A stretch of DNA of 64,000 nt from Perkinsela sp. CCAP 1560/9 (Eukaryota > Protista > Euglenozoa: Kinetoplastea): positions 1,922,001 to 1,986,000 of the forward strand of contig CBFFSA010000001.1 of assembly GCA_965644495.1 (NCBI GenBank). Direction: 5' to 3'. Below, one piece after another: positions 1-64,000 of this stretch (position 1 is its first letter; every line of letters starts with the position of its first letter). Both the position numbers and the translations under genes were made by a program. The notes under the pieces are model-generated. The model was not told where the DNA came from. It did no database searches and saw only the letters and a list, made by a program, of their open reading frames with translations.

Positions 1-149
1 TTGTTCTGGGGGACACTTCCGAATCTTCGTCTAAATCTATTTCTTGGCGTGGATTTTGTCGCGGAGGGCGTGTGACATGAAGTAGACGACTTCCAAAGTC
101 TTTCTCCTTTATTACGCCCATGCTTTTGAGCATTTCAAGCTGGTGGTTC

Positions 150-812
150 TGTGTTTCACGGGTCGCTGCATTGCCGATGCTTAGCAAATCTTCCTCTTGG
201 ACAAAATGAAGAGATGAGTAGCAGATACGCATCTCCTTTGACCGGGCTGAAGCGCGTAGTAATTCCTTTAGAGCCACTACAACACGTTCACGCATCCTTT
301 TTTTTCCCGCTGATGCATCTGCCTTGTAAGACGCCCACATGTTGGCAAGAAAATTTTTTGCCTCGCGCATCTGCGGCTTGCTGATCGCACGATCTAAGTA
401 CTGTCCAACAGATTATGCAGCACGGACGTACGCCTTTTCCTTCGAAACATTAAATCGCTTTTTAATTAAAACGAGCATGTTCCCAATATGCCCGAACTTA
501 AGCGTGACACCGTTGAAAGTAACTCCAACATAGGCAATATAAGTACGCATGACCCTCTCGTCGTCCATGCCTTCGCACCTAATTTGATCCACTACAGAGG
601 TTGGAAGTCCTTCAACTTCTTGTGGAGTCAAGCACAGTGGGCAGTACTGTGCACCAAGAGGCACAACTACTTGCTTACAGGATACGCAAGGTTCTGTGTC
701 GCTGCCGTCTATGCGACACGCACAAACAAGACAACGCTTTGGTGCAACAAGTGAGACGTTGCGCAAAACCTTACATCTCGGGCACATTTCCTTAGTGGCA
801 GGCTCGGGCATC
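150..812 (-). pseudogene. Cys-rich (four CxxC, double zinc-ribbon-like) ORF interrupted by an in-frame TAA at 413; probably TE-derived
   Basis: CPRC, CLVC, CVSC, CPLC; frame continues protein-like after the stop (SVGQYLDRAISKPQMREAKNFLANMW...). Confidence 0.35.
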
Positions 813-1386
813 GTGCTAAAAAATGCGTTTAAAGACTTCTTAAATAGTACTTCTTTAAGAAATATATATATTGATTGAAGTATGATTGAGGAAAGTTGTA
901 AAACAACTGATTTAAATCCATGAACAAAGGCATAAATTTTGCAAAATAGTGGCAGACGGTGGCAGATGGTGGCAGACAAAACCATACACTTCTGCAGTAC
1001 ATCCAAAGAGGTAATGCCACGGTTCCTTTGTGGGATATTGGGGGGTTGTCTTCTCTTTTGTCATTCCATCCTTCTACGTACTCCCCTTGTTTGACTTTAG
1101 AGGGTCTGGTCTTCATAATGTAGAGGTGTTGACTATATTAAATTAGGCAATAGAGGGGGTACTAGACATAGCTTTCAAATTATCAATTTAGAACACTAAA
1201 AAAAGAAAAAAAAAGAAAAAAAAAACACTATTACTCGTATTTACACGTGCAAAATATACAGAAAATCGGAAAAATGAGGCAAAAAGTGGTTGTGTACACA
1301 GAAAACGTCCAAAAAACAGTGTTTATTTGATCCAGGGGGCACCAGCGGTTCTCTATGAAGAAAAGGCGGCAAAGCTCTTCGCTAGG

Positions 1387-1505
1387 AAGACGAGATCTCT
1401 CCAATGCTGCAAAGATTAGCAAAAACGGATAAAAAAACCAAAATTCCGAGGGGGGGGGGCAAGATCAACTGAAACCACTGTACGTGATCAACTGAAACCA
1501 CTGTA
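1387..1505. mobile_element. Solo terminus of a Tc1/mariner-like element (TIR reads CAGTGGTTTCAGTTGATC inward), terminal 20 nt tandemly duplicated
   Basis: Matches 16560-16659; gatcaactgaaaccactgta at 1463-1482 and 1486-1505; ends in TA. Confidence 0.6.
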
Positions 1506-1585
1506 TGCGTTTGCATTACTTTTTTCTCCGGTTAAATTTTTTTCCATACCTAGTCACTAGAGCTTCTTCATCTAACAGCCCTACG

Positions 1586-2449
1586 ATGTTCCCCTCAGCT
1601 GTATCCCGCGTTGATTTGGCTGACGCACCGCAACCCTCCCCGAAGCGCCGAAAACGAAATGATCACGACTCTCGTCTCAGCGCTGAAATACATGCCGCGG
1701 ATGGTCCAGTTGCCCGCCCCGGTAAAGTGCGAGGTGCAAATTTACCGCAGGAATATGAACTTATGCGACTGATCGCCGGACTTCAGCATCCGCATGCAGC
1801 GTGGAACACATCCACTCCCGCCTGTGAGTGGCCTGGCGTGATGTGCAAAGAGCAAACCATCATCCAGATTGACTGGGGTCATCGCAGCCTTTTTGGATCA
1901 ATGCAGTGGGAATGCCTCCCAAAGAGTTTGGAGAAAATGAAAGCCAACAGTGCTCGTCTGAATGGAACCCTCCCGCTGGACATGATGCCTCCGAATCTCG
2001 TCCTTCTTTACTTGTTCACAAACGAGCTCAGCGGGGAGCTTGATCTGCGACACCTCCCCACCAGTATGCGAAAACTGTGCGTAGGGGACAATAAATTTGA
2101 AGGGGAGGTAGATTTGACACAACTTCCGCCCAACTTCGCGGTGCTGACGCTCCAAATGAACGAACTGTCCGGGGAGATATGTCTCAGTGAGTTTCCCCAA
2201 ACCCTTCGTATTTTGTATATAGGAAACAATGAATTTACGGGGGCGCTGGATCTTTCTCACCTCCCTCCGTTATTGGAAGAGCTTGATGCGCAATACACGG
2301 AGTTTGAGGGAACAGTCTTACTGGACTCTCTTCCCAAAAGCTTAGATACACTTAATCTTGATGGGTGTGCAGTCTGTGGTGAAATCAAAGAGGAGAATGC
2401 ACCCTCTAATTTGAGCATAGACGGTACTGATATCACTGTTTTGGAATAG
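1586..2449 (+). CDS. LRR protein, subfamily A, with NLS-like PKRRKRN in the leader (ORF open from 1505)
   Basis: RPGKVRGANLPQEYEL leader, WNTSTPACEWPGVMC cap, about 7 LRRs of 23 aa; ATG 1586 follows a pyrimidine tract and AG. Confidence 0.9.
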   Translation: MFPSAVSRVDLADAPQPSPKRRKRNDHDSRLSAEIHAADGPVARPGKVRGANLPQEYELMRLIAGLQHPHAAWNTSTPACEWPGVMCKEQTIIQIDWGHRSLFGSMQWECLPKSLEKMKANSARLNGTLPLDMMPPNLVLLYLFTNELSGELDLRHLPTSMRKLCVGDNKFEGEVDLTQLPPNFAVLTLQMNELSGEICLSEFPQTLRILYIGNNEFTGALDLSHLPPLLEELDAQYTEFEGTVLLDSLPKSLDTLNLDGCAVCGEIKEENAPSNLSIDGTDITVLE

Positions 2450-2936
2450 TCCTATTTGGGGATCAGGAAGTTCAAAAGTCCCTCAAAAACCCGCACAGCC
2501 ACATTATAATCTTCTCGGATCCAATTTTGAAAATTCTGATTATAAAAAAATTTACGTCAGCCCTCTTTTCCTTCCTCAGCGCGGAATATACGTGCTTGCA
2601 TCTGTCCCGACAAGAGCACCGAGTTCCGTTAGGTCCTACATAGATAGTATAGCTTCTTTCCGTATTTCCAAGCTCCTGGTATTTTTTTTTCGAAATTCTG
2701 TTTCGTCGCGAAAATGCGTTTGCATGACGTGTCGTGTGATTCCAGACCAGAATTATGTATCCTCAGAAATTGAAATTGAACATTCGGGAAATTGCTTTAC
2801 AGATTTCTTATCGTTTGTATAAATGATTAGACTGCATAAAGTGTCACTGTATCTAATAATGACAGTGGAAAATACGCATATCCAGTAGATTTCAGTAGTG
2901 TAGATTTCACCTTCATTTACGAGCGCGTACTCTTAA

Positions 2937-3770
2937 ATGCTTATGCTAATCGCCATCATATCGGCTTCGGTTTGTCGTGCAGCTGATGACGACGCCAACG
3001 CGGCAGTGCAACACATCCGTCCGGGTAAAATACGAGGAGCCAATTTACCGCAGGAATACGAACTGACACGATTAACTTGCGAGATTGCCAACCCCCCTTC
3101 CTCCTGGAACACATCCACAAAGGCGTCTGATTGGATGGGCGTGAGTTGTGATGAGAATTCGCGTGTGACAAGGATAAACTGGAGCTATATGGATCTCATC
3201 GGCACGCTGCAATGGGATTACCTGTGCAGTACGCTACAAGAATTTCAGGTATGGCAGAACGGTTTCTCTGGAAATGTACCGCTTAATAAATTGCCCGCAG
3301 AAATGACCAAACTAGAGATATCATGCAATGCCTTTTCTGGAGAGTTGGATTTTTCGCATCTTCCCGAAAAAATGGATACAATTATATTAACCCAAAACAA
3401 CTTTGAGGGGTGCGTGGACCTGACCCGTTTGCCTGAAGCTTTGACGTTTTTTAATATCAATGAAAACAACTTTTCCCGGTCTGTGTGCTTGAGTAACTTG
3501 CCTAGCAACCTGAGACTCCTGGGACTTGCAAGGAACCATTTTACGGGACCCCTTGACCTCCAACATTTGCCTCCCTCTCTCCAAGTGTTTGAGGGCCATG
3601 GAAATCTATTCAGTGGTATTGTGCTCCTCGACTGTCTTCCGGAAGGACTGCGTAAGCTTACTTTGGAAGAAAATACGAAACTGGTCGGCGAAATTGATAA
3701 AGACGTTATTCCCACATCTTTGCGACATATTCGTGTGGACGGTACACAAATATCTACCAACATTGAATAA
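2937..3770 (+). CDS. LRR protein, subfamily A, hydrophobic N-terminus
   Basis: RPGKIRGANLPQEYEL; 7 LRRs of 23 aa, e.g. LPAEMTKLEISCNAFSGELDFSH. Confidence 0.92.
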   Translation: MLMLIAIISASVCRAADDDANAAVQHIRPGKIRGANLPQEYELTRLTCEIANPPSSWNTSTKASDWMGVSCDENSRVTRINWSYMDLIGTLQWDYLCSTLQEFQVWQNGFSGNVPLNKLPAEMTKLEISCNAFSGELDFSHLPEKMDTIILTQNNFEGCVDLTRLPEALTFFNINENNFSRSVCLSNLPSNLRLLGLARNHFTGPLDLQHLPPSLQVFEGHGNLFSGIVLLDCLPEGLRKLTLEENTKLVGEIDKDVIPTSLRHIRVDGTQISTNIE

Positions 3771-4578
3771 ATAGATTTCCTTCTACACGTATGTGTACAA
3801 AATGTCGCAACATTCAAAGTCGACCGTTTTTAGACTACCTGTTTCGCATCGTGGCGTTCGACAGTCAGCTTTTTTTGATCAGCTTTTTTCGCCTAGGTAA
3901 GTACCTGTACCTTATTTTCAGTTGATAAAATTTATCAATGATTTATTATATCATTCTATCGTCCTTATTTTTGCTTTTCTTTGAGTAAAGAGTATTGGGC
4001 TTTGCGCTATATTATGTATCCCGCTATGTTATGGTATAGAAGGCCCTCCCGTAGGCTCTCCGTACGTATCCCCCCAATAAGGGAGTGGTTTTAGGTCAAA
4101 TCTCTCTTACTTATGCTTTTCTCCCCAACTTGTTTGACAACTTTTCCTTATTCTTTTCTCTCAAAACGTGTTAAAAAGCTTATTTCGGTACCCCCGAGGC
4201 CCCATAAAACTTCGTTCCTTCTTCCCGATAAGATTCCGTTTCTCCTCGAAAATGAATTTTATCTTTTCGCATACGGTTGGCGGCTTCCACTGTGCTTCCT
4301 CAGGCGCGGGGACCTACTCCTTGCTATGACTGATCGAGGGCTCACCAAAGGCATCGGACCCGGCCGCCCTTCTATACGCTGAAGAACATGCATTCGCAAC
4401 GGCCGGAGAGCTCTCATGCTGATGCACGACCAAGTGTAACACCGACAGCAACAAATGTCATTCTAATAGAATGACAATAATAGAATCTATTCTTTCTTTC
4501 GACAGAGAGGTGACTTTCGGTTACATTCAAGAATATTTAGCCTTTTCACCTTTTCCGCAATTTTACATTTCTCACGCT

Positions 4579-5370
4579 ATGGATCTTCCGGACCGCAGAA
4601 TCACAGAGAAACGTCCCAGTAAAGTACGAGGAGCCCAATTACCTCAAGAATACGAACTCTCACAATTTATTCAACACATACACAAGACGAAGACCACATG
4701 GAATACATCCAATCCCGCATGTGAGTGGGAAGGCGTTACGTGTGATGAAGAGTTAAATGTCATGGAGGTGAATTGGGGCTTTATGTTTCTTTCCGGATCC
4801 CCTTCTTGGGGGGATCTGTGCCGCACAGTACGTAATTTTTCTGTGTGGGAAAACGGACTTACTGGAGGGGTATCATTTAGTGAGCTGCCTCCAGGACTGA
4901 GCTATCTGCAGCTCTCGACCAATGCTTTTTCGGGAGAATTGGATCTGACTCATTTGCCGGCCCGCCTGGAGTCACTTTTGCTGAAAGATAATAAGTTTGA
5001 AGGAAATGTTGATCTAACCCATTTGCCCTCCACCTTGAGAAAGCTCTGTATGAGCGAGAACCAAATTTCCGGGAAAGTAAATCTTACCGGGCTGCCGAGA
5101 AAATTGAGCGATTTATCTTTTCCGGATAACAAACTAACGGGACCTCTGGACTTAGAGCATTTGCCTCCCTCGCTCGTACATCTGGATTGTGAAAATAATA
5201 ACTTTACTGGCGTTGCCAAGTTTGATCGTCTTCCTCGAAGTTTCGAAATACTTCGGGTTACGAACAACCCTATGCTGTCCGGATATGTTGAAACGTCAAA
5301 GTTGCCAAAGACGTTGAAATGTATTTGGGTTGGAAATACTCGCATAACTTCAAACATAAAACGTGCGTAA
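4579..5370 (+). CDS. LRR protein, subfamily A (ORF open from 4471; start uncertain)
   Basis: RPSKVRGAQLPQEYEL, ACEWEGVTC cap, 7 LRRs. Confidence 0.9.
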   Translation: MDLPDRRITEKRPSKVRGAQLPQEYELSQFIQHIHKTKTTWNTSNPACEWEGVTCDEELNVMEVNWGFMFLSGSPSWGDLCRTVRNFSVWENGLTGGVSFSELPPGLSYLQLSTNAFSGELDLTHLPARLESLLLKDNKFEGNVDLTHLPSTLRKLCMSENQISGKVNLTGLPRKLSDLSFPDNKLTGPLDLEHLPPSLVHLDCENNNFTGVAKFDRLPRSFEILRVTNNPMLSGYVETSKLPKTLKCIWVGNTRITSNIKRA

Positions 5371-5662
5371 TTTTGTACAATCTACATCGCTACTTTTATT
5401 TCATCTTAATTACAAAATGTTTTCTTGTCTAGAAAGGGGTCCGTGTTATCATATCCAGTACACCAATATTCTTGCATATCCAGTGCACCAAAAAAATTGG
5501 AAAAAGAAGCCCGTTCACAGGTGTCAAACATTTTTTCATATTCAGTGCACCAAGATTATTTATAAAAAAGAACTTTATTGAGCAGTAAAATGATGGGTAT
5601 AAATTCATACATGGAACTGGCATCAGACATCAGAAAAGATGACTTGGAAACTTAAACAAGTA

Positions 5663-6246
5663 CTGTACCCCCCCTAGTTATCTGTCGCTACTTTCCGAGA
5701 AAAGGTGAGAGATAACTAGGGGGGTAGCGGTGCGACAGATAACTAAGGGGGTCCGTCGCCAAAAAAAGCGAGGGAACGAAATGTTACAGAAACGGTATCT
5801 TTATTGCCTAGGAAGATTCCTTTTTACCCCAACGGGGTACTATAAGCTGAAGACATGCGTCTACGGGTTAAAAGAAGCCCAGAGAGTAATTCACACACAT
5901 TTTATTGGGTTAAAATATTGATTACGTTACATCCATGGGTTAAAGTAAAACTTCGGGAGCCATCGGACTCCAATCACATGATGGAGGGGATACCGAAGCG
6001 GACGATGATGGGGATGATGAAGGGGATGATGATCCAGTTTTCCAATTTTGACCGTAGAACGCCACGCAAAACCATTACCCTAAAAGCAGAACAGAAACGA
6101 AATTAAAGTCTCGCTTCCAATTTTATAAATTTTTAGAAAGGCGACAGATAACTAGGGGGGATCGACAAAAAAAATATTCGAAGGGCCGAAAAACTACAGA
6201 TAACTAGGGGGGGGTGGGGGGGTGACAGATAACTAGGGGGGTACAG
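5663..6246. mobile_element. MITE with TA flanks and repeated cagataactaggggg subterminal motifs
   Basis: TA|ctgtacccccctagttatctgtc ... gacagataactagggggggtacag|TA. Confidence 0.85.
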
Positions 6247-6317
6247 TATATTGATGAGAAACGAAACATTAGTCTCGACCTTCCAGAAATACGACTTTCT
6301 TCTTTTATGCTTTCGAC

Positions 6318-7277
6318 TTACCTACATAACGTCACTCTTCAAACTTTAACAAACAGGTTTTCGAATTTCTTCGGACATTCTCACCGTACAACCTTTCTCG
6401 GCCGCTTGTTCAACTTTTTTGCTGTCTTGGTGACCTCCGCGAGGCTGAGAAAATCAAAAGAGTCGGTCGCCTTGTGGTATTGATGAATTAGACCATTCAT
6501 GTTTTCCACCGCTCCGTTTTCCCATGAATGGTACGGAGCGCGGAAATATGAATTGCAACGAAGCTTTTCATGCACCCGTTCATGTTTCGAAAATTATGTC
6601 CCGTTGTCGTATGTAATGGTACAAACTTTATACTTGTTTAACTCCTTTATAATTTGAAACTTCGTCCGCATGCTTTGATCGTAGCACACGTCGCACAACG
6701 AACCGACTCTTTCTCTAACACAAGGTCAGAATGTACCCTGAGTGATTTTTTCCTTCTACTAGGTCCGCTTCCCAATCCCCATACCGACGCCTCTTGTTAA
6801 CTATCTGAGGGCGAAGACGGATGGGGACTCTGTTTGGGATCGTTGGGCGACCTCAATTGAAGCGACGCCTATAAGGACGCTTGCCACGAATCCGAAGGGA
6901 CTTGGAGAGCTTCCCGCTGTCGTCTTTGTCGCGTGCCACATGACGATAAATAGTGGTCACAGACGGTGAAGCCTGTCAGCCAACAACTAAGGTGTTGGCT
7001 ACCTGTTCGGGGCTGTGAAGTTGTCCTAAGCACTTCCTCCATAGACCCACGGATAAACCGGGGACGCACAGCCTTGCTTACCAGGCGGCGCTTTGACATT
7101 GTGTGCGCGGCTGACTTCGTAACACCGACCCCGTTTCTTGTTACGGGCCAGCTCACGGCTAACGGTGTTATGGGATTTACCGATAGCAGTGCCAATCTCA
7201 CGCCATGTCGCGCCTGCCTCAAACATCTCTTGTATGGTGACTCTGTCTCTTTGCCCGAGCCTCTGATATTTTGACAT
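6318..7277 (-). pseudogene. IS30-family transposase, frameshifted and with stops
   Basis: N-terminal HTH YQRLGQRDRVTI...IGKSHNTVSRELARN; core IPNRVPIRLRP...GDWEADLVEG; C-terminal PYHSWENGAVENMNGLIHQY...LNKRPRK; ends VTLCR*. Confidence 0.88.
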
Positions 7278-7301
7278 GAGGAATAAAGAAAAAAACAATT
7301 A

Positions 7302-7613
7302 CTATCCCCCCCTATTTAATAGGGCTACGTGTCACCCCCCCTTTAGTAGGGCTATTTTGTCTGGAAGGCCAAAAAAAATTCGGGGAAAGTGCCAATAAAT
7401 TGTCGAATGCGCCGCGAAGCGGCGGTTTTTTTTTCCGTATCTACTCCAACAACCACAAGTGTATCAAAAGGGAGCAGGAGCTTGTTTCACAACGATAAAA
7501 AAGGCGCTGCGAAGCGGCGCCGATTTTTTTTCTTTCACATTATTTTCCATGCCCTCCCCCTTTATTAGGGACTTTTGCCCAAAATCGGAGTCCTATTAAA
7601 TAGGGGGGGGTAG
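7302..7613. mobile_element. MITE with TA flanks, containing two GCGAAGC mini-hairpins
   Basis: TA|ctatcccccctatttaatagg ... cctattaaatagggggggtag|TA. Confidence 0.8.
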
Positions 7614-8074
7614 TAGAGTACTGGTATGTGTATACTTGGAGTATACAGTATAGATATTGGGATTATAAAAATATTAGTAGAATAAAATTTACAAAAACAG
7701 ACTTTTGGTGCACTGGATATGATAATCCACCCTCTTCAGGTTCCAGTCCATGACGCTCGCCCAAGCGAGCAATCGCCGTGCCTCGCTTAATAATGTGAGC
7801 TACATTCTGTATATCTTTTGTTTTCGAAGAAATAGGAAAGACCTGAAGAGCACATTAAGCAGTTTCTCATGGATATCGCTCCTCTCAATACCGAAGATCC
7901 CTGGTTGCCGAAGATCCCAGACCGAAGATCCCTGGTTGGGATAGGAAATTCAATCCAATTCTCGGGCGGAATTTTAGCCATGCAGCACATCAACGTAAGT
8001 AGCCAACAATATTCATTCTACAGAATTGCATCGACATGAAACGTCATTCTAACGTCGAAACTGTGTCTATGGAG

Positions 8075-8300
8075 GGGGGCATACCGCACGAAATTTCTTT
8101 TTGAAATTATTTCTTTCGAAATTTCTTTTTGAAAAAATTAGTTTTCGAAAAGAAAGCCGCAGAGGGGGTAGCCGAGGGCTTGGCGCACATTTTCCACCCC
8201 CTTACACGGGGGTGACCCCCCCCCGAGTACCCGCAGGACGGGTTAGCCAAGTACGGATTAGTTAGGAATAAAAAACTAATAAAAAATTCGAGGAGGGGCG
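8075..8300. repeat. Internal arm of the foldback element family seen at 33201-34109 and 44545-44860
   Basis: ggggggcataccgca...ggggtagccg...cttggcgc.cattt.ccacccc...ccgcaggacgggt shared among the three sites. Confidence 0.75.
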
Positions 8301-8379
8301 GCATCCCTCGTAGTCTGATGCGCAACTATCGGAACTGACTTCTTCAAATTCTTCGTGGGTGGGAAATCCTTAGTTGTCC

Positions 8380-8814
8380 TTAATGCACTTCATGATGTTC
8401 ACGAAGCGACTCTCTCGAGACTGTTCGCTGCCATCGTGGGTATCCCCATACTTTACGCTCCGCAGTGCGATGTTTCGCTGCAACCAACGTTGTCGCCCCA
8501 AAATTATAGTGTTGGAGTCGTACCCAACACTTAATAGTGCTGTGGACACTCTCAGCACCATTAGTACGGTACCCCTTCTCGTTCACAAACTCCCTACTAT
8601 GATTCACGGAGTAGCGGCAACAAACTTGGTCCAAACCATTATAAGCCCCCCAATAGTCGGTCACTACCACGGATCGCGCACTGGCATGATGGGGAATGAT
8701 GAAGCCATGTAAGGTAGGCGTATCACGACGATTCACCAATTTCCAATGGGTCCGCCCCGTTTTGCCAGTATCACGAGGTTCCGTGGCGGTTGATACGTCC
8801 CGATACCTTTTCAT
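8380..8814 (-). pseudogene. Merlin/IS1595-family DDE transposase C-terminal fragment
   Basis: VVTDYWGAY...VNHSREFVNEKGYRTNGAES motif. Confidence 0.85.
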
Positions 8815-9206
8815 GTATTTACTTTTTTTTATAAAGTGGATCAGTGTTCTACTAGGATCTATTCATTTGTCGTTTTTCAAGGTTTGTAAAGAGCACAAAA
8901 ACGTTACAAAACTTAACGGGGCAATTTTTTTGAAAAAATCAAACGTTTTCCGCACTTTTGTCCCTATCACCCTTAGAGGTCAGAGCAAAAAATCGAAAAA
9001 TAATTAAATTTTAATTCGTAATCCAGAAAAGGGTAAAAAGTAGGTGTTCAGTAGGGAGTGCTACGTGCTACAGTATCGTATCCTATGTATTGTAGCTTAC
9101 TGCAGCAAATCAGCTTGTATACTTGCACTTGTTAGCATATTTGTTGAAGCACATTTATTTTGCAGTTGCAACGGAGATACGACTTAGAGATATATCAGTT
9201 TTACCC

Positions 9207-10055
9207 ATGCGTGTGGCGCTTTTTGCAGATTCTTCTCGGAAACCACAAAAAGCAACGCGTTCGCTCTTACCTCAAGAAGTTCAGCTCTCTGCGTTTGTGT
9301 CGAACTTTTCCAAAACACATAAGACGTGGAACGCTCACGTACAAGCATGTGAGTGGAGTGGGGTAACGTGCGATACGCATAAAAGGGTCGTTACTGTGTC
9401 CTGGTGCGGGCGTGCCCTCCGTGGCGACCCTTCCTGGTGCCATTTACCCGACAGCATTCATACGTTAGAGCTGGGGAGACTTAATTATGGTTGCGGAAAT
9501 CAACTCTCGGGACCGATTCCCACCGCCTTGTTTCCCCATCCCTCTGTACGGATTGCTCTGGACTATAATGTGCTATGCGGGAAAGTTGAGCTTCACGACC
9601 TTCCCGTGAATCTGCAAAGTTTTGACATAAGTGGGAATGCTTTGGAAGGAGAGCTTGCGTTAGAGCAGCTGCCAACGTCCATTAGTATGTTTAACGCCGC
9701 AAACGCGGGATTCAGTGGCGGGATCTCATTATCATTGATGCCGGCAAATATTAAAAAGTTGGTTATTTCTCTCAACCGATTAAGTGGTGAAGTGGATCTT
9801 CACGATCTCCCCACGAGCTTAGCTGAGCTCTACCTGCATAAAAATAATTTCTCGGGGGCGGTCGATCTTAGCCGCCTTCCCTCTAATTTGGAGCGGTTGA
9901 CAATTGACACGAATCATTTTTCTGGAGTCCTTGATCTGTCTAGCCTCCCAAAGAATCTAAAGTATTTGAATTATGCCGAGAACAAGTTCGATCATGTAAT
10001 TGTAAACGATGATAAGGAACATCATTTTAAAACGGGTTTGGTAACGACAAAGTGA
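9207..10055 (+). CDS. LRR protein, divergent member with 8 LRRs
   Basis: MRVALFADSSRKPQKATRSLLPQE leader, ACEWSGVTC cap; first ATG at 9207. Confidence 0.9.
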   Translation: MRVALFADSSRKPQKATRSLLPQEVQLSAFVSNFSKTHKTWNAHVQACEWSGVTCDTHKRVVTVSWCGRALRGDPSWCHLPDSIHTLELGRLNYGCGNQLSGPIPTALFPHPSVRIALDYNVLCGKVELHDLPVNLQSFDISGNALEGELALEQLPTSISMFNAANAGFSGGISLSLMPANIKKLVISLNRLSGEVDLHDLPTSLAELYLHKNNFSGAVDLSRLPSNLERLTIDTNHFSGVLDLSSLPKNLKYLNYAENKFDHVIVNDDKEHHFKTGLVTTK

Positions 10056-10436
10056 TGATTATTGTTGACTATGCTGTAATCCCCGACATTAATGCAGTCA
10101 GTAAAACCGCTTTCGATTTTGATTGTTTATTCTTAGTTTTGTGCGCTAACATTGAGTAAATACCAACGTTGCGCTAGTGATGCGTGCTAGTAGTGTACCC
10201 GTCCGCAGATCTGCATCTGGGTGTGGGTAGCGGAGAGAGGTTCGATAGTGGGAGGGGGGGTTCACTGACGTCGAGACCCACGCTTTCGTTTGAGCTCGAG
10301 AAAGCGCAAAACTGAATAACAATCCGGTGTAATTCTTGGAGGAAGGACGAATGGAGCTCTGAAGCGGGGGTCCTTTGTTGTGTAGCAATACCGGAAGCGC
10401 CCGAACCGCTCTCTTCATCTGAATCAAGCTCTGAAG

Positions 10437-10645
10437 ATGAGTGACCCCGGACCCAAAGCGATCAAAGCGGAACGAGCGGCACAAGATGACGGCGAAGCCT
10501 TTGTCTGGGCATTTCAATTCGGCTTATTGCCCGCCAAACTGTCCACACGAACATGCGGATGTTCTCACAGACCCCCTTAAACAAAAAATACACTTTATGT
10601 GCACTACAGAGGGTTGCGCGTTTCAATTGCATTACCATTAAGCAT
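10437..10645 (+). pseudogene. Possible Merlin-type N-terminal zinc-ribbon fragment
   Basis: Frame-shifted reading AFVWAFQFGLL...CGC...FMCTTEGC resembles 48325-48645. Confidence 0.35.
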
Positions 10646-10829
10646 GTCCGCGAGTGTCGTGAGGGCAAACAGGAACTTGGCGACTAGGAGAGGTCAGTGG
10701 GGTGAGGGGAGGCGTGATTTCGGAATTTGCACTTTTCAAGGTGTGAGACCTGCCTTACCCTCGTAATTTTTACTACATGAACTGCAGATGAAGCGATCTT
10801 GTTCATCCCACCACTGTTCACAAACCGCG

Positions 10830-11053
10830 TCATCGTGTCGGAGGGCGACGTGATTGTAGAAGGCCTTTCACTGCCCTCCATGGGACGTTGTACTCCAAGC
10901 GCATCCGTCCGCGGGACGAACACGAGATTCTGTGGGCATGAAGAGAGGAAGTGTGGTTGCGGAGAGATTACTTGAATGGAGAAGAAACGATCGTCGTGCC
11001 GAATACGGGGTATCGGGTCCCGGATTCTGTTCCACTCCGCCTCGCACGAGTTC
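10830..11053 (-). pseudogene. Non-LTR-retrotransposon-like N-terminal fragment: 2A-like motif followed by a degenerate C2H2 finger
   Basis: ELVRGGVEQNPGP (GGVEQNPGP at 11041-11015), then PADGC...*KAFYNHVALRH in the same frame. Confidence 0.55.
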
Positions 11054-11432
11054 GTTTTTTTTTTTTAAATTGACCAAATAAAACAATTATTTGGTTTAGG
11101 GGATAGAAAAGGGGGTAAACGGATGAAGGATGGATTTTTCCCTCTATGGAATGTGATACTGTTTCTGTAGCTACAACTTGCTCAGCAAAGTTGGCACACT
11201 CATCGAGCTTCATTGTAGTACGGGATCGTATGGTTGGTTGGCAAATCAGGGTGAAAGCGGGTAAATGGGTCAATGACCCGGGTAAATTACCCCCGTTTAC
11301 CGCAATGTAGGTAATTACCCATTTACCCGACAGGGATATGAAATTTGGGTTAAAATTTCGCAATTCTCGCCGAAACATCGAGCCCTTTTACCCCCAAAAA
11401 TAGGTTGTTCATGATTTTTTCACGATTTTTAT

Positions 11433-11538
11433 TTTTTAGTGGCTTCGTTAAACGCGGAGGTAGTTTTCAACGCGAAGCGCGCAGCATGAGTGACTTCTAA
11501 GTTGAAAACAACCACCGCGTTTAGCGAAGCCACTAAAA
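11433..11538. repeat. About 100-bp palindromic hairpin repeat, copy 1 of 5
   Basis: Arms tagtggcttcgttaaacgcgg / ccgcgtttagcgaagccacta around the conserved core gcgaagcgcgcagcatgagtgacttcta. Confidence 0.85.
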
Positions 11539-12111
11539 AGGAAATTTTATTTTTTTTGCTATGCTCCTAAAAATACTCTATCTTAAAAGATATGATATCA
11601 TCATCACGACCATCCTGGAGACCATCATCCGGGCCTGGGAGCGCATGTTCGTCACGTTCAACTCTTTTAAGAGTTCATTTCGAGCCTGTGTGTCCGTAAG
11701 AAGACCGTTTGATGCACTGGCGCGTAGCTAGCGCCCCCACCTTTCACAAGACTTTTAAAAGCGGGCCGGGGGGCGCGCCACGCGCATTGTACAACAAGAT
11801 ATACTGACACTGTATTCTCAATCAGGGTACCAGGAGGGCTGCGTAACATAGTGTAGGAACTAAAGGCACTCATAAGGGAGGATGTATACTCACTGCACTC
11901 GAACAATGTGTACTCATGTAGTATACTCATGTTACATTGTACTCATATACTCGTTGGACTTACTGCGGCAAGTAGGAAGACGTTAATAGTATTATCAAAT
12001 AGAAAGAAACTAGAAAATCAGGCTGTCAGGATGGTCCTCGTCGAGCATCGGGGAGCATCCGACCTCGGTCTGCGAAGTGCGCATAACGTTCCCAATGAGT
12101 AGTCATGCATT

Positions 12112-12310
12112 ACTTCCTTTCATGGGCATCGGTCTCCTTTAACCCCGACGGTGCAAAGCTAAGGTCGGATGTACTACCCGCTCCCCCTTTATCCAGGCGT
12201 ATGTACCCATCCTTCCATCACCTTTCCACATTTCTCTGAGAAGAAATGTGGCCCCGGGCTTTGGACCGGAATTGTGGGGTTAAAGGAAACCGATGCCCAC
12301 GAAAGGAAGT
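12112..12310. mobile_element. Small MITE-like element with 35-bp TIRs
   Basis: acttcctttcatgggcatcggtctcctttaacccc ... ggggttaaaggaaaccgatgcccacgaaaggaagt (2 mismatches). Confidence 0.75.
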
Positions 12311-13877
12311 GTTTTCACCTACACTGTAAACTGTGGGCCACGGCATGATTGTAGGCTGCAAAAACCATACTTTCACACATTTTCATTCAAAATGTATGCG
12401 TAATGGAAGTTATATTTCATGCAGGGCAAAACCTGCAGGGTGGGTGCCTGTCGTACGACGATACGTCGTGTACGACGACCGGTATCAACGGCCATTACGG
12501 CGCAGTCAACGCCTGTCGTACGTAGGGATTGAGGACCACGCAGCGTGGTCCTCAAGGGAGGTCCTGCAGCGCATGGGAGGGGGTGAAGGAGGCACTGGAC
12601 TTCCACTGGGGGGGGGCGTCGTTGAGAATCTGCAAGAAGCCTTTGGGCTACACAAAGTCGTGGAGAGGCTCTCCCCTGCGATCATCCAGCAGGGGCATTC
12701 AGCGCGTCTGACGCGCTGCACGAGTCTGCGAAGCGGCGGTCCCTATTCAACAGAAAGAGGAGTTTCCGGCCCTAGCGCCATCCGAAAACGGACATACATA
12801 AAAGTACATATAAGGTTAAGAGCATGCCCGCTTCTGGGAAAGGGAAAGATGAGCTAGGGAAAAAGTACAACAAGGTATAGAAACTGTATTGAAAAATAAA
12901 GTAAATAAAGATTTAGTGTTCATTTCATTGGGTAATTGCTCTAATCCAGGATGACAGAGGGTTCTCCTCCAGTGTCGATTCAAGAAACAACATACAAGTG
13001 TACGTCTCCGCCTTTTTGGTTTTTTCGTCAAATGACCCCTGTACTCTTCACGTGGTTTTTTAAAGTACTTTCCCTTCTTTGTCCCCACACGATCTTCGAC
13101 ACAGAACATTCGAGAAAACTACGTCTAGAGTTTCCTAATTGTAAGATCAGCGTATTGTAAAATACACGTTCGGGTTTGTAAAATATTCTTCCTCTGCATG
13201 ATGATATTTTAATTAGAAGTTTGAACAGTTACATGAAACAACTTTTCGAGGCTTTGCATGGACTGATTTATGAAATGCATCTATCTCCGCAAAGTTTTCT
13301 TACGACACATCATTTTTACACATAACCCGTCTCTAAAATAATGCAACCATTCCCTAGGGACCTATCAATTTATTTTGAATAATTACAAGCGTAATCTTAG
13401 AGAACAAACCTCTTAGAAGGTCAACATCTTAGACCTGACAAAATGTTTATTTCGATTCTAAAATTCTTTGAAAAGTATTTTTTGTACCACCAAAACTTAT
13501 GTTTACCGACCGCTTTTTCTACTCTATCCGACAACCGATGTCCAGCTCATGCGGGAGAGTACATACGCAGTACAAAAACTGTACCTTTCACTTTCATGGA
13601 AGAGTTTCAAAATCGCAAGAACAGAAGTGTACAATTTTACTCTTACTGAGTTACCCCATTGGATTGTAAAGTATTAAATGGGGGTTCACAGAAGGCTTTC
13701 GATTTTTGTTCTTTCTTCACATTTACTGGTCACTCAAGTCTTTGGTGAGTCTCTAAATCATTCGTTCTCTCAAAACTGAATTCATCGACATTTTTCTCAC
13801 CTACCTAATAGTGGCTCCTAAAAAAGCGCAAGTTAAATTTCAAAAAAAGAGTAAATCTCTACTCCTTTCACACCTTC

Positions 13878-14567
13878 ATGGTTCATCCTTTCAATACGAT
13901 GCGTGCAATTTTACTTACGAATGCAGATATTTTATCTCGACCAAGTAAAGTGCGAGGCGCTGTCTTACCACAGGAATACACATTGTCTCGCTTTGTGAGT
14001 AATCTTGCGTCCCTAGAGGAATCGTGGACAGAGGCTACTCCCGCATGTGAGTGGCGATATGTGTTGTGTAATGCGGAAAAGCAAGTAACTTCACTGGGCT
14101 GGGATAATAAACTGTTTGAAGATGAGACAGATGAAGGTGGTTCGGAATTTCCCATTTTGGATGGTCCACTACTGTGGGAGTACATCCCGCATACGCTAAT
14201 TCTCTTTACAGCATACGTGCAGGACTTATCAGGCCCTGTGCCGCTTTCCGTACTACCCAATTGTTTAACAAAGTTTAACATTCGTACCAATGAATGCAGT
14301 GGGCAATTAGATCTGATACATCTACCCTCTGCATTGGAAATCTTGGATTTACGTAACAATCAATTTGAAGGGACAATTGATCTCACGCGTCTTCCTGCGC
14401 ATCTAAAATGTCTCTATCTGGGAGGCAACAATCTGTCTGGTAGCTTGGACTTGACACACGTCTCCGAAAATGTGCAGAATATAAATCTGGAACATAACTT
14501 CTTTAACGTTCAGCGGACTGTGCCCAACAATGTAGAATTTGGAACTCAAGCTCTCCCTGGACGTTGA
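13878..14567 (+). CDS. LRR protein, subfamily C-like, 5 LRRs
   Basis: ADILSRPSKVRGAVLPQEY; acidic insert after the cap. Confidence 0.9.
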   Translation: MVHPFNTMRAILLTNADILSRPSKVRGAVLPQEYTLSRFVSNLASLEESWTEATPACEWRYVLCNAEKQVTSLGWDNKLFEDETDEGGSEFPILDGPLLWEYIPHTLILFTAYVQDLSGPVPLSVLPNCLTKFNIRTNECSGQLDLIHLPSALEILDLRNNQFEGTIDLTRLPAHLKCLYLGGNNLSGSLDLTHVSENVQNINLEHNFFNVQRTVPNNVEFGTQALPGR

Positions 14568-14829
14568 GCGGCACTGCGTGGTTTTCATGCAAATTGTTGT
14601 AAATGACGCTTTATTTATACTGTTGATGACACTAACATTTCATCTGACGTTTCATAACTTTTTTTTCGGTAAATATTCTGGTCTTATTGGTTTCTTTTGC
14701 TTCCAGATTTTGCCGCGCATAAATTTCTATCTCAGTTCTATGGAATTTCATAAATGTTTTGAAGGATTCTGTAATTTTATTCCTCAAATAAAACTTTCAA
14801 GACTTGAGACTGTTGTGTTTTAAAATAAC

Positions 14830-15453
14830 ATGTGTATGTATATTCCCTCACGTCTATCCCCCCAGGTTCATATTAAAACCTGTGACACTCCAACCGCTAC
14901 AAAGGAAGCGCCCCCGAAGAAGGTACGGGGTACTTCTCTTCCGGTGGAATATGACTTTGAAAAATTCATACAAAACGTCGAGCGTCCAGATGCTTCGTGG
15001 CACACGCACACGCCCGCGGCTGAGTGGGCAGGTATATTCTTTGCGCAAGGAACGTATGATATCGATTGGGCAGACTATGGCTTGCGCGGCTCATTATGCT
15101 GGGAATATTTGGCTACACTTCCCATAAACAGTGTTGTCGTCCCGGAGAACGAGCTCACTGGTCATCTTCCTTTGGAGAATTTACCATCCAAACTCACACG
15201 GTTTCATGTTCATTGCAACGCGCTTAGTGGTCCAGTGGAGCTCCGCTTCTTGCCTTGTGGGCTACGGGTTCTGCGACTCGATTACAATCAGTTTAGTGGA
15301 GAGGTACACTTTGACGCTCTCCCCGCAAGCCTTCAAGAGTTAGGCTTACAGTGGAATACGGCACTCGTTGGAGAGTTAGATCACAATATGTTGAGTGAAA
15401 GGCATCACGTGTTGTCTCTACGTCTCAACCAGACAGGAATTAAAGAGAATTAA
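14830..15453 (+). CDS. Short LRR protein, 4 LRRs
   Basis: PKKVRGTSLPVEY leader, WHTHTPAAEWAGI cap lacking the cysteines. Confidence 0.88.
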   Translation: MCMYIPSRLSPQVHIKTCDTPTATKEAPPKKVRGTSLPVEYDFEKFIQNVERPDASWHTHTPAAEWAGIFFAQGTYDIDWADYGLRGSLCWEYLATLPINSVVVPENELTGHLPLENLPSKLTRFHVHCNALSGPVELRFLPCGLRVLRLDYNQFSGEVHFDALPASLQELGLQWNTALVGELDHNMLSERHHVLSLRLNQTGIKEN

Positions 15454-16559
15454 CGATACCCCTGTTCTATACAAAATCTGTTATTTCTCTCTTTATTGAA
15501 CTCAAAATTTGATTTTGAGCGAAACGAAAAAGACTTCTAGCATCATTTCGCCGAAACATTATCTTCTGTGTGAAACGGTTCCTGTCGGAAGTTCTACCAG
15601 TCTACCCGATGCTCCTATTCATTCGGAACCTGAAGACATTCAACAATACGCCCAGTGTTTTAAAGATGATTTACTCAGAGAACACGAGGTAGAACTTCTT
15701 GAGTCTCTGTATGACGCAGACGATCTCTGTGCGCATCAGATATTGACGACTGGCGTTGTATCTGCTTATGCGACGTGAAAAGAAAGCCCACAAAAAAAAC
15801 AACTGCACTCTACGTATCTAATACGTAAATCATTGGGTTTGTCAAAGCGAACGACGCATTCTTTTAATCCCACTGTGTCTTGATCTTTTTTGTGATCCTT
15901 TTTATCTCTTCCTATGCACTTCAGAAGGAATAAACCTCATATGTATTCTTAACGTTTCATATCACCAGAAGTCTATGCAGATGGAAGAAGATGAAGCTGA
16001 AGAAGATGATGCTGTCTGGTTTTCCCGATTCACTTAAGAAAGGGATCGCGCGTGAGCCGCCAAGCAATTGACATTTTTTTTGTTGGCTTGATCTTCCGAG
16101 TCGTTCAACATTATCTTTTCTAATTTTTCTGGTGTTACTGTGACCCCATGTTGTTGAAACCGATGAGACACTAATAGGGAACCGAACTTGCATGCTCACG
16201 CCCGGACGGACAGTCGGGTACTTTCATTTTCCGAATGCGGAATAGGGGAGCCGGCAGGGGCACTCACCGTGCGCTTATTAGTTATTAAATGGGGAGTCAT
16301 TCATGGCTCGCAGGAGGCCTTCGTGTTGATGTACCCCGCACCGAGGATTCGCTAGAAAACGAAGGCGGACTTTCTGGGTACTAATCTACAAAGTTTAAAT
16401 CACCTAATTGTACGTACTGATCCGCGTTTTCTGCATTTTCCCACGTAATCTTCAAAATTTGAGTGCTCTAAAATCTTGTTTTTGGTCGATTTTCTAGCCG
16501 TCGTATGAACACTAGGGGGTCCCTATGAATAATAAGGCGGCAAATCGCTTCGCTACGAA

Positions 16560-16659
16560 AACGAGATCTCTCCAATGCTGCAAAAATAAGCAAAAACGGA
16601 TAAAAAAAATCAAATTTTCTTGGGGTGGGGGGGGGGGGCAAGATCAACTGAAACCACTG
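16560..16659. mobile_element. Solo Tc1/mariner-like terminus, same family as 1387-1505
   Basis: cgagatctctccaatgctgcaaa...ggggcaagatcaactgaaaccactg. Confidence 0.6.
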
Positions 16660-16890
16660 TGCCTACATGCATGTTAAGTTAGTAGATGATAAGTTGGTAA
16701 GTCGTCTTCCCCTTACTAAGAACCCTACGAAATTTTCGTTTTTCGACTCAGTCGTTCCGAATCCGCGAAAAACATCTGTCCGTATTAAAAGGGGTCACTG
16801 TACTTATATTTTTTCGTTTATTTTTTTTGCTATGATGTATAAGTTATATACAAACAAATTCCGTTTTATGCTTTTTTCGTTCTAGACTAA

Positions 16891-17697
16891 ATGCGTCCAC
16901 TGCCAGCTGCCACGGCAGATCCTGACACAAAGTCAGCACGACTGGGCAAGGCTAGGGCCCCACTCCCGCAGGAGTACATACTTGCTGAATTGGTGAAGGA
17001 CGTGGAGAATCCGCACCCATCGTGGAACACTACAGTACACGCGTGCAAATGGAAAGGGGTCACATGTACGGAGGGTGGAGATGTCAGCCAAATAGGCTTT
17101 CAGTATGTAGCATTGGATTTCACCTTCTTGCGTGGAAAAATTTGCTGGAAGTTGCCAAGTACGTTGCTTTATTTCAGATCACTTACGCTGGAATTGTGGG
17201 GCGAATCTCCTACGGAACATTTGCCTCAGGGATTTCTTTCTATGAGTCTTTACCAAAACAAATTTACGGGAGCCATAAATCTATGTGATCTGCCTACCAC
17301 GTTAGAAAATTTGTCGTTGCATCAGAATAAATTTGAAGGTCCGATTGATCTCAGCCACTTGCCAGCGACGCTAAAGACCTTGTCCGTCGGGGTGAATAGC
17401 TTAACGGGTGAGTTGAATTTCACTCAACTCCCAAGCTCATTGAAGGACATGGACTTCATGATGAATCAATTTCATGGCGTAGTGGACTTAGATCACCTGC
17501 CGCGCAATCTGTTTTCACTGGAGCTTTCGCGCAATCCAAATTTGCGTGGTTTTTATCGAGCTTCACGCATGCCGGAGAAAATGCGTACCGAAGAAAAGTC
17601 CTTCTTCTTCAGTACGGTATACAAGATACAGTTTCGTAGCGCACGTACCGGAGCCCGGTTCAACATCGAAGGGACAGGGATTGTCGAATATAAATAG
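16891..17697 (+). CDS. LRR protein, 6 LRRs with a C-terminal insertion
   Basis: RLGKARAPLPQEY, ACKWKGVTC cap. Confidence 0.9.
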   Translation: MRPLPAATADPDTKSARLGKARAPLPQEYILAELVKDVENPHPSWNTTVHACKWKGVTCTEGGDVSQIGFQYVALDFTFLRGKICWKLPSTLLYFRSLTLELWGESPTEHLPQGFLSMSLYQNKFTGAINLCDLPTTLENLSLHQNKFEGPIDLSHLPATLKTLSVGVNSLTGELNFTQLPSSLKDMDFMMNQFHGVVDLDHLPRNLFSLELSRNPNLRGFYRASRMPEKMRTEEKSFFFSTVYKIQFRSARTGARFNIEGTGIVEYK

Positions 17698-18003
17698 ATC
17701 TACATTGAAAATACAGTGTAATATTTCATAAAGCGATAATTAGTTAGAAATGCAGTCCAGGCCACATACAGGGTATGATATAAGTTTATTTATAAACACT
17801 CAGAAATTTCCTTTAACCAGATTTTACTCTTGTCGTAAGACACGAATAAAATCCCCCTTCCGCGAAAGCGCGAAGATTCTGTGAGGCTAGAAAATTTTAC
17901 ACTCTTATAAATTTGTCGTTTATAAATTTCACAATAGAGTAACACAACATTAGCTTAAAATTTAATAATCCAACCTTAACCTAATGCAACATTAACTTCA
18001 AGC

Positions 18004-18828
18004 ATGTATAAAATGTATCGCAATGACTGCATCGATGATGGGTCTGATGTACATCGGGGTAAGGTTACCTCAATGTTACTACCCCAAGAAGATAGGCTTG
18101 AACGCTTTATTTCGAATCTAACAATACGCGATAAGTCTTGGCGTACGACGAAGAAGAACGCATTCGGACGTGTCAAGCGCCTATCCGTGTGTAAGTGGCG
18201 AGGCGTGACATGTGATGCATCCCAACAAGCAACGAAAATTATATGGACCTGGATGAAACTTCAAGGTACATTGCAGTGGGATTATTTGCCCGAGTCGGTC
18301 TTTCGTTTTGACTCTTCTTTTTGCAGGCTTACAGGACCCGTTTTCCTTGTTGCGTTGCCACCGCGACTCACATACTTCAACTTAGAACGCAACATATTTA
18401 TCGGTGAGTTAAACTTAAGCGATCTACCTAGAATACTATGTACTCTTTGGTTGAATGACAATAAATTCGACGGAAGTGTAGATCTGACGCTTCTGCCTTG
18501 TGGGTTAGAATATTTATATTTGCGAAACAACCAACTTTCCGGTGCCGTCGATCTTTCTCATTTGCCGACGAACTTACGAAATCTCGATCTATCCAGCAAC
18601 AGATTCACGGGACCGCTTTCGTTGCAACATTTGCCTGCATTACTGACTTCTTTGGAGTGTCAACAAAATTCATTATCTGGTTTAGTTCTTTTTGACTGTC
18701 TTTCTGAAAACTTGCGAAAACTGTCCTTATATAATAACAAAGATCTTTATGGAGAGATAAAGACTTCTCCAAATATTCGAGCCTTCATCGATATACGAAA
18801 CACGGGCATTCGCTTCCAAGATCCCTGA
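18004..18828 (+). CDS. LRR protein, subfamily B (IDDGSD leader, basic KKNAFGRVKR insert)
   Basis: IDDGSDVHRGKVTSMLLPQE; 7 LRRs. Confidence 0.92.
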   Translation: MYKMYRNDCIDDGSDVHRGKVTSMLLPQEDRLERFISNLTIRDKSWRTTKKNAFGRVKRLSVCKWRGVTCDASQQATKIIWTWMKLQGTLQWDYLPESVFRFDSSFCRLTGPVFLVALPPRLTYFNLERNIFIGELNLSDLPRILCTLWLNDNKFDGSVDLTLLPCGLEYLYLRNNQLSGAVDLSHLPTNLRNLDLSSNRFTGPLSLQHLPALLTSLECQQNSLSGLVLFDCLSENLRKLSLYNNKDLYGEIKTSPNIRAFIDIRNTGIRFQDP

Positions 18829-19631
18829 TGGTTTACTTTGCGTGGCAGAAAACACTATTGATGTTGGACCCCTATGGGCCTTAGAAGTCTGGCAGTAAAA
18901 GCACTATTACAGATCCTATTGATCCGTATATGCACTTCGGGATTCCTAAAATACTACTACTGAAGAGCACGAAAACGAACTTGAAGAACTTTCGTCAATA
19001 GTAAAAATCAATAGTAAAAGTTCTGATCTGTCCATATTCCGTTTTACTTCGAAATTATTTCATATTCATTGTTCTTCGAACCAATGGTCCGCATTCAAAT
19101 CTCCGGGCGACTTCGGATGGTCACTGGCAAGCCAGACCCTTCACCTATTGACTTGTATCCAATAGGCGTCTATGTTTCCCTTTTTCTATTTCCTGGAATA
19201 CTTGTCCCGTAATTACATGTCTATTCGTTTCTCTGTCCCGTTTTTCTATCCAAGAGTGCATTTTCCTGTTTCACCTTTCTTACATTTTCACCTTTTTTTC
19301 GTACATGCAATCCAGCTTTTGGTCAAAGGGGTATGTTTTGTACCAATTTTTTTTTTCAATGAAATTTTTCCCCAACGAGTAGAAAAACGTTCTTAAATTT
19401 ACAAAAACATTTTATAGGTTGTAATACTCTCCTAGGATTCTATTAAATTGTTAGAATTTGCTCAAATATTATAAAGTCGTTTTCAGTCAGTCGGAAGAAT
19501 TGGTACTAAAATATACCCTTTTCACCCATCTCTTTTAATATTCTGTATATGTGTAAAAGTTACTCTAAATAATTAATTTCATTAAGGAAATAATTTCGTG
19601 CCACTTACTTTAAAAATTATGTATCCCTCAG

Positions 19632-20462
19632 ATGACTTTCATGTTGCTTTGCTTTTTCGAAACAGTGGATCCTTCGAATGCGAACACACAGGAAACGCGA
19701 CCAGGTAAGGTTCGAGGAGCGAACTTACCGCAAGAATATGAACTCACACGCTTCGTACAAAACATTGAGAATCCGCATCCATCATGGAATGCTTCCACGC
19801 CCGCGTGTGATTGGGAACATGTAACTTGTGATGAAGAATTACACGTAATATGGATAAATTGGAACGGTATGAATATGAAAGGGTCGCTTCAATGGAACTA
19901 TCTGTGCCACACAGTACTCGAATTTCGTGCGTGGTTGAACCAATTGAGAGGAAATGTCTTACTCGGTGCTCTGCCATCTCAAATCGTAAGATTTGATCTC
20001 TCTACTAATGGTTTCTCAGGAGAATTGGATTGGTCACATTTGCCCGGTGAAATGATAGACCTCTTCTTCAGCGACAACAAGTTTAAGGGATGTGTAGATT
20101 TTAAGCACTTGCCTTTGAGTTTGAAAGTTTTGCAGGTACAGTACAATCAGTTTTCTGGGGATCTTGATCTTACTCGCTTACCACGCCTAATGACGCATGT
20201 AAATCTATCGCAAAACTGTTTTACAGGGCCTCTCGACTTACAGCACTTGCCTTCATCACTCCAAATTTTGAACTGTCACAGAAATCAGTTCAGTGGCCTT
20301 GTGATGTTCAACCGCCTTCCTATCAGCTTAAGTACCCTTAATTTAGAAGCCAACGCTGAATTATGCGGTACAGCAGAAAAGTTGACTCTCCCAATCGCGC
20401 TGAAGAACTTGGGTGTGGGTGGTACTAAAATTTCATCAAATTTTACTCCAAAAATCGATTAA
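19632..20462 (+). CDS. LRR protein, subfamily A
   Basis: RPGKVRGANLPQEYEL; 7 LRRs; ccctcAG directly before ATG. Confidence 0.92.
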   Translation: MTFMLLCFFETVDPSNANTQETRPGKVRGANLPQEYELTRFVQNIENPHPSWNASTPACDWEHVTCDEELHVIWINWNGMNMKGSLQWNYLCHTVLEFRAWLNQLRGNVLLGALPSQIVRFDLSTNGFSGELDWSHLPGEMIDLFFSDNKFKGCVDFKHLPLSLKVLQVQYNQFSGDLDLTRLPRLMTHVNLSQNCFTGPLDLQHLPSSLQILNCHRNQFSGLVMFNRLPISLSTLNLEANAELCGTAEKLTLPIALKNLGVGGTKISSNFTPKID

Positions 20463-20653
20463 AACTTTAATCTTTAATTCTAATTATTAAACCTTACAAT
20501 TGAAATTTCGGGTCAACAAATGAATCTTTGCCTGTTTCGTTGTATTGAAAATTTCTATATCTGTTGTACTAGTGAGAGGACTCAGGCTGGGTGGGAGCGC
20601 CTGGGAAGGTTTCAACCCTCTAATTACTATTTTTTTAGTTCTAGTAACTGCGG

Positions 20654-20730
20654 TGGTTGTATAACTACCGCTCTACCCTCGATTATTGAAAAAAAAGGTG
20701 AACAAAAACAGTGAAAATAAAGAGGAACAC
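20654..20730. repeat. Terminal sequence of the foldback family (further copies at 21165, 33201, 34081 inverted, 44545)
   Basis: ggttgtataactaccgctctaccctcgattattgaaaa. Confidence 0.7.
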
Positions 20731-21339
20731 AGTACTATAATAGAAAAAAAAATATAAACCCCGCGTCATGAAAAGTGACCCCACACTTTTTTTTCGTACA
20801 AGCGTCCGTTTGAGCTGATTTTTGTTCCATTTTGCAGATCTCAACGCAAAGACTTTGCGCGTGAAGAAACGAAACAAAGAGAAGCGAATACGTATATTTT
20901 AGAGAAGAATTACCATTTTGTCACTTTTTCGCCTTTCAATCTTATACACTTATTAAGGCGTGAGTCAAAATTTAAGACGGTATTGCGGATCACATTTTGA
21001 GATAAACAAGACCAGGTTTTGCGTTCACATCGGATGAGTGAAGGCTTATCCGATGGGGTATGTTCGTCCACTGCCTCTTAGACCATAGACCAGACGTTTT
21101 CTGTTGAGAAAGATCTTGTGAGTCGGCGGACCAACTTTTTAGAAGTTCACTCATTGTGCTTTTAATAACTACCGCTCTACCCTCGATTATTGAAAGTGAA
21201 CAAAATAATGCAAGAAATGCCTTTTGCCAGTTCTTTTTCTGTATTTTCGTTATAAAAAAGGTAAGGCTTAAAACAGGAAACGACGCATTTTCCACCAGAG
21301 GGACTTACGAGAAAATGATAGTGCATTACGACTCTAATG

Positions 21340-21410
21340 CACTATCATTTTCTAAAATTCGCCAAGTTTTACAGATTTTAGACCCCCCCAGATTTAGCTG
21401 CACCCCCCTG
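21340..21410. mobile_element. Solo terminus of the CAGGGG-TIR Tc1/IS630 family
   Basis: ttttagaccccccagatttagctgcacccccctg|TA matches 53630-53661. Confidence 0.65.
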
Positions 21411-21503
21411 TATGCGTACTACACTATGTATATCTGTCGGTAACAACGTGTCCGTCTCTATCTTTATAACATAACGCACGTCAACATCAGTATTCTTTAT
21501 TAA

Positions 21504-22334
21504 ATGTCGACGTCTTCTCTAGTGCAATTTGCAGATTCACCCCACACTCGAGCACGTCTGGGTAAAGTGCGAGGAGCCATCCTCTCGCAGGACATGCTAA
21601 TGGCACAATTTATTGAGAACCTGGAGAAGAGGTTTGTCATTACCAAGAATAAAACACAGGTATGTTTATGGGATGGTGTCATTTGTAATTTCGACGACGA
21701 AGTCATAAACATCGACTTTTTGTCCAAGGGACTCAAGGGTAATCTAACCTGGGGTAGCCTACCCCACACGGTGTGTAGTGTTCGTATCGGAGGTAATAAA
21801 CTTGACGGATATTTTCGGGTTTGTGAACTTCCCCCCACGCTCATTAATTTAAACATCTCATACAACTCCTTTCATGGACCGTTTGATACTGGATCCCTAC
21901 CCCAAGCGTTTGAAGAATTTTGGTCAGCATCTACAAAGTTTTCCGGTGAGCTTGACCTGACGGGACTTCCTCCTTCTTTGAAAGTGTTTCTTTTGTCTTG
22001 TAACTATTTTTCGGGAAAATTGGATTTGACTTTGTTGCCCGGAGCGCTACTCAAGCTCTATCTTCAAGGAAACCAATTCGTAGGGAGCGTGGATTTAACA
22101 AATCTTCCAAACCAACTTGAAGAGTTATACCTGTCACAGAATAGGCTTGATGGTAAGTTGGTGCTTCGAAATCTTCCGCACGCATTACATACGCTCTCTC
22201 TTGCGGACAACGCATTTACGGGGAAAGTGTGGTTTGATGCATTGCCTTCAGGTATGTATCATTTAGGTCTGAGTGGAAATAAAGGTACTTTGGATGTGAA
22301 ATCCTCGTCAATTCCAAAATGTGTCCAAATATAA
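21504..22334 (+). CDS. LRR protein, divergent member with 8 LRRs
   Basis: FADSPHTRARLGKVRGAILSQD; VCLWDGVIC cap. Confidence 0.9.
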   Translation: MSTSSLVQFADSPHTRARLGKVRGAILSQDMLMAQFIENLEKRFVITKNKTQVCLWDGVICNFDDEVINIDFLSKGLKGNLTWGSLPHTVCSVRIGGNKLDGYFRVCELPPTLINLNISYNSFHGPFDTGSLPQAFEEFWSASTKFSGELDLTGLPPSLKVFLLSCNYFSGKLDLTLLPGALLKLYLQGNQFVGSVDLTNLPNQLEELYLSQNRLDGKLVLRNLPHALHTLSLADNAFTGKVWFDALPSGMYHLGLSGNKGTLDVKSSSIPKCVQI

Positions 22335-22844
22335 ACTTGAATTTTAGTACTTTCGTCGGAACTCTGATTTCATTAATTAACGAACAGGCTTAGTTGTGAA
22401 AAACTCGTAGTGAAAATCGGCGAACTCTGAAGGAGAAGTGTCTCCTATAAGGTAAGTTTTTTGAGGTTCAATTTCAGGTTTACGAATAATGTACAAGCAG
22501 GTTGTTATCAGTACAGAAAAATATTTTAAGAAACTATTTATCGTAGTTTCTAGAAAATTGAGATGTAGATATTCATTTTCCATATTTCGAACGAGAATTT
22601 TGAAAACAGTCAGTCACATTCAAATGGGAGAAGGTTTGCGCGTGGCCAAGTTTCGCGCGGTTTCAGAATGGTTCTCAATAGCTACAGTATGTGTATAAAC
22701 TCCAGTTTCTGTTTTCTAAAGGCTTTTAATTTTATAAACAATTGTATAGAAAAAAAATATAAACTTATAAAAATCAAATCGAGTTCTAATAAAGTAGCTT
22801 TGGTTTCACAGCACTCCGCTTTTTTGTGATTTTCCGCTTTACTC

Positions 22845-23492
22845 ATGTTTCCCATCAGTGCCTTCACTGGTGTGTTACGTTCCTCAGATGTGCCAGCTAC
22901 GCGTCCATCTCGTCCATCAAAAGTGACTTCCGTTGCGCTACCCGAGGAATACGATTTAGCAAGACTTGTTGAAAAAATCGAAAAAATCCACTCAAGCTGG
23001 AACATTGACACCCCTGCGTGTGAGTGGGACGGCATTGAGTGTTACCCCTTCGAAAAATACGTGGAACAAATTCGTTGGGGTGCCCGTTGCTTAAAAGGGG
23101 AATTGATTTGGAGATATCTCCCATCGCGTGTAGCCACGGTACATGCATGGCGTACCAGGCTCCATGGTGAGGTTCCCTTCGAAGCGTTGCCCTCCACCAC
23201 TACACACTTTTGGGTTTCGGATAACGAGTTAAGTGGTCATCTAAATCTTACGTGTCTTCCGTGCTCGATGGAATATTTGAACATGGAAGAGAACAATTTT
23301 TCGGGAACTGTTGACTTGTCGAGACTTCCATCCACTCTGAACGAGTTGCTGTTATCGAGAAACGGTGATCTCAACGGTGTGTTGAATGCGAGATTGTACT
23401 CCGATCTCTACTATGATGTTCGACGCACACAGATTACGGTGTTGAACGGGGAGCCTTGGGGATATACCAACCTCTGCCTGGACGAGGAGTGA
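22845..23492 (+). CDS. Short LRR protein, 4 LRRs
   Basis: RPSKVTSVALPEEY; ACEWDGIEC cap. Confidence 0.9.
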   Translation: MFPISAFTGVLRSSDVPATRPSRPSKVTSVALPEEYDLARLVEKIEKIHSSWNIDTPACEWDGIECYPFEKYVEQIRWGARCLKGELIWRYLPSRVATVHAWRTRLHGEVPFEALPSTTTHFWVSDNELSGHLNLTCLPCSMEYLNMEENNFSGTVDLSRLPSTLNELLLSRNGDLNGVLNARLYSDLYYDVRRTQITVLNGEPWGYTNLCLDEE

Positions 23493-24103
23493 AGAGTTTT
23501 CCTCTTTTCACAGATGCATGGATATAGAGACTCGAGAATGGGAGGTAAAGATTTGTTTTTTTATTGTTTTGGAAGAGCTCATTATAATCTTTTTTTCAGT
23601 TGATTTTCAATCTTTTTATTGACTTGAGAATAGCCTTTGGTTTTCGAAAATGGGTTTCGTTGTTGTCCCCTCCCCCGTTTGACCGCACTTTCGTGAAAAG
23701 TGCGCTTAAACCCGAATATCGACATAAACAGAAGAGTTACATTACTATACCCCCCGCTACTCAGGCGCAACCGTTTTACCTGCCCACTTACGCGCAATTT
23801 TGACGCATTGTTCAGAAGAACTGTATCAGTATATTTTTTTGTGGTAAGAGTTTTTGTACTAATTTTCACCTCTGTTGAAACTCTGTTGCAATGGAGAGTC
23901 TGCAAGTACACCCCTGCTAATATATTTTTATAAGTGGGTCATTTTTCGACTTTTATTAAAATATAAGATTTATAAAAAAATACTTCCTTGTATAATTTAT
24001 AAAAAAAATTGAAAGTTGTATACCGTTTTTGAACACGAAGATGAGCGCAACGATACAGAATTTTTTGAAGTAGACCCCAGTGTGGATGTGCAGTCCTCGC
24101 CCA

Positions 24104-24266
24104 GTCCTTTAGTTTGCTAACCCTTTTTGTATACATTGAATTGGGATTAGCTTACTAATATTAGATAGAGCAAGTGCATGAAGTCCTTTAGTTTGTCCTT
24201 CAGTTGGTTTTTGGTCTACATTGAATTGGGCTTAGCTTAATAATATTAGATAGATCAAGTACATGA
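24104..24266. repeat. Tandem direct repeat, 2 x about 80 bp
   Basis: gtcctttagtttg...tacattgaattggg.ttagctta.taatattagataga.caagt.catga twice. Confidence 0.75.
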
Positions 24267-24975
24267 CGTGCGCTTATTATGATCTCTGCGTACTCCCCCA
24301 GTCAAAAATAAAGGAAATGAAAAATCCAGAAAAGGAAACTTCTTTTTCTCATTTTCATTTTGATTTTTTATTTTCCTTTATTATCGTTCTATAAATGTTG
24401 GTAGTTTATAGGTTTCTTAGTTTTTGCCCGACTCGTTCGACTTTATGCCGTAGGTATGTCGTTCACTGATTGACATACATTGTATGCGGAAACGTACTTT
24501 TCCAACTGGATTGGATTCCAACGTTCTTTGCGACTCTGTGCTTCACGGGCCGAAATTTCTTTATCCCCAGCTATGGTATAATGTGTTATTGCTTAGCGTC
24601 CACCTTCACACTCGATCGGGCGACTTTTCGGGGGCGCCATAATGCGAATTAAAGTAAGAAATTTTGAAGAATGTGTACTTAAGTGACCGATAAACATGAT
24701 GAAAGGACAAAAAAATGAAAAAGGAAAATATCAATCAAAATCCATTTTCCTTTATTTTTGGCCAGGGGAGTATACGTTTCTGTAAGATCAGCTTTCTTCG
24801 AAAGCTTTTTACACCCTCAAAATAGGAAAGCAAGGTCGGGACCTCCTCGCGGTCTTCCCTGGCACTGTATTTCTCAGTCAACACAGTCTGCAAGATCTTC
24901 CACTCCACATTTGTGCTGCTATCTCACGGATAGTAGGGATGTCAACCGATACCACCGCTAATTGATTTTTATAAA

Positions 24976-26136
24976 TTATAAATCCAGGGCCGTTATACTG
25001 TACCCGTTGTAGTAGCATAAGCTGCGCATTTTATATCGACTAGGTACGACTTCGCCGCAAGACTCCTTGAAAAATGTGCGGCGAAGCGAAGACAACGTAC
25101 GATGAGTTTTGTGCTGCGCCATGACGGTCGCGAAAAGATCTTGAGCTTTATCGAAATGTTCCCAATTCTTCAAAGAATTTTGCGCGTACACTACACTTTT
25201 TATTTCCTGATCAACAAAAGTATTTGTTTTGCGTAAGAGTACACTGCACGTTCCACTATTTAACGACAACATGTGACACAAATCGGCTTGAGAGAAAAAA
25301 CCCGTGGAATGTAAAACTTTTAGTGTAAAAACGCCAGTCTTTGTGAGTCTACCCTTGCCCTTCCATATGACGGGTAATCCCAACTGATTAAAATTTCTTT
25401 TCTTCCACGGTCTTCCGCCTTTTGGGTTCACTGCTTTCCTGGCTTCCTGGCTTCTTTGCTCTAAGATGCGGGGAAGCTGCTGTTTTAGAGATTGCAACAC
25501 CTTGATCGTGTCCAATTGATTTCTCACCATTGCTTCCCTACTGGCCGTAGATATTTCTAATTTCTGCTTCAGCTCGTTGCACTCCCGCATAGCTATGTCG
25601 TATCTGACACTCATGATCTTCGTTTCTTCTTTCGATTTGTTCAAGTCGTCTTGAAGCTGGGAGCAGTTGGAAGCAAGACGTTTGTTGTGGGACTTTTGTC
25701 TTCGAAGTGCTTTGAGCAATTTTTTTGTTGTGCGGATGGAAGTGTCAAGCTTCTGCCGCAATGTATTGAGCTCCGCAATTGACACATCACAGGAAATCAA
25801 AGGAGTTTCCTGAACGGAGGGCGCTTCAAAAATATGATTTCCCGAGGGGGATATTGTATCGTCCGGAGGAGCAACCAGAGAGAAAGCAGTGCATGACTCC
25901 TTGAGTTCTGAAACCGCTTTGACCAATTCATATTCAAAAGACAAATCTTCCTGGATAGGTGTTTCTTTGGGAGAGTCCGCATGGGTAGAATTTGTATCTG
26001 TATTAGGAATTTCCGCGCAGGAGCGCAGATTCGTAACATAATCCATAAAATCCCTAGGTTCCGTGTCACTCGTTGTTGAATCATCACTGGACAGGTCCTC
26101 AGAATTCCAATCAGGATCATTGCCCTCGGTGTGCAC
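24976..26136 (-). CDS. Unknown 386-aa ORF with acidic N-terminus, coiled-coil and possible HTH; possibly TE-derived; may be frameshifted from ATG 26228
   Basis: Long ORF, heptad-rich middle, KGGRPWKKR, SQADLCHMLSLNSGTCSVLL. Confidence 0.45.
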   Translation of the reverse strand: MHTEGNDPDWNSEDLSSDDSTTSDTEPRDFMDYVTNLRSCAEIPNTDTNSTHADSPKETPIQEDLSFEYELVKAVSELKESCTAFSLVAPPDDTISPSGNHIFEAPSVQETPLISCDVSIAELNTLRQKLDTSIRTTKKLLKALRRQKSHNKRLASNCSQLQDDLNKSKEETKIMSVRYDIAMRECNELKQKLEISTASREAMVRNQLDTIKVLQSLKQQLPRILEQRSQEARKAVNPKGGRPWKKRNFNQLGLPVIWKGKGRLTKTGVFTLKVLHSTGFFSQADLCHMLSLNSGTCSVLLRKTNTFVDQEIKSVVYAQNSLKNWEHFDKAQDLFATVMAQHKTHRTLSSLRRTFFKESCGEVVPSRYKMRSLCYYNGYSITALDL

Positions 26137-26765
26137 GTGTAACTGTCGCTAGATGTACAGTCTTCATTGCTTTGTTGAGATTCAGGAGGAGAAACCACTT
26201 CGAATTCTGAGTCGTAAAGGTTTTCCATAGTTAAAGTAGAAAAGAAATTTTTAAGTCGTCTAAAATGTTTTTTGGTCGTCCTAAGAAAACGAGGAAAAAA
26301 ATGATGAAAAAAAATGCAGGGGTCGGAAAACTACGAATAAGAGGTTTTAATGGTTGATTCAGCTTCTCTATGTATGTCTGAATACTTTACAAAAAAGATC
26401 AATCAAAAAGTAGTCACGTAGATCATAAAATCTTTCCTCTGTGAATCTCGAACGGCCCTGTATAAATATAAATGCAAAGGTTTTATAATTTATATTTATA
26501 AAAAATAATTGGCGGGGGTGTAGTCCCTTTGGGCGTTCAAAAATGATCTCCAGTATCTGCCCCGGTGCGGTTAACCTGGGGGACAGTACGCGTGTGAAGT
26601 AGAACGCCGGGGTTCTCGAATTCGACAATTTTCTGGACAGAGCTGTACTGTAGCTACAGCCTCTAGTAAGGACATGTACGTATGCATCTACAATGTATAG
26701 CCAACGTAGAACTCTACTTGCCCTCTCCAATTTGACTTTTTCCACCGAGCTTCTGCATCAAAACG

Positions 26766-27686
26766 ATGCAGCACAGTCTTGTTTTTTCTTCTTTCTTCAT
26801 TTTTATGTTTCTCACTCCACTTTCCATTGTTTCTTCTGTGACGCAGGACGAGGGACGGTCTGCGAAACGTCGAAAGCGAAATGAGGGCATTTCTCCCGTG
26901 AGAGAGGAAGCAACGCCACATAAAGCCATAAAGGCGCATAAAGTACGAGGCGCCCAATTACCCCAGGAATATGAACTTGCACATTTTGTTCAAGATCTAA
27001 AGTATCCCCATCGCACATGGAATTCCTCTGTACCTGCGTGTGAGTGGATAGGTGTCACCTGTGATGAGGAGCTACGCGTCACCGATATTGAATGGTGGTT
27101 TATGGGCCTCAAGGGACCTCTTCAGTGGGACCACTTATGCCACACCGTACGCGATTTTAGTGCGCGGGGGAGTAAAATTCAGGGAAGCGTACCACTCGAT
27201 GTGTTGCCATCTGAAATGACTAAGTTCTTGATCATTAATAATGGATTCTCAGGAGAATTGGATTTTTTGCATTTGCCTCACGCGATCAAAGGACTGTATC
27301 TGAACGATAACAAGTTTCAAGGATGTGTGGATCTGACACACTTGCCTGCAACCTTAAGAGTTTTGAAGGTGTATTTGAATCAGCTTTCAGGGGAAGTTGA
27401 TCTTACTCGTTTGCCGCAACGTATGGAAGAGTTGATTCTCACGGCTAATCGTTTCACGGGATCGCTAAACTTACAGCATTTACCTCCGTCACTCAAGATT
27501 CTCGAATGCAATCAGAATCTATTCGTTGGTCTTGTGATGTTTGACCGTCTTCCCATAAACCTACTAAAGCTTGATTTAAGTGAAAACGCGGGGCTTTGCG
27601 GGGAACTAGACAGAGCTGTTCTCCCCGCAAAGAGCGCCGATGTTTCCGTTAGAGATACGGAAATCACCTTAAAGTCCTTAACCTAG
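26766..27686 (+). CDS. LRR protein, subfamily A, with hydrophobic N-terminus and NLS-like AKRRKRN
   Basis: HKVRGAQLPQEYEL; 7 LRRs; start uncertain. Confidence 0.9.
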   Translation: MQHSLVFSSFFIFMFLTPLSIVSSVTQDEGRSAKRRKRNEGISPVREEATPHKAIKAHKVRGAQLPQEYELAHFVQDLKYPHRTWNSSVPACEWIGVTCDEELRVTDIEWWFMGLKGPLQWDHLCHTVRDFSARGSKIQGSVPLDVLPSEMTKFLIINNGFSGELDFLHLPHAIKGLYLNDNKFQGCVDLTHLPATLRVLKVYLNQLSGEVDLTRLPQRMEELILTANRFTGSLNLQHLPPSLKILECNQNLFVGLVMFDRLPINLLKLDLSENAGLCGELDRAVLPAKSADVSVRDTEITLKSLT

Positions 27687-28057
27687 CCTCTACTGTATAG
27701 TAGAATACCTTACTGTTTCGTAGAGAAATTGTCCAAAGCGAATAATGGTGAGTGGGGTTTCTTCAGGATTCAAAACCTCTTCTGCCATTACCCAGCATTG
27801 TTTTATGTAAAGAAAGCTCTTTGTTTCGTCCTTACAAGCGCATATTAGGTACTAATTTCTGATTAACGTTTCTAAATTATTAAGTCTCTATTTGTGAATT
27901 AAATTTATTTCGGTGTACGTGTGAAAACTTTACATACTTTGCACGTTGTATATATTATAAAGTCGAATAAGTATTTTAGTCCTCCGGAGAATCGTTTTTA
28001 TGGAATATACAGCAGAGTAGAAAAAGAGGTATTTTAAAAAAGTCTACTTTTTGTGTA

Positions 28058-28882
28058 ATGCTCACTGTTTACAACATTGACGACGGCTCCGACCTGCGAC
28101 GAGGGAAAGTCGCCTCACTGTTGCTTCCCCAGGAAGATTTGCTGGAGCGTTTGGTAGCGCTCATCCATAACAAGCCTAAGTGTTGGAGAACGACGAAGAA
28201 AGGGTGGTTTGGTCGAGTGAAGAAAGTATCCGTGTGCACATGGGAAGGGGTAGTTTGTGATGAAGCCCAAACGATCACCCGGCTCTTATGGACGAGCACC
28301 TATGGCTTTTACCTGCGTGGAGCACTATCATGGCCCTACCTTCCTAAAAGCCTTCATCACGGGCACGTAGTCCGTCAACGGGGCCTTCAGGGGAATATTA
28401 CAGAGATTCAGTACCCGTCCAATTTGATTTCCCTCACGGCCGGACACAGCTCTTTTTCCGGGACGCTGGATCTCACGCACTTGCCGCCTACGCTACTGGA
28501 GCTGAAATTACAAAAAAATCATATTCACGGGGGGCTTGACTTCAGTGCTCTGCCTCTCACACTTCGCGTGCTCCTATTGCATGGAAATCGATTTACCGGA
28601 TCGGTACAACTCGATAATCTTCCCGGAACGCTGCAGCGGTTACAACTCGATCATAATTTTCTTGAAGGGGAACTGGATTTAAAAAATTTGTTGGAATCGA
28701 AAAACCAAAACTTTGATCTTGATGTGCGATACAACCAATTTTCGTCATACGCGCCGAATGTGACATTGCCGGGGAATGTGAGGTATTTACCTCAACGAAT
28801 GCAGGAGACAAGTGACGACAGTTCAAGTGGAAGTTCATCATATTCCCTCTCGGACTCCATGACAGATTTACATAGTTACTGA
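28058..28882 (+). CDS. LRR protein with subfamily B leader, divergent LRR body and Ser-rich tail
   Basis: IDDGSDLRRGKVASLLLPQE; KKGWFGRVKK insert; about 6 LRRs. Confidence 0.9.
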   Translation: MLTVYNIDDGSDLRRGKVASLLLPQEDLLERLVALIHNKPKCWRTTKKGWFGRVKKVSVCTWEGVVCDEAQTITRLLWTSTYGFYLRGALSWPYLPKSLHHGHVVRQRGLQGNITEIQYPSNLISLTAGHSSFSGTLDLTHLPPTLLELKLQKNHIHGGLDFSALPLTLRVLLLHGNRFTGSVQLDNLPGTLQRLQLDHNFLEGELDLKNLLESKNQNFDLDVRYNQFSSYAPNVTLPGNVRYLPQRMQETSDDSSSGSSSYSLSDSMTDLHSY

Positions 28883-29225
28883 GATTACTAGTTAGCGACG
28901 TTTCCTTTTGGAACCCTTGGATGTGCGGGTTTCTGAGACCCTTAGGTATGAAAAACGAAAACATTTCAGAAGAAGACAACAAAAACATTTGCCTGCTGCA
29001 TTTTCCCCCAAAAAAGCTATCCACTCGTTGAGAAAAATTTTACTTTCTTTACTGGGTGGTGTACGGTAATTTAGCCTTAGCAATTTCCTTTTATTGAAGT
29101 ACACTGATGTAACTGATGTATACTTTTGTTTTCTCATTTTACGTGGGTTTTTCGCTCCGTTCTTCTCATTTGCATTGTTTTCCTATTGTAAAAAATAGGA
29201 AATTATTTACATATTTATAAACCTA

Positions 29226-29896
29226 AACCGGGGTGCATATTATTACCAAAGTGTGATGGGCTTATCACACTTTGATAGCGCTATCAAACTGTGATAATAA
29301 TGTGCAAGACGCCCAATTGTGATAAAAATGTGCAAGCAGGTTATTATCACAATTGAAAAATGAAGTACCAAAACCTTTTTTCGTAATCAACAGAAAACTC
29401 CGACGTAGATATTCGTTTTCCGTACTTCGAACGAAGCGCCCCATAGGTTCTACTGTGTAATCCAATTTGTTTGACCAAAATCTCTTTTCGAAGAAGCGCT
29501 TGATAATTCCTGAGAATTCTTTTCATTTGTTCAAGATCACTCTTAAAATCGAAACGGTCGGTGCTCTCTCGAGGTTTTTCACCAAGAAACATTCTTTGTC
29601 TTCTTCAACCGACAAGGCATATCATGCACCACATTTCTTTTGAATCAAATGCAATCTGCAACGTACATTGTATGACTCGGTAGGGTCATTCTTTCCATGA
29701 AGCTCCTTGAGAAACCCAATTGTGATAATAATGTGAAATGTGATAATAATCCGCAATTGTGATAATAATGTGCCAATTGTGATAATAATCCGCAATTGTG
29801 ATAATAATGTGCCAATTGTGATAATAATCCACAATTGTGATAATAATACGAAATGTGATAATAATCCGAACTTTGATATTAATCCGCCCCCCGGTT
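29226..29896. mobile_element. MITE with a subterminal array of ttgtgataataa motifs
   Basis: TA|aaccgggg...caaagt and actttg...ccccggtt|TA; about 8 tandem tgtgataataa units at 29719-29865. Confidence 0.7.
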
Positions 29897-32065
29897 TACA
29901 TACTTGTATACTACCCCTGTGTGTACGGGGGGATAAGAGTACGAAAACTACTCAAACGACAAAGATATCGTTTCTGTAAAGTTGCTTTCTCCGAAAGCCT
30001 TTGACCACCTCTAAATGGGGCAGCAAAGTCAGGACATCCTCGCGTACTTCCCTGGCACTGTCATCTCATTGACAGCACACATTTGAACGTCATTGGTTTA
30101 AAAAGCCAAAAAGTGGACAAAGAATATTTCGTACTCTCTGTAAATTGCGTAAGTGGCTAACTTACACGCTCATTGTGTAAGTGACTAACTTAGCCCGGAA
30201 GGTATTATAATGCGTTTAATCTTATTTATAATGCGAATAATACTCGTAAATTTCGTCAAATAAAACGGGGCGAATTCGCTCGTTCTCCAAAACGTTCAGC
30301 AAATTCTTCATCTTTGCCTCCTGCGTGGCGATGCAGGAACTGCAAATCCCTTGAAGGAGGTATAGTATGCTACCCTATATTATTTAGGGCCCGATGTTAT
30401 TATTGTCAATTTAGGACCCTACATTGAATATGACTCATATGTGCACTGCCAGATGGAGCAAAGGTCGGATCAACCGCTTTATACCCAGATTGGGTAGCCG
30501 GGTGTTCGATGGTAATTCCTCTTGAAGTTTTTACGTAGTGCACCGCATCTGGGCGGGTGCCTACCGCCTCCCGCACAGTGGGCTTGACGTGTTGCTTTAA
30601 CCAGGTTCAACGCTGAAACCGCTCTGTGCTAGACACTGGTGAAGAAGAGGAGCACATCGCGGATTTTCGCGAGTCCCGCTGGTGCCACGAAAAGCCCCTG
30701 TCATCTCTTTTGGGGCTCGGTCACTCTTTTGTTCTTCTGCTCCCGGGTTCGGGGACTCCAGGACTTCTGGATTCGCGATTAATGTCGTTTCCTGGGTGCA
30801 CAGAGAACCGGCTGGGAAACGATGTGGCTCAATGGTTCACCGCTTTTAGCTCCGCGCATTAACTCCGCGAGCTGTGTCTCAATTTCTGGCTGTCGGGGCA
30901 TTGGCTGTCGGGGCCAATGGGCATCCATGCCTTGTAAAAGAGAATGGCACCAGGGAGGACTTGAACGAGCTCACTACGGATGGTAAGCCCCATTCGCTTC
31001 ATGGAGCATGGCTGAAGAAAATTTGAACGAGTGTCAGCATCTGCGTTGTTCCCAGGGACAAGCTCGGGAGTCATGACGAGTGATACACACTCCCTGTATG
31101 GATGATCTACAAAGTGTATCAACGTCGCCTGTCTCCTCATACGTCGCTTCATCCAACGCTTTGTAGTGTCCTTATGACCCGCATCGCCCATCCTGATGGT
31201 CGGACTTTATGGTGACTGTTTCACCATTACGAACTCCATAATCCCTAAATTTTGAATGCAAACGTTCACATCCCCCACAGGCAAGCTTTATGCAGCTTGC
31301 ATCATGCGTAAAAAGGATAGAAAGCACTAGAGCGTTGTGCTTTCATCTCAGCTGGCCGAATTACTTGTAACGATTCGGCCTCTTCCACAAGCTACGCATT
31401 AAATCACTTTTGCAGTTCAGGAAAGGATAAAGAAGAAGTAATGCCTTGATTTGGATATCATAGGAGCGTATGCAGTAGGTCTGTGTAAGTTCGTGTTGAT
31501 CCGTCACGAGCTGTGTAGGTTCGTGGTAATCCGTGTAGATTTGCATAGGTTCGCGTAGTTTTTTTTGACATTTTTTTAGAAGGTTCAATGACTCGGCCTC
31601 TAGGATGATTGCATGTAGGCAAAGTTGACCGAATTAGTTAAATCACGTCACTTAAATGAAAAGTTGAATAACAGTTGAAAGAATAACAACTGAAGGAATA
31701 AACCCGCTTCGGCACATGGTTTTACAATGGAGTTGAAAGGCTTTTTCCTGGTCTTTCCAACTTTCTTAACTTATTCAAAATAAATTGACGTAGTTCTCTA
31801 GGGAATCGTTTCATTATTTTAGAACGGGGTGCATGTCTTCTTTTTCATGTCTTGTACATTGAATACTGTTGTATACATTTTTTGTTTCCAAAAATTCCTT
31901 TTTGGGAATCGTAAACAAACGACTAAAATTTATATCTTTCTAAACACTGAACTAACAACTTTTTTCCCTATTTTTTTGAACAGCTCATGTTTTCAGCTCA
32001 TGTTTAACGACTCGTTGAATCTTTCACAGCACAACCTTTGTACAATAGATTAAGCGACACGAAAG

Positions 32066-32878
32066 ATGGATGACGGCTCCGATATAAGTCTCGATCGGGT
32101 GAAATCAACGACTCGGGTTGCGTTACCTCAAGTTAATATGCTCGAAAAGCTGGTTTCCAACATTACTCAAAAGCATAAATCATGGCGTGCAACAAAAAAG
32201 AATATGTTTGGACAACTCAAACGAGCATCTGCGTGTAAATGGAAAGGAGTGAGTTGTGATGCGGATCAGCACGTGACCCGAATCGAATGGAATTCCATGA
32301 AACTGGGGGGCACACTCCCGTTGGAGAACCTACCGTTTAAGATACAATATTGTGACGTTCATGGCAACACACTCACGGGGTCGGTTGCGCTGGAGGCGCT
32401 GCCCGCCCAGCTTGTCGATTTGAATTTAGCCTACAACGCTTTCTTTGGTGAGTTAAACTTTACCCAGTTGCCTCGTACACTGCGGGTACTGGAGTTGAAT
32501 AACAACCAATTTGAGGGAAGCGTAGATCTTACAAAGTTCCCTCGAGTATTAAGATCTTTGCATCTTAACCATAATAGGCTTTCAGGGGCAGTTGATCTTT
32601 CTCATTTCCCCGATAAAATGCAAGAAATTTATTTGAGTCACAATTGTTTCACGGGACCTCTTCTGCTTCAACATTTGCCTCCGTCACTTTCCTATTTTTG
32701 TTGCCAATTTAATGCTTTCTCTGGTTTGGTTTCGTTCGACTGTCTGCCGAAAAAATTACTATTTATTTCTGTACATAACAACAACGCTCTCTCTGGTGAG
32801 GTTGACAAATCAGCGCTTCCTCAGAATTTACGGTCTGTAGATTTTAGGAACACAGAAATTCGTTTTAAAAATGTTTAG
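32066..32878 (+). CDS. LRR protein, subfamily B
   Basis: MDDGSD...LPQ; KKNMFGQLKR insert; 7 LRRs. Confidence 0.9.
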   Translation: MDDGSDISLDRVKSTTRVALPQVNMLEKLVSNITQKHKSWRATKKNMFGQLKRASACKWKGVSCDADQHVTRIEWNSMKLGGTLPLENLPFKIQYCDVHGNTLTGSVALEALPAQLVDLNLAYNAFFGELNFTQLPRTLRVLELNNNQFEGSVDLTKFPRVLRSLHLNHNRLSGAVDLSHFPDKMQEIYLSHNCFTGPLLLQHLPPSLSYFCCQFNAFSGLVSFDCLPKKLLFISVHNNNALSGEVDKSALPQNLRSVDFRNTEIRFKNV

Positions 32879-33200
32879 CGTTACCGAGGAGGCGCGGATC
32901 CTAATGACACGATAAAAAATGGTGTGTCGACTTTCTCCATTCGATGTTCAGTTTTCATGAAAACTGAAGTTCAGAACTCGGGCTTATTCAAAGCGTTCGA
33001 AAGGGCGAAGAATACATTTTTGAATAGTTCCTGCGAAAGTGAGTAATAAATTCAAACGCGCGATGATCAACGCTATTTGATCAACAGCATCTATGAAACA
33101 TTACTGGGCTAGTAAAAAAGATTCCTACTTTAGTGTGTGTTGCCCACTAGACTTTGAATGGAATCGAGATGCATACCTACATTGATAAATAAATTACATT

Positions 33201-34109
33201 GGTTTACTTACTACCTCTCAATCCTCGATTATTGAAAAACAAGTGCATGCAAATACTTGGAGAAATGGGAGGAATTGAATCATGTTTGCACACCTTTTTA
33301 AGTGCGTTTTTTAAAGACGTTTGTATAAGTCCAATATTAAGCATATTAAGCAAACCTTTGAAGAGCGTGCAAATTTGGTTCAATTTGACCGAAAACTCGA
33401 GCAATCCTACGATACATAAGTACAGGCCGAAAACATGCATGTATATACACGAAAACATACACGTATATACACGAAAACATACATGTATGTATACATGTAT
33501 GGGATATACACGTACATGTATATGGGATTTAAAATTGATTCCGAAAAGTAGTTTCCATGTCATGCTCTATCGGGGGGGTCCATGGGGGGGCATACCGCAC
33601 GAATTTTCTTTTAAAAGACTAATTCGAAAAAGCCGCGCAGAAGGCGTAGCCGGGGGTCTTGGCGCGCATTTTCCACATCCTACCCGGGAGTAGATACCCC
33701 ATGATGGGTATCCGCAGGACGGGTGCGCCAAGTTCGGATTTTTCACAATTTTTTGAAACTTTTTACCAGTTTTTCCGCCGAGTTGAATTGTTTCTCGAAA
33801 AACAAAATCGTGAAAAATCCGAACATGGCGGACCCGTCCTGTGGATGCCAAGGGGCGTCATCCCCGGGTAGGGGGTGGAAAATGCGCGCCAAGACCCCGG
33901 CTACCCCTTCTGCGTCTTTTTATAAAAATATATTTTAAAAGAAATTGTATACCACTACCCCTCCAATGGACCCCCCATTTTTTGATTTTGTTTTCAATTT
34001 TGGACCACCGGAACACCTTTATTAAATTTATGACTGTGTTCCTCTTATATTTTCGCTGTTTTTGTTCACTGTTGTTTATTAATCAAGGTAGAGCGGTAGT
34101 TATGCAACC
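33201..34109. mobile_element. Foldback-like non-autonomous element with terminal and internal inverted repeats
   Basis: Termini ggtttacttactacctctc / gtagagcggtagttatgcaacc; internal arms about 33620-33740 versus 33820-33925. Confidence 0.7.
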
Positions 34110-34420
34110 TTTGCAATTTGTAAAACTTAATGAGGGAGTAATAATAAACTGTCCCCTCTGGACGGCTGTCACGGCGCGGCGGATGGCCTGCGTCCGTTGA
34201 AGGTGTCAAAAGCTTGCGGAGAACTAGTTCGTCGGCGTCTGTACCATCAGTGAGATGGCAGTTCCCGGGAAAACCGCGAGGAGATCTCGACCTTGTTTCC
34301 CCATGTCCAAATGCATATGACAGACGTAGTCCTTCCGTGAGTTCTACCCGAGTCTATAGCCACGCTAACAAAACTGCCACGCATGTGTTTCGCAACCACT
34401 CCTCACAATTTGGATCGTTA

Positions 34421-34733
34421 CCGTATACCCCCCCAGTAAGGTACCCCCCCTAGTAAGAGAGATTCGGCCCTTTTTGGGCTGACCCCCAGTAAGAGAGATT
34501 TGGCTCGGGAGCCCCACAGGGGGCGTATAGGTGATAGGGGGTGGGTGTCCGCATGTTGGGGGCCTCGGGAGTAACCCAAATAGCGTTTTAACACGTTTTC
34601 AGAAGACCAAATAGAAACAATAGTCAAAAAAGTTGGGAGAAAAGGCAAAACTGGCCAAAAAAGCATACCCCCCCAGTAAGAGAGATTAGGCCATTTCGAT
34701 TCAAAACCCATTCTCTTACTGGGGGGTATACGG
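34421..34733. mobile_element. MITE, CCGTA-TIR family
   Basis: TA|ccgtatacccccccagtaa ... ttactggggggtatacgg|TA; homologous to 44397, 51605 and 55513. Confidence 0.85.
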
Positions 34734-35066
34734 TAATTCTTTTCAAGTGCATGAGGGCCTAGGAGTAGGAGACTCGAATCTCCTTTTCCCAAAAAGAAAT
34801 TTTGTGTTTTCTTCCTTTTTTCATGCACACTGTGAATAGCGTCACTATGTAAACACGGAATTATCTAAATGCCGTGCATTTCCGTTCTTTATCATTCGAT
34901 TATGGTTAGCAAACCATATCCAAAGAATTAATTATTCATAGGTTTTTTCATAAACACTCAGAAAAGGAATTACTCAGATTTCGCGCATTTCCGTTCATTG
35001 TTTTGATTCTGAACTACGCTTTTATACATCTGTATCAATAATCATCTGTATCAATAAAAATCTCGT

Positions 35067-35894
35067 ATGTCCCCCGTAAACTCCTTAAGCGTCTTTTTTG
35101 GGTCGTGTGCCGACGATATCAATCTCAATTCGCATGCGAAACGTCCAGGTAAGGTGCGAGGCGCCAAGCTGCCACAGGAATATGAGCTCGCACAATTTAT
35201 CCAAGATACTATGAATCCTGTCGCTTCATGGGATACGTCCATCCCTGCATGCAATTGGAATCATGTGTTTTGTAATGCTGAATTACAAGTGACAAAGATT
35301 AGTTGGGGTTATCTGTCTCTTTCAGGATCATTGAAATGGCAATATTTATGCCACACAGTACGCGAGGTTACGTTATGGCGAAACAGACTTACCGGAACTG
35401 TTCCACTTGATGTATTACCTTTGCAAATGATTTATCTTGACATAGAAAACAACAAATTTTCAGGAGAACTCGATCTGTCTCATTCGCCTTGCGGAATGGA
35501 AGCACTATTATTGACCGAGAACAAGTTTCGTGGGTATTTGGATCTCACCCATTTGCCTTCGACTATGACACGGTTGCAAATTGCCCATAATCAGCTTTGT
35601 GGGGAGGTTGGCTTTACGCACTTGCCGGACGAAATGGAACACCTGAACTCATCGCAGAACCTTTTCACTGGGCCCCTTGATTTACAACGTTTGCCCCCAG
35701 CCATTCGTTTTTTCAGGTGCCACAACAATCGATTCAGTGGTCTTGTGAAATTTGATCGTCTTCCGGAACACTTAGTTGAACTTGATTTGGTAAACAATGC
35801 GAAACTTTATGGGGATGTGGACAAGGCACTACTCCCTAAAAATTTGAAGCACGTTCTCGTGAGCGGTACTAACATTTCTTCGAACATAAAATAA
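35067..35894 (+). CDS. LRR protein, subfamily A
   Basis: RPGKVRGAKLPQEYEL; 7 LRRs. Confidence 0.92.
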   Translation: MSPVNSLSVFFGSCADDINLNSHAKRPGKVRGAKLPQEYELAQFIQDTMNPVASWDTSIPACNWNHVFCNAELQVTKISWGYLSLSGSLKWQYLCHTVREVTLWRNRLTGTVPLDVLPLQMIYLDIENNKFSGELDLSHSPCGMEALLLTENKFRGYLDLTHLPSTMTRLQIAHNQLCGEVGFTHLPDEMEHLNSSQNLFTGPLDLQRLPPAIRFFRCHNNRFSGLVKFDRLPEHLVELDLVNNAKLYGDVDKALLPKNLKHVLVSGTNISSNIK

Positions 35895-36092
35895 TGTAAT
35901 AATAATAATCCGAACTTCCCAGACCGTATAAAAACGTTCTTTGTATACAGTGTAGTGTATAGACCTATTCGAGGGTTTAATTCGTTCGAGTGGATTATAA
36001 GTACTGTGACCCCCTTTAATAGATACTAATAGACTAAAAATTGGGGGAAGCACAAAGGAAAACAAAATACTTCGAATTCACAGAACATTCAA

Positions 36093-36192
36093 TTAGTCGC
36101 TTCTTTAAGCGACTCTTCGCTTGCAATATAGAAGTCACTCATGCTGCGCGCTTCGCGTTGAAAACTACCTCCGCGTTTAACGAAGCGACTAA
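36093..36192. repeat. Palindromic hairpin repeat, copy 2 (reverse orientation)
   Basis: tagaagtcactcatgctgcgcgcttcgc core; arms ttagtcgcttc / gaagcgactaa. Confidence 0.75.
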
Positions 36193-36302
36193 AAGGAAAA
36201 CTTTGGCCTGCGAAGCCGAAGAAAACGGGGCCAAAAAAAATATTTTTGGGTAATCAACCCTTTACATTAAGAGGGGCGAACCGGGCTTAAGCAGCGAGCT
36301 AG

Positions 36303-36600
36303 CTAGGCATTGCTCGTAAGAAGCAAGTATCGTCCTAATAAACACGTAGCCTTTTTTGTATTGTCGTAATAAGCTTCGCAGGCACGCTTGATTTCACGTT
36401 CTGAAATTGGACACTTACGATTCAATTCGTTTACAGTAGATGAAAAATTCGTCAGAAATTTCGTAAAATCGCACCAATGATAAAAAACATGCCCGTTACC
36501 TGCAATGGCCCCGCAAATTATTATTTTTGTCGGATAATGCGTTCCCTGATTTATAAATAATATCAGTTTCGCTTCGCCACGCGCCTCTTGAAAAATCCCC
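36303..36600 (-). pseudogene. Possible Tc1/IS630-like transposase fragment
   Basis: KIIICGAIAGNG resembles the xxxWGAIxxxG segment; similar to 59229-59522. Confidence 0.3.
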
Positions 36601-36776
36601 TGCCTCCATCCAAGATTCATCGGAAAACACCAGCCGACTGAAAAATTATTTTCCAGGCTCAGAACCGGAATCAAGGTAGAGCTCATAAATTTTCTTGTTT
36701 GGTACATTTCTTTAAGGGAAGTACGAGGTTAAAAGTTTTTGGGGGAAAAAAGTCCCTTTTGACCTCGAACTGTGAA

Positions 36777-36877
36777 TTAGGCTCTTCGTTAAACACGGTG
36801 GTTGTTTTCAACTTAGAAGTCACTCATGATGCGTGCTTCGTGTTCAAAACTACCACCGCGTTTAACGAAGAGCCTAA
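36777..36877. repeat. Palindromic hairpin repeat, copy 3 (reverse orientation)
   Basis: taggctcttcgttaaac ... gtttaacgaagagccta. Confidence 0.85.
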
Positions 36878-37204
36878 AAAAGAAAAATCGCCAAAAGAGC
36901 CACTTCGTTGACAGTCGGATTTACTGTCAACGAAGTGGGGGCCAATTGGTTGACCCGTCAACGAAGTAGAGACATAGCCGTCGTAATGCATATTGCACTT
37001 CCGGATCCCAGGAGTTCTTCTAGAACTCTCGTTTTCACCAAGTCTTTTCTTCCACGTAAATTCAATCAGGACAGGGATTCAATCGACCGGGATCGGTCGG
37101 AATCGTAAATCCCTAGTTTCAACCCTCTTATCCTCAGCGGCATATACAAAACTACGGTAAGCTTCTAGTGCCGCATGGCGCTTGTTTCTGTTCTCTTTAT
37201 AATA

Positions 37205-38492
37205 GAGGGGTTGCGGGTCGCAGGTTGAAAAAAAATCCTCTGAAAGCATGCGAAATTAGTCGGAGCTGCAGACATTGAAAGAGAAAAATAGTTAGATCGA
37301 AGGAGAAATCATAATGTGCGACATACATAGTGTACATAATATACGATAATAACAAAACTTTATAAGCCATGTATACGATATGACTACGTAGTTTACATTT
37401 CGCAATTCATCGAAAACGACTAGATACTTAATTTTATTTAGTTTTTGATCCATGCTGTGGTTTCTTGGGAACATATCCCACATCGTATATGTGTTGAGCC
37501 AATCCCTCCGTTGATCAATCGGTTTGACTAAACCACACCCTTTGCTACACCAACAAAAAGATGAGTCATCGATATTTTGTAAGTGTACATTTATTTCACT
37601 ATCAAAGTCGTACTGGGGTTCTGATGCAAGCAAACCATAAACTGCAACAGATACAATCTGAACGGCATCCTTTACCCACGTAATATCGTGGTCCGTTCCA
37701 TGAAAAAAACGAAATTTATCGAAATGAGCGAAACAACGCTCGATTCTTGAACGAATCCAAGAATGCATGCGGTTGAACCGATCCTGGTGTTCATCAAGGC
37801 AACCTTTGCATGGTGCCTTGAATGGAACAATAAAAAAAGAATGATATAAAGGTTTATAAAGGTTGCCCCTCGTGGCAGACAATCCAAGAGAAGGTGTCCT
37901 CGGCGCTCCACAAGGTGGAAGATGGCACGCTGCAGCACTTGGGAGCTAACCTTCCCGCCACACACAGAGCGTGTGGCATGTAAGTAGCTGTCCATCGTGC
38001 GCGATACGCGCCTCATGCATTCTTCCACCTTGGCTCCCAACTCCTCCTCAGTGACAACGAGCGCTGGGGGGGCGAAAGGAGTTTTGCGCTTCGTGAAGGT
38101 GCGCATAAGCGATGCGACAATGACGTCGTATACGTCATCATCCCTCGCAGATGTTACCTTCATACGTGAAGTGAAATCTTCGTTGCTCTCAACAGGGCTC
38201 ATCATATAAAAAGGAGGATAATGTAAAAGAATTATGCATGTATTGTGGAGGGTATATTAATTATACATTTGATTTGTGTAATACATACACCGTTCGTATA
38301 CAGCACCGTATACAGCGTACACCGTATTTTCACAGTAAGGCGGCTATGTACGGTAGCAAACTAAACAAACTACACTTTAAGCTACTTTGTACGTGTACAA
38401 TCCATTTTTTTAGGCTAAAATAGACCTCGTTCGACCTCAAATGCAAAGCGCGGGTTCGGTGCGGGTTCGGTGATGCACACCCGCAGCCCCTC
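37205..38492 (-). mobile_element. PIF/Harbinger- or ISL2EU-like element with a decayed DDE_Tnp_4-type transposase (about 37292-37882)
   Basis: TIRs gaggggttgcgggt / acccgcagcccctc, AATA on both flanks; IVPFK...FNRMHSWIRSRIERCFAHF.KFRF motif. Confidence 0.75.
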
Positions 38493-38646
38493 AATACTTC
38501 ATCGCCTTTAAAAATTCTACAAAGGACACCTCATTGCGTACAGAAAGTAAAATTTCGCTTCGTAACCATGCTCAGAGTTTCTCATGCGTTCGGTGTCGCT
38601 CGGTCTTCCCAAGATTGCCTCGAAAGTGAGAACGGAGAGAATCTTT

Positions 38647-39455
38647 CTACATACCATTATCCCGTTCAACACGATTGGTATATACACCTTGCGGAGATAC
38701 GAACCCTGTCTTATGGTCCACTGTTAATTGCTTGCGGCTACGTATCTCCACTCCCCGATAGGGTCGAATACAGGCGACAGTGACAGTACTCCGGGAGGTT
38801 GCCCTGAGATCAATGGTGAGTATGGTACTTGCAGCCTTGCGATTAGGCAGTTCCGTAATAGTAAAGTCAGTTGTCTCATTCTTGCTTTCAATTTTTTCGA
38901 TGCGACAAACATTTCTCCACGGCTCTGCGCCACTCGCCACCCCGGGGAGAAAATCGGCGGACGCAGTTGGGAGCAGTCGGCGGACGCAGGTGGGAGCTCG
39001 CGCACGTCCCGGGGCGCGGCAGTTAACGTACAATGGGAATTGAGTCTGTCGACGATTTTGACGCGCGACGTTAGCCGTCTCCATCATTATCTTGCCGTAC
39101 GTATGCTCAGGAGTATTCACCTGATGCAGACGTTCTTGTACCCGTTCCACCGGCGCCTCAGCTGCTGTCCAATAGTTGATGACGAGATGATGTTTTGTGG
39201 TATCGAATCCTCCTTCTTTTACCAAACCACAAAAGCTCACGCATACTCACGACATCCCGGATTCCTTCCCAAAGTTCGCAAGTCAGTTGTGCTTCTTTGA
39301 CATGGAAAGTTTTGGGGCGCGGTAGGCCGATAATTGTGGACATCGGTGTGTCGCTTGGTCGCATTTCTTCGTATAGTGTAAGTGCGGATGAAGGACAACA
39401 AACCCTCAGTGGACGTATGTAATTTTCTCGTTGAAACAATGCGCTTTGGATACAA
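38647..39455 (-). pseudogene. Merlin/IS1595-family transposase relic
   Basis: TVDHKTGFVSPQGVYTNRVE; NVCRIEKI...TDFTITELPNRKA homologous to 52026-52472. Confidence 0.75.
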
Positions 39456-40448
39456 CCTATTTTTTCATGGTATGCCCGTTAACTGGATCATCCAGTGTCG
39501 TACATCTATTTATAAATATATATACAAACGTATGTACGCTCTGAAAAATGGTGAAACACATGTTGCGCACTGCGTGACGCTTCTGATTTGCAGGGTCTTT
39601 GAGATACATTGTATGTGCCGGTATCTCATCTACGCTCTAATTCTTTTTTACATGATTTTGATTTGAGCTTTTTCCCCTTGATGGGGAAAAGGAGGATCAA
39701 ATGATGTAGAAGCCTGCACGGAGGAATTCCCAGAGAAATATTAAAATTTACTCCTTAAAAAACTTTTTTTGAACCCTTGAAGTTCAAGGTTTCAATGAAT
39801 CCTTACCAATCTTAATCTCATTCCTTTCGCTTTTTATTTTTCCCCTTTAAATGTGCTTGCACGCATCGGCATGCGTGTTCAACACGTTTCGCCTGCTCAA
39901 ATATTGAGCTTGTTTGACCGAAGCCTTATTTTAGCTATCTTTCCAAAGTATGAAAAAAAGCGTTCTACAGCTTTCCTTGTTGACCTCAATAGGGATACAT
40001 TTTACGGTGAGGGAAAAGGGATCGAGGCCCGTATACTCCGACTCCAGCTCCTTTTTGGCATTTATGAGTTCAGTTTCTGTGGTTTTCACTTTCTCTTTAC
40101 TTTTTAGACATATTGTTGATTGCCACACAAAACATGTATCATCCAAAATATGTACAGTCCAGGACACAACGTTTGCCCCCTAGGCCACAGAGTACACCAT
40201 AAGAGCTTTTGACCTAATTCCTTCAGCATTCGACAGATCTCAAAAAAGTGGAACGTTTCACGTATTTTTTCATCCCCAGAGGCCCCTAGACCCCCTCCGT
40301 GCACCCCCAAAGTTAGGTTTTTCCCCTTAAAAAACAGATCTTTTAGACAAAAATAATGAAGAAACTCATTCAAACCAGATTTTTTAGAAAACTGTTTTAG
40401 AAATTCATTCAAAAACAGATCTTTTAGGCAAAAATAAATGAAGAAATA

Positions 40449-41299
40449 CTGTCCCCGCCCACTTATGCGCAACCGTTTGACACGGCTACTTAAGCGCAAT
40501 ATTGAGGCATGACGAACACGGCGCCGCGAAGGGGCGCGATTTTTTTTAGATGATTTTTTTATAGTTGTATATCGCTTTATATTTTTTTTATGGCATGTAC
40601 GATTTTTTGTTCATCGACTCATTACACTCTGGCTAGCTTTTTTTTATTTTTTTGGTTTTTTTCCATTATGGTTCTCTCTCCACCTTCAGCTCAATCCTCA
40701 GCAGAGAATGTCACCCCCCCCCATTCAACCCCCTTCATTGCTCTCCCCACCTTCAGCTCAATCCTCAGCACAAACTAGAAAATTGACTGACTGGGTACGG
40801 ATACAGGAGCCCCATCCCCGTATCGCTGTGTACTACTACAGCCTTCTACTGCATCATACATAAATATACATGGATATACATGTATAAATTTATTACTGCG
40901 CCTACAAAAGTTGTTAAAAAATAATTTACAAGCAGTCTCCTTTTTAAAGCAACTTCACTTTTAGTCGTTTTCTGTTTCTTTTAACGAATCGTAGCTACAA
41001 TATGCAAATACACAGAATCGTCAAACATGTTGTACCCCATCCCATCCCCCCCCGCACTTACCGAGGACACGAAGGTGAGGAACAGTTTGAAGCCGGGACC
41101 GATTAGAAGATGACTCACGAAACATAAGTAGACAACACAAATACTAAGAAGCACAGATGATATCCGCGCCGCGAAGCGGCGCGACTTCTTTTATGTTTTT
41201 TTGTCCGAAATATCTTTTCCCCTTGAGGTATTTCTGACCCGGCTACTTAAACGCAATTTTCGGCCAAAAACCCGGTTGCGCTTAAGTGGGGGGGGGCAG
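40449..41299. mobile_element. MITE with TA flanks, GCGAAGC-type hairpins and an internal 28-bp direct repeat
   Basis: TA|ctgtccccgcccacttatgcgcaaccg ... cggttgcgcttaagtgggggggcag|TA. Confidence 0.75.
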
Positions 41300-41637
41300 T
41301 ACTTATTTGAAGTACTTATCTGTAAGAATAAATCAGTATCCTGTATGGTCCCTCTTTACACGCTGCACAATTTGCATGCATTTGAAGTTATGCTAGAAAT
41401 TAGAAATCAATAAATTTTTGGGTACGAAGTAGTTAACATTGGTAAACAAATACAGTTCTGTATATTCACAGACTTTTATTTAGGGGGTAATCCTATTATT
41501 CGCAGAAAGAGTAAGAAATGCATGGGGATTTCATTTCGCTGTATATCAAGATTTTTTTCTTCCCTTAGCGTAGGCACCATTATTCTTTGCGCAAGGATCA
41601 TTAGCAGAAACGTATTATTTATATCGCGTTCTAATTG

Positions 41638-42495
41638 ATGCTCACCTCTCTTGTGATAATCTCTTCTTGGACACAGGACGATGGACGCTCTACGAAACGT
41701 AGAAAGCGAAATGAGGACACATATATCCCTCCTCCGGGTGGGACAACAAAGGCGCATAGAGTACGGGGAGCAAATTTACCACAAGAATATGAACTTGCAC
41801 GATTCGTCCAAAATATTTCGAATTTGGATCCTTCATGGAATACGTCCACCCATGCATGTGATTGGAAGGGTGTGAATTGTGATGCTGAATTACACGTGTC
41901 AAAAATAATGTGGATGTTTATGGGTCTCTCGGGGTCATTGGAATGGAATTATCTATGCCGTACACTACGTGAGTTTGCTGGATGGGATAACAAATTTACC
42001 GGAAGCATGCCACTTGATGTTTTGCCTTTACAAATGACAATGTTGAACGTATGCGTCAACTCGTTTTCGGGCTCATTAGATCTGCCCCATTCGCATGGCG
42101 CAATGGATATGCTTATTTTGCACGAAAACAACTTTGAAGGGGATCTGGACCTCATCCACCTGCCTTTGAATTTGAAGTGGCTTCAAGTTAATTCGAATCA
42201 ACTTTCTGGTCAAGTCGATCTTACTGGCTTACCCTCCAACATGGAACACTTGAATATTTCGCACAATCGTTTTACAGGACCGTTGAATTTAGAACACTTG
42301 CCTTCATCACTTCAGTATTTCGAATGTCAGGGAAATCAATTCAGTGGTGCTGTGACGTTTGACCATCTTCCTGAATTCTTACTTTCATTTAGTTTGGCGG
42401 ACAACACGGATCTTTACGGGGAAGTCGACAAAGCCATTGTCAACATCCCCTCGCTGTGCGTGAGCGGTACTCAGATAACTTTACATGATCGTTAG
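41638..42495 (+). CDS. LRR protein, subfamily A, with NLS-like TKRRKRN
   Basis: HRVRGANLPQEYEL; 7 LRRs; leader closely related to the 26766 gene. Confidence 0.92.
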   Translation: MLTSLVIISSWTQDDGRSTKRRKRNEDTYIPPPGGTTKAHRVRGANLPQEYELARFVQNISNLDPSWNTSTHACDWKGVNCDAELHVSKIMWMFMGLSGSLEWNYLCRTLREFAGWDNKFTGSMPLDVLPLQMTMLNVCVNSFSGSLDLPHSHGAMDMLILHENNFEGDLDLIHLPLNLKWLQVNSNQLSGQVDLTGLPSNMEHLNISHNRFTGPLNLEHLPSSLQYFECQGNQFSGAVTFDHLPEFLLSFSLADNTDLYGEVDKAIVNIPSLCVSGTQITLHDR

Positions 42496-42675
42496 CTCGG
42501 TTCCTTAACGCGTGCTACATGCGCATGTATGTGAATTTACAAACAGCTATGAAACAACGTTTATGGATCGGCATCTACAGAAGGGAAACCATCATTTGTT
42601 TAAAATGTCCATTGTGCATGAAAACGAATGTTAAACTCTTCATTCGTTTGCGGGTCGTACTACAGTATTATTAAA

Positions 42676-42950
42676 ATGTCAATCAATCTCTCAGTAGTTT
42701 GTTTGCGCTGCGCAGCTCAAATGATGACGTGCAAGCGTCCACGCAAAATACGAGGCGCTACCTTACCTCTGGAATACGAAGTCACGCGACTTAAAATTAT
42801 TTTAGGATAAAATATTTTAATAAAATATTTACCTAAACATTGAAGCAAAAAAAGTAACCTAAAATATTAGAAATCGTATCGCTTCATGTATACTTGGGAC
42901 TCCAACTGGATTCCAATTTGAGGTTGGAATTATTTTGTGCTGATGGACCA
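42676..42950 (+). pseudogene. Relic of an LRR gene leader
   Basis: KRPRKIRGATLPLEYEVTRL, then AT-rich disruption and stop; no LRR body follows. Confidence 0.7.
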
Positions 42951-43277
42951 TACTTCGGAAAGATAAATGCAGATACAATTCGATAGAGAAAGATTATAAA
43001 AGGTCTATAAGTGTTGACTCTTTTACGTAACTCATTGTAGACGCACTACGTGTCCATTGAATACGTTAAGGTTTCACATTTGCGACCTGAGGTTGCAGGA
43101 ATGACAGCTACCCTACTTATTTAGTGCCTCGTTATGCTGACACCGGGTAGTGTCATCCGCATGACCTTGATCATCCTCACCCGAGTAATCTAGCGTCTTG
43201 TTACTTTTATGTTGACATTACATCAGTCGGATGCCCTGACCTTAACTCACACGTGCTTAGGAGGTTGAACAGAACGT

Positions 43278-44258
43278 TTATGTTCGCACAGTTCTTCTTA
43301 GCTCATCGCAAGTTGAATATTGCCCGGGACTGCGCTTCATCTTTAATGACGGCAGTGTAACTCCCGATCGCACATTTGATCCGTTGGTCCACAACATGTA
43401 GGCCCTTCTATCGAAGCAAGTCTGACAGGTGTTTTCTGTAGCGTGTGGAATTCGGTATCGTGGAGGAGCTTCCCGTGAGCCAACTGATGGGTTCATTCCT
43501 CCGTTCGTTCGCTCATTCACTTTTGATAAAGCACGGGCCTGGTTCTCGATATAGGAAACAATGGTTTTGTTTCCCTTATCGGCCGTCTCATTCAGCATCG
43601 ATTTTTCGAGAGCGTTAGCCAAAACGGAAGCTGCTTCAAGCTCAAGACGTCGTGCAAGAAAAATGGATCCTGGCTTACACAGAAGCGTCCACAATCCTAA
43701 GCAAACACCTGCTTCTCCGACATTCGGAAGAGTGGAGTCCGCCGGATTTTCCATCAACACGTTCGCGTAGTGGACCACGTCGGGGCGCGACCCCACCGCG
43801 TCCTTTACCTTTTGTTTCAGATCGGCTGTTAGCCACGCCCCCGTGCTGAAACCTTTTTGAGACAAGCTTTGATGCAGTAAGGTCCCGCAGCGAGGGTCCT
43901 CTCGAGTCCCTATAATGGGACGAAATACCTCCTCGAGGTCTTTTCGCTCGTTGTCTTTTGTCTTGCGGTCCTCGGGGATGGATGCGGTGTCATGCTTTAC
44001 CACTAGCTCTTGCTCCAAGGCACAGAGTTTATTCCGTATCGCAACAACAACTTCATTGGAAACGTCACTAGAGGACAAGTTTCCGGCTTCCAACGCAAGT
44101 AGACGTTTAATGACTTGGGATCCGCGGACACCACTGGCAGCGTGCCCAGCAGCGGTCTCAAGAATTCTTCGATTCTGTTTGATTCTTCGGTTCTGTTTGA
44201 CATATTCGACTGCCAAGAGGATTACTTCTAGGAGGTCCTGCCGAACCATTCGTTTCAT
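43278..44258 (-). CDS. Unknown 326-aa ORF, possibly gag-like ORF1 of a retroelement
   Basis: Long ORF with helical character and a C-terminal CQTC; preceded by cgtttcattccgc tandem repeats (44251-44310). Confidence 0.4.
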   Translation of the reverse strand: MKRMVRQDLLEVILLAVEYVKQNRRIKQNRRILETAAGHAASGVRGSQVIKRLLALEAGNLSSSDVSNEVVVAIRNKLCALEQELVVKHDTASIPEDRKTKDNERKDLEEVFRPIIGTREDPRCGTLLHQSLSQKGFSTGAWLTADLKQKVKDAVGSRPDVVHYANVLMENPADSTLPNVGEAGVCLGLWTLLCKPGSIFLARRLELEAASVLANALEKSMLNETADKGNKTIVSYIENQARALSKVNERTNGGMNPSVGSREAPPRYRIPHATENTCQTCFDRRAYMLWTNGSNVRSGVTLPSLKMKRSPGQYSTCDELRRTVRT

Positions 44259-44396
44259 TCCGCATTCCGCAGAGCTTTCGTTTCGTTCCGCTGCATTCGT
44301 TTCATTCCGCAGTGCTTGGTAAAGGCTTCCTTTAGGCCAGGAGTGCTGTACTCATCAGGAACAAGATTTAGAGCCGCCTCCGTCTGGATACAAGTA

Positions 44397-44495
44397 CCGT
44401 AGACCCCCCCAGCAATAGACCCCCCCCCCTAGTAACAAGGATTTGACCCTTTTTGGGCTGACCCCCAGTACAAGGATTTGACCCTCCTGTAACAA
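44397..44495. mobile_element. Truncated CCGTA-family MITE
   Basis: TA|ccgtagacccccccagcaatagaccccccccctagtaacaaggattt. Confidence 0.65.
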
Positions 44496-44544
44496 AGGAT
44501 ATGTCTTGTCACACATATCCTCCAATATGAAGAGGGTATTGCGG

Positions 44545-44870
44545 TGGTTGTAAAACTACCTCTCTACCCTCGATTATTGAAAAAAAGTGAACAAAAACGG
44601 TGAAAATATAAAGAGAAACACAGTAATATAATGTAATATAAAAAAAGAAGAAAAATTTATAAAAGGGGGCTCCGGTGGTCCAAAATTGAACAAAATGGGG
44701 GGTCTAGGGGTGGGGGGCATACCGCAAGAAATTTTTTTAAAAAAATTATTTTTCGAAAATAATCCGCAGAAGGGGTAGCCGGGGTCTTGGCGCGCATTCT
44801 CCACCCCCCTACCTGGGGGTGACCCCCCCGCGTATCCGCAGGACGGGTCCGCCAAGTTCGGATTTTTTCG
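44545..44870. mobile_element. One half of a foldback-family element
   Basis: Terminal motif plus arm homologous to the reverse complement of 33820-34109. Confidence 0.7.
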
Positions 44871-45320
44871 GAAAAAAAATTAAAAAGAAATTCAACTTGG
44901 CGAAAAAAATGGCAAAAAAATCATTTTTCCAAAATCTTTTACCCTGTTGTATTTTGAGAGTTTGTGACCTGTGTACTAGATTTCTCGGAAGTTGGTTTCG
45001 CCAGGTATCCCTTCTTCGAGGCGTGGTGCGCCCCTCAAAATGACCCATTTTTGACTAAAAAAGGTGAAAAAGTATTTTTCGGACCCCAAGGGGCCTTTTT
45101 GTCTCGAAAGAATGGTGTGGTTGGAGTGGCATTCTCCACCCAATACGTTCGGTACGCTTTCACTCCCGCCTACGAGTGCTTTCCCGCACGCAAATGTCGT
45201 ATTTAGTGCTTTGAGAGCAAAAGTATCCAAACATCGCCCGATTTTTACCCGAAAATCGGCTATTTTTGGCTATAATGTTTCCGTTTTCGTCACCTTTCCA
45301 GGCTAAATTTTATTTTTTAT

Positions 45321-45387
45321 GCTCTTCGTTAAACGCGGTGGTAGTTTTCAAAGCGAAGAGCGCAGCATGAGTGACTTCTAAGTTGAA
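45321..45387. repeat. Palindromic hairpin repeat, partial copy 4
   Basis: gctcttcgttaaacgcggtggtagttttcaa...gcagcatgagtgacttctaagttgaa. Confidence 0.75.
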
Positions 45388-45904
45388 CTTAGAAGAAGAA
45401 GAGTTTGCTTTTAACCAAAACCAGGCAACGCTAGGATAGGGGGGGAGAGTATTAAGGGGGGTGGCGTAAGAGAGGGCAGAACAAATATTTACTAAAATTT
45501 ATTATTTGTAAGTTGCAGCTCATATTTTTAACACATGAAGTAAATGTCGTGTATGGTGAAACACGAAGAAGAGCGCGCGTACTAATGCAACAAGAAGCTA
45601 GTGCGGGGAAAAAGTGTAGAAGCATCGAACAAAACATGGAAAAAAACACACAAAAAAAATCAGTGTAAAAATGAGTATAATAGCGCGCATACAGACTTAT
45701 TTTGGATAGGAATCTGTATCCGTCATTAATTTTTCGGCCAGCTCCCATCCATCCGCGGTTGCACCTTCAAGCTGTACACTTCCTATCAAATTGGTTGTAT
45801 ATTCATAATCGGAATCTGAGTCACGGAGCGCTCCGACGGTTTCTTCGTCAGCACTTTGTTTTTCAGGAAGTGATGGAATTCCTGGTCCGCACGGCCACCA
45901 TGAC

Positions 45905-46162
45905 TTAGAAAGATTCTTTCGGGTCAAAACATTTATTCACCCTACTGAATGTGGCAGGATAGAACAGGAATGAACATAAATTGTTCACTACATGTATTCC
46001 ACATTCATTTATCGTAGGCTCCTGCTGCATGACCGGAGCATGTCGAAGACGAACATCCTCCTTTGATTGACCAAGAAGGGGACAGAATAATTTTAGAAAG
46101 CACTGGAGGAAATCTTGACGAGCAATTGGAGAATAATCCTTGTAACTATCAAATATTGTCAA
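45905..46162 (-). pseudogene. Ulp1/C48-type cysteine protease fragment, TE-associated
   Basis: IFDSY ... QQEPTINECGIHV matches the D..Q..CG catalytic region. Confidence 0.55.
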
Positions 46163-47063
46163 CAGATGCTTTCGGAGTTCGACAAAAAAAAATTGTTAAA
46201 AAGGAGCACCGCAATAATCCGTGAGTCGGGGAAAATTTGAGTAAACACAGCGCTGAAAATCTAAAAGTAATCGAGTCTTACCTGTGTTCAAAAGTTTCCT
46301 GTGTTTTGTTAGGGGCCGCGTGAGCCTTCTTCTGCCAAAGCTGAAGACGCCGGGCTTGTGACCGCTATCAAGCGTGCTTCCCCCCTAGAGAGGTCTTCCT
46401 AAGAAGATAGTTTCATTCTAATGTCTTAGAATTGCTTCCATAATGAAACAGACACAATTCCCTACAACGTAGACACATCTACTCTTCAAACGCCCCAACA
46501 AGCACACCCGACGCGCCACGCAGCGCACCATTGTATTCCCCCCCACCGCATGCTTGTCGACCAGATAGAGAGTGTTTGAGGGGGGTGCCCTTTTTTTTGG
46601 TTCTCATAAAATTTTTAAAGTACTGTTCAAACTTTTTTTAAGCTTTCAGCTTACTAATTCGCGTCTTATTTTGCGCCTTTCTTACTTCCTTGGCTCCGCA
46701 AGTCTTATATTGTTCTCGCGCTCTCTCTCCTTCCGAATCCTGACATTGAACTTGACATTGAACGCAAATGAGGCACATGACTGCGCTGCACGTTGGCAAT
46801 TTCGTTCTTATGCGCATCTTCGTGCAACACATCAAAAACAGTCCGAGCAGAAAAGGGGATTAGATGCTCAAGCACGGAATTCGACATACACTGTATCTCC
46901 GAGTACATACACTGTATCTCCGAAAATATGAAGTGGTTCTGCAGTTTGCCCACATGCGTGCCATTCCGAATCACCTCCCAAGATCTCCACGTTTCCGACG
47001 GGACTGCAGCACACAGCGCGAGCAGAAAAAGACTTTAAAGGCTCTAGCACCGCGAATGCTATC

Positions 47064-47567
47064 TCATTCGAAAACAAGCCCCGATGAAAATTTAGGCCTA
47101 TGGTAACCTGAAGTCAGATGTGTTCCTGGGCGATCTATGCCCATGCTAGGGAGCACTCGAATATCATCGAGGCATTGTGCTCTAGATATTGCTACTGTGA
47201 GCTTGGCGAGTTCCGGTCTCTTAGACCACGCCTTATCATTTAAGTCAAGAATAACACCGTTCTTCACAATTATACCTTGTACTTTGTGATATACATAGGC
47301 AAATCCCAATTCCACTTGAAAGTTTTCTTGGGAAGCATTATCATGGTTGAGCGCCGAGAGGCACCTCAGCTCTAATCTGGGGAGACCATAGCCCTTAGTT
47401 TCGCCAAAAGGTCTTGAAAGCAGAAACAGAATAGAACTTATCATGGTGCTCGCCTTTTTGGCGTAAAATTCTGCACCTGACCCCTTCTCAATGCATTTCA
47501 TAAAAAAAGGGGCTTTTCGTATATAACGAACACCATCAATATTGTCGTATGACAAATCGTCTGACAC
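47064..47567 (-). pseudogene. Pif1/RecD-like SF1 helicase C-terminal fragment
   Basis: GFAYVYHKVQG ... LTVAISRA correspond to motifs V-VI. Confidence 0.7.
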
Positions 47568-47625
47568 AAGGTCTTCTTAGAACAGTGTTCCTGTATTTAT
47601 AATCTACATACTATACAGGGTATAT

Positions 47626-50600
47626 CATACCCTGGACGGTAATAGGTGGTAATTACCACATGCGTGGTAATAGGTGGTAATTACCACTTTTCTATTACCC
47701 AATTACCATGACAGAACGTGGGCTGAAATTTACATTCAGGAAAAAACCATATGTTTACAGAAACGGTATCTTTACCTTTAGAGATCGCTTGCCTCTTTTC
47801 TCCATAATGCCCCCCTATACTGTACTTTGACAAGTCTTGTAACAAGCAACACCTACAGGTATTGTATGGAATGCAATGCAGTGACAAATAGTAAGTACTA
47901 ATTTAAAAATTTACATGTATGAGTTTACAAAGGAAAAACAATGAGAAAATTATAGACTGACGGAAAAAAACCTAGGTAAATCTACATGTATTTATTATTT
48001 ATGTATTTATTATGTATGTATGTGTTATTATGTATGTATTTATTATGTGGTTATTGAATGTATTGAATATAACGTTGCTAAATATAATGTGTACGTTTCG
48101 ACAAATTATTATCACGATCATAACATGACACGCCATCATGCTCGTCTGAAAAATCGAATTTCAAATATAAATAAACTATGAATCGAACAAGCAAAAAAGG
48201 GTGAAAGTGAAGCATTATAAAAAATATTTTTTATGTTTTTTAAATATTGATTTAAAACAAATGTGTTTTCTTTTAGAGTGTCTCAAATCAATAAAAACAC
48301 AATCTTTTTTCACGGTTTCTCACTATGAACTGCGCTCGTTGCAATGATTTCGCGTGTACTGACACTTTTTCCTATAGTCTGCTCAGTTCAAAGGAGGAAT
48401 CTCGCGTTGTTGAATGGATGAAGAACCATGGACTCTTGTACAAAGCAGTTACTTGCGCGAAACAGCATGCTCCTCTCCCTTGCAACCTTGTAGGAGAGCA
48501 CTGGATATGCCCTGAGAGGAAAAAATGCCGAGGAAAACTCTACTACCTACAACCTCTTCTTACTGCATTTAAGCGACGAACAGCAAAACAGGTGCTTCAC
48601 GTTCTTTACGGAATGAACCCATTACCCATTAAGACGACTGTGTGAAGACCTCAAATTAGTTTGCAGACTCGGCTTTCTGGAAGCGAAACCATAAGAAATA
48701 AGTAGTAGCGGTCGAAAAATAGAAAATTAAAAAAACGTTTTTTCAAAAAAGGCGCAATAATGCTTCAGTTTGACCCAAAAAAGGTTAAACTATCAGGGAT
48801 ATTTTAATTCATATGCTCAGCTCCGATTCGCTCGTATCTGTATCACTAGGCGAACCATCTAAATCTGGTACTGTTTCGACCCTGCTGGGACCAACATAAT
48901 CCAATTTATTTAAATTACCGCGAATAAACATCTGTATGGCGATCACATCGCTGTCCAGAGAAGCCTGACGTGGGTTGTATTTCCATCCCATTATGGAAAG
49001 AAGAGAATCGCACGCGGTGACTATGGGTGGGACCCACAAATAGTGCTGAGCGGCACAAAAAATTGGAAACTGGACGGTGCCAACGTCTTCCCACCACTTC
49101 CACACCGAGGTATGCAACAAAGGTTTCAAGTGAAAATTTTTGCAACATGTGTACGAACACCACTCCTCCTCTGTAATGTGAAAAAGAGGTTGATCGCTTT
49201 GAAAAAGGTCCTTAGCAACTTCGACAGTGATAATTGGCCGTTCTTCCACGCGGATATGTCGACTTGACAATATACAATGTGTATGTTTCGGAGAAAAACT
49301 CATTACACCTTTCCAATAATACATGTAGGCTTTGTTTTCAAGTCGTTGTTTGTTCTTCTTCAGTGATTCCAATAGCGTTGTATTGCCATCCGTATTCTCT
49401 CCTTCTGCTATTAATCCCCGTATTATGGGGTAGGGAATTAAGGCCATTGGTTCATCTGGCATGTCAGACAATTGCTTTAGTGAATTATGAACAATATTCA
49501 AATGTGTTAATATTTCATGCACTTGGTTCATGAGCTCTTGAGTATCATGATCCCTTATAATTTCGGCACATTTCTTGACTGATTCAGATGCACATCCCGA
49601 GTTGACTTCATCGGCATGACTTCATCGAGTTGGCTTCATCGTTGGTAAATTTTCTTCGATGTACTTCAAACTTTCAAAATGTCCAATGCACCATCTTGTA
49701 GCCCCTCCCAATTTAGGGGCTGGAATTTTGTTCATACGTTTGGCGTGCTCAAGTGCTTCCAGAACTAGTGGATCCTTTTCGTGGAGAGAGTCAGTTCCAC
49801 GCAACGTCAAAAGCAGCGATCCCACGGGCTGCAAAGAAAGCGAAGAAAGTTTCTCTAGGGAACGGCAAAGATCCAACATATGTGATTCCCGAAATTCTAC
49901 AGGAAGAGTTGTGTCACCCAGTATTTGGTACCATTGAGAAAACAGGTCAATGGCTTCAATTGTCTCTTCGTCAACCGAACTCAATATTTCCTCAATCGCA
50001 CGCCCCATGTATTTTCCTTTCTTTGCGCTCGGCCTACCTCCTGACCAAAAAACGTGACTGAAGTTATCTCTAAGACGCATAACGGGGAGTTTTTGAAAGG
50101 GGTTCATTGAATCTCGCGCTATAAGATTAAGAATATGTCCAAAGCATGATAACTCCTTAACGCAAGGGAGGGCCAAACGGATTCCATTGCATACATTACT
50201 CGTGTCCTCTGTGCCCACAGGTGAAATTCGATCATATAGCTCTTTTAGTTCACGCTCTGTGGCAGCTCGCGCAACGTGGTTGACACCACATCCATCTACC
50301 ATAAGGTAACGTAGCTTGGAATCTCTAATCTTAACGTAGCTTGGAAACCTAGCTTGGAATCTCCGAGTCCACTTTTTGCAATCTCCAGTCCGCTGAATGC
50401 CTTGTAGCGTTTGTGATAAATTGGAGGAAGAACAAATGACTGATTTCCTGCGTATAAGACACTAATCAACACATTCTGGTGCTTTATGTTATCGATGCCG
50501 CCGTCAACAGCCAAGCCAAAAAAAGATGTATCGGAAACAGTCAGGTATATTTTATCCCAAATTTCTGTGGCCAAGCTCTTTTCTGAGCGATGGTAGGTCT

Positions 50601-51555
50601 TTGGACTAGGAAGACATCTCAGGATATGCTCCGGAGGAGCGTGCGGGCGTGATTCTTCGTATGACTTAACGAACTTTAAAAGAGCCTCCGTAGATAACTT
50701 AGATTTCGCACCCAGACACGGTAATGTTTTCTCGGTAAAGCATCCGTACCTTTATTTAAGGCAGTTAGCTGCGGATTAGAGAGTTCCTTTTCTTTCAGAG
50801 ACTTGCAAGTGGTATTCTTATGAGTGTAATAAGTTTGCTTACAGCGACCGTGAAAAACAGCGCCGCAAGCTCGACACACAACGTAGCATCTCTGGTTAGC
50901 GGCATCTTTTAAAAAGGATGCAGATCCCTAACGATGATCCGTTTCCTTAAAGCACAATTTCGAAGAAGTACTGTTAGTATTCTTGAAATCACACAAGACG
51001 TAATAAAAATAACAGGATAAATCTCCAAATTTAAGCGGGTCCTCAACGTTCCCAGACTGAACTTTCTTCGTATTGTTTGAAATATCAGTGACCTTTCTCA
51101 TTGTGGTCAAGCTTAATTGGCTTGGTCCATCAGCCACCCGCTGATTAACAGCATCGCGCAGTTCGTTGTTAATACGACGTGCTGCTCGCTTCCGAGACCT
51201 TGGAGTAATATCTGCCTCTTCCGGTCATATCAGGATAGTAACTTGATTAATGAGCAGTTTAAAGTAACTAACAGTTATGACTTTGATTAAAAGTATACGA
51301 GCGTGGGAAAAAGTATGGGGAATAGTAAAAAGTTGGATAAAAGGTACGAACGCCCTTACGTAGGTCCCAGAGGCACAATAACATTGTATTTTGCACCACA
51401 AGAAAGCAGAAGCTCTGTATTAGTAGCGAAAAAAGCCCCCTGTATCACTTAGAACACAATTAGATAGGATAACGTAAGACTTTTTAGAAGTCACTCTGTA
51501 GACTAAAATATGTGGTAATAGGAGGTAATAGGAGGTAATTACCGTCCAGGGTATG
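47626..51555 (-). mobile_element. hAT transposon, decayed; transposase about 48809-51130 in several frames
   Basis: TIRs cataccctggacggtaat / attaccgtccagggtatg; BED-like CRACG...H; AVDG; CFGHILNL; ATRW; WWE...FP...YLWVPP...CDSLLS dimerization domain. Confidence 0.85.
48325..48645 (+). pseudogene. Possible Merlin-type N-terminal zinc-ribbon fragment inside the hAT element
   Basis: EWMKNHGLL....C....C....WIC.....C. Confidence 0.4.
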
Positions 51556-51604
51556 ATATATACCCAAATATAATCTACATACACCCAAATTGTATATAAA
51601 AATA

Positions 51605-51905
51605 CCGTATACCCCCCCAGTAACAGAGATTTGGCCATTTTTGGGCTGACCCCCAGTAACAGAGATTTGGCTCGGGAGGGTGGTTGGAGGGGGGAGGGGG
51701 TGTTTGAGCGGGTGGGGGTCGCTGGGCTGGGTGAGGGTGGTTGCGCGGCAGCGATTGGCGTAGTTGCGGGGATGTCTGGCCAGAAAATCAACGCACCCAT
51801 GAACAAAAAAGGTCTTTTCCCACCAAAAAAGCATACCCCCCTAGTAACAGAGATTCGGCCATTTTGGCCCAAAACCCATTCTATTACTCGGGGGGGGGTA
51901 TACGG
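51605..51905. mobile_element. MITE, CCGTA-TIR family
   Basis: TA|ccgtataccccccagtaa ... gggggggtatacgg|TA. Confidence 0.85.
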
Positions 51906-52025
51906 TACCCAAACTGTATATACCCAAATTATCACGGCCAAGCTTAAGGTTCATCTAATAACAATCCTTAGTTGTTCTCTTTTTTTCCCTTTATGTCAAT
52001 GCAATATCGATAAAGCGCATCCTCC

Positions 52026-52772
52026 CTAACGGTACAGTTGCGCACCACCACGAATGCGCATCACATCACTTCGGAGGATTCGGAACACAAAACACAGAGA
52101 AAGAAAATAGAAACTGTGCGAGGCGGTCTTGTCGATCACAGGAATTACACTTGTTGCTTTCCGATTCGGAAGGGGGGAGATACAGAAGTCCGTAATTTTC
52201 TTTTTACCATCGATTTCCTCAATCCTGCACACATTTTCACTCCATTGGACGCCGCCACGTCTTGCACGATGTCCTCTTTCATACTTTCGCTTTGACACGG
52301 CGACTTCATCGGCCTGGACATCGCGCCAGTTTTCGGGAAGTGACATGCCCAGCCAAGCGACGAAGGCGATTCCATAATCCAAAGTTTGAGTGAGGCGTGT
52401 AATAGTCTTTGGGTCAGCACCTGCTTCTTCACATATCGCTTTGCGCGTGGTCCCTCGATGCATCGCAATCAAGGTGAAAATCAGTTACTTAAAAGTAACG
52501 GATGATCGTTGACCTCGCCCAGATGGTATGTACGGGCATTCGAAAGGAAGTCTTTTCTTACACCGAGAAAGGCATAGGAAGCACTTGCGTCCCCCTTCCT
52601 TCATTAAAGCCATGATATGATTTTTACATTTCGAGCAAAGTGGTGATACATACGTTGGACCGTGTCAACGGGCCCACTTGTTTATTATTGCATCTTTCAC
52701 TTTTCCTAACTCCATGACCTTTAGACCATTAACGCAATCAAACGTTTCGCATCCATCACAATCAAAGTTCAT
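52026..52772 (-). pseudogene. Merlin/IS1595-family transposase N-terminal half
   Basis: VQADEVAVSKRKYERGHR...VQW motif; upstream Cys-rich region. Confidence 0.8.
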
Positions 52773-53028
52773 TCAGTTTTATTGCTTAGCAAGGGAAAAA
52801 TAATTATGGAAAAGTCTGTAGAACACTGTAGAACATATTACTACCACAAAAAACATTTTACAATTTTTTTTTGGGGGGGGAAAAAAAGTCCCTTTTCACC
52901 AACGTTTTTTTGGAATCAGTTTCTATACCTTCGAAACCTGGTTCTTCTTCAGGTTGAACTGCCTCCGCAAGAGACATGCATCGACCAAAGAAAGGTCTTG
53001 CGGCTCATCTTCTAGAAGTGTGAGTATA

Positions 53029-53661
53029 CAGGGGTTGGCACTTGCACCTGGGGGGGTCTAAAATTTGTAAACACTGTCCAATTTTGGAAGCTAATAGCGC
53101 ATTCGAGAGCTCTCTCAGAGTTACATGTCTTACAAAAATGTCTTACAAAAAACTATTAGCACACGGGGTAGAAATTCAAATCGTCAGATGGCTCCCAAAC
53201 GAGATTTGTCATTTACATTTTATTCAATTTACCTTAAAAAAAGCTTGCCTTTTCTCTGGACAACGATGGAACAACGCTTTCGAAAGCTACGAAGCGTGCT
53301 TTGGCGATCTGTGTTTTGCTCGTTTTCGTTGGCCACCACAACCGGGTATACCCTTTCTCTTGGGCTTTGGCACGTGCCTTGTTATGAACAGGGGCGTTGT
53401 CCATCGCTACATACGCGCGGTGCCTCCGCAAGTACTGAAACTCGCTTTCGTGGCATAAAAAGGGGGGAAAAAGAAAAATTGCCGAATTTTCACATCAAAA
53501 AAAATAATATTTTTTATCATCGGATTAAATCGTTTAATTTGAGCGATCCGAATAAGCCAAAGACATACAATTCTGAGAGAGCTCTCCAAAGCGCTATTGT
53601 TTTACAAAATTGAGCAAATTTTACAAATTTTAGACCCCCCAGGTTTGAGTGCCACCCCCTG
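53029..53661 (-). mobile_element. Internally deleted Tc1/IS630-like element (CAGGGG TIR family)
   Basis: TA|caggggttggcac...ggggggtctaaaatttgtaa and the inverted copy at the other end |TA; retains AMDNAPVH...WWP. Confidence 0.85.
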
Positions 53662-53740
53662 TATGTATGTCTATGTGTGAGTATATCTACTTGTATGTCT
53701 GATTCTAGAAATTCGGTGACAGGATCTAATAAGATTTACT

Positions 53741-54001
53741 TCATCGCCGGGTTCTGTATGAAGAACAATACCCCAGATTAATGACTTCTATTCCACACGC
53801 AAGTTTGAAGCCCATGGGTAAGACCCGAGGCCGTAAAACCCGGCTCCCTATTCGTACGCAGCACGCGTTACCAAGTGCTGCAGATACGGGAATTTGATAA
53901 TAATAATTTCGCACATCGGCGTGTAGGAAATATGTCTGTGTTTGTGAACAGTCGCCTAAGGAAACTAGTGCCCGAATTATAGTTACAAACCGGTGACACA
54001 C
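53741..54001 (-). pseudogene. Reverse transcriptase fragment, DIRS-like
   Basis: ADVRNYYYQIPV ... RVLPMGF match RT motifs A and B. Confidence 0.65.
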
Positions 54002-55131
54002 TTTTTAACGCAATTTAATGTACGTTTTTTTAATTAACGTACTACCTAGTAGCATTAATTAACGTAATACAGTTACCCCCCTTACTTCGCCTCCCCCCTT
54101 ACTTCACCACAGTTAGTCACTGGACGTGTGGTGAAGTAAGGGGGATGTCAGATTTTTCCCCAGGCAACTTACCACCTCTTTACACAGCCGGAAGGGTGCA
54201 CTGCAACCGACCGTTACATCGGGGTAAGGCGAGGCAGAGCCCACGCCCAGTGGTCTTCAAAGGAGGGACACAGATGGCGCACAAAGATCGATGCACAAAG
54301 GTTCTTGGTGCAACTTTTTTGGTGAAGACGACGCTGTCATACCGGGATTTTAAACCACAGTCCGGTTTAACGTTCCGAGGGGGGATGTTAACGGCTACAG
54401 GAACTGCTAATGCTACTTTGCTGCAGGAATAATAACTTTTGAAGATTGTCTTGGGTTCATCGACGCAACGGGTTGGTAGCAGCACGTTGTTGCCGCCTTG
54501 TACTAACGAAATCGGTAGAGGACTTCGGCCTCGAAACTTCCAAATCTACATGTACATGTGAAGAGTCTGGCCTGCCAGTGACCGATCGGAGTAACCCGGA
54601 ATGATTTAGATTTGTTGAACGATTTCTAATTCAGAACGATTTTCTTCTATGTGAGTTTCATCATCGCTTTGATCATAAAGTTGCGCCACAGCGTCTTGTA
54701 GTTCTTAAATTGGTGTTCAATAGGTTATGTTCTGCGATATCATTTGAATTTTACGATGTAGGAAATTTTCATGGGGAGAAGGTTCAAAACGCATGGGACA
54801 TCGTAGACAAGTTAAAAGAAACATAAAAGATAGAATGCAACACGAGGTATTACAACACTCAAGAAAAGGAAAATATGCTCAATGTCGATAGCATAGTGTA
54901 CTTCAATAATTTGCGGATTTCCGAGAGAACCATAAATTGATCGAACTTTGAATCACTTATTCACCCCCCTTAGAGGGCTGAAACCACCTGGGTTTGCCTA
55001 GGTTTGCCTGGGTTTGCTAATTTTCAATATTGTATTAGGCAACTCATTTTCTTCCTTGGCGAAAAGCACAGTATATTCTTTAATGCTCTTTTCGCACAAT
55101 AACTTATTTTTCTTAGATTCACCCAAAAAAA

Positions 55132-55302
55132 AATATTATTCATGATCTTTTGGCGGTTTTTCTTTTTTAGGCTTTTCGTTAAACGCGAAGGCAGTTTTAA
55201 ACACGAAGCGCGCAGCATGAGTGACTTCTAAGTTGAAAACAACCACCGCATTTAACGAAGAGCCTAAAAAAGAAGAATCGCCAAAAGATCATGAATAATA
55301 TT
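55132..55302. repeat. Palindromic hairpin repeat, extended 170-bp copy 5
   Basis: aatattattcatgatcttttggcg...cgccaaaagatcatgaataatatt around the conserved core. Confidence 0.88.
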
Positions 55303-55512
55303 ACTGTGACCTTTTACAGCGGAAAAACATCAAACCCCCACTTTATACTTCGTTACTGTTCAAAATGGGCGAAGTATAAAGGGGGGATCACAGTAATATT
55401 AGTAGTTGATACTGAAAGTAATGCTAATTTCGTATGATTCGAACATTTCTTTAAGCGTACATGTAGAACACTATTACCCTATTGTCGAACCCCCTACATG
55501 GACCCCGAACTA

Positions 55513-55808
55513 CCGTAGACCCCCCCAGTAATAGAATCGATTTTGGGCCAAAATGGCCGAATCCTTGTTACTGGGGGGGTATGCTTTTTGGGTGAGAAAG
55601 GACCTTTTTTATTCATGAGTTCGTTGACTTTCAGCACATCCAACCCCGCAACCACGCCATTCGCTCCCTCGCAACCGCCCTCACCCCGCCCAAACACCCC
55701 CTCCCTCCTGCAACGACCCTCCCGAGCCAAATCTTTGTTACTGGGGGTCAGCCGAAAAAGGGTCGAATCCCTTTTACTGGGGGGGTCTATTACTAGGGGG
55801 CTCTACGG
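55513..55808. mobile_element. MITE, CCGTA-TIR family
   Basis: TA|ccgtagacccccccagtaatag ... ctattactagggggctctacgg|TA. Confidence 0.85.
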
Positions 55809-56422
55809 TAGTCTCCGTACTCGCTCCCTACACACTTCCTGCACCCCCTGTACCCGACTGCACCCCCTAGACCCGACTTCCACCCCCTGGAACCCCCACC
55901 CGGATCCTCCAGCGAACTCCATAGCCGAAAAAACTCCAAGTACCATTGCCATTGGTCTCTCTTGGGACCTGACTGGGTTTGCATTTTACTGGTTTCAGCC
56001 CTCTTACTTCACCACTCCCCTTACTTCACCAAAAAGTACGGGTTTTGGATCAAAAAATGGGGGCTAAGTAGGGGGGATAACGGTAACTCACGTAGAATTA
56101 CGAAATTTGTTGAATTTTACTAAAAGAAAACTAAAATTCGGGCCGCTTCGCGGCGCGTGTATTTCAAGGGAATAAAGATAAAGGGTACCTTGAAGGGGAC
56201 ACTACATATTCCAAGTATAACGTAACATAACCACCACGCGGTGCAGTGTTTTTGACGTGGAATCCCCCCTGACAGGCAGAATACGGCAGATTAAGCGACC
56301 ACCTCCCATCACAGCACTAGTTTTACTCCATTTTTTGGAATTAAAAAGAAAGGAATTGGAATCGTCCATTTCATTTACATTTAGAGAGTAGTACTTTGAA
56401 CTAACACTCGTACTTCAACACA

Positions 56423-57124
56423 ATGCAACGTGCCGTACGCGTGGCCGATGTCCCCTCTCGACCCAGTAAGGTTCGAAACGCGGTTCTCCCACAAGAATAC
56501 AATATGTTTCGACTACTGAGTAACGCCAGTTTCGCTGAGGAGTCATGGACCGAGAAAACGCCCGCTTGTGTGTGGAAGCATGTGGAGTGTAACGATGAGG
56601 GAGAGGTGACAAAGATACAATGGCGCAAATACGAAAGCGCATATGGAGACAAAGAGGAGAGAGTCTCTCTACAAGGTTCACTGCGATGGAATTTCCTACC
56701 CGACACTCTGATCTCCTTCGATGTTTCCTTGCAGGAGGTTTTGGAGGGGCACGTAGACTTGGCGGTACTACCGGCAAGATTGAAAAAGTTTGACATTGGT
56801 AGCAATCAGTTTAGCGGAAGCTTGGATTTAACGCATTTGCCGTCTACTCTGAAAGATTTGCGTTTGGGATGGAATCGTTTTGAAGGTGAAGTTGATCTTA
56901 CACGCCTCCCCGATACTTTGAAAAATCTCGACCTGTGTCATAATAGTCTGTGCGGAAAACCTGATCTCACAAAGCTTCCGAAGGCGCTAATGTGGGCCAG
57001 GCTCCTTGTCAACAATTTCGTCATACCTGACTTTATTCCGGAAGGTGTACACATCAAGCCGTATGTGAGTAGAAGACGACCCTGTGGATTCAATCCGTAC
57101 AAAGTACGATATAACCATAAATGA
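56423..57124 (+). CDS. LRR protein, subfamily C, 5 LRRs
   Basis: ADVPSRPSKVRNAVLPQEY; close paralog of 62134. Confidence 0.92.
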   Translation: MQRAVRVADVPSRPSKVRNAVLPQEYNMFRLLSNASFAEESWTEKTPACVWKHVECNDEGEVTKIQWRKYESAYGDKEERVSLQGSLRWNFLPDTLISFDVSLQEVLEGHVDLAVLPARLKKFDIGSNQFSGSLDLTHLPSTLKDLRLGWNRFEGEVDLTRLPDTLKNLDLCHNSLCGKPDLTKLPKALMWARLLVNNFVIPDFIPEGVHIKPYVSRRRPCGFNPYKVRYNHK

Positions 57125-57375
57125 TGTATTCTAGCTGTACGTGTACTCTACTTGTATTAAGAAGACTAAGGCAGAAAGTTATTTCTTTTTCTAGTACTTG
57201 TAAATATTTTCTAGTAGTTGTAAATATTGTTTGAAGGCCAAATGGAGGATTTGCAATGTATGTTTTAAACGGAAGGGTGTGTGAAATAAAACTTTGAATA
57301 AAAAGTGGGATTGAACGAATAGTGTACTTTTTTTAAATTTTTATGAAATCCTTTTTCGTGCTTCGTATGGTGATA

Positions 57376-57460
57376 CAGGGGTGAAAACTTTCATCTGGGG
57401 GGTTTAAAAATTGTAAAATTTTCTCAATTTTGTAGAATAATAACGCAATTTGGCGTATTT
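57376..57460. mobile_element. Solo terminus of the CAGGGG-TIR family
   Basis: TA|caggggtg...ctggggggtttaaaaattgtaaaatt. Confidence 0.6.
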
Positions 57461-57774
57461 TGAGTGTATTCAGATGTTCAATAACATCCCTGAGGAACAT
57501 TTTGAAAAACTCAAAAGGAAACATTGTACTCAGAACAGCTTTAAAGACCTCTTTCTTATGGTGGAACTGTTCGTTGTTGGTTGGTGGGGAGGCAGAAGGG
57601 CAGCCGGATCGTCTCGGAGCGAAATCATTACGGCACCTGGGATGTAAGAGGACTCGAAGTCCCTGGCGTTCAGCGCAAGAGCTATGTATTCGACATCCGC
57701 TTCCGCGTTTCTACTACTTGGTAGGATGGCTGCTTTTTCAAAAAGGGGGAGAATGTCCGTTATTCCCGGCAACA

Positions 57775-57897
57775 AACCCCCACCCGGATTCTCCAGCGAA
57801 ATCCATAGCCGAAAAAACGCCAAGTACCTTTGCTATTGGTTTCTCTTGGGACCTGACTGGGTTTGCCTGAGTTTGCATTTTACTAGTTTCAGCCCTC
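57775..57897. mobile_element. Right end of a Harbinger-type MITE, homologous to 55890-56003
   Basis: aacccccacccggat.ctccagcgaa...cttgggacctgactgggtttgc...gtttcagccctc|TAA. Confidence 0.75.
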
Positions 57898-58055
57898 TAA
57901 ATAATATTCACGTATTTTCCAAAAATGATTCTCTTTGCAATCTCTTTGCACTCTCTGCACATGAATGAGAAGTACATTCTGCCACTGGAATGTGTATGCA
58001 AAAAAAAATGTGTATGCAAATTTTCGTAATGTACTTCTTCCTTGTGTTTCAACTA

Positions 58056-58370
58056 AACCATGTTCCAGGATAGTGTATACACATGCCCACTTAGTAAACC
58101 TAGTAAGTATACTAAGTGTCCCAAGGCCACTTAGTATACCTCCCCCCCCCTCCCAGCAACAGGAGCGGGAGAAGTCCCTTTTTTAGATGCGACAGAGCAA
58201 CTTTTCTAGCAATCGTATTTTTTAAGGCCAAAACACTATATTTTCTAGCAATGGTAGATAAGAAACGCGCCGCGAAGCGGCGCAAAACTCTTTTTTTGCT
58301 TTTTAGACAAAATTTAGTATACCGTACCCACTTAGTATACCTACTAGGTATATTATCCTGGAACATGGTT
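58056..58370. mobile_element. MITE with TA flanks and a GCGAAGC hairpin
   Basis: TA|aaccatgttccaggata ... tatcctggaacatggtt|TA. Confidence 0.8.
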
Positions 58371-59196
58371 TACATCGAAAAGGCCTGGAACTATTCTCAA
58401 AATTACAATAGTCCTTCGCGTAGCAGAGACTGATTTGGGCTAATTTTTCTCTTATTGGCTTTTATTGGCGAGTGAGATTCCGAAAATAGATTCTATCACT
58501 GCAGGAATTAGGATATTAAACGTGTTTGCAGCGAACACCGGATGACGTCTAACTTATTGTACTCTTCGGTAGGCATTTTTAATCAGGACATCATTCGTTA
58601 GGCAATGTGTGGAAGAAGGAAGAAGGAAGGTCTGCGCCATGGTTCTTAGCCAACGGCGTCATTATTGCTGATGCAACCTTGCATAGGTGGTCCCAGACCA
58701 CGTTTTTGAGCGCCCCTTCCATCCACTTGGGATTCAGGGGACCTTCGCCTCCTTGCACAACTTCCTTCAGAAGTTCACAATCAGTTTCTTGTGTGAGGGC
58801 AAAATAAATTCGGTTGCGTATGACGCGTCCTTTGCTGTTCAAAAACTTTTCATTCTGTAGACCCACACATATCATAAAAAGCTTGGAAAGAACTGGGGTT
58901 GAATACGTCCTAATGGGACCCTAAAGTGGGGGGTGTTTCTTTTCTTTTTCTTTGGTCTTGGTTGGTTTCACATGCTTTTCTCCCTCATCTAACTCCCGCT
59001 TTCGCGCCTGCAGTATTACAGCAACCGAGAGTAGTACGCACCCATTGATCAATGGATCTTCATAGCTTCCTTCTTGTAGACGTTCTGCACCTTATCTGCT
59101 TCTGGTGTACTAGCACCTATGCCTTCCATGACAGTGGATACAAAATTCAATTCCTGGGACCCATTTTGGTGCAAGGCAGAATAAACTTCCTATAAA

Positions 59197-59530
59197 TTAA
59201 TGCTGGATGCGCGCTTTGCTTCTTCCGCTCATCTGAAACACCCATGCGTCAGCCTTTTCTTCGATGCAACTGACAAAATGAATAGTCCCATACAGAGAGC
59301 AATGTTTTGTGATGCAGAAGTTTTTTCTAAGACGCATTTTCTTCTCATCGAACGAAGTCCAGTGTGCTTCCAGGACTTGTTTTCTATAGTATAGGGAACC
59401 AAATTGTTTGTTTGGCGGTGGCATTTCACTAATTTCATTAAAGACCGTGCGAAGTGTATTCTCATGACTGTAGAAAAGATTACCCGACCGTCAGTGTCGA
59501 TAGCCCCCCATAACACCATCACCTTTGTTC
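59197..59530 (-). pseudogene. Possible Tc1/IS630-like transposase fragment
   Basis: VMVLWGAIDTDG segment. Confidence 0.35.
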
Positions 59531-59579
59531 TCCATACATCTCAGCTTGTCTCGATTGATTATTTTGATACGTTCACATA

Positions 59580-60404
59580 ATGTACGGCAACTACTGCATC
59601 GATGACGGATCCGACGATTTACGTCGAGGCAAAGTTACCTCTCTGCTACTGCCCCAAGAGGGTATGCTGGAACGTTTTATTTCAAACTTAACTGGAAAAC
59701 ATAAATCCTGGCGTACGACGAAGAAGAATATGTTTGGACGTGTCAAACGTCTATCCGCATGCAATTGGAAAGGCGTGACATGTGATGAGCATCAACACGT
59801 GACTCATATTATATGGGATTCAATGAATCTATTGGGCACCTTGCAGGGGAATTTTTTGCCGTGTACGTTGTCTTATTGTGACCTTCTCAATAACAGACTG
59901 GGAGGATCGCTTCAACTTCACACGTTGCCATCACAGCTTAGATACTTAAGATTGGCCGTGAACACTTTTATCGGTGAGTTAAACTTGACTCAGTTACCGA
60001 ACAGATTGCGTTCCCTTTGGTTGAGTGACAACCAATTTGAAGGAAATGTTGATCTCACGAATCTGTGTTCTGGATTACAATACTTAAATCTTCGAGGGAA
60101 TAAACTTTCTGGTGCCGTCGAACTTTCTCATTTGCCAAAAAAATTAGAATACTTGCAATTGTCGAAGAACAGATTTACAGGACCGCTCTCGCTGCAACAT
60201 TTACCTCCATCGCTTTCTACCTTTAGCGCGCATGGCAACTCTTTCTCTGGTTTAGTGAAGTTTGACCGTCTTCCTCCAAGCTTGGTACATCTCTCTCTGC
60301 ACCACAACGCGGAACTTTATGGCGAAATTGACAAGTCAGTTCTTCCTAAGCTTTTACAGCCTATTGAATTCTGGAATACAAACATTAAATTCGGTACAAA
60401 GTGA
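59580..60404 (+). CDS. LRR protein, subfamily B
   Basis: IDDGSDDLRRGKVTSLLLPQE; KKNMFGRVKR; close paralog of 18004. Confidence 0.92.
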   Translation: MYGNYCIDDGSDDLRRGKVTSLLLPQEGMLERFISNLTGKHKSWRTTKKNMFGRVKRLSACNWKGVTCDEHQHVTHIIWDSMNLLGTLQGNFLPCTLSYCDLLNNRLGGSLQLHTLPSQLRYLRLAVNTFIGELNLTQLPNRLRSLWLSDNQFEGNVDLTNLCSGLQYLNLRGNKLSGAVELSHLPKKLEYLQLSKNRFTGPLSLQHLPPSLSTFSAHGNSFSGLVKFDRLPPSLVHLSLHHNAELYGEIDKSVLPKLLQPIEFWNTNIKFGTK

Positions 60405-60527
60405 GTATAACGAAACGTTTATGATATTGATGAATGAAAACAGATGTGGCATAAATTCGTGTGTGATAGAAAAGTATGTTTGTAACTTATTGGTGACGCG
60501 AGGTTTATCACCGTATTCCTTCTTATA

Positions 60528-61861
60528 CAGGGGTGTAAATTTGTATGTGGTGGGGGTCTAAAATTCGTAAAATTTGGCCAATTGTGGAAAATAATAGCGC
60601 ATTCGAGAGCTCTCGAACAGGGCTCATGAACGCAACATGGTCGCGATAGGCACAAGGGGGTATTGCCCCCTCGACAAAGGGACCCCAAATGCGATTCGCA
60701 ACTTTCTAAAGCACGGGAAAAAATAGAAAAAATAATAATAATTGCAGTTTCCGCCGTTCTTTTCAATCACAATACGGCATCTCTTACGAAAGCTCTTCAT
60801 AGCGTTTTCAAAGGCTATAGAATGTGTCGTTTGAATATCTTGAAACGCTGCTTCGATCGCAATGATCAAATCTGTACGATTTCTAGGGGCCAAGCCATTT
60901 TTGAAATTGTCCATTATGGACCATAAATTTTCAACGGGCATGAGATCAGGTGATTTTGCTGGCCAAGGAAGAACAGTAATTCCTGTCTCTTGAAAGCTTG
61001 TCCTGGCCAGATTGTGCACCGTACAGTTATCCATTGCAATAACGCTAGAACGGTGCCGCTTAAGGTAAGAAATTAACCCTCCACGCTTCTTCATGGCTTC
61101 ATCAAAAATAGCCCCCGTCACTGTACCTCGGTTTCCTTGAGAACGAACAGAAGGAAAAACGTGAAGGTGAAACCCATGCTTAAGGCTCGCTGCCATCCAA
61201 ACCATAACACCATTCCCCCCATGCCATGCATCCAATTCACCTTGCTGCTCCTTGGGAGCGTCAGTTTTGCGGCAGAGGTACGTGATGTGCCCCCCACTCT
61301 TCCCACAGGTAAATTTTTTTTCATCCATCCAAATGATATTGGACAGTTCCGCGTCACTCCACGTTAGCATTTCTTCACAGAAACGTACTCGTTTCTCTTT
61401 ATGCACTGAGGTAAGTGCAGGGGATTTCCGGACTGTGCGCAAGACGATGCCATATGATTTCATGTGGGTCGTCAAAGTTTGACGAGAGCAAGTGAACCCA
61501 AGATTTTCCATTAACCGGTGGAGCTCACTCCAGCTCCTGATGCCATAGGGTTGATCTCGAACACCTTCGTCTATCGCTTTCAAAGCAGCCTCACGTAGTT
61601 CAGGTGTCACAGCGATGTTCGTTGGGGCGTGTTTCTCGTTCTTGGAGTTTACTTCTCCAGTATCAAGATAGCGCTTTAGTTACAGTTCACAGTAGCTCCA
61701 TGAACTTGAAAATTGCGCGCGGTTAGGGAAAAAGACTGTGTTGCTTCGTAATCGGCAACAAGAAGCATGCGCCAGCTTGCTTTTATGTGCCCAGGCGAAG
61801 AATAAGCCCTTTCGGAGTGCTTATGTTCCGGAGATCGTCCAAAATCCCGTCGTTGTGGCAT
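60528..61861 (-). mobile_element. Tc1/IS630-like transposon; DDE ORF 60624-61610, N-terminus disrupted near 61676; only one TIR found
   Basis: WMDEKKF, MDNCTVH, WPAKSPDLMPVENLW; TA|caggggtg TIR at 60528. Confidence 0.9.
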
Positions 61862-62133
61862 GAATAAGGGCAAAAAACACAAAAATTGTGAAAATTGCAG
61901 GATTTCGTTTTCCAAAAAGCTAAGTTTTTTTATGTGCATAAGTCAATGCCTTTTCTTTCGCCAATACCAATTTAGAAGGTTTGTAAAATCGCTCAACTCC
62001 AAAAAAACATTTGAAGTATATTTTTTTGGAAAACAAAGGGGGGAAAAAGGGGGAGATTCCACCGAAATATGAATATATGAACCCGAACAATGGTCTAATA
62101 TGGATTTTAAAGAAATTCTAGTCCTTCACGACA

Positions 62134-62826
62134 ATGAAGAGTTCTGTACAAGCTGCTGATGTCCCATCTCGACCGAGTAAGGTGCGAAACGCGGTCCTGC
62201 CCCAAGAATATAATCTGTTTCGACTACTGAGTAATGCCAGTTTTGAAGAGGAATCATGGAGCGTGAAGACGCCTGCGTGTGAGTGGAAGTTAGTACAGTG
62301 CAACCCCGAGGGACAGGTCACAAACCTCAATTGGCGCAAAGACACAAGTCGGTATGCGAAGGAAGAGGAAAATGTCCGCATAAAAGGTGTACTGCGATGG
62401 GATTTTCTCCCCAATACGCTGCTCTCTTTTTCTGCTTCAAATCAAGCGTTTTTGGAGGGGCACGTAGACTTGTCGGTACTACCCGCGGGATTAAAAAACT
62501 TTGATATTGGTACGAATCGATTCAATGGAGGGTTGGATTTAACGCATTTGCCATCTACTCTGGAAAAACTGGTTTTGAATTTCAATCTATTTGAAGGTGA
62601 AGTTGACCTTACACATCTCCCCGACGGTTTGAGAATTCTCGACCTTGCGTACAATACTCTGCGTGGAGAACCTGATCTCACAAAGCTTCCGGAGTTTCTG
62701 ACGTGGGCCAGACTACTTCACAACAATTTCGTCATACCTGACTTTGTTCCGGCATGTGTTCATATCAAGCCGCATGTGCCAAGGAGTACTCGCCATTGTG
62801 GGTACAGCAGGTATAAGAAGAAGTAA
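62134..62826 (+). CDS. LRR protein, subfamily C, 5 LRRs
   Basis: ADVPSRPSKVRNAVLPQEY; close paralog of 56423. Confidence 0.92.
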   Translation: MKSSVQAADVPSRPSKVRNAVLPQEYNLFRLLSNASFEEESWSVKTPACEWKLVQCNPEGQVTNLNWRKDTSRYAKEEENVRIKGVLRWDFLPNTLLSFSASNQAFLEGHVDLSVLPAGLKNFDIGTNRFNGGLDLTHLPSTLEKLVLNFNLFEGEVDLTHLPDGLRILDLAYNTLRGEPDLTKLPEFLTWARLLHNNFVIPDFVPACVHIKPHVPRSTRHCGYSRYKKK

Positions 62827-63261
62827 TAGGCATGTACCCGTGTGTATTGTGCTTGTACATTATACGTATTCGTACATTGTATACGTACTTGTATATTATA
62901 AGTACGATTTATACATGTTCGTGTATAATTTATGCATGTATGTGTATGTTTACATGGGATTTGTATGTGTACATTGTACAGTAACTAACAAAAGTGTTCA
63001 AATGTTTTCACAAATTTTAATGTTTTTATATTTTACAAAAGAGATGCAGAGGATAATGCAGTAGTATATTACAGTAGTGTAGGCTGGAGTAGTGCTTACA
63101 TTCCCACGTACTTAGACTTCATCAACGATCTTACAATAAAAAACTATGAAAGATATAATGCGATCCCAACACTTGAACACTTTTTTCACTTTTTTGAGAT
63201 TATTTTTTTTTGACCAAAACTTTGCCTTACTTCACCCTTACCAAACCAAAATGACCAAAAC

Positions 63262-64000
63262 TTAATACTTCGTAAGTCCCCCCTTCGCCCTAATTACTGC
63301 CCTTAAACGACGGGGCATGCTGCGGACAAGAGGAAGACATGCACTCGGAGGAAGGCCTGCCCACGCTTTTTGGGCGCGTTCCCAAAGTTCCAACATTCCT
63401 ACGGGAGGATCTGGATGATCCGCAGTCGACTTTTTGAGCTCGCCCCATAGGTGCTCTATGGGATTTAAATCGGGAGACTGCGGGGGCCAGTCTAGGACAC
63501 ACAATTCTTGTAAACGAAGGAATTCCCGGGCCTTCTTACTCGTGTGCTTTGGATCATTATCTTGTTGGAAGATGATCCGGTCCTTCATGACTTCCAACTT
63601 GTGGAGGGAAGGAGACAAATTCTGTTGAAGTATTTGAACGTACTGTTCAGCATTCATGTTGCCATGAACCAGAGCAATGGAGCCCACGCCGTGAGCCATC
63701 ATACACCCCCATACCATGATGGATCCCCCACCGTACTTCACGGTGCTGTGTGTATTTCGCTCTGAAAGTGCTTCCCCAAAGCTCACCCACGCCCACCGGC
63801 TGCCATTCGACTCGAAACGGCAGATCTTACTTTCATCAGTGAAAAGCACATGGCTCCAGTCGGCGTTCGTCCAATGCTCATACTTCTTTGCAAAGGCAAG
63901 ACGTAGAGCTTTGTGACGCTTCGTAAGGTGGGGTTTCCGTAATTTCTTCTTCCCCTTCAAACCACGCTTCCGAAGGGAAACCCGAATGGTTTGGGGCGAA
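63262..64000 (-). mobile_element. Tc1 DD34E transposase, continuing past the window end
   Basis: FTDESK, QQDNDPKH, WPPQSPDLNPIEHLW; 34 residues between D and E. Confidence 0.93.

What the first reader, a model, noticed from the sequence alone, without database searches (positions are those of the whole stretch)
1505..62826. Co-oriented array of 20 single-ORF LRR-only genes kept intact among dead transposons: candidate diversified recognition or effector repertoire
Seen: 19 intact ORFs plus 1 relic, all on the + strand, sharing a leader motif, an LRRNT-type cap and 23-aa LRRs, with no TM, kinase or NB domain. Nearly every interspersed TE gene is broken while the LRR ORFs are not. Inference: purifying selection on a rapidly duplicating family, possibly an immune-like or host-interaction repertoire in a protist. 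From memory, not verified, the leader resembles an expanded LRR family annotated in Perkinsela/Paramoeba datasets.
Basis: partly seen in the sequence, partly recalled or inferred. Interest (0 to 1): 0.85.

Follow-up and report, generated by a model that had tools for sequence, protein, structure and literature searches.

The report
Old LRR gene array in Perkinsela-type kinetoplastid
The window holds 19 intact genes and one stump of a roughly 1000-member family of small leucine-rich-repeat binding proteins in a Perkinsela-like kinetoplastid. They all point one way because kinetoplastids transcribe long one-directional gene trains, and what the family binds is unknown.

Summary
There are 19 intact + strand ORFs (207-314 aa) and one leader-only relic (42622-42807). 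All share a conserved leader, a plant-type Cx6C cap (Pfam LRRNT_2) and 23-residue LRRs, with no other domain.

The interpretation needs correcting in three places.
- Co-orientation is not special. All family matches across 264 kb are on the + strand, and housekeeping genes follow on the same strand. One gene is joined to a kinetoplastid spliced leader 13 nt before its ATG, so this is a polycistronic unit.
- The window's copies are old, not rapidly duplicating. Synonymous sites are saturated (median pS 0.79).
- Not every transposon gene is broken. Two Tc1 frames in the window are open.

Purifying selection is supported: no stops in 5,064 in-frame codons, against 262 and 321 in the off-frames. 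In young pairs dN/dS is 0.15 at scaffold positions and 0.75 on the concave face. Most members lack a signal peptide, TM segment or GPI signal. About a fifth carry a KRRK motif.

The genome holds roughly 1000 loci. The family is not mentioned in the main text of the 2017 Perkinsela genome paper. This scan had already met it elsewhere in this genome, as a retrotransposon target.

Best reading: a diversified soluble binding-protein repertoire whose ligands are unknown.

The parts
1505..2449 (+). LRR gene, 314 aa. It has a long head with a KRRKR motif; an alternative ATG lies at 1586.
   Evidence: (LRRNT_2 21.7 bits)
2937..3770 (+). LRR gene, 277 aa, clade A. It has a signal-peptide-like hydrophobic head of 13 residues, and the first cap Cys is replaced.
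4471..5370 (+). LRR gene, 299 aa, clade A. An alternative ATG lies at 4579.
   Evidence: (LRRNT_2 24.5, LRR_4 27.5)
9207..10055 (+). LRR gene, 282 aa from the first ATG. The ORF tool started it at TTG 9123. It sits on a long branch of the tree.
13878..14567 (+). Short LRR gene, 229 aa, clade C.
14830..15453 (+). Short LRR gene, 207 aa. Both cap cysteines are lost.
16891..17697 (+). LRR gene, 268 aa. Contigs of the RNA-like run X5 cover it at 16900-17421 with 0-1 differences.
18004..18828 (+). LRR gene, 274 aa, clade B (DDGSD head and a basic insertion before the cap).
19632..20462 (+). LRR gene, 276 aa, clade A. This is the member that was folded.
   Evidence: (pLDDT 93)
21489..21490 (+). AG trans-splice acceptor of gene 21504. 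An X5 contig carries the spliced-leader 3' end up to this point.
21504..22334 (+). LRR gene, 276 aa. It is transcribed and trans-spliced, with a 13-nt 5' UTR; the X5 contig continues about 280 nt past the stop codon. The head is 10 residues before the conserved D, so there is no signal peptide.
22845..23492 (+). Short LRR gene, 215 aa.
26766..27686 (+). LRR gene, 306 aa, clade A. It has an 18-residue hydrophobic head followed by KRRKR.
28058..28882 (+). LRR gene, 274 aa, clade B. It sits on a long branch and has a Ser-rich tail.
32066..32878 (+). LRR gene, 270 aa, clade B.
35067..35894 (+). LRR gene, 275 aa, clade A. A copy with one residue changed exists in an ENA assembly (P0002).
41638..42495 (+). 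LRR gene, 285 aa from the ATG, clade A, with a KRRKR head.
42622..42807 (+). Relic: an open frame that holds only the leader motif of a family member and then stops. The 14-kb repeat-filled gap follows it.
56423..57124 (+). Short LRR gene, 233 aa, clade C. It is the closest paralogue of 62134 (dS 0.70, dN/dS 0.31).
59580..60404 (+). LRR gene, 274 aa, clade B.
62134..62826 (+). Short LRR gene, 230 aa, clade C.
8383..8862 (-). Fragment of a Merlin/IS1595-type transposase (160 aa, profile positions 47-137 of 153).
   Evidence: Merlin in Perkinsela is reported in PMC8101967
37292..38256 (-). Harbinger-type DDE_Tnp_4 fragment split over two frames.
24976..26136 (-). 386-aa frame of a multicopy gene of unknown family. 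Relatives elsewhere lie in frames of about 700 aa, so this copy is probably partial.
42808..56422 (.). Gap filled with dispersed repeats that are 81-97% identical to copies elsewhere in the genome. It includes an ~850-bp unit that is also found in tandem arrays.
60624..61610 (-). Tc1/mariner transposase frame of 328 aa (HTH_Tnp_Tc3_2 plus DDE_3) with no stop.
63262..64000 (-). Second Tc1-type DDE_3 frame, open up to the window edge.

Best explanation
The window is a stretch of a very long one-directional (polycistronic) transcription unit of a Perkinsela-type kinetoplastid. It is packed with old paralogues of a lineage-specific family of roughly 1000 small soluble LRR-only proteins.

Each protein has four parts:
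- a short, disordered head carrying a conserved motif (D, then R-x-G-K-V-R);
- a plant-type N-cap (LPQEY helix, W, Cx6C);
- about three to eight 23-residue repeats of the form LPxxLxxLxLxxNxFxGxVDLxx;
- a short C-cap.

Each gene becomes its own mRNA by spliced-leader trans-splicing. This is shown for one gene and inferred for the rest.

Selection keeps the solenoid scaffold and lets the concave beta-face change. The family therefore most likely works as a repertoire of binding modules with many different ligands (inferred).

Most members have no signal peptide, TM segment or GPI signal, so they most likely act as soluble proteins inside the kinetoplastid cell. A subset with a KRRK motif probably acts in a nucleus (inferred). 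The ligands are unknown.
For: Architecture and fold:
- Pfam finds LRRNT_2 and LRR only.
- The unit is 23 residues, with N13 in 89% and G17 in 93% of units.
- The AF2 model has pLDDT 93, with residues 1-30 disordered.
- Best fold matches are PGIP, a plant ice-binding LRR protein, and the PSKR and FLS2 ectodomains. The PDB profile hit to BRI1 has E 4e-49.

Transcription unit:
- All 86 HMM matches in C1:1722001-1986000 are on the + strand.
- GPI8-like, two OGDH E1 genes and an IP5 2-kinase follow on the + strand.
- An X5 contig carries GTTTCTGTACCTTGTT up to the AG at 21489-90. X5 has no depth on the high-copy intergenic repeats, so it is RNA-derived.
- That leader end followed by GT occurs 91 times in the genome, against 0 for the control.

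Age and selection:
- Median pS is 0.79. The closest pair in the window has dS 0.70 and dN/dS 0.31.
- There are 0 in-frame stops in 5,064 codons.
- Eight independent young pairs give dN/dS of 0.15 (core), 0.75 (concave), 0.48 (convex) and 0.39 (outside the repeats).
- Between-strain differences on orthologous contigs are 6 synonymous to 4 non-synonymous.

Size of the family:
- The first look finds 1444 candidates; all 142 that were scored are strong, and 10 of 150 listed matches carry stops.
- The cap DNA pattern matches 669 times against 106 for the control, and 34 times per ~63 loci in the calibrating region. That gives about 1000 loci.

Localisation signals:
- 38 of 51 heads have no hydrophobic region, 4 have one of 10 residues or more, and 11 of 51 have four or more K/R in a row.
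Against: - No ligand, localisation or phenotype is known.
- A conserved Cx6C cap pair is typical of extracellular LRR proteins. Some homologues from other organisms, and 4-13 of the 51 members here, have signal-peptide-like heads, so part of the family may be secreted.
- The concave-face dN/dS stays below 1 overall, so relaxed constraint explains it as well as diversifying selection does.
- Expression is shown for only 2 of the 4 genes laid, and from contigs rather than raw reads.
- The copy-number estimate is indirect.
- The organism's name is coded in the tools, so 'Perkinsela' is inferred.
Confidence: 0.68

Rival explanations
1. Host-directed effector repertoire. The conserved disordered head (hydrophobic stub, D, R-x-G-K-V-R) would be an export or processing signal. 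The LRR proteins would be delivered into the amoeba's cytoplasm, and the KRRK-bearing ones would go on to the host nucleus that the symbiont sits beside.
For: - A short linear motif is conserved in a disordered segment despite saturated divergence.
- KRRK motifs occur in 11 of 51 members.
- A minority have signal-peptide-like heads, and homologue P0058 has a full hydrophobic segment ending in AD before a basic stretch and the leader.
- Perkinsela lies free in the host cytoplasm, and secretion to the host has been proposed as a hypothesis (PMC5601477).
- The fast-evolving concave face fits this reading.
Against: - 38 of 51 heads have no hydrophobic region.
- The one head with a mapped 5' end (21504) has only 10 residues before the D, too short for a classical signal peptide.
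- No export motif of this kind is known in kinetoplastids.
- KRRK could equally serve import into the symbiont's own nucleus.
Confidence: 0.17
2. Surface or secreted coat family of the Leishmania PSA-2/GP46 or Trichomonas BspA type. It would be displayed on the symbiont's plasma membrane at the interface with the host.
For: - The genes are tandem, same-orientation LRR genes in a kinetoplastid, with a Cx6C N-cap as in PSA (PMC2584048).
- The family size is like TvBspA, which has 911 members (PMC2843621).
Against: - There is no signal peptide in most members, no C-terminal Cys-rich domain, no Thr/Ser-rich stalk, and no TM or GPI signal.
- The repeat is 23 residues with a conserved Asn, not the 24-25-residue PSA signature.
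- No TpLRR match was found.
Confidence: 0.07
3. Intracellular immune-like sensors. In a transposon-laden genome, diversified LRRs would bind transposon or viral proteins and pass the signal to separate partners.
For: - The genome is dense in transposons.
- Earlier notes of this scan say that R2-like elements insert into these genes.
- The concave face is variable.
Against: - No signalling domain (NB-ARC, TIR, kinase or death-fold) is fused to any member examined.
- No partner is known.
- Being an insertion target does not imply a defence role.
Confidence: 0.05
4. Functionless, decaying duplicates that spread neutrally along with segmental duplications.
For: - About 12 broken loci lie among 44 in the 200 kb upstream.
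- One relic lies in the window.
Against: - All 19 ORFs are open after synonymous saturation, with P about 2e-7 per gene by chance.
- Core dN/dS is 0.15.
- At least one copy is trans-spliced.
Confidence: 0.03

Closest known systems
Plant-type extracellular LRR proteins with an LRRNT_2 cap (PGIP, LRR-RLP and LRR-RLK ectodomains such as BRI1, FLS2, PSKR)
   Same: - The N-cap helix, W and the CxWxGVxC cap are shared.
- So is the LxxLxLxxNxFxG core, including the second beta-strand after the Gly.
- The size matches PGIP (about 300 aa).
- Best sequence match is BRI1, E 4e-49. Best fold matches are PGIP 8ikw/1ogq and FLS2 with TM 0.76.
   Different: - The repeat is 23 residues, not 24, and starts with LP.
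- Most members have no signal peptide.
- There is no TM segment or kinase.
- The family carries its own conserved disordered head (D ... RxGKVR).
- It is found in a kinetoplastid, in about 1000 copies.
Leishmania promastigote surface antigen PSA-2/GP46 family (PMC2584048)
   Same: - It is a kinetoplastid LRR family in same-orientation tandem clusters.
- It has a Cx6C element before the repeats.
- Repeat number and sequence are variable.
   Different: PSA has a signal peptide, 24-25-residue repeats with the G(T/S)LPxxWxx(M/I) signature, a C-terminal CGC Cys-rich domain, a Thr/Ser-rich region and a GPI anchor. None of these is present here. PSA families also have tens of genes, not about a thousand.
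Trichomonas vaginalis BspA-like family (911 genes; PMC2843621)
   Same: It is a very large protist family made almost only of LRRs. Most members lack a signal peptide or TM segment, it includes many pseudogenes, and its ligands are unknown.
   Different: Its repeat class is different (TpLRR), it has no LRRNT_2 cap, it occurs in an extracellular parasite, and its genes are dispersed rather than lying in polycistronic units.
Bacterial injected LRR proteins of the YopM type
   Same: These are LRR-only soluble proteins whose repeats begin LPxxLxxL. The profile matches YopM at E 2e-28. YopM acts in the host cytosol and nucleus (own knowledge).
   Different: The YopM repeat is 20-22 residues and lacks the NxFxG plant-type half and the Cx6C cap. 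It is delivered by a type III system, which does not exist here.

Membership tests
Plant-type LRR superfamily (Pfam LRRNT_2 + LRR_1/LRR_4/LRR_8) | An N-terminal cap with a conserved W and a CxWxGVxC pair | tested here: met
   LRRNT_2 is above its 20.7-bit gathering score in 7 of 19 window proteins. The two Cys are present in 47 and 50 of 51 members, and W61 in 51 of 51.
Plant-type LRR superfamily (Pfam LRRNT_2 + LRR_1/LRR_4/LRR_8) | Tandem LxxLxLxxNxLxGxIP repeats that form a curved solenoid | tested here: met
   The 23-residue unit has L, N (89%), F/L and G (93%) at the canonical places. The AF2 model has pLDDT 93 and its Foldseek top hits are plant LRR ectodomains. The period is 23, not 24.
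Plant-type LRR superfamily (Pfam LRRNT_2 + LRR_1/LRR_4/LRR_8) | Entry into the secretory pathway (signal peptide) | tested here: not met
   By a simple hydrophobic-run criterion, 38 of 51 heads have no h-region, 9 are borderline and 4 have 10 residues or more. No dedicated predictor was available.
Leishmania PSA-2/GP46 | A 24-25-residue repeat with the G(T/S)LPxxWxx(M/I)xxLxxLxLxxxx signature | tested here: not met
   The unit is 23 residues, with no W at that place and a conserved Asn. The PSA signature is taken from PMC2584048.
Leishmania PSA-2/GP46 | A signal peptide, a C-terminal CGC Cys-rich domain, and a Thr/Ser region or GPI anchor | tested here: not met
   The consensus C-terminus has no conserved Cys, and there is no hydrophobic C-terminus.
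Leishmania PSA-2/GP46 | Direct sequence homology to PSA proteins | not tested
   No PSA sequence was available by reference, and the database searches returned no named trypanosomatid protein.
BspA-like (TpLRR) proteins | The TpLRR repeat class | tested here: not met
   Pfam hits are to LRR_1, LRR_4, LRR_8 and LRRNT_2 only.
Kinetoplastid polycistronic, trans-spliced genes | Long runs of co-oriented, intron-less genes that include unrelated housekeeping genes | tested here: met
   All 86 family matches over 264 kb are on the + strand. Peptidase_C13 (GPI8-like), two OGDH E1 genes and an IP5 2-kinase lie on the + strand just downstream. All the ORFs are uninterrupted.
Kinetoplastid polycistronic, trans-spliced genes | A spliced leader joined at an AG upstream of the ORF | tested here: met
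   This was shown for gene 21504 only. An X5 contig carries the leader's 3' end up to the AG at 21489-90, and the leader end plus GT occurs 91 times in the genome.
NLR or receptor-kinase immune receptors | A signalling domain (NB-ARC, TIR, kinase) fused to the LRR | tested here: not met
   None is present in any of the 19 proteins.

The most novel reading that the evidence does not exclude
The conserved disordered head would be a new kind of export or processing signal. The ~1000 LRR proteins would then be a repertoire that a eukaryotic endosymbiont delivers into its eukaryotic host, with the KRRK-bearing members entering the host nucleus next to which the symbiont always lies. That would be an effector arsenal in a eukaryote-in-eukaryote symbiosis.
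Probability: 0.15. Interest if true: 0.85.

Novelty: new member of a known kind. Interest (0 to 1): 0.55.

Why it matters
Perkinsela is described as a reduced endosymbiont with about 5,250 genes in 9.5 Mb (PMC5601477). The assembly here is 21 Mb, and roughly 1000 loci of one LRR family would make up about 4% of its DNA and a large share of its genes. I found no description of this family in the searchable literature.

A selectively maintained repertoire of that size, with a variable binding face, is the most obvious candidate for whatever mediates contact between the kinetoplastid and its amoeba host, or for something the cell does internally on a large scale. It is also the landing site of the retrotransposons that this scan reported elsewhere in the genome.

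The report also corrects a trap. In kinetoplastids, co-orientation of a gene array says nothing about function.

Tried and rejected
- PTS2-like reading of the K-V-x5 stretch in the leader: the spacing does not fit the consensus, so I rejected it (by eye).
- Classical signal peptide, TM segment and GPI signal: hydrophobicity scans are negative for most members.
- More relics in the window: the HMM with --max and tblastn on the masked window found only 42622-42807.
- Pfam on 20 open frames from the gaps: only one hit, an IS1595/Merlin fragment. Most repeat-encoded frames remain unnamed.
- Literature: Perkinsela with LRR or leucine-rich repeat returned 2 irrelevant papers. The leader string occurs in no paper. 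The main text of Tanifuji 2017 contains no 'leucine'.
- Word-based homologue searches returned only ENA and MMETSP proteins and then plant kinases. Several ENA hits turned out to be the same organism (P0002 and P0005 are near-identical to loci here), so they are not independent relatives.
- The differences at 22094-22124 come from a paralogous contig, so I left them out of the strain comparison.
- The careful tree did not finish in time, so only the quick tree is used.
- The organism's name could not be confirmed because run and organism names are coded.

Full report
**What is there.** The ORF listing shows 19 + strand ORFs of 207-314 aa spread from 1505 to 62826. Two of them were started by the tool at TTG; their first ATGs are at 9207 and 41638. 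Every ORF has an in-frame stop 3-81 nt upstream of its first ATG, so the heads cannot be longer than read. An HMM built from the 19 finds exactly these 19 in the six-frame translation of the window, and nothing on the - strand. At loose thresholds, and by tblastn on the masked window, one more piece appears at 42622-42807. It is an open frame that encodes only the family's leader motif and then stops, 127 nt after gene 41638-42495 and at the edge of a 14-kb repeat-filled gap. The genes cover 24% of the window.

**The protein.** Pfam finds only LRR families. LRRNT_2 is above its gathering score in 7 of 19, alongside LRR_1, LRR_4, LRR_8 and weak FNIP; no kinase, NB-ARC or TIR domain appears. On 247 repeat units from 47 family members (the 19 here plus 28 from the 200 kb upstream), the unit is 23 residues, LPxxLxxLxLxxNxFxGxVDLxx. 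Asn is present in 89% of units and Gly in 93%, and the spacing is 23 in 168 of about 200 intervals. Before the repeats lies a cap with LPQEY-x-L-x-x-F, an almost invariant W, and C-x-W-x-G-V-x-C. AlphaFold with the 47-sequence alignment gives pLDDT 93 for a curved solenoid from residue ~31 onward, while residues 1-30 are of low confidence. Foldseek's best matches are PGIP, a plant ice-binding LRR protein, and the PSKR, SRF6 and FLS2 ectodomains. A profile search of PDB sequences puts BRI1 first (E 4e-49), with YopM further down (E 2e-28). So this is a plant-type LRR-only protein of PGIP size.

**The head.** In the disordered head two things are conserved across 51 members. One is an acidic residue (D in 42, E in 6) about 10 residues after the Met. 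The other is R-x-G/S-K-V-R just before the cap helix. Only 4 of 51 heads have a hydrophobic run of 10 or more residues, 9 are borderline and 38 have none. In the window, 2937 and 26766 are the signal-peptide-like ones. Eleven of 51 carry four or more consecutive K/R, usually P-x-KRRK; in the window these are 1505, 26766 and 41638. There is no TM-like segment beyond two such heads, and no hydrophobic C-terminus. Some long homologues from other, unnamed organisms do start with clear signal peptides. An extracellular ancestry is therefore plausible, but most members here cannot enter the ER by a classical signal.

**Why they all point one way.** I fetched the 200 kb upstream of the window. In the resulting 264 kb (C1:1722001-1986000) all 86 HMM matches are on the + strand. 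They make up 51 full-length ORFs and 21 fragments from about 12 broken loci. Directly downstream of the window, still on the + strand, lie a Peptidase_C13 (GPI8-like) gene, two 2-oxoglutarate dehydrogenase E1 genes and an inositol-pentakisphosphate 2-kinase.

Of the public runs that hold this DNA, one from 2015 (X5) covers genes but has zero depth on intergenic repeats that reach 25,000x in the DNA runs, so it is RNA-derived. One of its contigs matches 21490 to about 22616 with 2 differences. It begins with 16 letters that are not in the genome, GTTTCTGTACCTTGTT, which abut the AG at 21489-90, 13 nt before the ATG of gene 21504. That string has the TTTCTGTAC core of kinetoplastid spliced leaders (own knowledge). 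Followed by GT, it occurs 91 times in the genome against 0 for the reversed control. X5 contigs also cover gene 16891. Two of the four genes laid are thus seen as RNA, and contigs cannot show absence.

Co-orientation is therefore the normal consequence of kinetoplastid polycistronic transcription and carries no functional message. The Atlas's nearest clusters are labelled Euglenozoa (433 and 75 members) and Discosea (61 and 54 members). This fits a Perkinsela symbiont sequenced together with its Paramoeba host. Names are coded in the run tools, so the identification is inferred.

**Age and selection.** Among the 19 window genes the median synonymous difference is 0.79 per site, which is saturated. 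Only one pair, 56423/62134, has dS below 1 (0.70, dN/dS 0.31). The quick tree places the 19 in at least three old clades plus six singletons, interleaved along the chromosome, with median terminal branches of 0.53 changes per site. Younger duplicates (dS 0.15-0.73, dN/dS 0.23-0.60) exist in the upstream 200 kb, and several are neighbours. The window's array is therefore ancient, not rapidly duplicating.

After that much divergence the 19 ORFs have 0 stops in 5,064 codons, while their off-frames have 262 and 321. This gives about 2e-7 per gene for staying open by chance. In eight independent young pairs I split codons by position in the repeat. dN/dS is 0.15 at scaffold positions, 0.75 at the five exposed positions of the LxxLxLxxN strand, 0.48 on the convex side and 0.39 outside the repeats. 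In two pairs concave pN reaches or exceeds pS. This is the pattern of LRR recognition families, but since the class stays below 1 overall it does not prove positive selection. Orthologous DNA contigs of another strain differ at 6 synonymous and 4 non-synonymous coding sites in three genes. The numbers are small but do not contradict constraint.

**Size and spread of the family.** A profile search of the organism's own 21.0-Mb, 110-contig assembly gave 1444 first-look candidates. All 142 that were scored were strong, and 10 of the 150 listed matches contained stops. A degenerate DNA pattern for W-x-G-V-x-C matches 669 times against 106 for the reversed control. In the 264-kb region it matches 34 times for ~63 loci, which scales to roughly 1000 loci, or about 4% of the genome (the scaling is my inference).

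In public protein data, phmmer with one member finds 267 clusters (at 50% identity) below 1e-30. Of the top 142, 87 are 330 aa or shorter. Word-based searches return only ENA-assembly and one MMETSP transcript protein before dropping to plant receptor kinases. No named trypanosomatid protein appeared. At least two ENA hits are the same organism, so they are not independent. The main text of the 2017 Perkinsela genome paper has no mention of leucine-rich repeats, and it reports 9.5 Mb and 5,252 genes (PMC5601477). A later paper cites a more contiguous Perkinsela assembly (PMC11613528). Literature searches for Perkinsela with LRR found nothing relevant.

**The transposons.** The gaps are built of dispersed repeats that are 81-97% identical to copies elsewhere in the genome. 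They include a ~415-bp element with hundreds of copies between genes 19632 and 21504. Recognisable transposase pieces are:
- an IS1595/Merlin fragment at 8383-8862 (Merlin in Perkinsela is reported in PMC8101967);
- a Harbinger DDE fragment split over two frames at 37292-38256;
- a probably partial copy of a ~700-aa multicopy gene at 24976-26136.

The Tc1 frame at 60624-61610 is open over 328 aa with both HTH and DDE domains, and a second one runs open to the window's end. Genome-wide, 97 of 123 Tc1 matches carry a stop inside the match, against 10 of 150 for the LRR family.

**Reading.**
- Shown: the architecture, the fold class, the directional unit, one trans-spliced mRNA, old age, scaffold constraint with a fast concave face, and the lack of classical sorting signals in most members.
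- Inferred: that the family is a repertoire of binding modules with many ligands, acting mostly as soluble proteins inside the kinetoplastid, with a KRRK subset in a nucleus.
- Not excluded: export to the host through the conserved head, which would make this an effector arsenal.

Compared with known families, this one works like PGIP-type or other LRR-only binders and resembles the Trichomonas BspA expansion in scale. It fails the defining features of Leishmania PSA (repeat signature, signal peptide, C-terminal Cys domain, GPI anchor) and of NLR or receptor-kinase receptors.

Noticed in passing
window 20752-21166 (between genes 19632 and 21504): A ~415-bp dispersed non-coding repeat with hundreds of copies (922 first-look candidates, 83-92% identity). 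DNA runs reach 19,000-25,000x depth here against a ~100x baseline.
   Followed up: partly
window, all gaps between LRR genes: Non-LRR open frames of 150 aa or more lie mostly on the - strand (17 against 6), and so does every recognisable transposase piece. That is antisense to the transcription unit.
   Followed up: no
window 44537-45387, and G000:C8:132306-136153, C14:1-4793: An ~850-bp repeat that is single here but stands in head-to-tail arrays elsewhere in the genome (81-88% identity).
   Followed up: no
G000, Tc1 matches (e.g. C6:87477-88442, C9:5217-6182, C35:712-1677): Many Tc1 copies at ~59% identity to the window's copy show the same pattern: exactly 2 TAA inside the match, yet a 411-aa open frame is reported. 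I cannot explain this. It may come from how the tool counts stops, or it may be a shared feature of that subfamily.
   Followed up: no
G000:C1 cap-pattern matches: Cap-pattern matches are on the - strand from about 348 kb to 640 kb, and on the + strand from about 849 kb to 2,190 kb of contig C1. This suggests a strand-switch region between them and a + unit of more than 1 Mb.
   Followed up: no
P0055, P0057, P0062, P0064: There are very long proteins (983-3306 aa) from unnamed sources with clear signal peptides, 23-residue LP-type LRRs and, in P0064, ten internal CxWxGVxC caps. A wider, apparently secreted class therefore shares this repeat type.
   Followed up: no
window 24976-26136 (-): A 386-aa frame of a multicopy gene with no Pfam match. 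Relatives lie in frames of 705-723 aa elsewhere (C11:140501, C1:3353128, C50:37717). It is probably an unnamed transposon protein.
   Followed up: partly

What the first reader, a model, noticed from the sequence alone, without database searches (positions are those of the whole stretch)
6318..63960. Strand segregation: LRR genes sense, TE coding remnants antisense (flamenco-like TE trap or polycistronic filtering)
Seen: 13 motif-recognisable TE coding remnants are on the - strand (IS30, three Merlin, 2A/ZnF, Harbinger-type, Ulp1, Pif1, hAT, three Tc1-like, RT), as are weaker candidates. Only about 3 small doubtful fragments are on + (10437, about 12500, 48325). 13 of 16 gives a one-sided binomial P of about 0.01 if orientation were random and insertions independent. 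Established: DNA transposons usually insert in either orientation, and uni-strand piRNA clusters such as flamenco accumulate antisense TE fragments. Inference: one long + transcript could yield both LRR mRNAs and antisense TE silencing RNA, or sense insertions are purged.
Basis: partly seen in the sequence, partly recalled or inferred. Interest (0 to 1): 0.8.

Follow-up and report, generated by a model that had tools for sequence, protein, structure and literature searches.

The report
Transposons face against polycistronic transcription
In this trypanosome relative, whose genes lie in long one-way blocks, about two thirds of transposon genes genome-wide point against the direction of reading, most likely because copies pointing with it get switched on and are weeded out; the window is one strong example of this, not a special silencing locus like flamenco.

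Summary
All 19 LRR genes in the window are on +. Of the transposon coding pieces, 20 lie on - and one (a Merlin fragment) on +; two doubtful + pieces got no support. The flamenco reading fails. The window sits inside a block of at least 264 kb where housekeeping genes are also on +. The genome is a kinetoplastid: 273 host-gene anchors show only 12 strand switches. Outside the window, coding pieces of six families lie antisense to their block 159:74 (68%, P=3e-8), in + and - blocks, near and far from LRR genes. The bias differs by family: YR 17:1, Merlin 35:9, Harbinger 22:7, IS30 20:10, Tc1 47:26, hAT none (18:21). RT elements lean sense (8:19). Non-coding elements show no significant lean. 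Transposase start codons follow host-like pyrimidine tracts. Best reading: read-through transcription plus trans-splicing expresses sense copies, and selection removes about half of them. This is the 'safe haven' idea of Lopes et al. 2021, offered there on a few Merlin copies. Oriented insertion is not excluded. No RNA data could be obtained. An unchecked scan note (s1-717730) saw the same on another contig.

The parts
1496..62823 (+). Array of 19 intronless LRR genes, part of a one-strand gene block of at least 264 kb (inferred polycistronic unit)
   Evidence: flanking housekeeping ORFs also on +
14..811 (-). Likely Harbinger accessory ORF remnant (before the finding's start; not in the 20:1 count)
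   Evidence: 27% to the ORF beside a DDE_Tnp_4 transposase in the upstream flank
6393..7298 (-). IS30-family transposase remnant, broken
   Evidence: NF033563 over cut-off; 82-90% to a + copy 37 kb upstream of the window
8304..8835 (-). Merlin transposase remnant, 3' part
   Evidence: PF12762 E 2.6e-9; 86% to L029/L036
10441..10641 (+). Doubtful Cys/His-rich fragment, unsupported
   Evidence: no Pfam hit, no homologue among held sequences
10769..11064 (-). Repeated ORF piece with a 2A-like motif (element class not established)
   Evidence: 56% to a flank ORF, also on -; no Pfam hit
16028..16258 (-). YR-retroelement gag remnant
   Evidence: 40% to the gag beside a PF00589 gene in L001
24979..26330 (-). 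Two repeated ORFs of an unnamed element; a homologue lies next to a Tc1 DDE ORF in the flank
30496..31068 (-). YR-retroelement gag remnant
36354..36645 (-). Tc1-like transposase piece
   Evidence: 71-79% to a DDE_3-positive flank ORF
37295..38256 (-). Harbinger-type transposase remnant
   Evidence: PF13359 E 1.7e-4, below cut-off; copies in the flank
38767..38931 (-). Merlin piece
   Evidence: 46% to the 52029-52484 piece
39178..39478 (-). hAT N-terminal piece
   Evidence: 41-47% to hAT pieces
43243..44351 (-). YR-retroelement gag ORF and start of pol
   Evidence: 38% to L001 gag, 36% to L001 pol; family of 38 matches
45733..46306 (-). Ulp1-like remnant, perhaps one element with the Pif1 piece
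   Evidence: 37% to a flank ORF on +; no Pfam hit
47064..47576 (-). Pif1-like helicase remnant of a giant-ORF element
   Evidence: about 89% over part of its length to 2257-2975 aa ORFs; no Pfam hit on the piece itself
48325..48645 (+). Merlin N-terminal piece, the one confirmed sense remnant
   Evidence: 26.5% to L038/L039 Merlin, E 5e-4
48812..50751 (-). hAT transposase remnant in three frames
   Evidence: PF05699 weak; 72-76% to 690-900 aa ORFs
51604..51907 (.). MITE-A, non-coding control; a second copy at 55511-55812 faces the other way
52089..52760 (-). Merlin remnant
   Evidence: 28% to L034, E 8e-10
53025..53664 (-). Tc1-derived small element with inverted ends, carrying a transposase scrap (53321-53440)
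53789..53980 (-). YR-retroelement pol piece
   Evidence: 59-62% to pol ORFs in the flank and L001
59200..59528 (-). Tc1-like piece
   Evidence: 39% to the DDE_3-positive flank ORF
60524..61861 (-). Tc1-like element, frameshifted near its start; pyrimidine tract before the ATG
   Evidence: PF01498 and PF13358 over cut-off
62979..64000 (-). Tc1-like element running off the window end
   Evidence: PF13358 E 1.3e-15
44536..44918 (.). Piece of an abundant non-coding element (over 500 motif copies), second control; other pieces at 33573-34130, 11387-11543, 55118-55304

Best explanation
Orientation filter of a polycistronic genome. Shown: host genes form long one-strand blocks; transposon coding strands of five of six families lean against the block direction genome-wide (68% overall); transposase ATGs follow pyrimidine tracts like those of host genes. 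From established kinetoplastid biology: a block is transcribed by read-through and cut into mRNAs by trans-splicing at pyrimidine tract plus AG, coupled to polyadenylation upstream. Inferred: an element landing in the block's direction has its own acceptor used, so it makes transposase mRNA and disturbs processing of its neighbours, and such alleles are lost more often. An antisense copy is silent and drifts. The 74:159 ratio means sense copies persist about 0.47 times as often, if insertion is 50:50. TE-rich LRR arrays merely hold many inserts, so the pattern is visible there.
For: Blocks: 273 anchors, 12 switches; 21 of 21 independent WD40/MRP genes agree with blocks drawn beforehand. Kinetoplastid marker MRP over cut-off. 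Bias 159:74, CI 62-74%; + blocks 100:41, - blocks 59:33; 25 of 29 blocks; 89:29 for the four first-tested families after collapsing 5-kb clusters. The same direction in four DDE superfamilies and a tyrosine-recombinase retroelement, whose integration chemistries differ. Non-coding elements pooled 56:48, different from coding ones (P=0.014). Pyrimidine share 40 nt before 15 TE start codons 0.67, housekeeping 0.64, background 0.49-0.50. Strand composition does not track the bias. Same idea proposed in PMC8101967.
Against: hAT shows no bias, and its long-ORF copies are 12 sense: 6 antisense. No clear age trend: long-ORF copies 37:11, broken 87:41, P=0.27. The MITE control is weak (28:20, CI 43-72%, includes 68%), and the other control is probably moved by a different enzyme. 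No RNA evidence. Transcription direction is inferred from gene strand.
Confidence: 0.55

Rival explanations
1. Oriented insertion: the elements integrate preferentially against transcription or the co-directional replication fork, or at strand-skewed target motifs; no selection is needed.
For: Family-specific strength (heterogeneity P=0.002; YR 17:1, hAT none) and no age trend. RT elements show the opposite lean (19 sense: 8 antisense), so oriented targeting does occur in this genome. MITE-A does not exclude a 68% lean.
Against: Five unrelated integrases would have to share one direction. The abundant non-coding element is 28:28. Host-like pyrimidine tracts point to an expression difference between orientations.
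Confidence: 0.25
2. Diffuse trap: since every block is transcribed, an antisense insert yields antisense RNA that pairs with sense transcripts and feeds Argonaute; antisense copies are favoured, not merely tolerated.
For: Two PAZ-PIWI gene types in five copies. T. brucei AGO1 carries siRNAs from retroposons, inverted repeats and convergent regions (PMC3447711).
Against: Only one weak RNase III hit (E 0.02; kinetoplastid Dicers are divergent, so absence is not shown). The C7 protein has Ser where the aligned PIWI proteins have the last catalytic His. One or two antisense copies per family would suffice (inference). RT elements, the main siRNA source in T. brucei, lean sense here.
Confidence: 0.12
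3. Flamenco-like dedicated cluster: this LRR array is a special uni-strand locus collecting antisense fragments.
For: The window is more extreme than the genome (20:1 against 68%, P 0.003-0.035); bias near LRR genes is 71%, farther away 63%.
Against: That difference is not significant (P=0.19). The locus codes for 19 proteins. The bias is genome-wide. The upstream flank holds six sense pieces among 24. Flamenco is non-coding and its bias is Gypsy-specific (PMC10643416).
Confidence: 0.03
4. Artefact of chance, duplication, truncated hit lists or wrong block polarity.
For: Lists are capped (Tc1 150 of 392 candidates, RT 150 of 1072). Coordinates were copied by hand. About half of the hits fall outside anchored blocks.
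Against: The searches are strand-blind. The result is stable from 60 to 400 kb anchor gaps, without duplicate-looking contigs, and by block sign test P=1e-4. Polarity errors would shrink the bias, not create it.
Confidence: 0.05

Closest known systems
'Safe haven' antisense Merlin copies in Perkinsela sp. and Bodo saltans (Lopes et al. 2021, PMC8101967)
   Same: Same lineage type, same direction, same proposed cause: sense copies are always expressed in the polycistron and eliminated faster.
   Different: There a few old Merlin copies, not counted. Here 233 placed copies of six families, with family differences, non-coding controls and many long-ORF copies.
SIDER retroposons in Leishmania directional gene clusters (Smith et al. 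2009, PMC2689281)
   Same: Orientation depends on the polycistronic direction; antisense SIDERs are over 3-fold enriched in spacers between poly(A) and splice sites.
   Different: SIDERs are extinct short retroposons, 4-fold sense overall and co-opted in 3' UTRs; here coding DNA transposons and YR elements are antisense overall.
flamenco and flam-like uni-strand piRNA clusters (van Lopik et al. 2023, PMC10643416)
   Same: TE fragments mostly opposite to one long transcript.
   Different: Those are discrete non-coding loci with Gypsy-specific bias and proven piRNA output; this is a coding block showing a genome-wide trend.
Antisense bias of intronic LTR/L1 insertions in vertebrate genes (from my own knowledge, not checked here)
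   Same: Sense inserts are depleted because their processing signals harm the host transcript.
   Different: Acts in introns through cis-splice and poly(A) signals; here between genes, through inferred trans-splicing.

Membership tests
flamenco-type uni-strand piRNA cluster | TE fragments antisense to one strand | tested here: met
   20:1 in the window
flamenco-type uni-strand piRNA cluster | Discrete locus whose bias stands apart from the genome | tested here: not met
   68% genome-wide, 25 of 29 blocks, near vs far from LRR genes P=0.19
flamenco-type uni-strand piRNA cluster | Non-coding precursor | tested here: not met
   19 LRR ORFs of 209-319 aa on the same strand
flamenco-type uni-strand piRNA cluster | Bias driven by Gypsy LTR elements | tested here: not met
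   Bias lies in DDE transposases and YR elements; RT hits lean sense
flamenco-type uni-strand piRNA cluster | PIWI-bound small RNAs from one strand | not testable with these tools
kinetoplastid polycistronic transcription unit | Long runs of unrelated intronless genes on one strand | tested here: met
kinetoplastid polycistronic transcription unit | Kinetoplastid host | tested here: met
   PF09387 MRP E 7.6e-7, over cut-off, 0 of 14 prokaryotic control genomes; one marker only, genus not tested
kinetoplastid polycistronic transcription unit | Spliced-leader gene array | tested here: inconclusive
   The published Perkinsela leader gave 8 scattered one-mismatch hits and no array
kinetoplastid polycistronic transcription unit | Pyrimidine tract before start codons | tested here: met
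   housekeeping 0.64 vs background 0.50; weak for LRR first ATGs, and the AG-linked score was barely above background
kinetoplastid polycistronic transcription unit | Read-through RNA and trans-spliced mRNAs | not testable with these tools
   no RNA runs obtained
safe-haven purging by selection | Insertion itself unbiased | tested here: inconclusive
   non-coding 28:28 and 28:20; no same-transposase MITE could be oriented
safe-haven purging by selection | Bias grows with age or depends on coding capacity | tested here: inconclusive
   long-ORF vs broken P=0.27; hAT P=0.20; YR P=0.34

The most novel reading that the evidence does not exclude
Because the whole genome is read through, every antisense insertion is a source of silencing RNA, so the genome acts as one distributed trap served by its PIWI-like Argonautes, and transposons have answered with host-like splice acceptors and mirror-image two-strand designs.
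Probability: 0.12. Interest if true: 0.75.

Novelty: new variant of a known kind. Interest (0 to 1): 0.42.

Why it matters
It puts numbers on an idea so far stated from a few copies, in a kinetoplastid rich in DNA transposons. Trypanosomatids have none (PMC12278014). If read-through transcription forces expression of every sense insert, that is a concrete and testable reason why cut-and-paste elements fare badly in these genomes. This genome offers hundreds of copies in six families, with hAT as a built-in exception. In eight searches of the open library I found no genome-wide count of this kind; subscription papers were not searched.

Tried and rejected
A 200-base withheld stretch just past the window end was left alone. 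Base composition as the cause was rejected: the most A-rich element is sense, and Merlin has no skew yet is 80% antisense. Comparing with a related assembly (L001) for private insertions failed: only about 7 kb is collinear. Orienting Merlin-derived MITEs failed: the ends are built of short repeats. The PF00589 list alone was too small, so the gag family was used. Pfam gave nothing for the 2A/ZnF, Ulp1, Pif1 and + fragments. The big protein search was not needed.

Full report
Setting. The window is G000:C1:1922001-1986000 of a 21-Mb genome in 110 contigs. Genes are intronless ORFs. The kinetoplastid guide-RNA-binding family MRP matches over its cut-off. Earlier scan notes call the organism Perkinsela-like; I tested only that it is a kinetoplastid. 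Perkinsela is reported to have strand polarity, polycistronic transcription and trans-splicing (PMC5601477).

Observation. A profile built from the window's LRR ORFs finds 19 genes in the window and 50 pieces in the 264 kb made of the window and 100 kb on each side. All are on +. The recognisable housekeeping genes in the flanks are on + too. So the LRR strand is the direction of an ordinary gene block. TE coding pieces were checked by Pfam, by family searches of the genome and by translated comparison with elements held from elsewhere. Within the finding's range, 20 pieces lie on - and one, a Merlin N-terminus at 48325, on +. The fragments at 10437 and about 12500 have no support. Three of the 20 (2A/ZnF, Ulp1-like, 24979-26330) are repeated elsewhere but unnamed. 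Several reference proteins came from the window's own - ORFs, which favours finding - pieces there; the family searches are strand-blind and also hit the window only on -. The upstream flank gives 18 antisense to 6 sense by hand count.

Genome-wide test. Block direction was drawn from LRR, kinase, helicase and Piwi hits: 240 thinned anchors with 12 switches. WD40 and MRP genes added later agreed in 21 of 21 cases. A TE hit was scored only if the anchors on both sides agreed and lay within 100 kb. The window and two duplicate-looking contigs were left out. Antisense to sense: Merlin 35:9, IS30 20:10, Harbinger 22:7, Tc1 47:26, YR gag 17:1, hAT 18:21; together 159:74, 68% (CI 62-74%), P=3e-8. 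It holds in + blocks (100:41) and - blocks (59:33), near listed LRR genes (107:43) and farther away (52:31). For the four families tested first it also holds in 25 of 29 blocks, after collapsing neighbours, and at gaps from 60 to 400 kb. Families differ (P=0.002). RT-domain hits lean sense, 19:8, unlike the rest (P=2e-4). A 1624-aa ORF with an RT hit sits in sense directly after a truncated LRR ORF in the downstream flank. Limits: hit lists are capped, coordinates were copied by hand, about half of the hits fall outside anchored blocks, and 'long-ORF' is a crude age proxy.

Controls. An abundant non-coding element splits 28:28. A 300-bp MITE splits 28:20, not significant, but with an interval that includes 68%. 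Pooled and folded in favour of a bias, the two differ from coding pieces (P=0.014). Strand composition does not follow the bias. Long-ORF and broken copies are biased alike.

Mechanism. The 40 bases before the first ATG of 15 TE ORFs are 67% pyrimidine, like housekeeping genes (64%) and unlike background ATGs (49-50%). Several of the 15 are related Merlin copies, and a score tied to a following AG was barely above background. The tracts suggest that the elements borrow the host's trans-splicing, so that orientation decides expression. I infer that sense copies make transposase and disturb processing of neighbours and are lost about twice as often. Lopes et al. proposed this for a few Merlin copies in Perkinsela and Bodo (PMC8101967). 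In Leishmania, antisense SIDERs are enriched in spacers though sense overall (PMC2689281). Oriented insertion remains a serious rival, given the family differences, the unbiased hAT and the missing age trend.

The trap idea. Flamenco is a non-coding locus, and the bias of flam-like clusters is Gypsy-specific (PMC10643416). The window meets only the orientation feature. The genome has three copies of one PAZ-PIWI gene and two of another. The best named matches of the first are animal PIWI proteins at about 27% identity, and it has Ser at the last catalytic position. There is one weak RNase III hit. T. brucei makes siRNAs from retroposons and convergent regions (PMC3447711). A diffuse silencing benefit is therefore possible but unshown. 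No RNA data were available.

Verdict. It is best read as the orientation filter of a polycistronic genome. The idea is published; the count, the family differences and the pyrimidine tracts are what this adds. Interest 0.42.

Noticed in passing
G000 C1:1791538-/1792891+, C1:2925113-/2926389+, C1:3079979-/3081354+: Head-to-head pairs of Tc1 transposase hits about 1.3 kb apart, two pairs with equal scores; the window's 63265 element scores the same as the first pair.
   Followed up: partly
window 44536-44918, 33573-34130, 55118-55304, 11387-11543: Pieces of a roughly 1-kb non-coding element with a 3' hairpin and over 500 motif copies; two motifs often sit about 509 bp apart. Giant Pif1-like ORFs of 2257-2975 aa may be its autonomous partner; untested.
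   Followed up: partly
G000 C1:1.33-1.69 Mb, 2.2-2.56 Mb, 2.97-3.37 Mb and contig ends: Most RT hits of two crude subgroups lie outside anchored gene blocks (7 of 43 inside, against 215 of 408 DDE hits): gene-poor, retroelement-rich stretches.
   Followed up: no
genome-wide hAT family: No orientation bias, with long ORFs (up to about 900 aa) in sense; unexplained.
   Followed up: partly
L043:1423-3159 (-): A 579-aa ORF joining a hAT N-terminal part to a Merlin DDE domain.
   Followed up: no
L003-L005 (G000 C7:656-681 kb): Three near-tandem copies of a PAZ-PIWI gene, with an intact IS30 between two of them; Ser at the last catalytic position.
   Followed up: partly
G000 C2:618-637 kb: Tandem array of twelve Merlin-domain units with a period of about 1.7 kb.
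   Followed up: no
G000 C13 vs C2, C21 vs C11, C100 vs C10: Contigs with identical hit scores at constant offsets; they look like haplotype duplicates in the assembly.
   Followed up: partly
L001 8633-16025 vs window 55994-62978: A related assembly shares only this 7-kb stretch at 97-99.5% identity; the neighbours differ, so the LRR array appears to rearrange quickly.
   Followed up: no
window 29717-29887: Tandem array of 19/39-bp units in a spacer.
   Followed up: no
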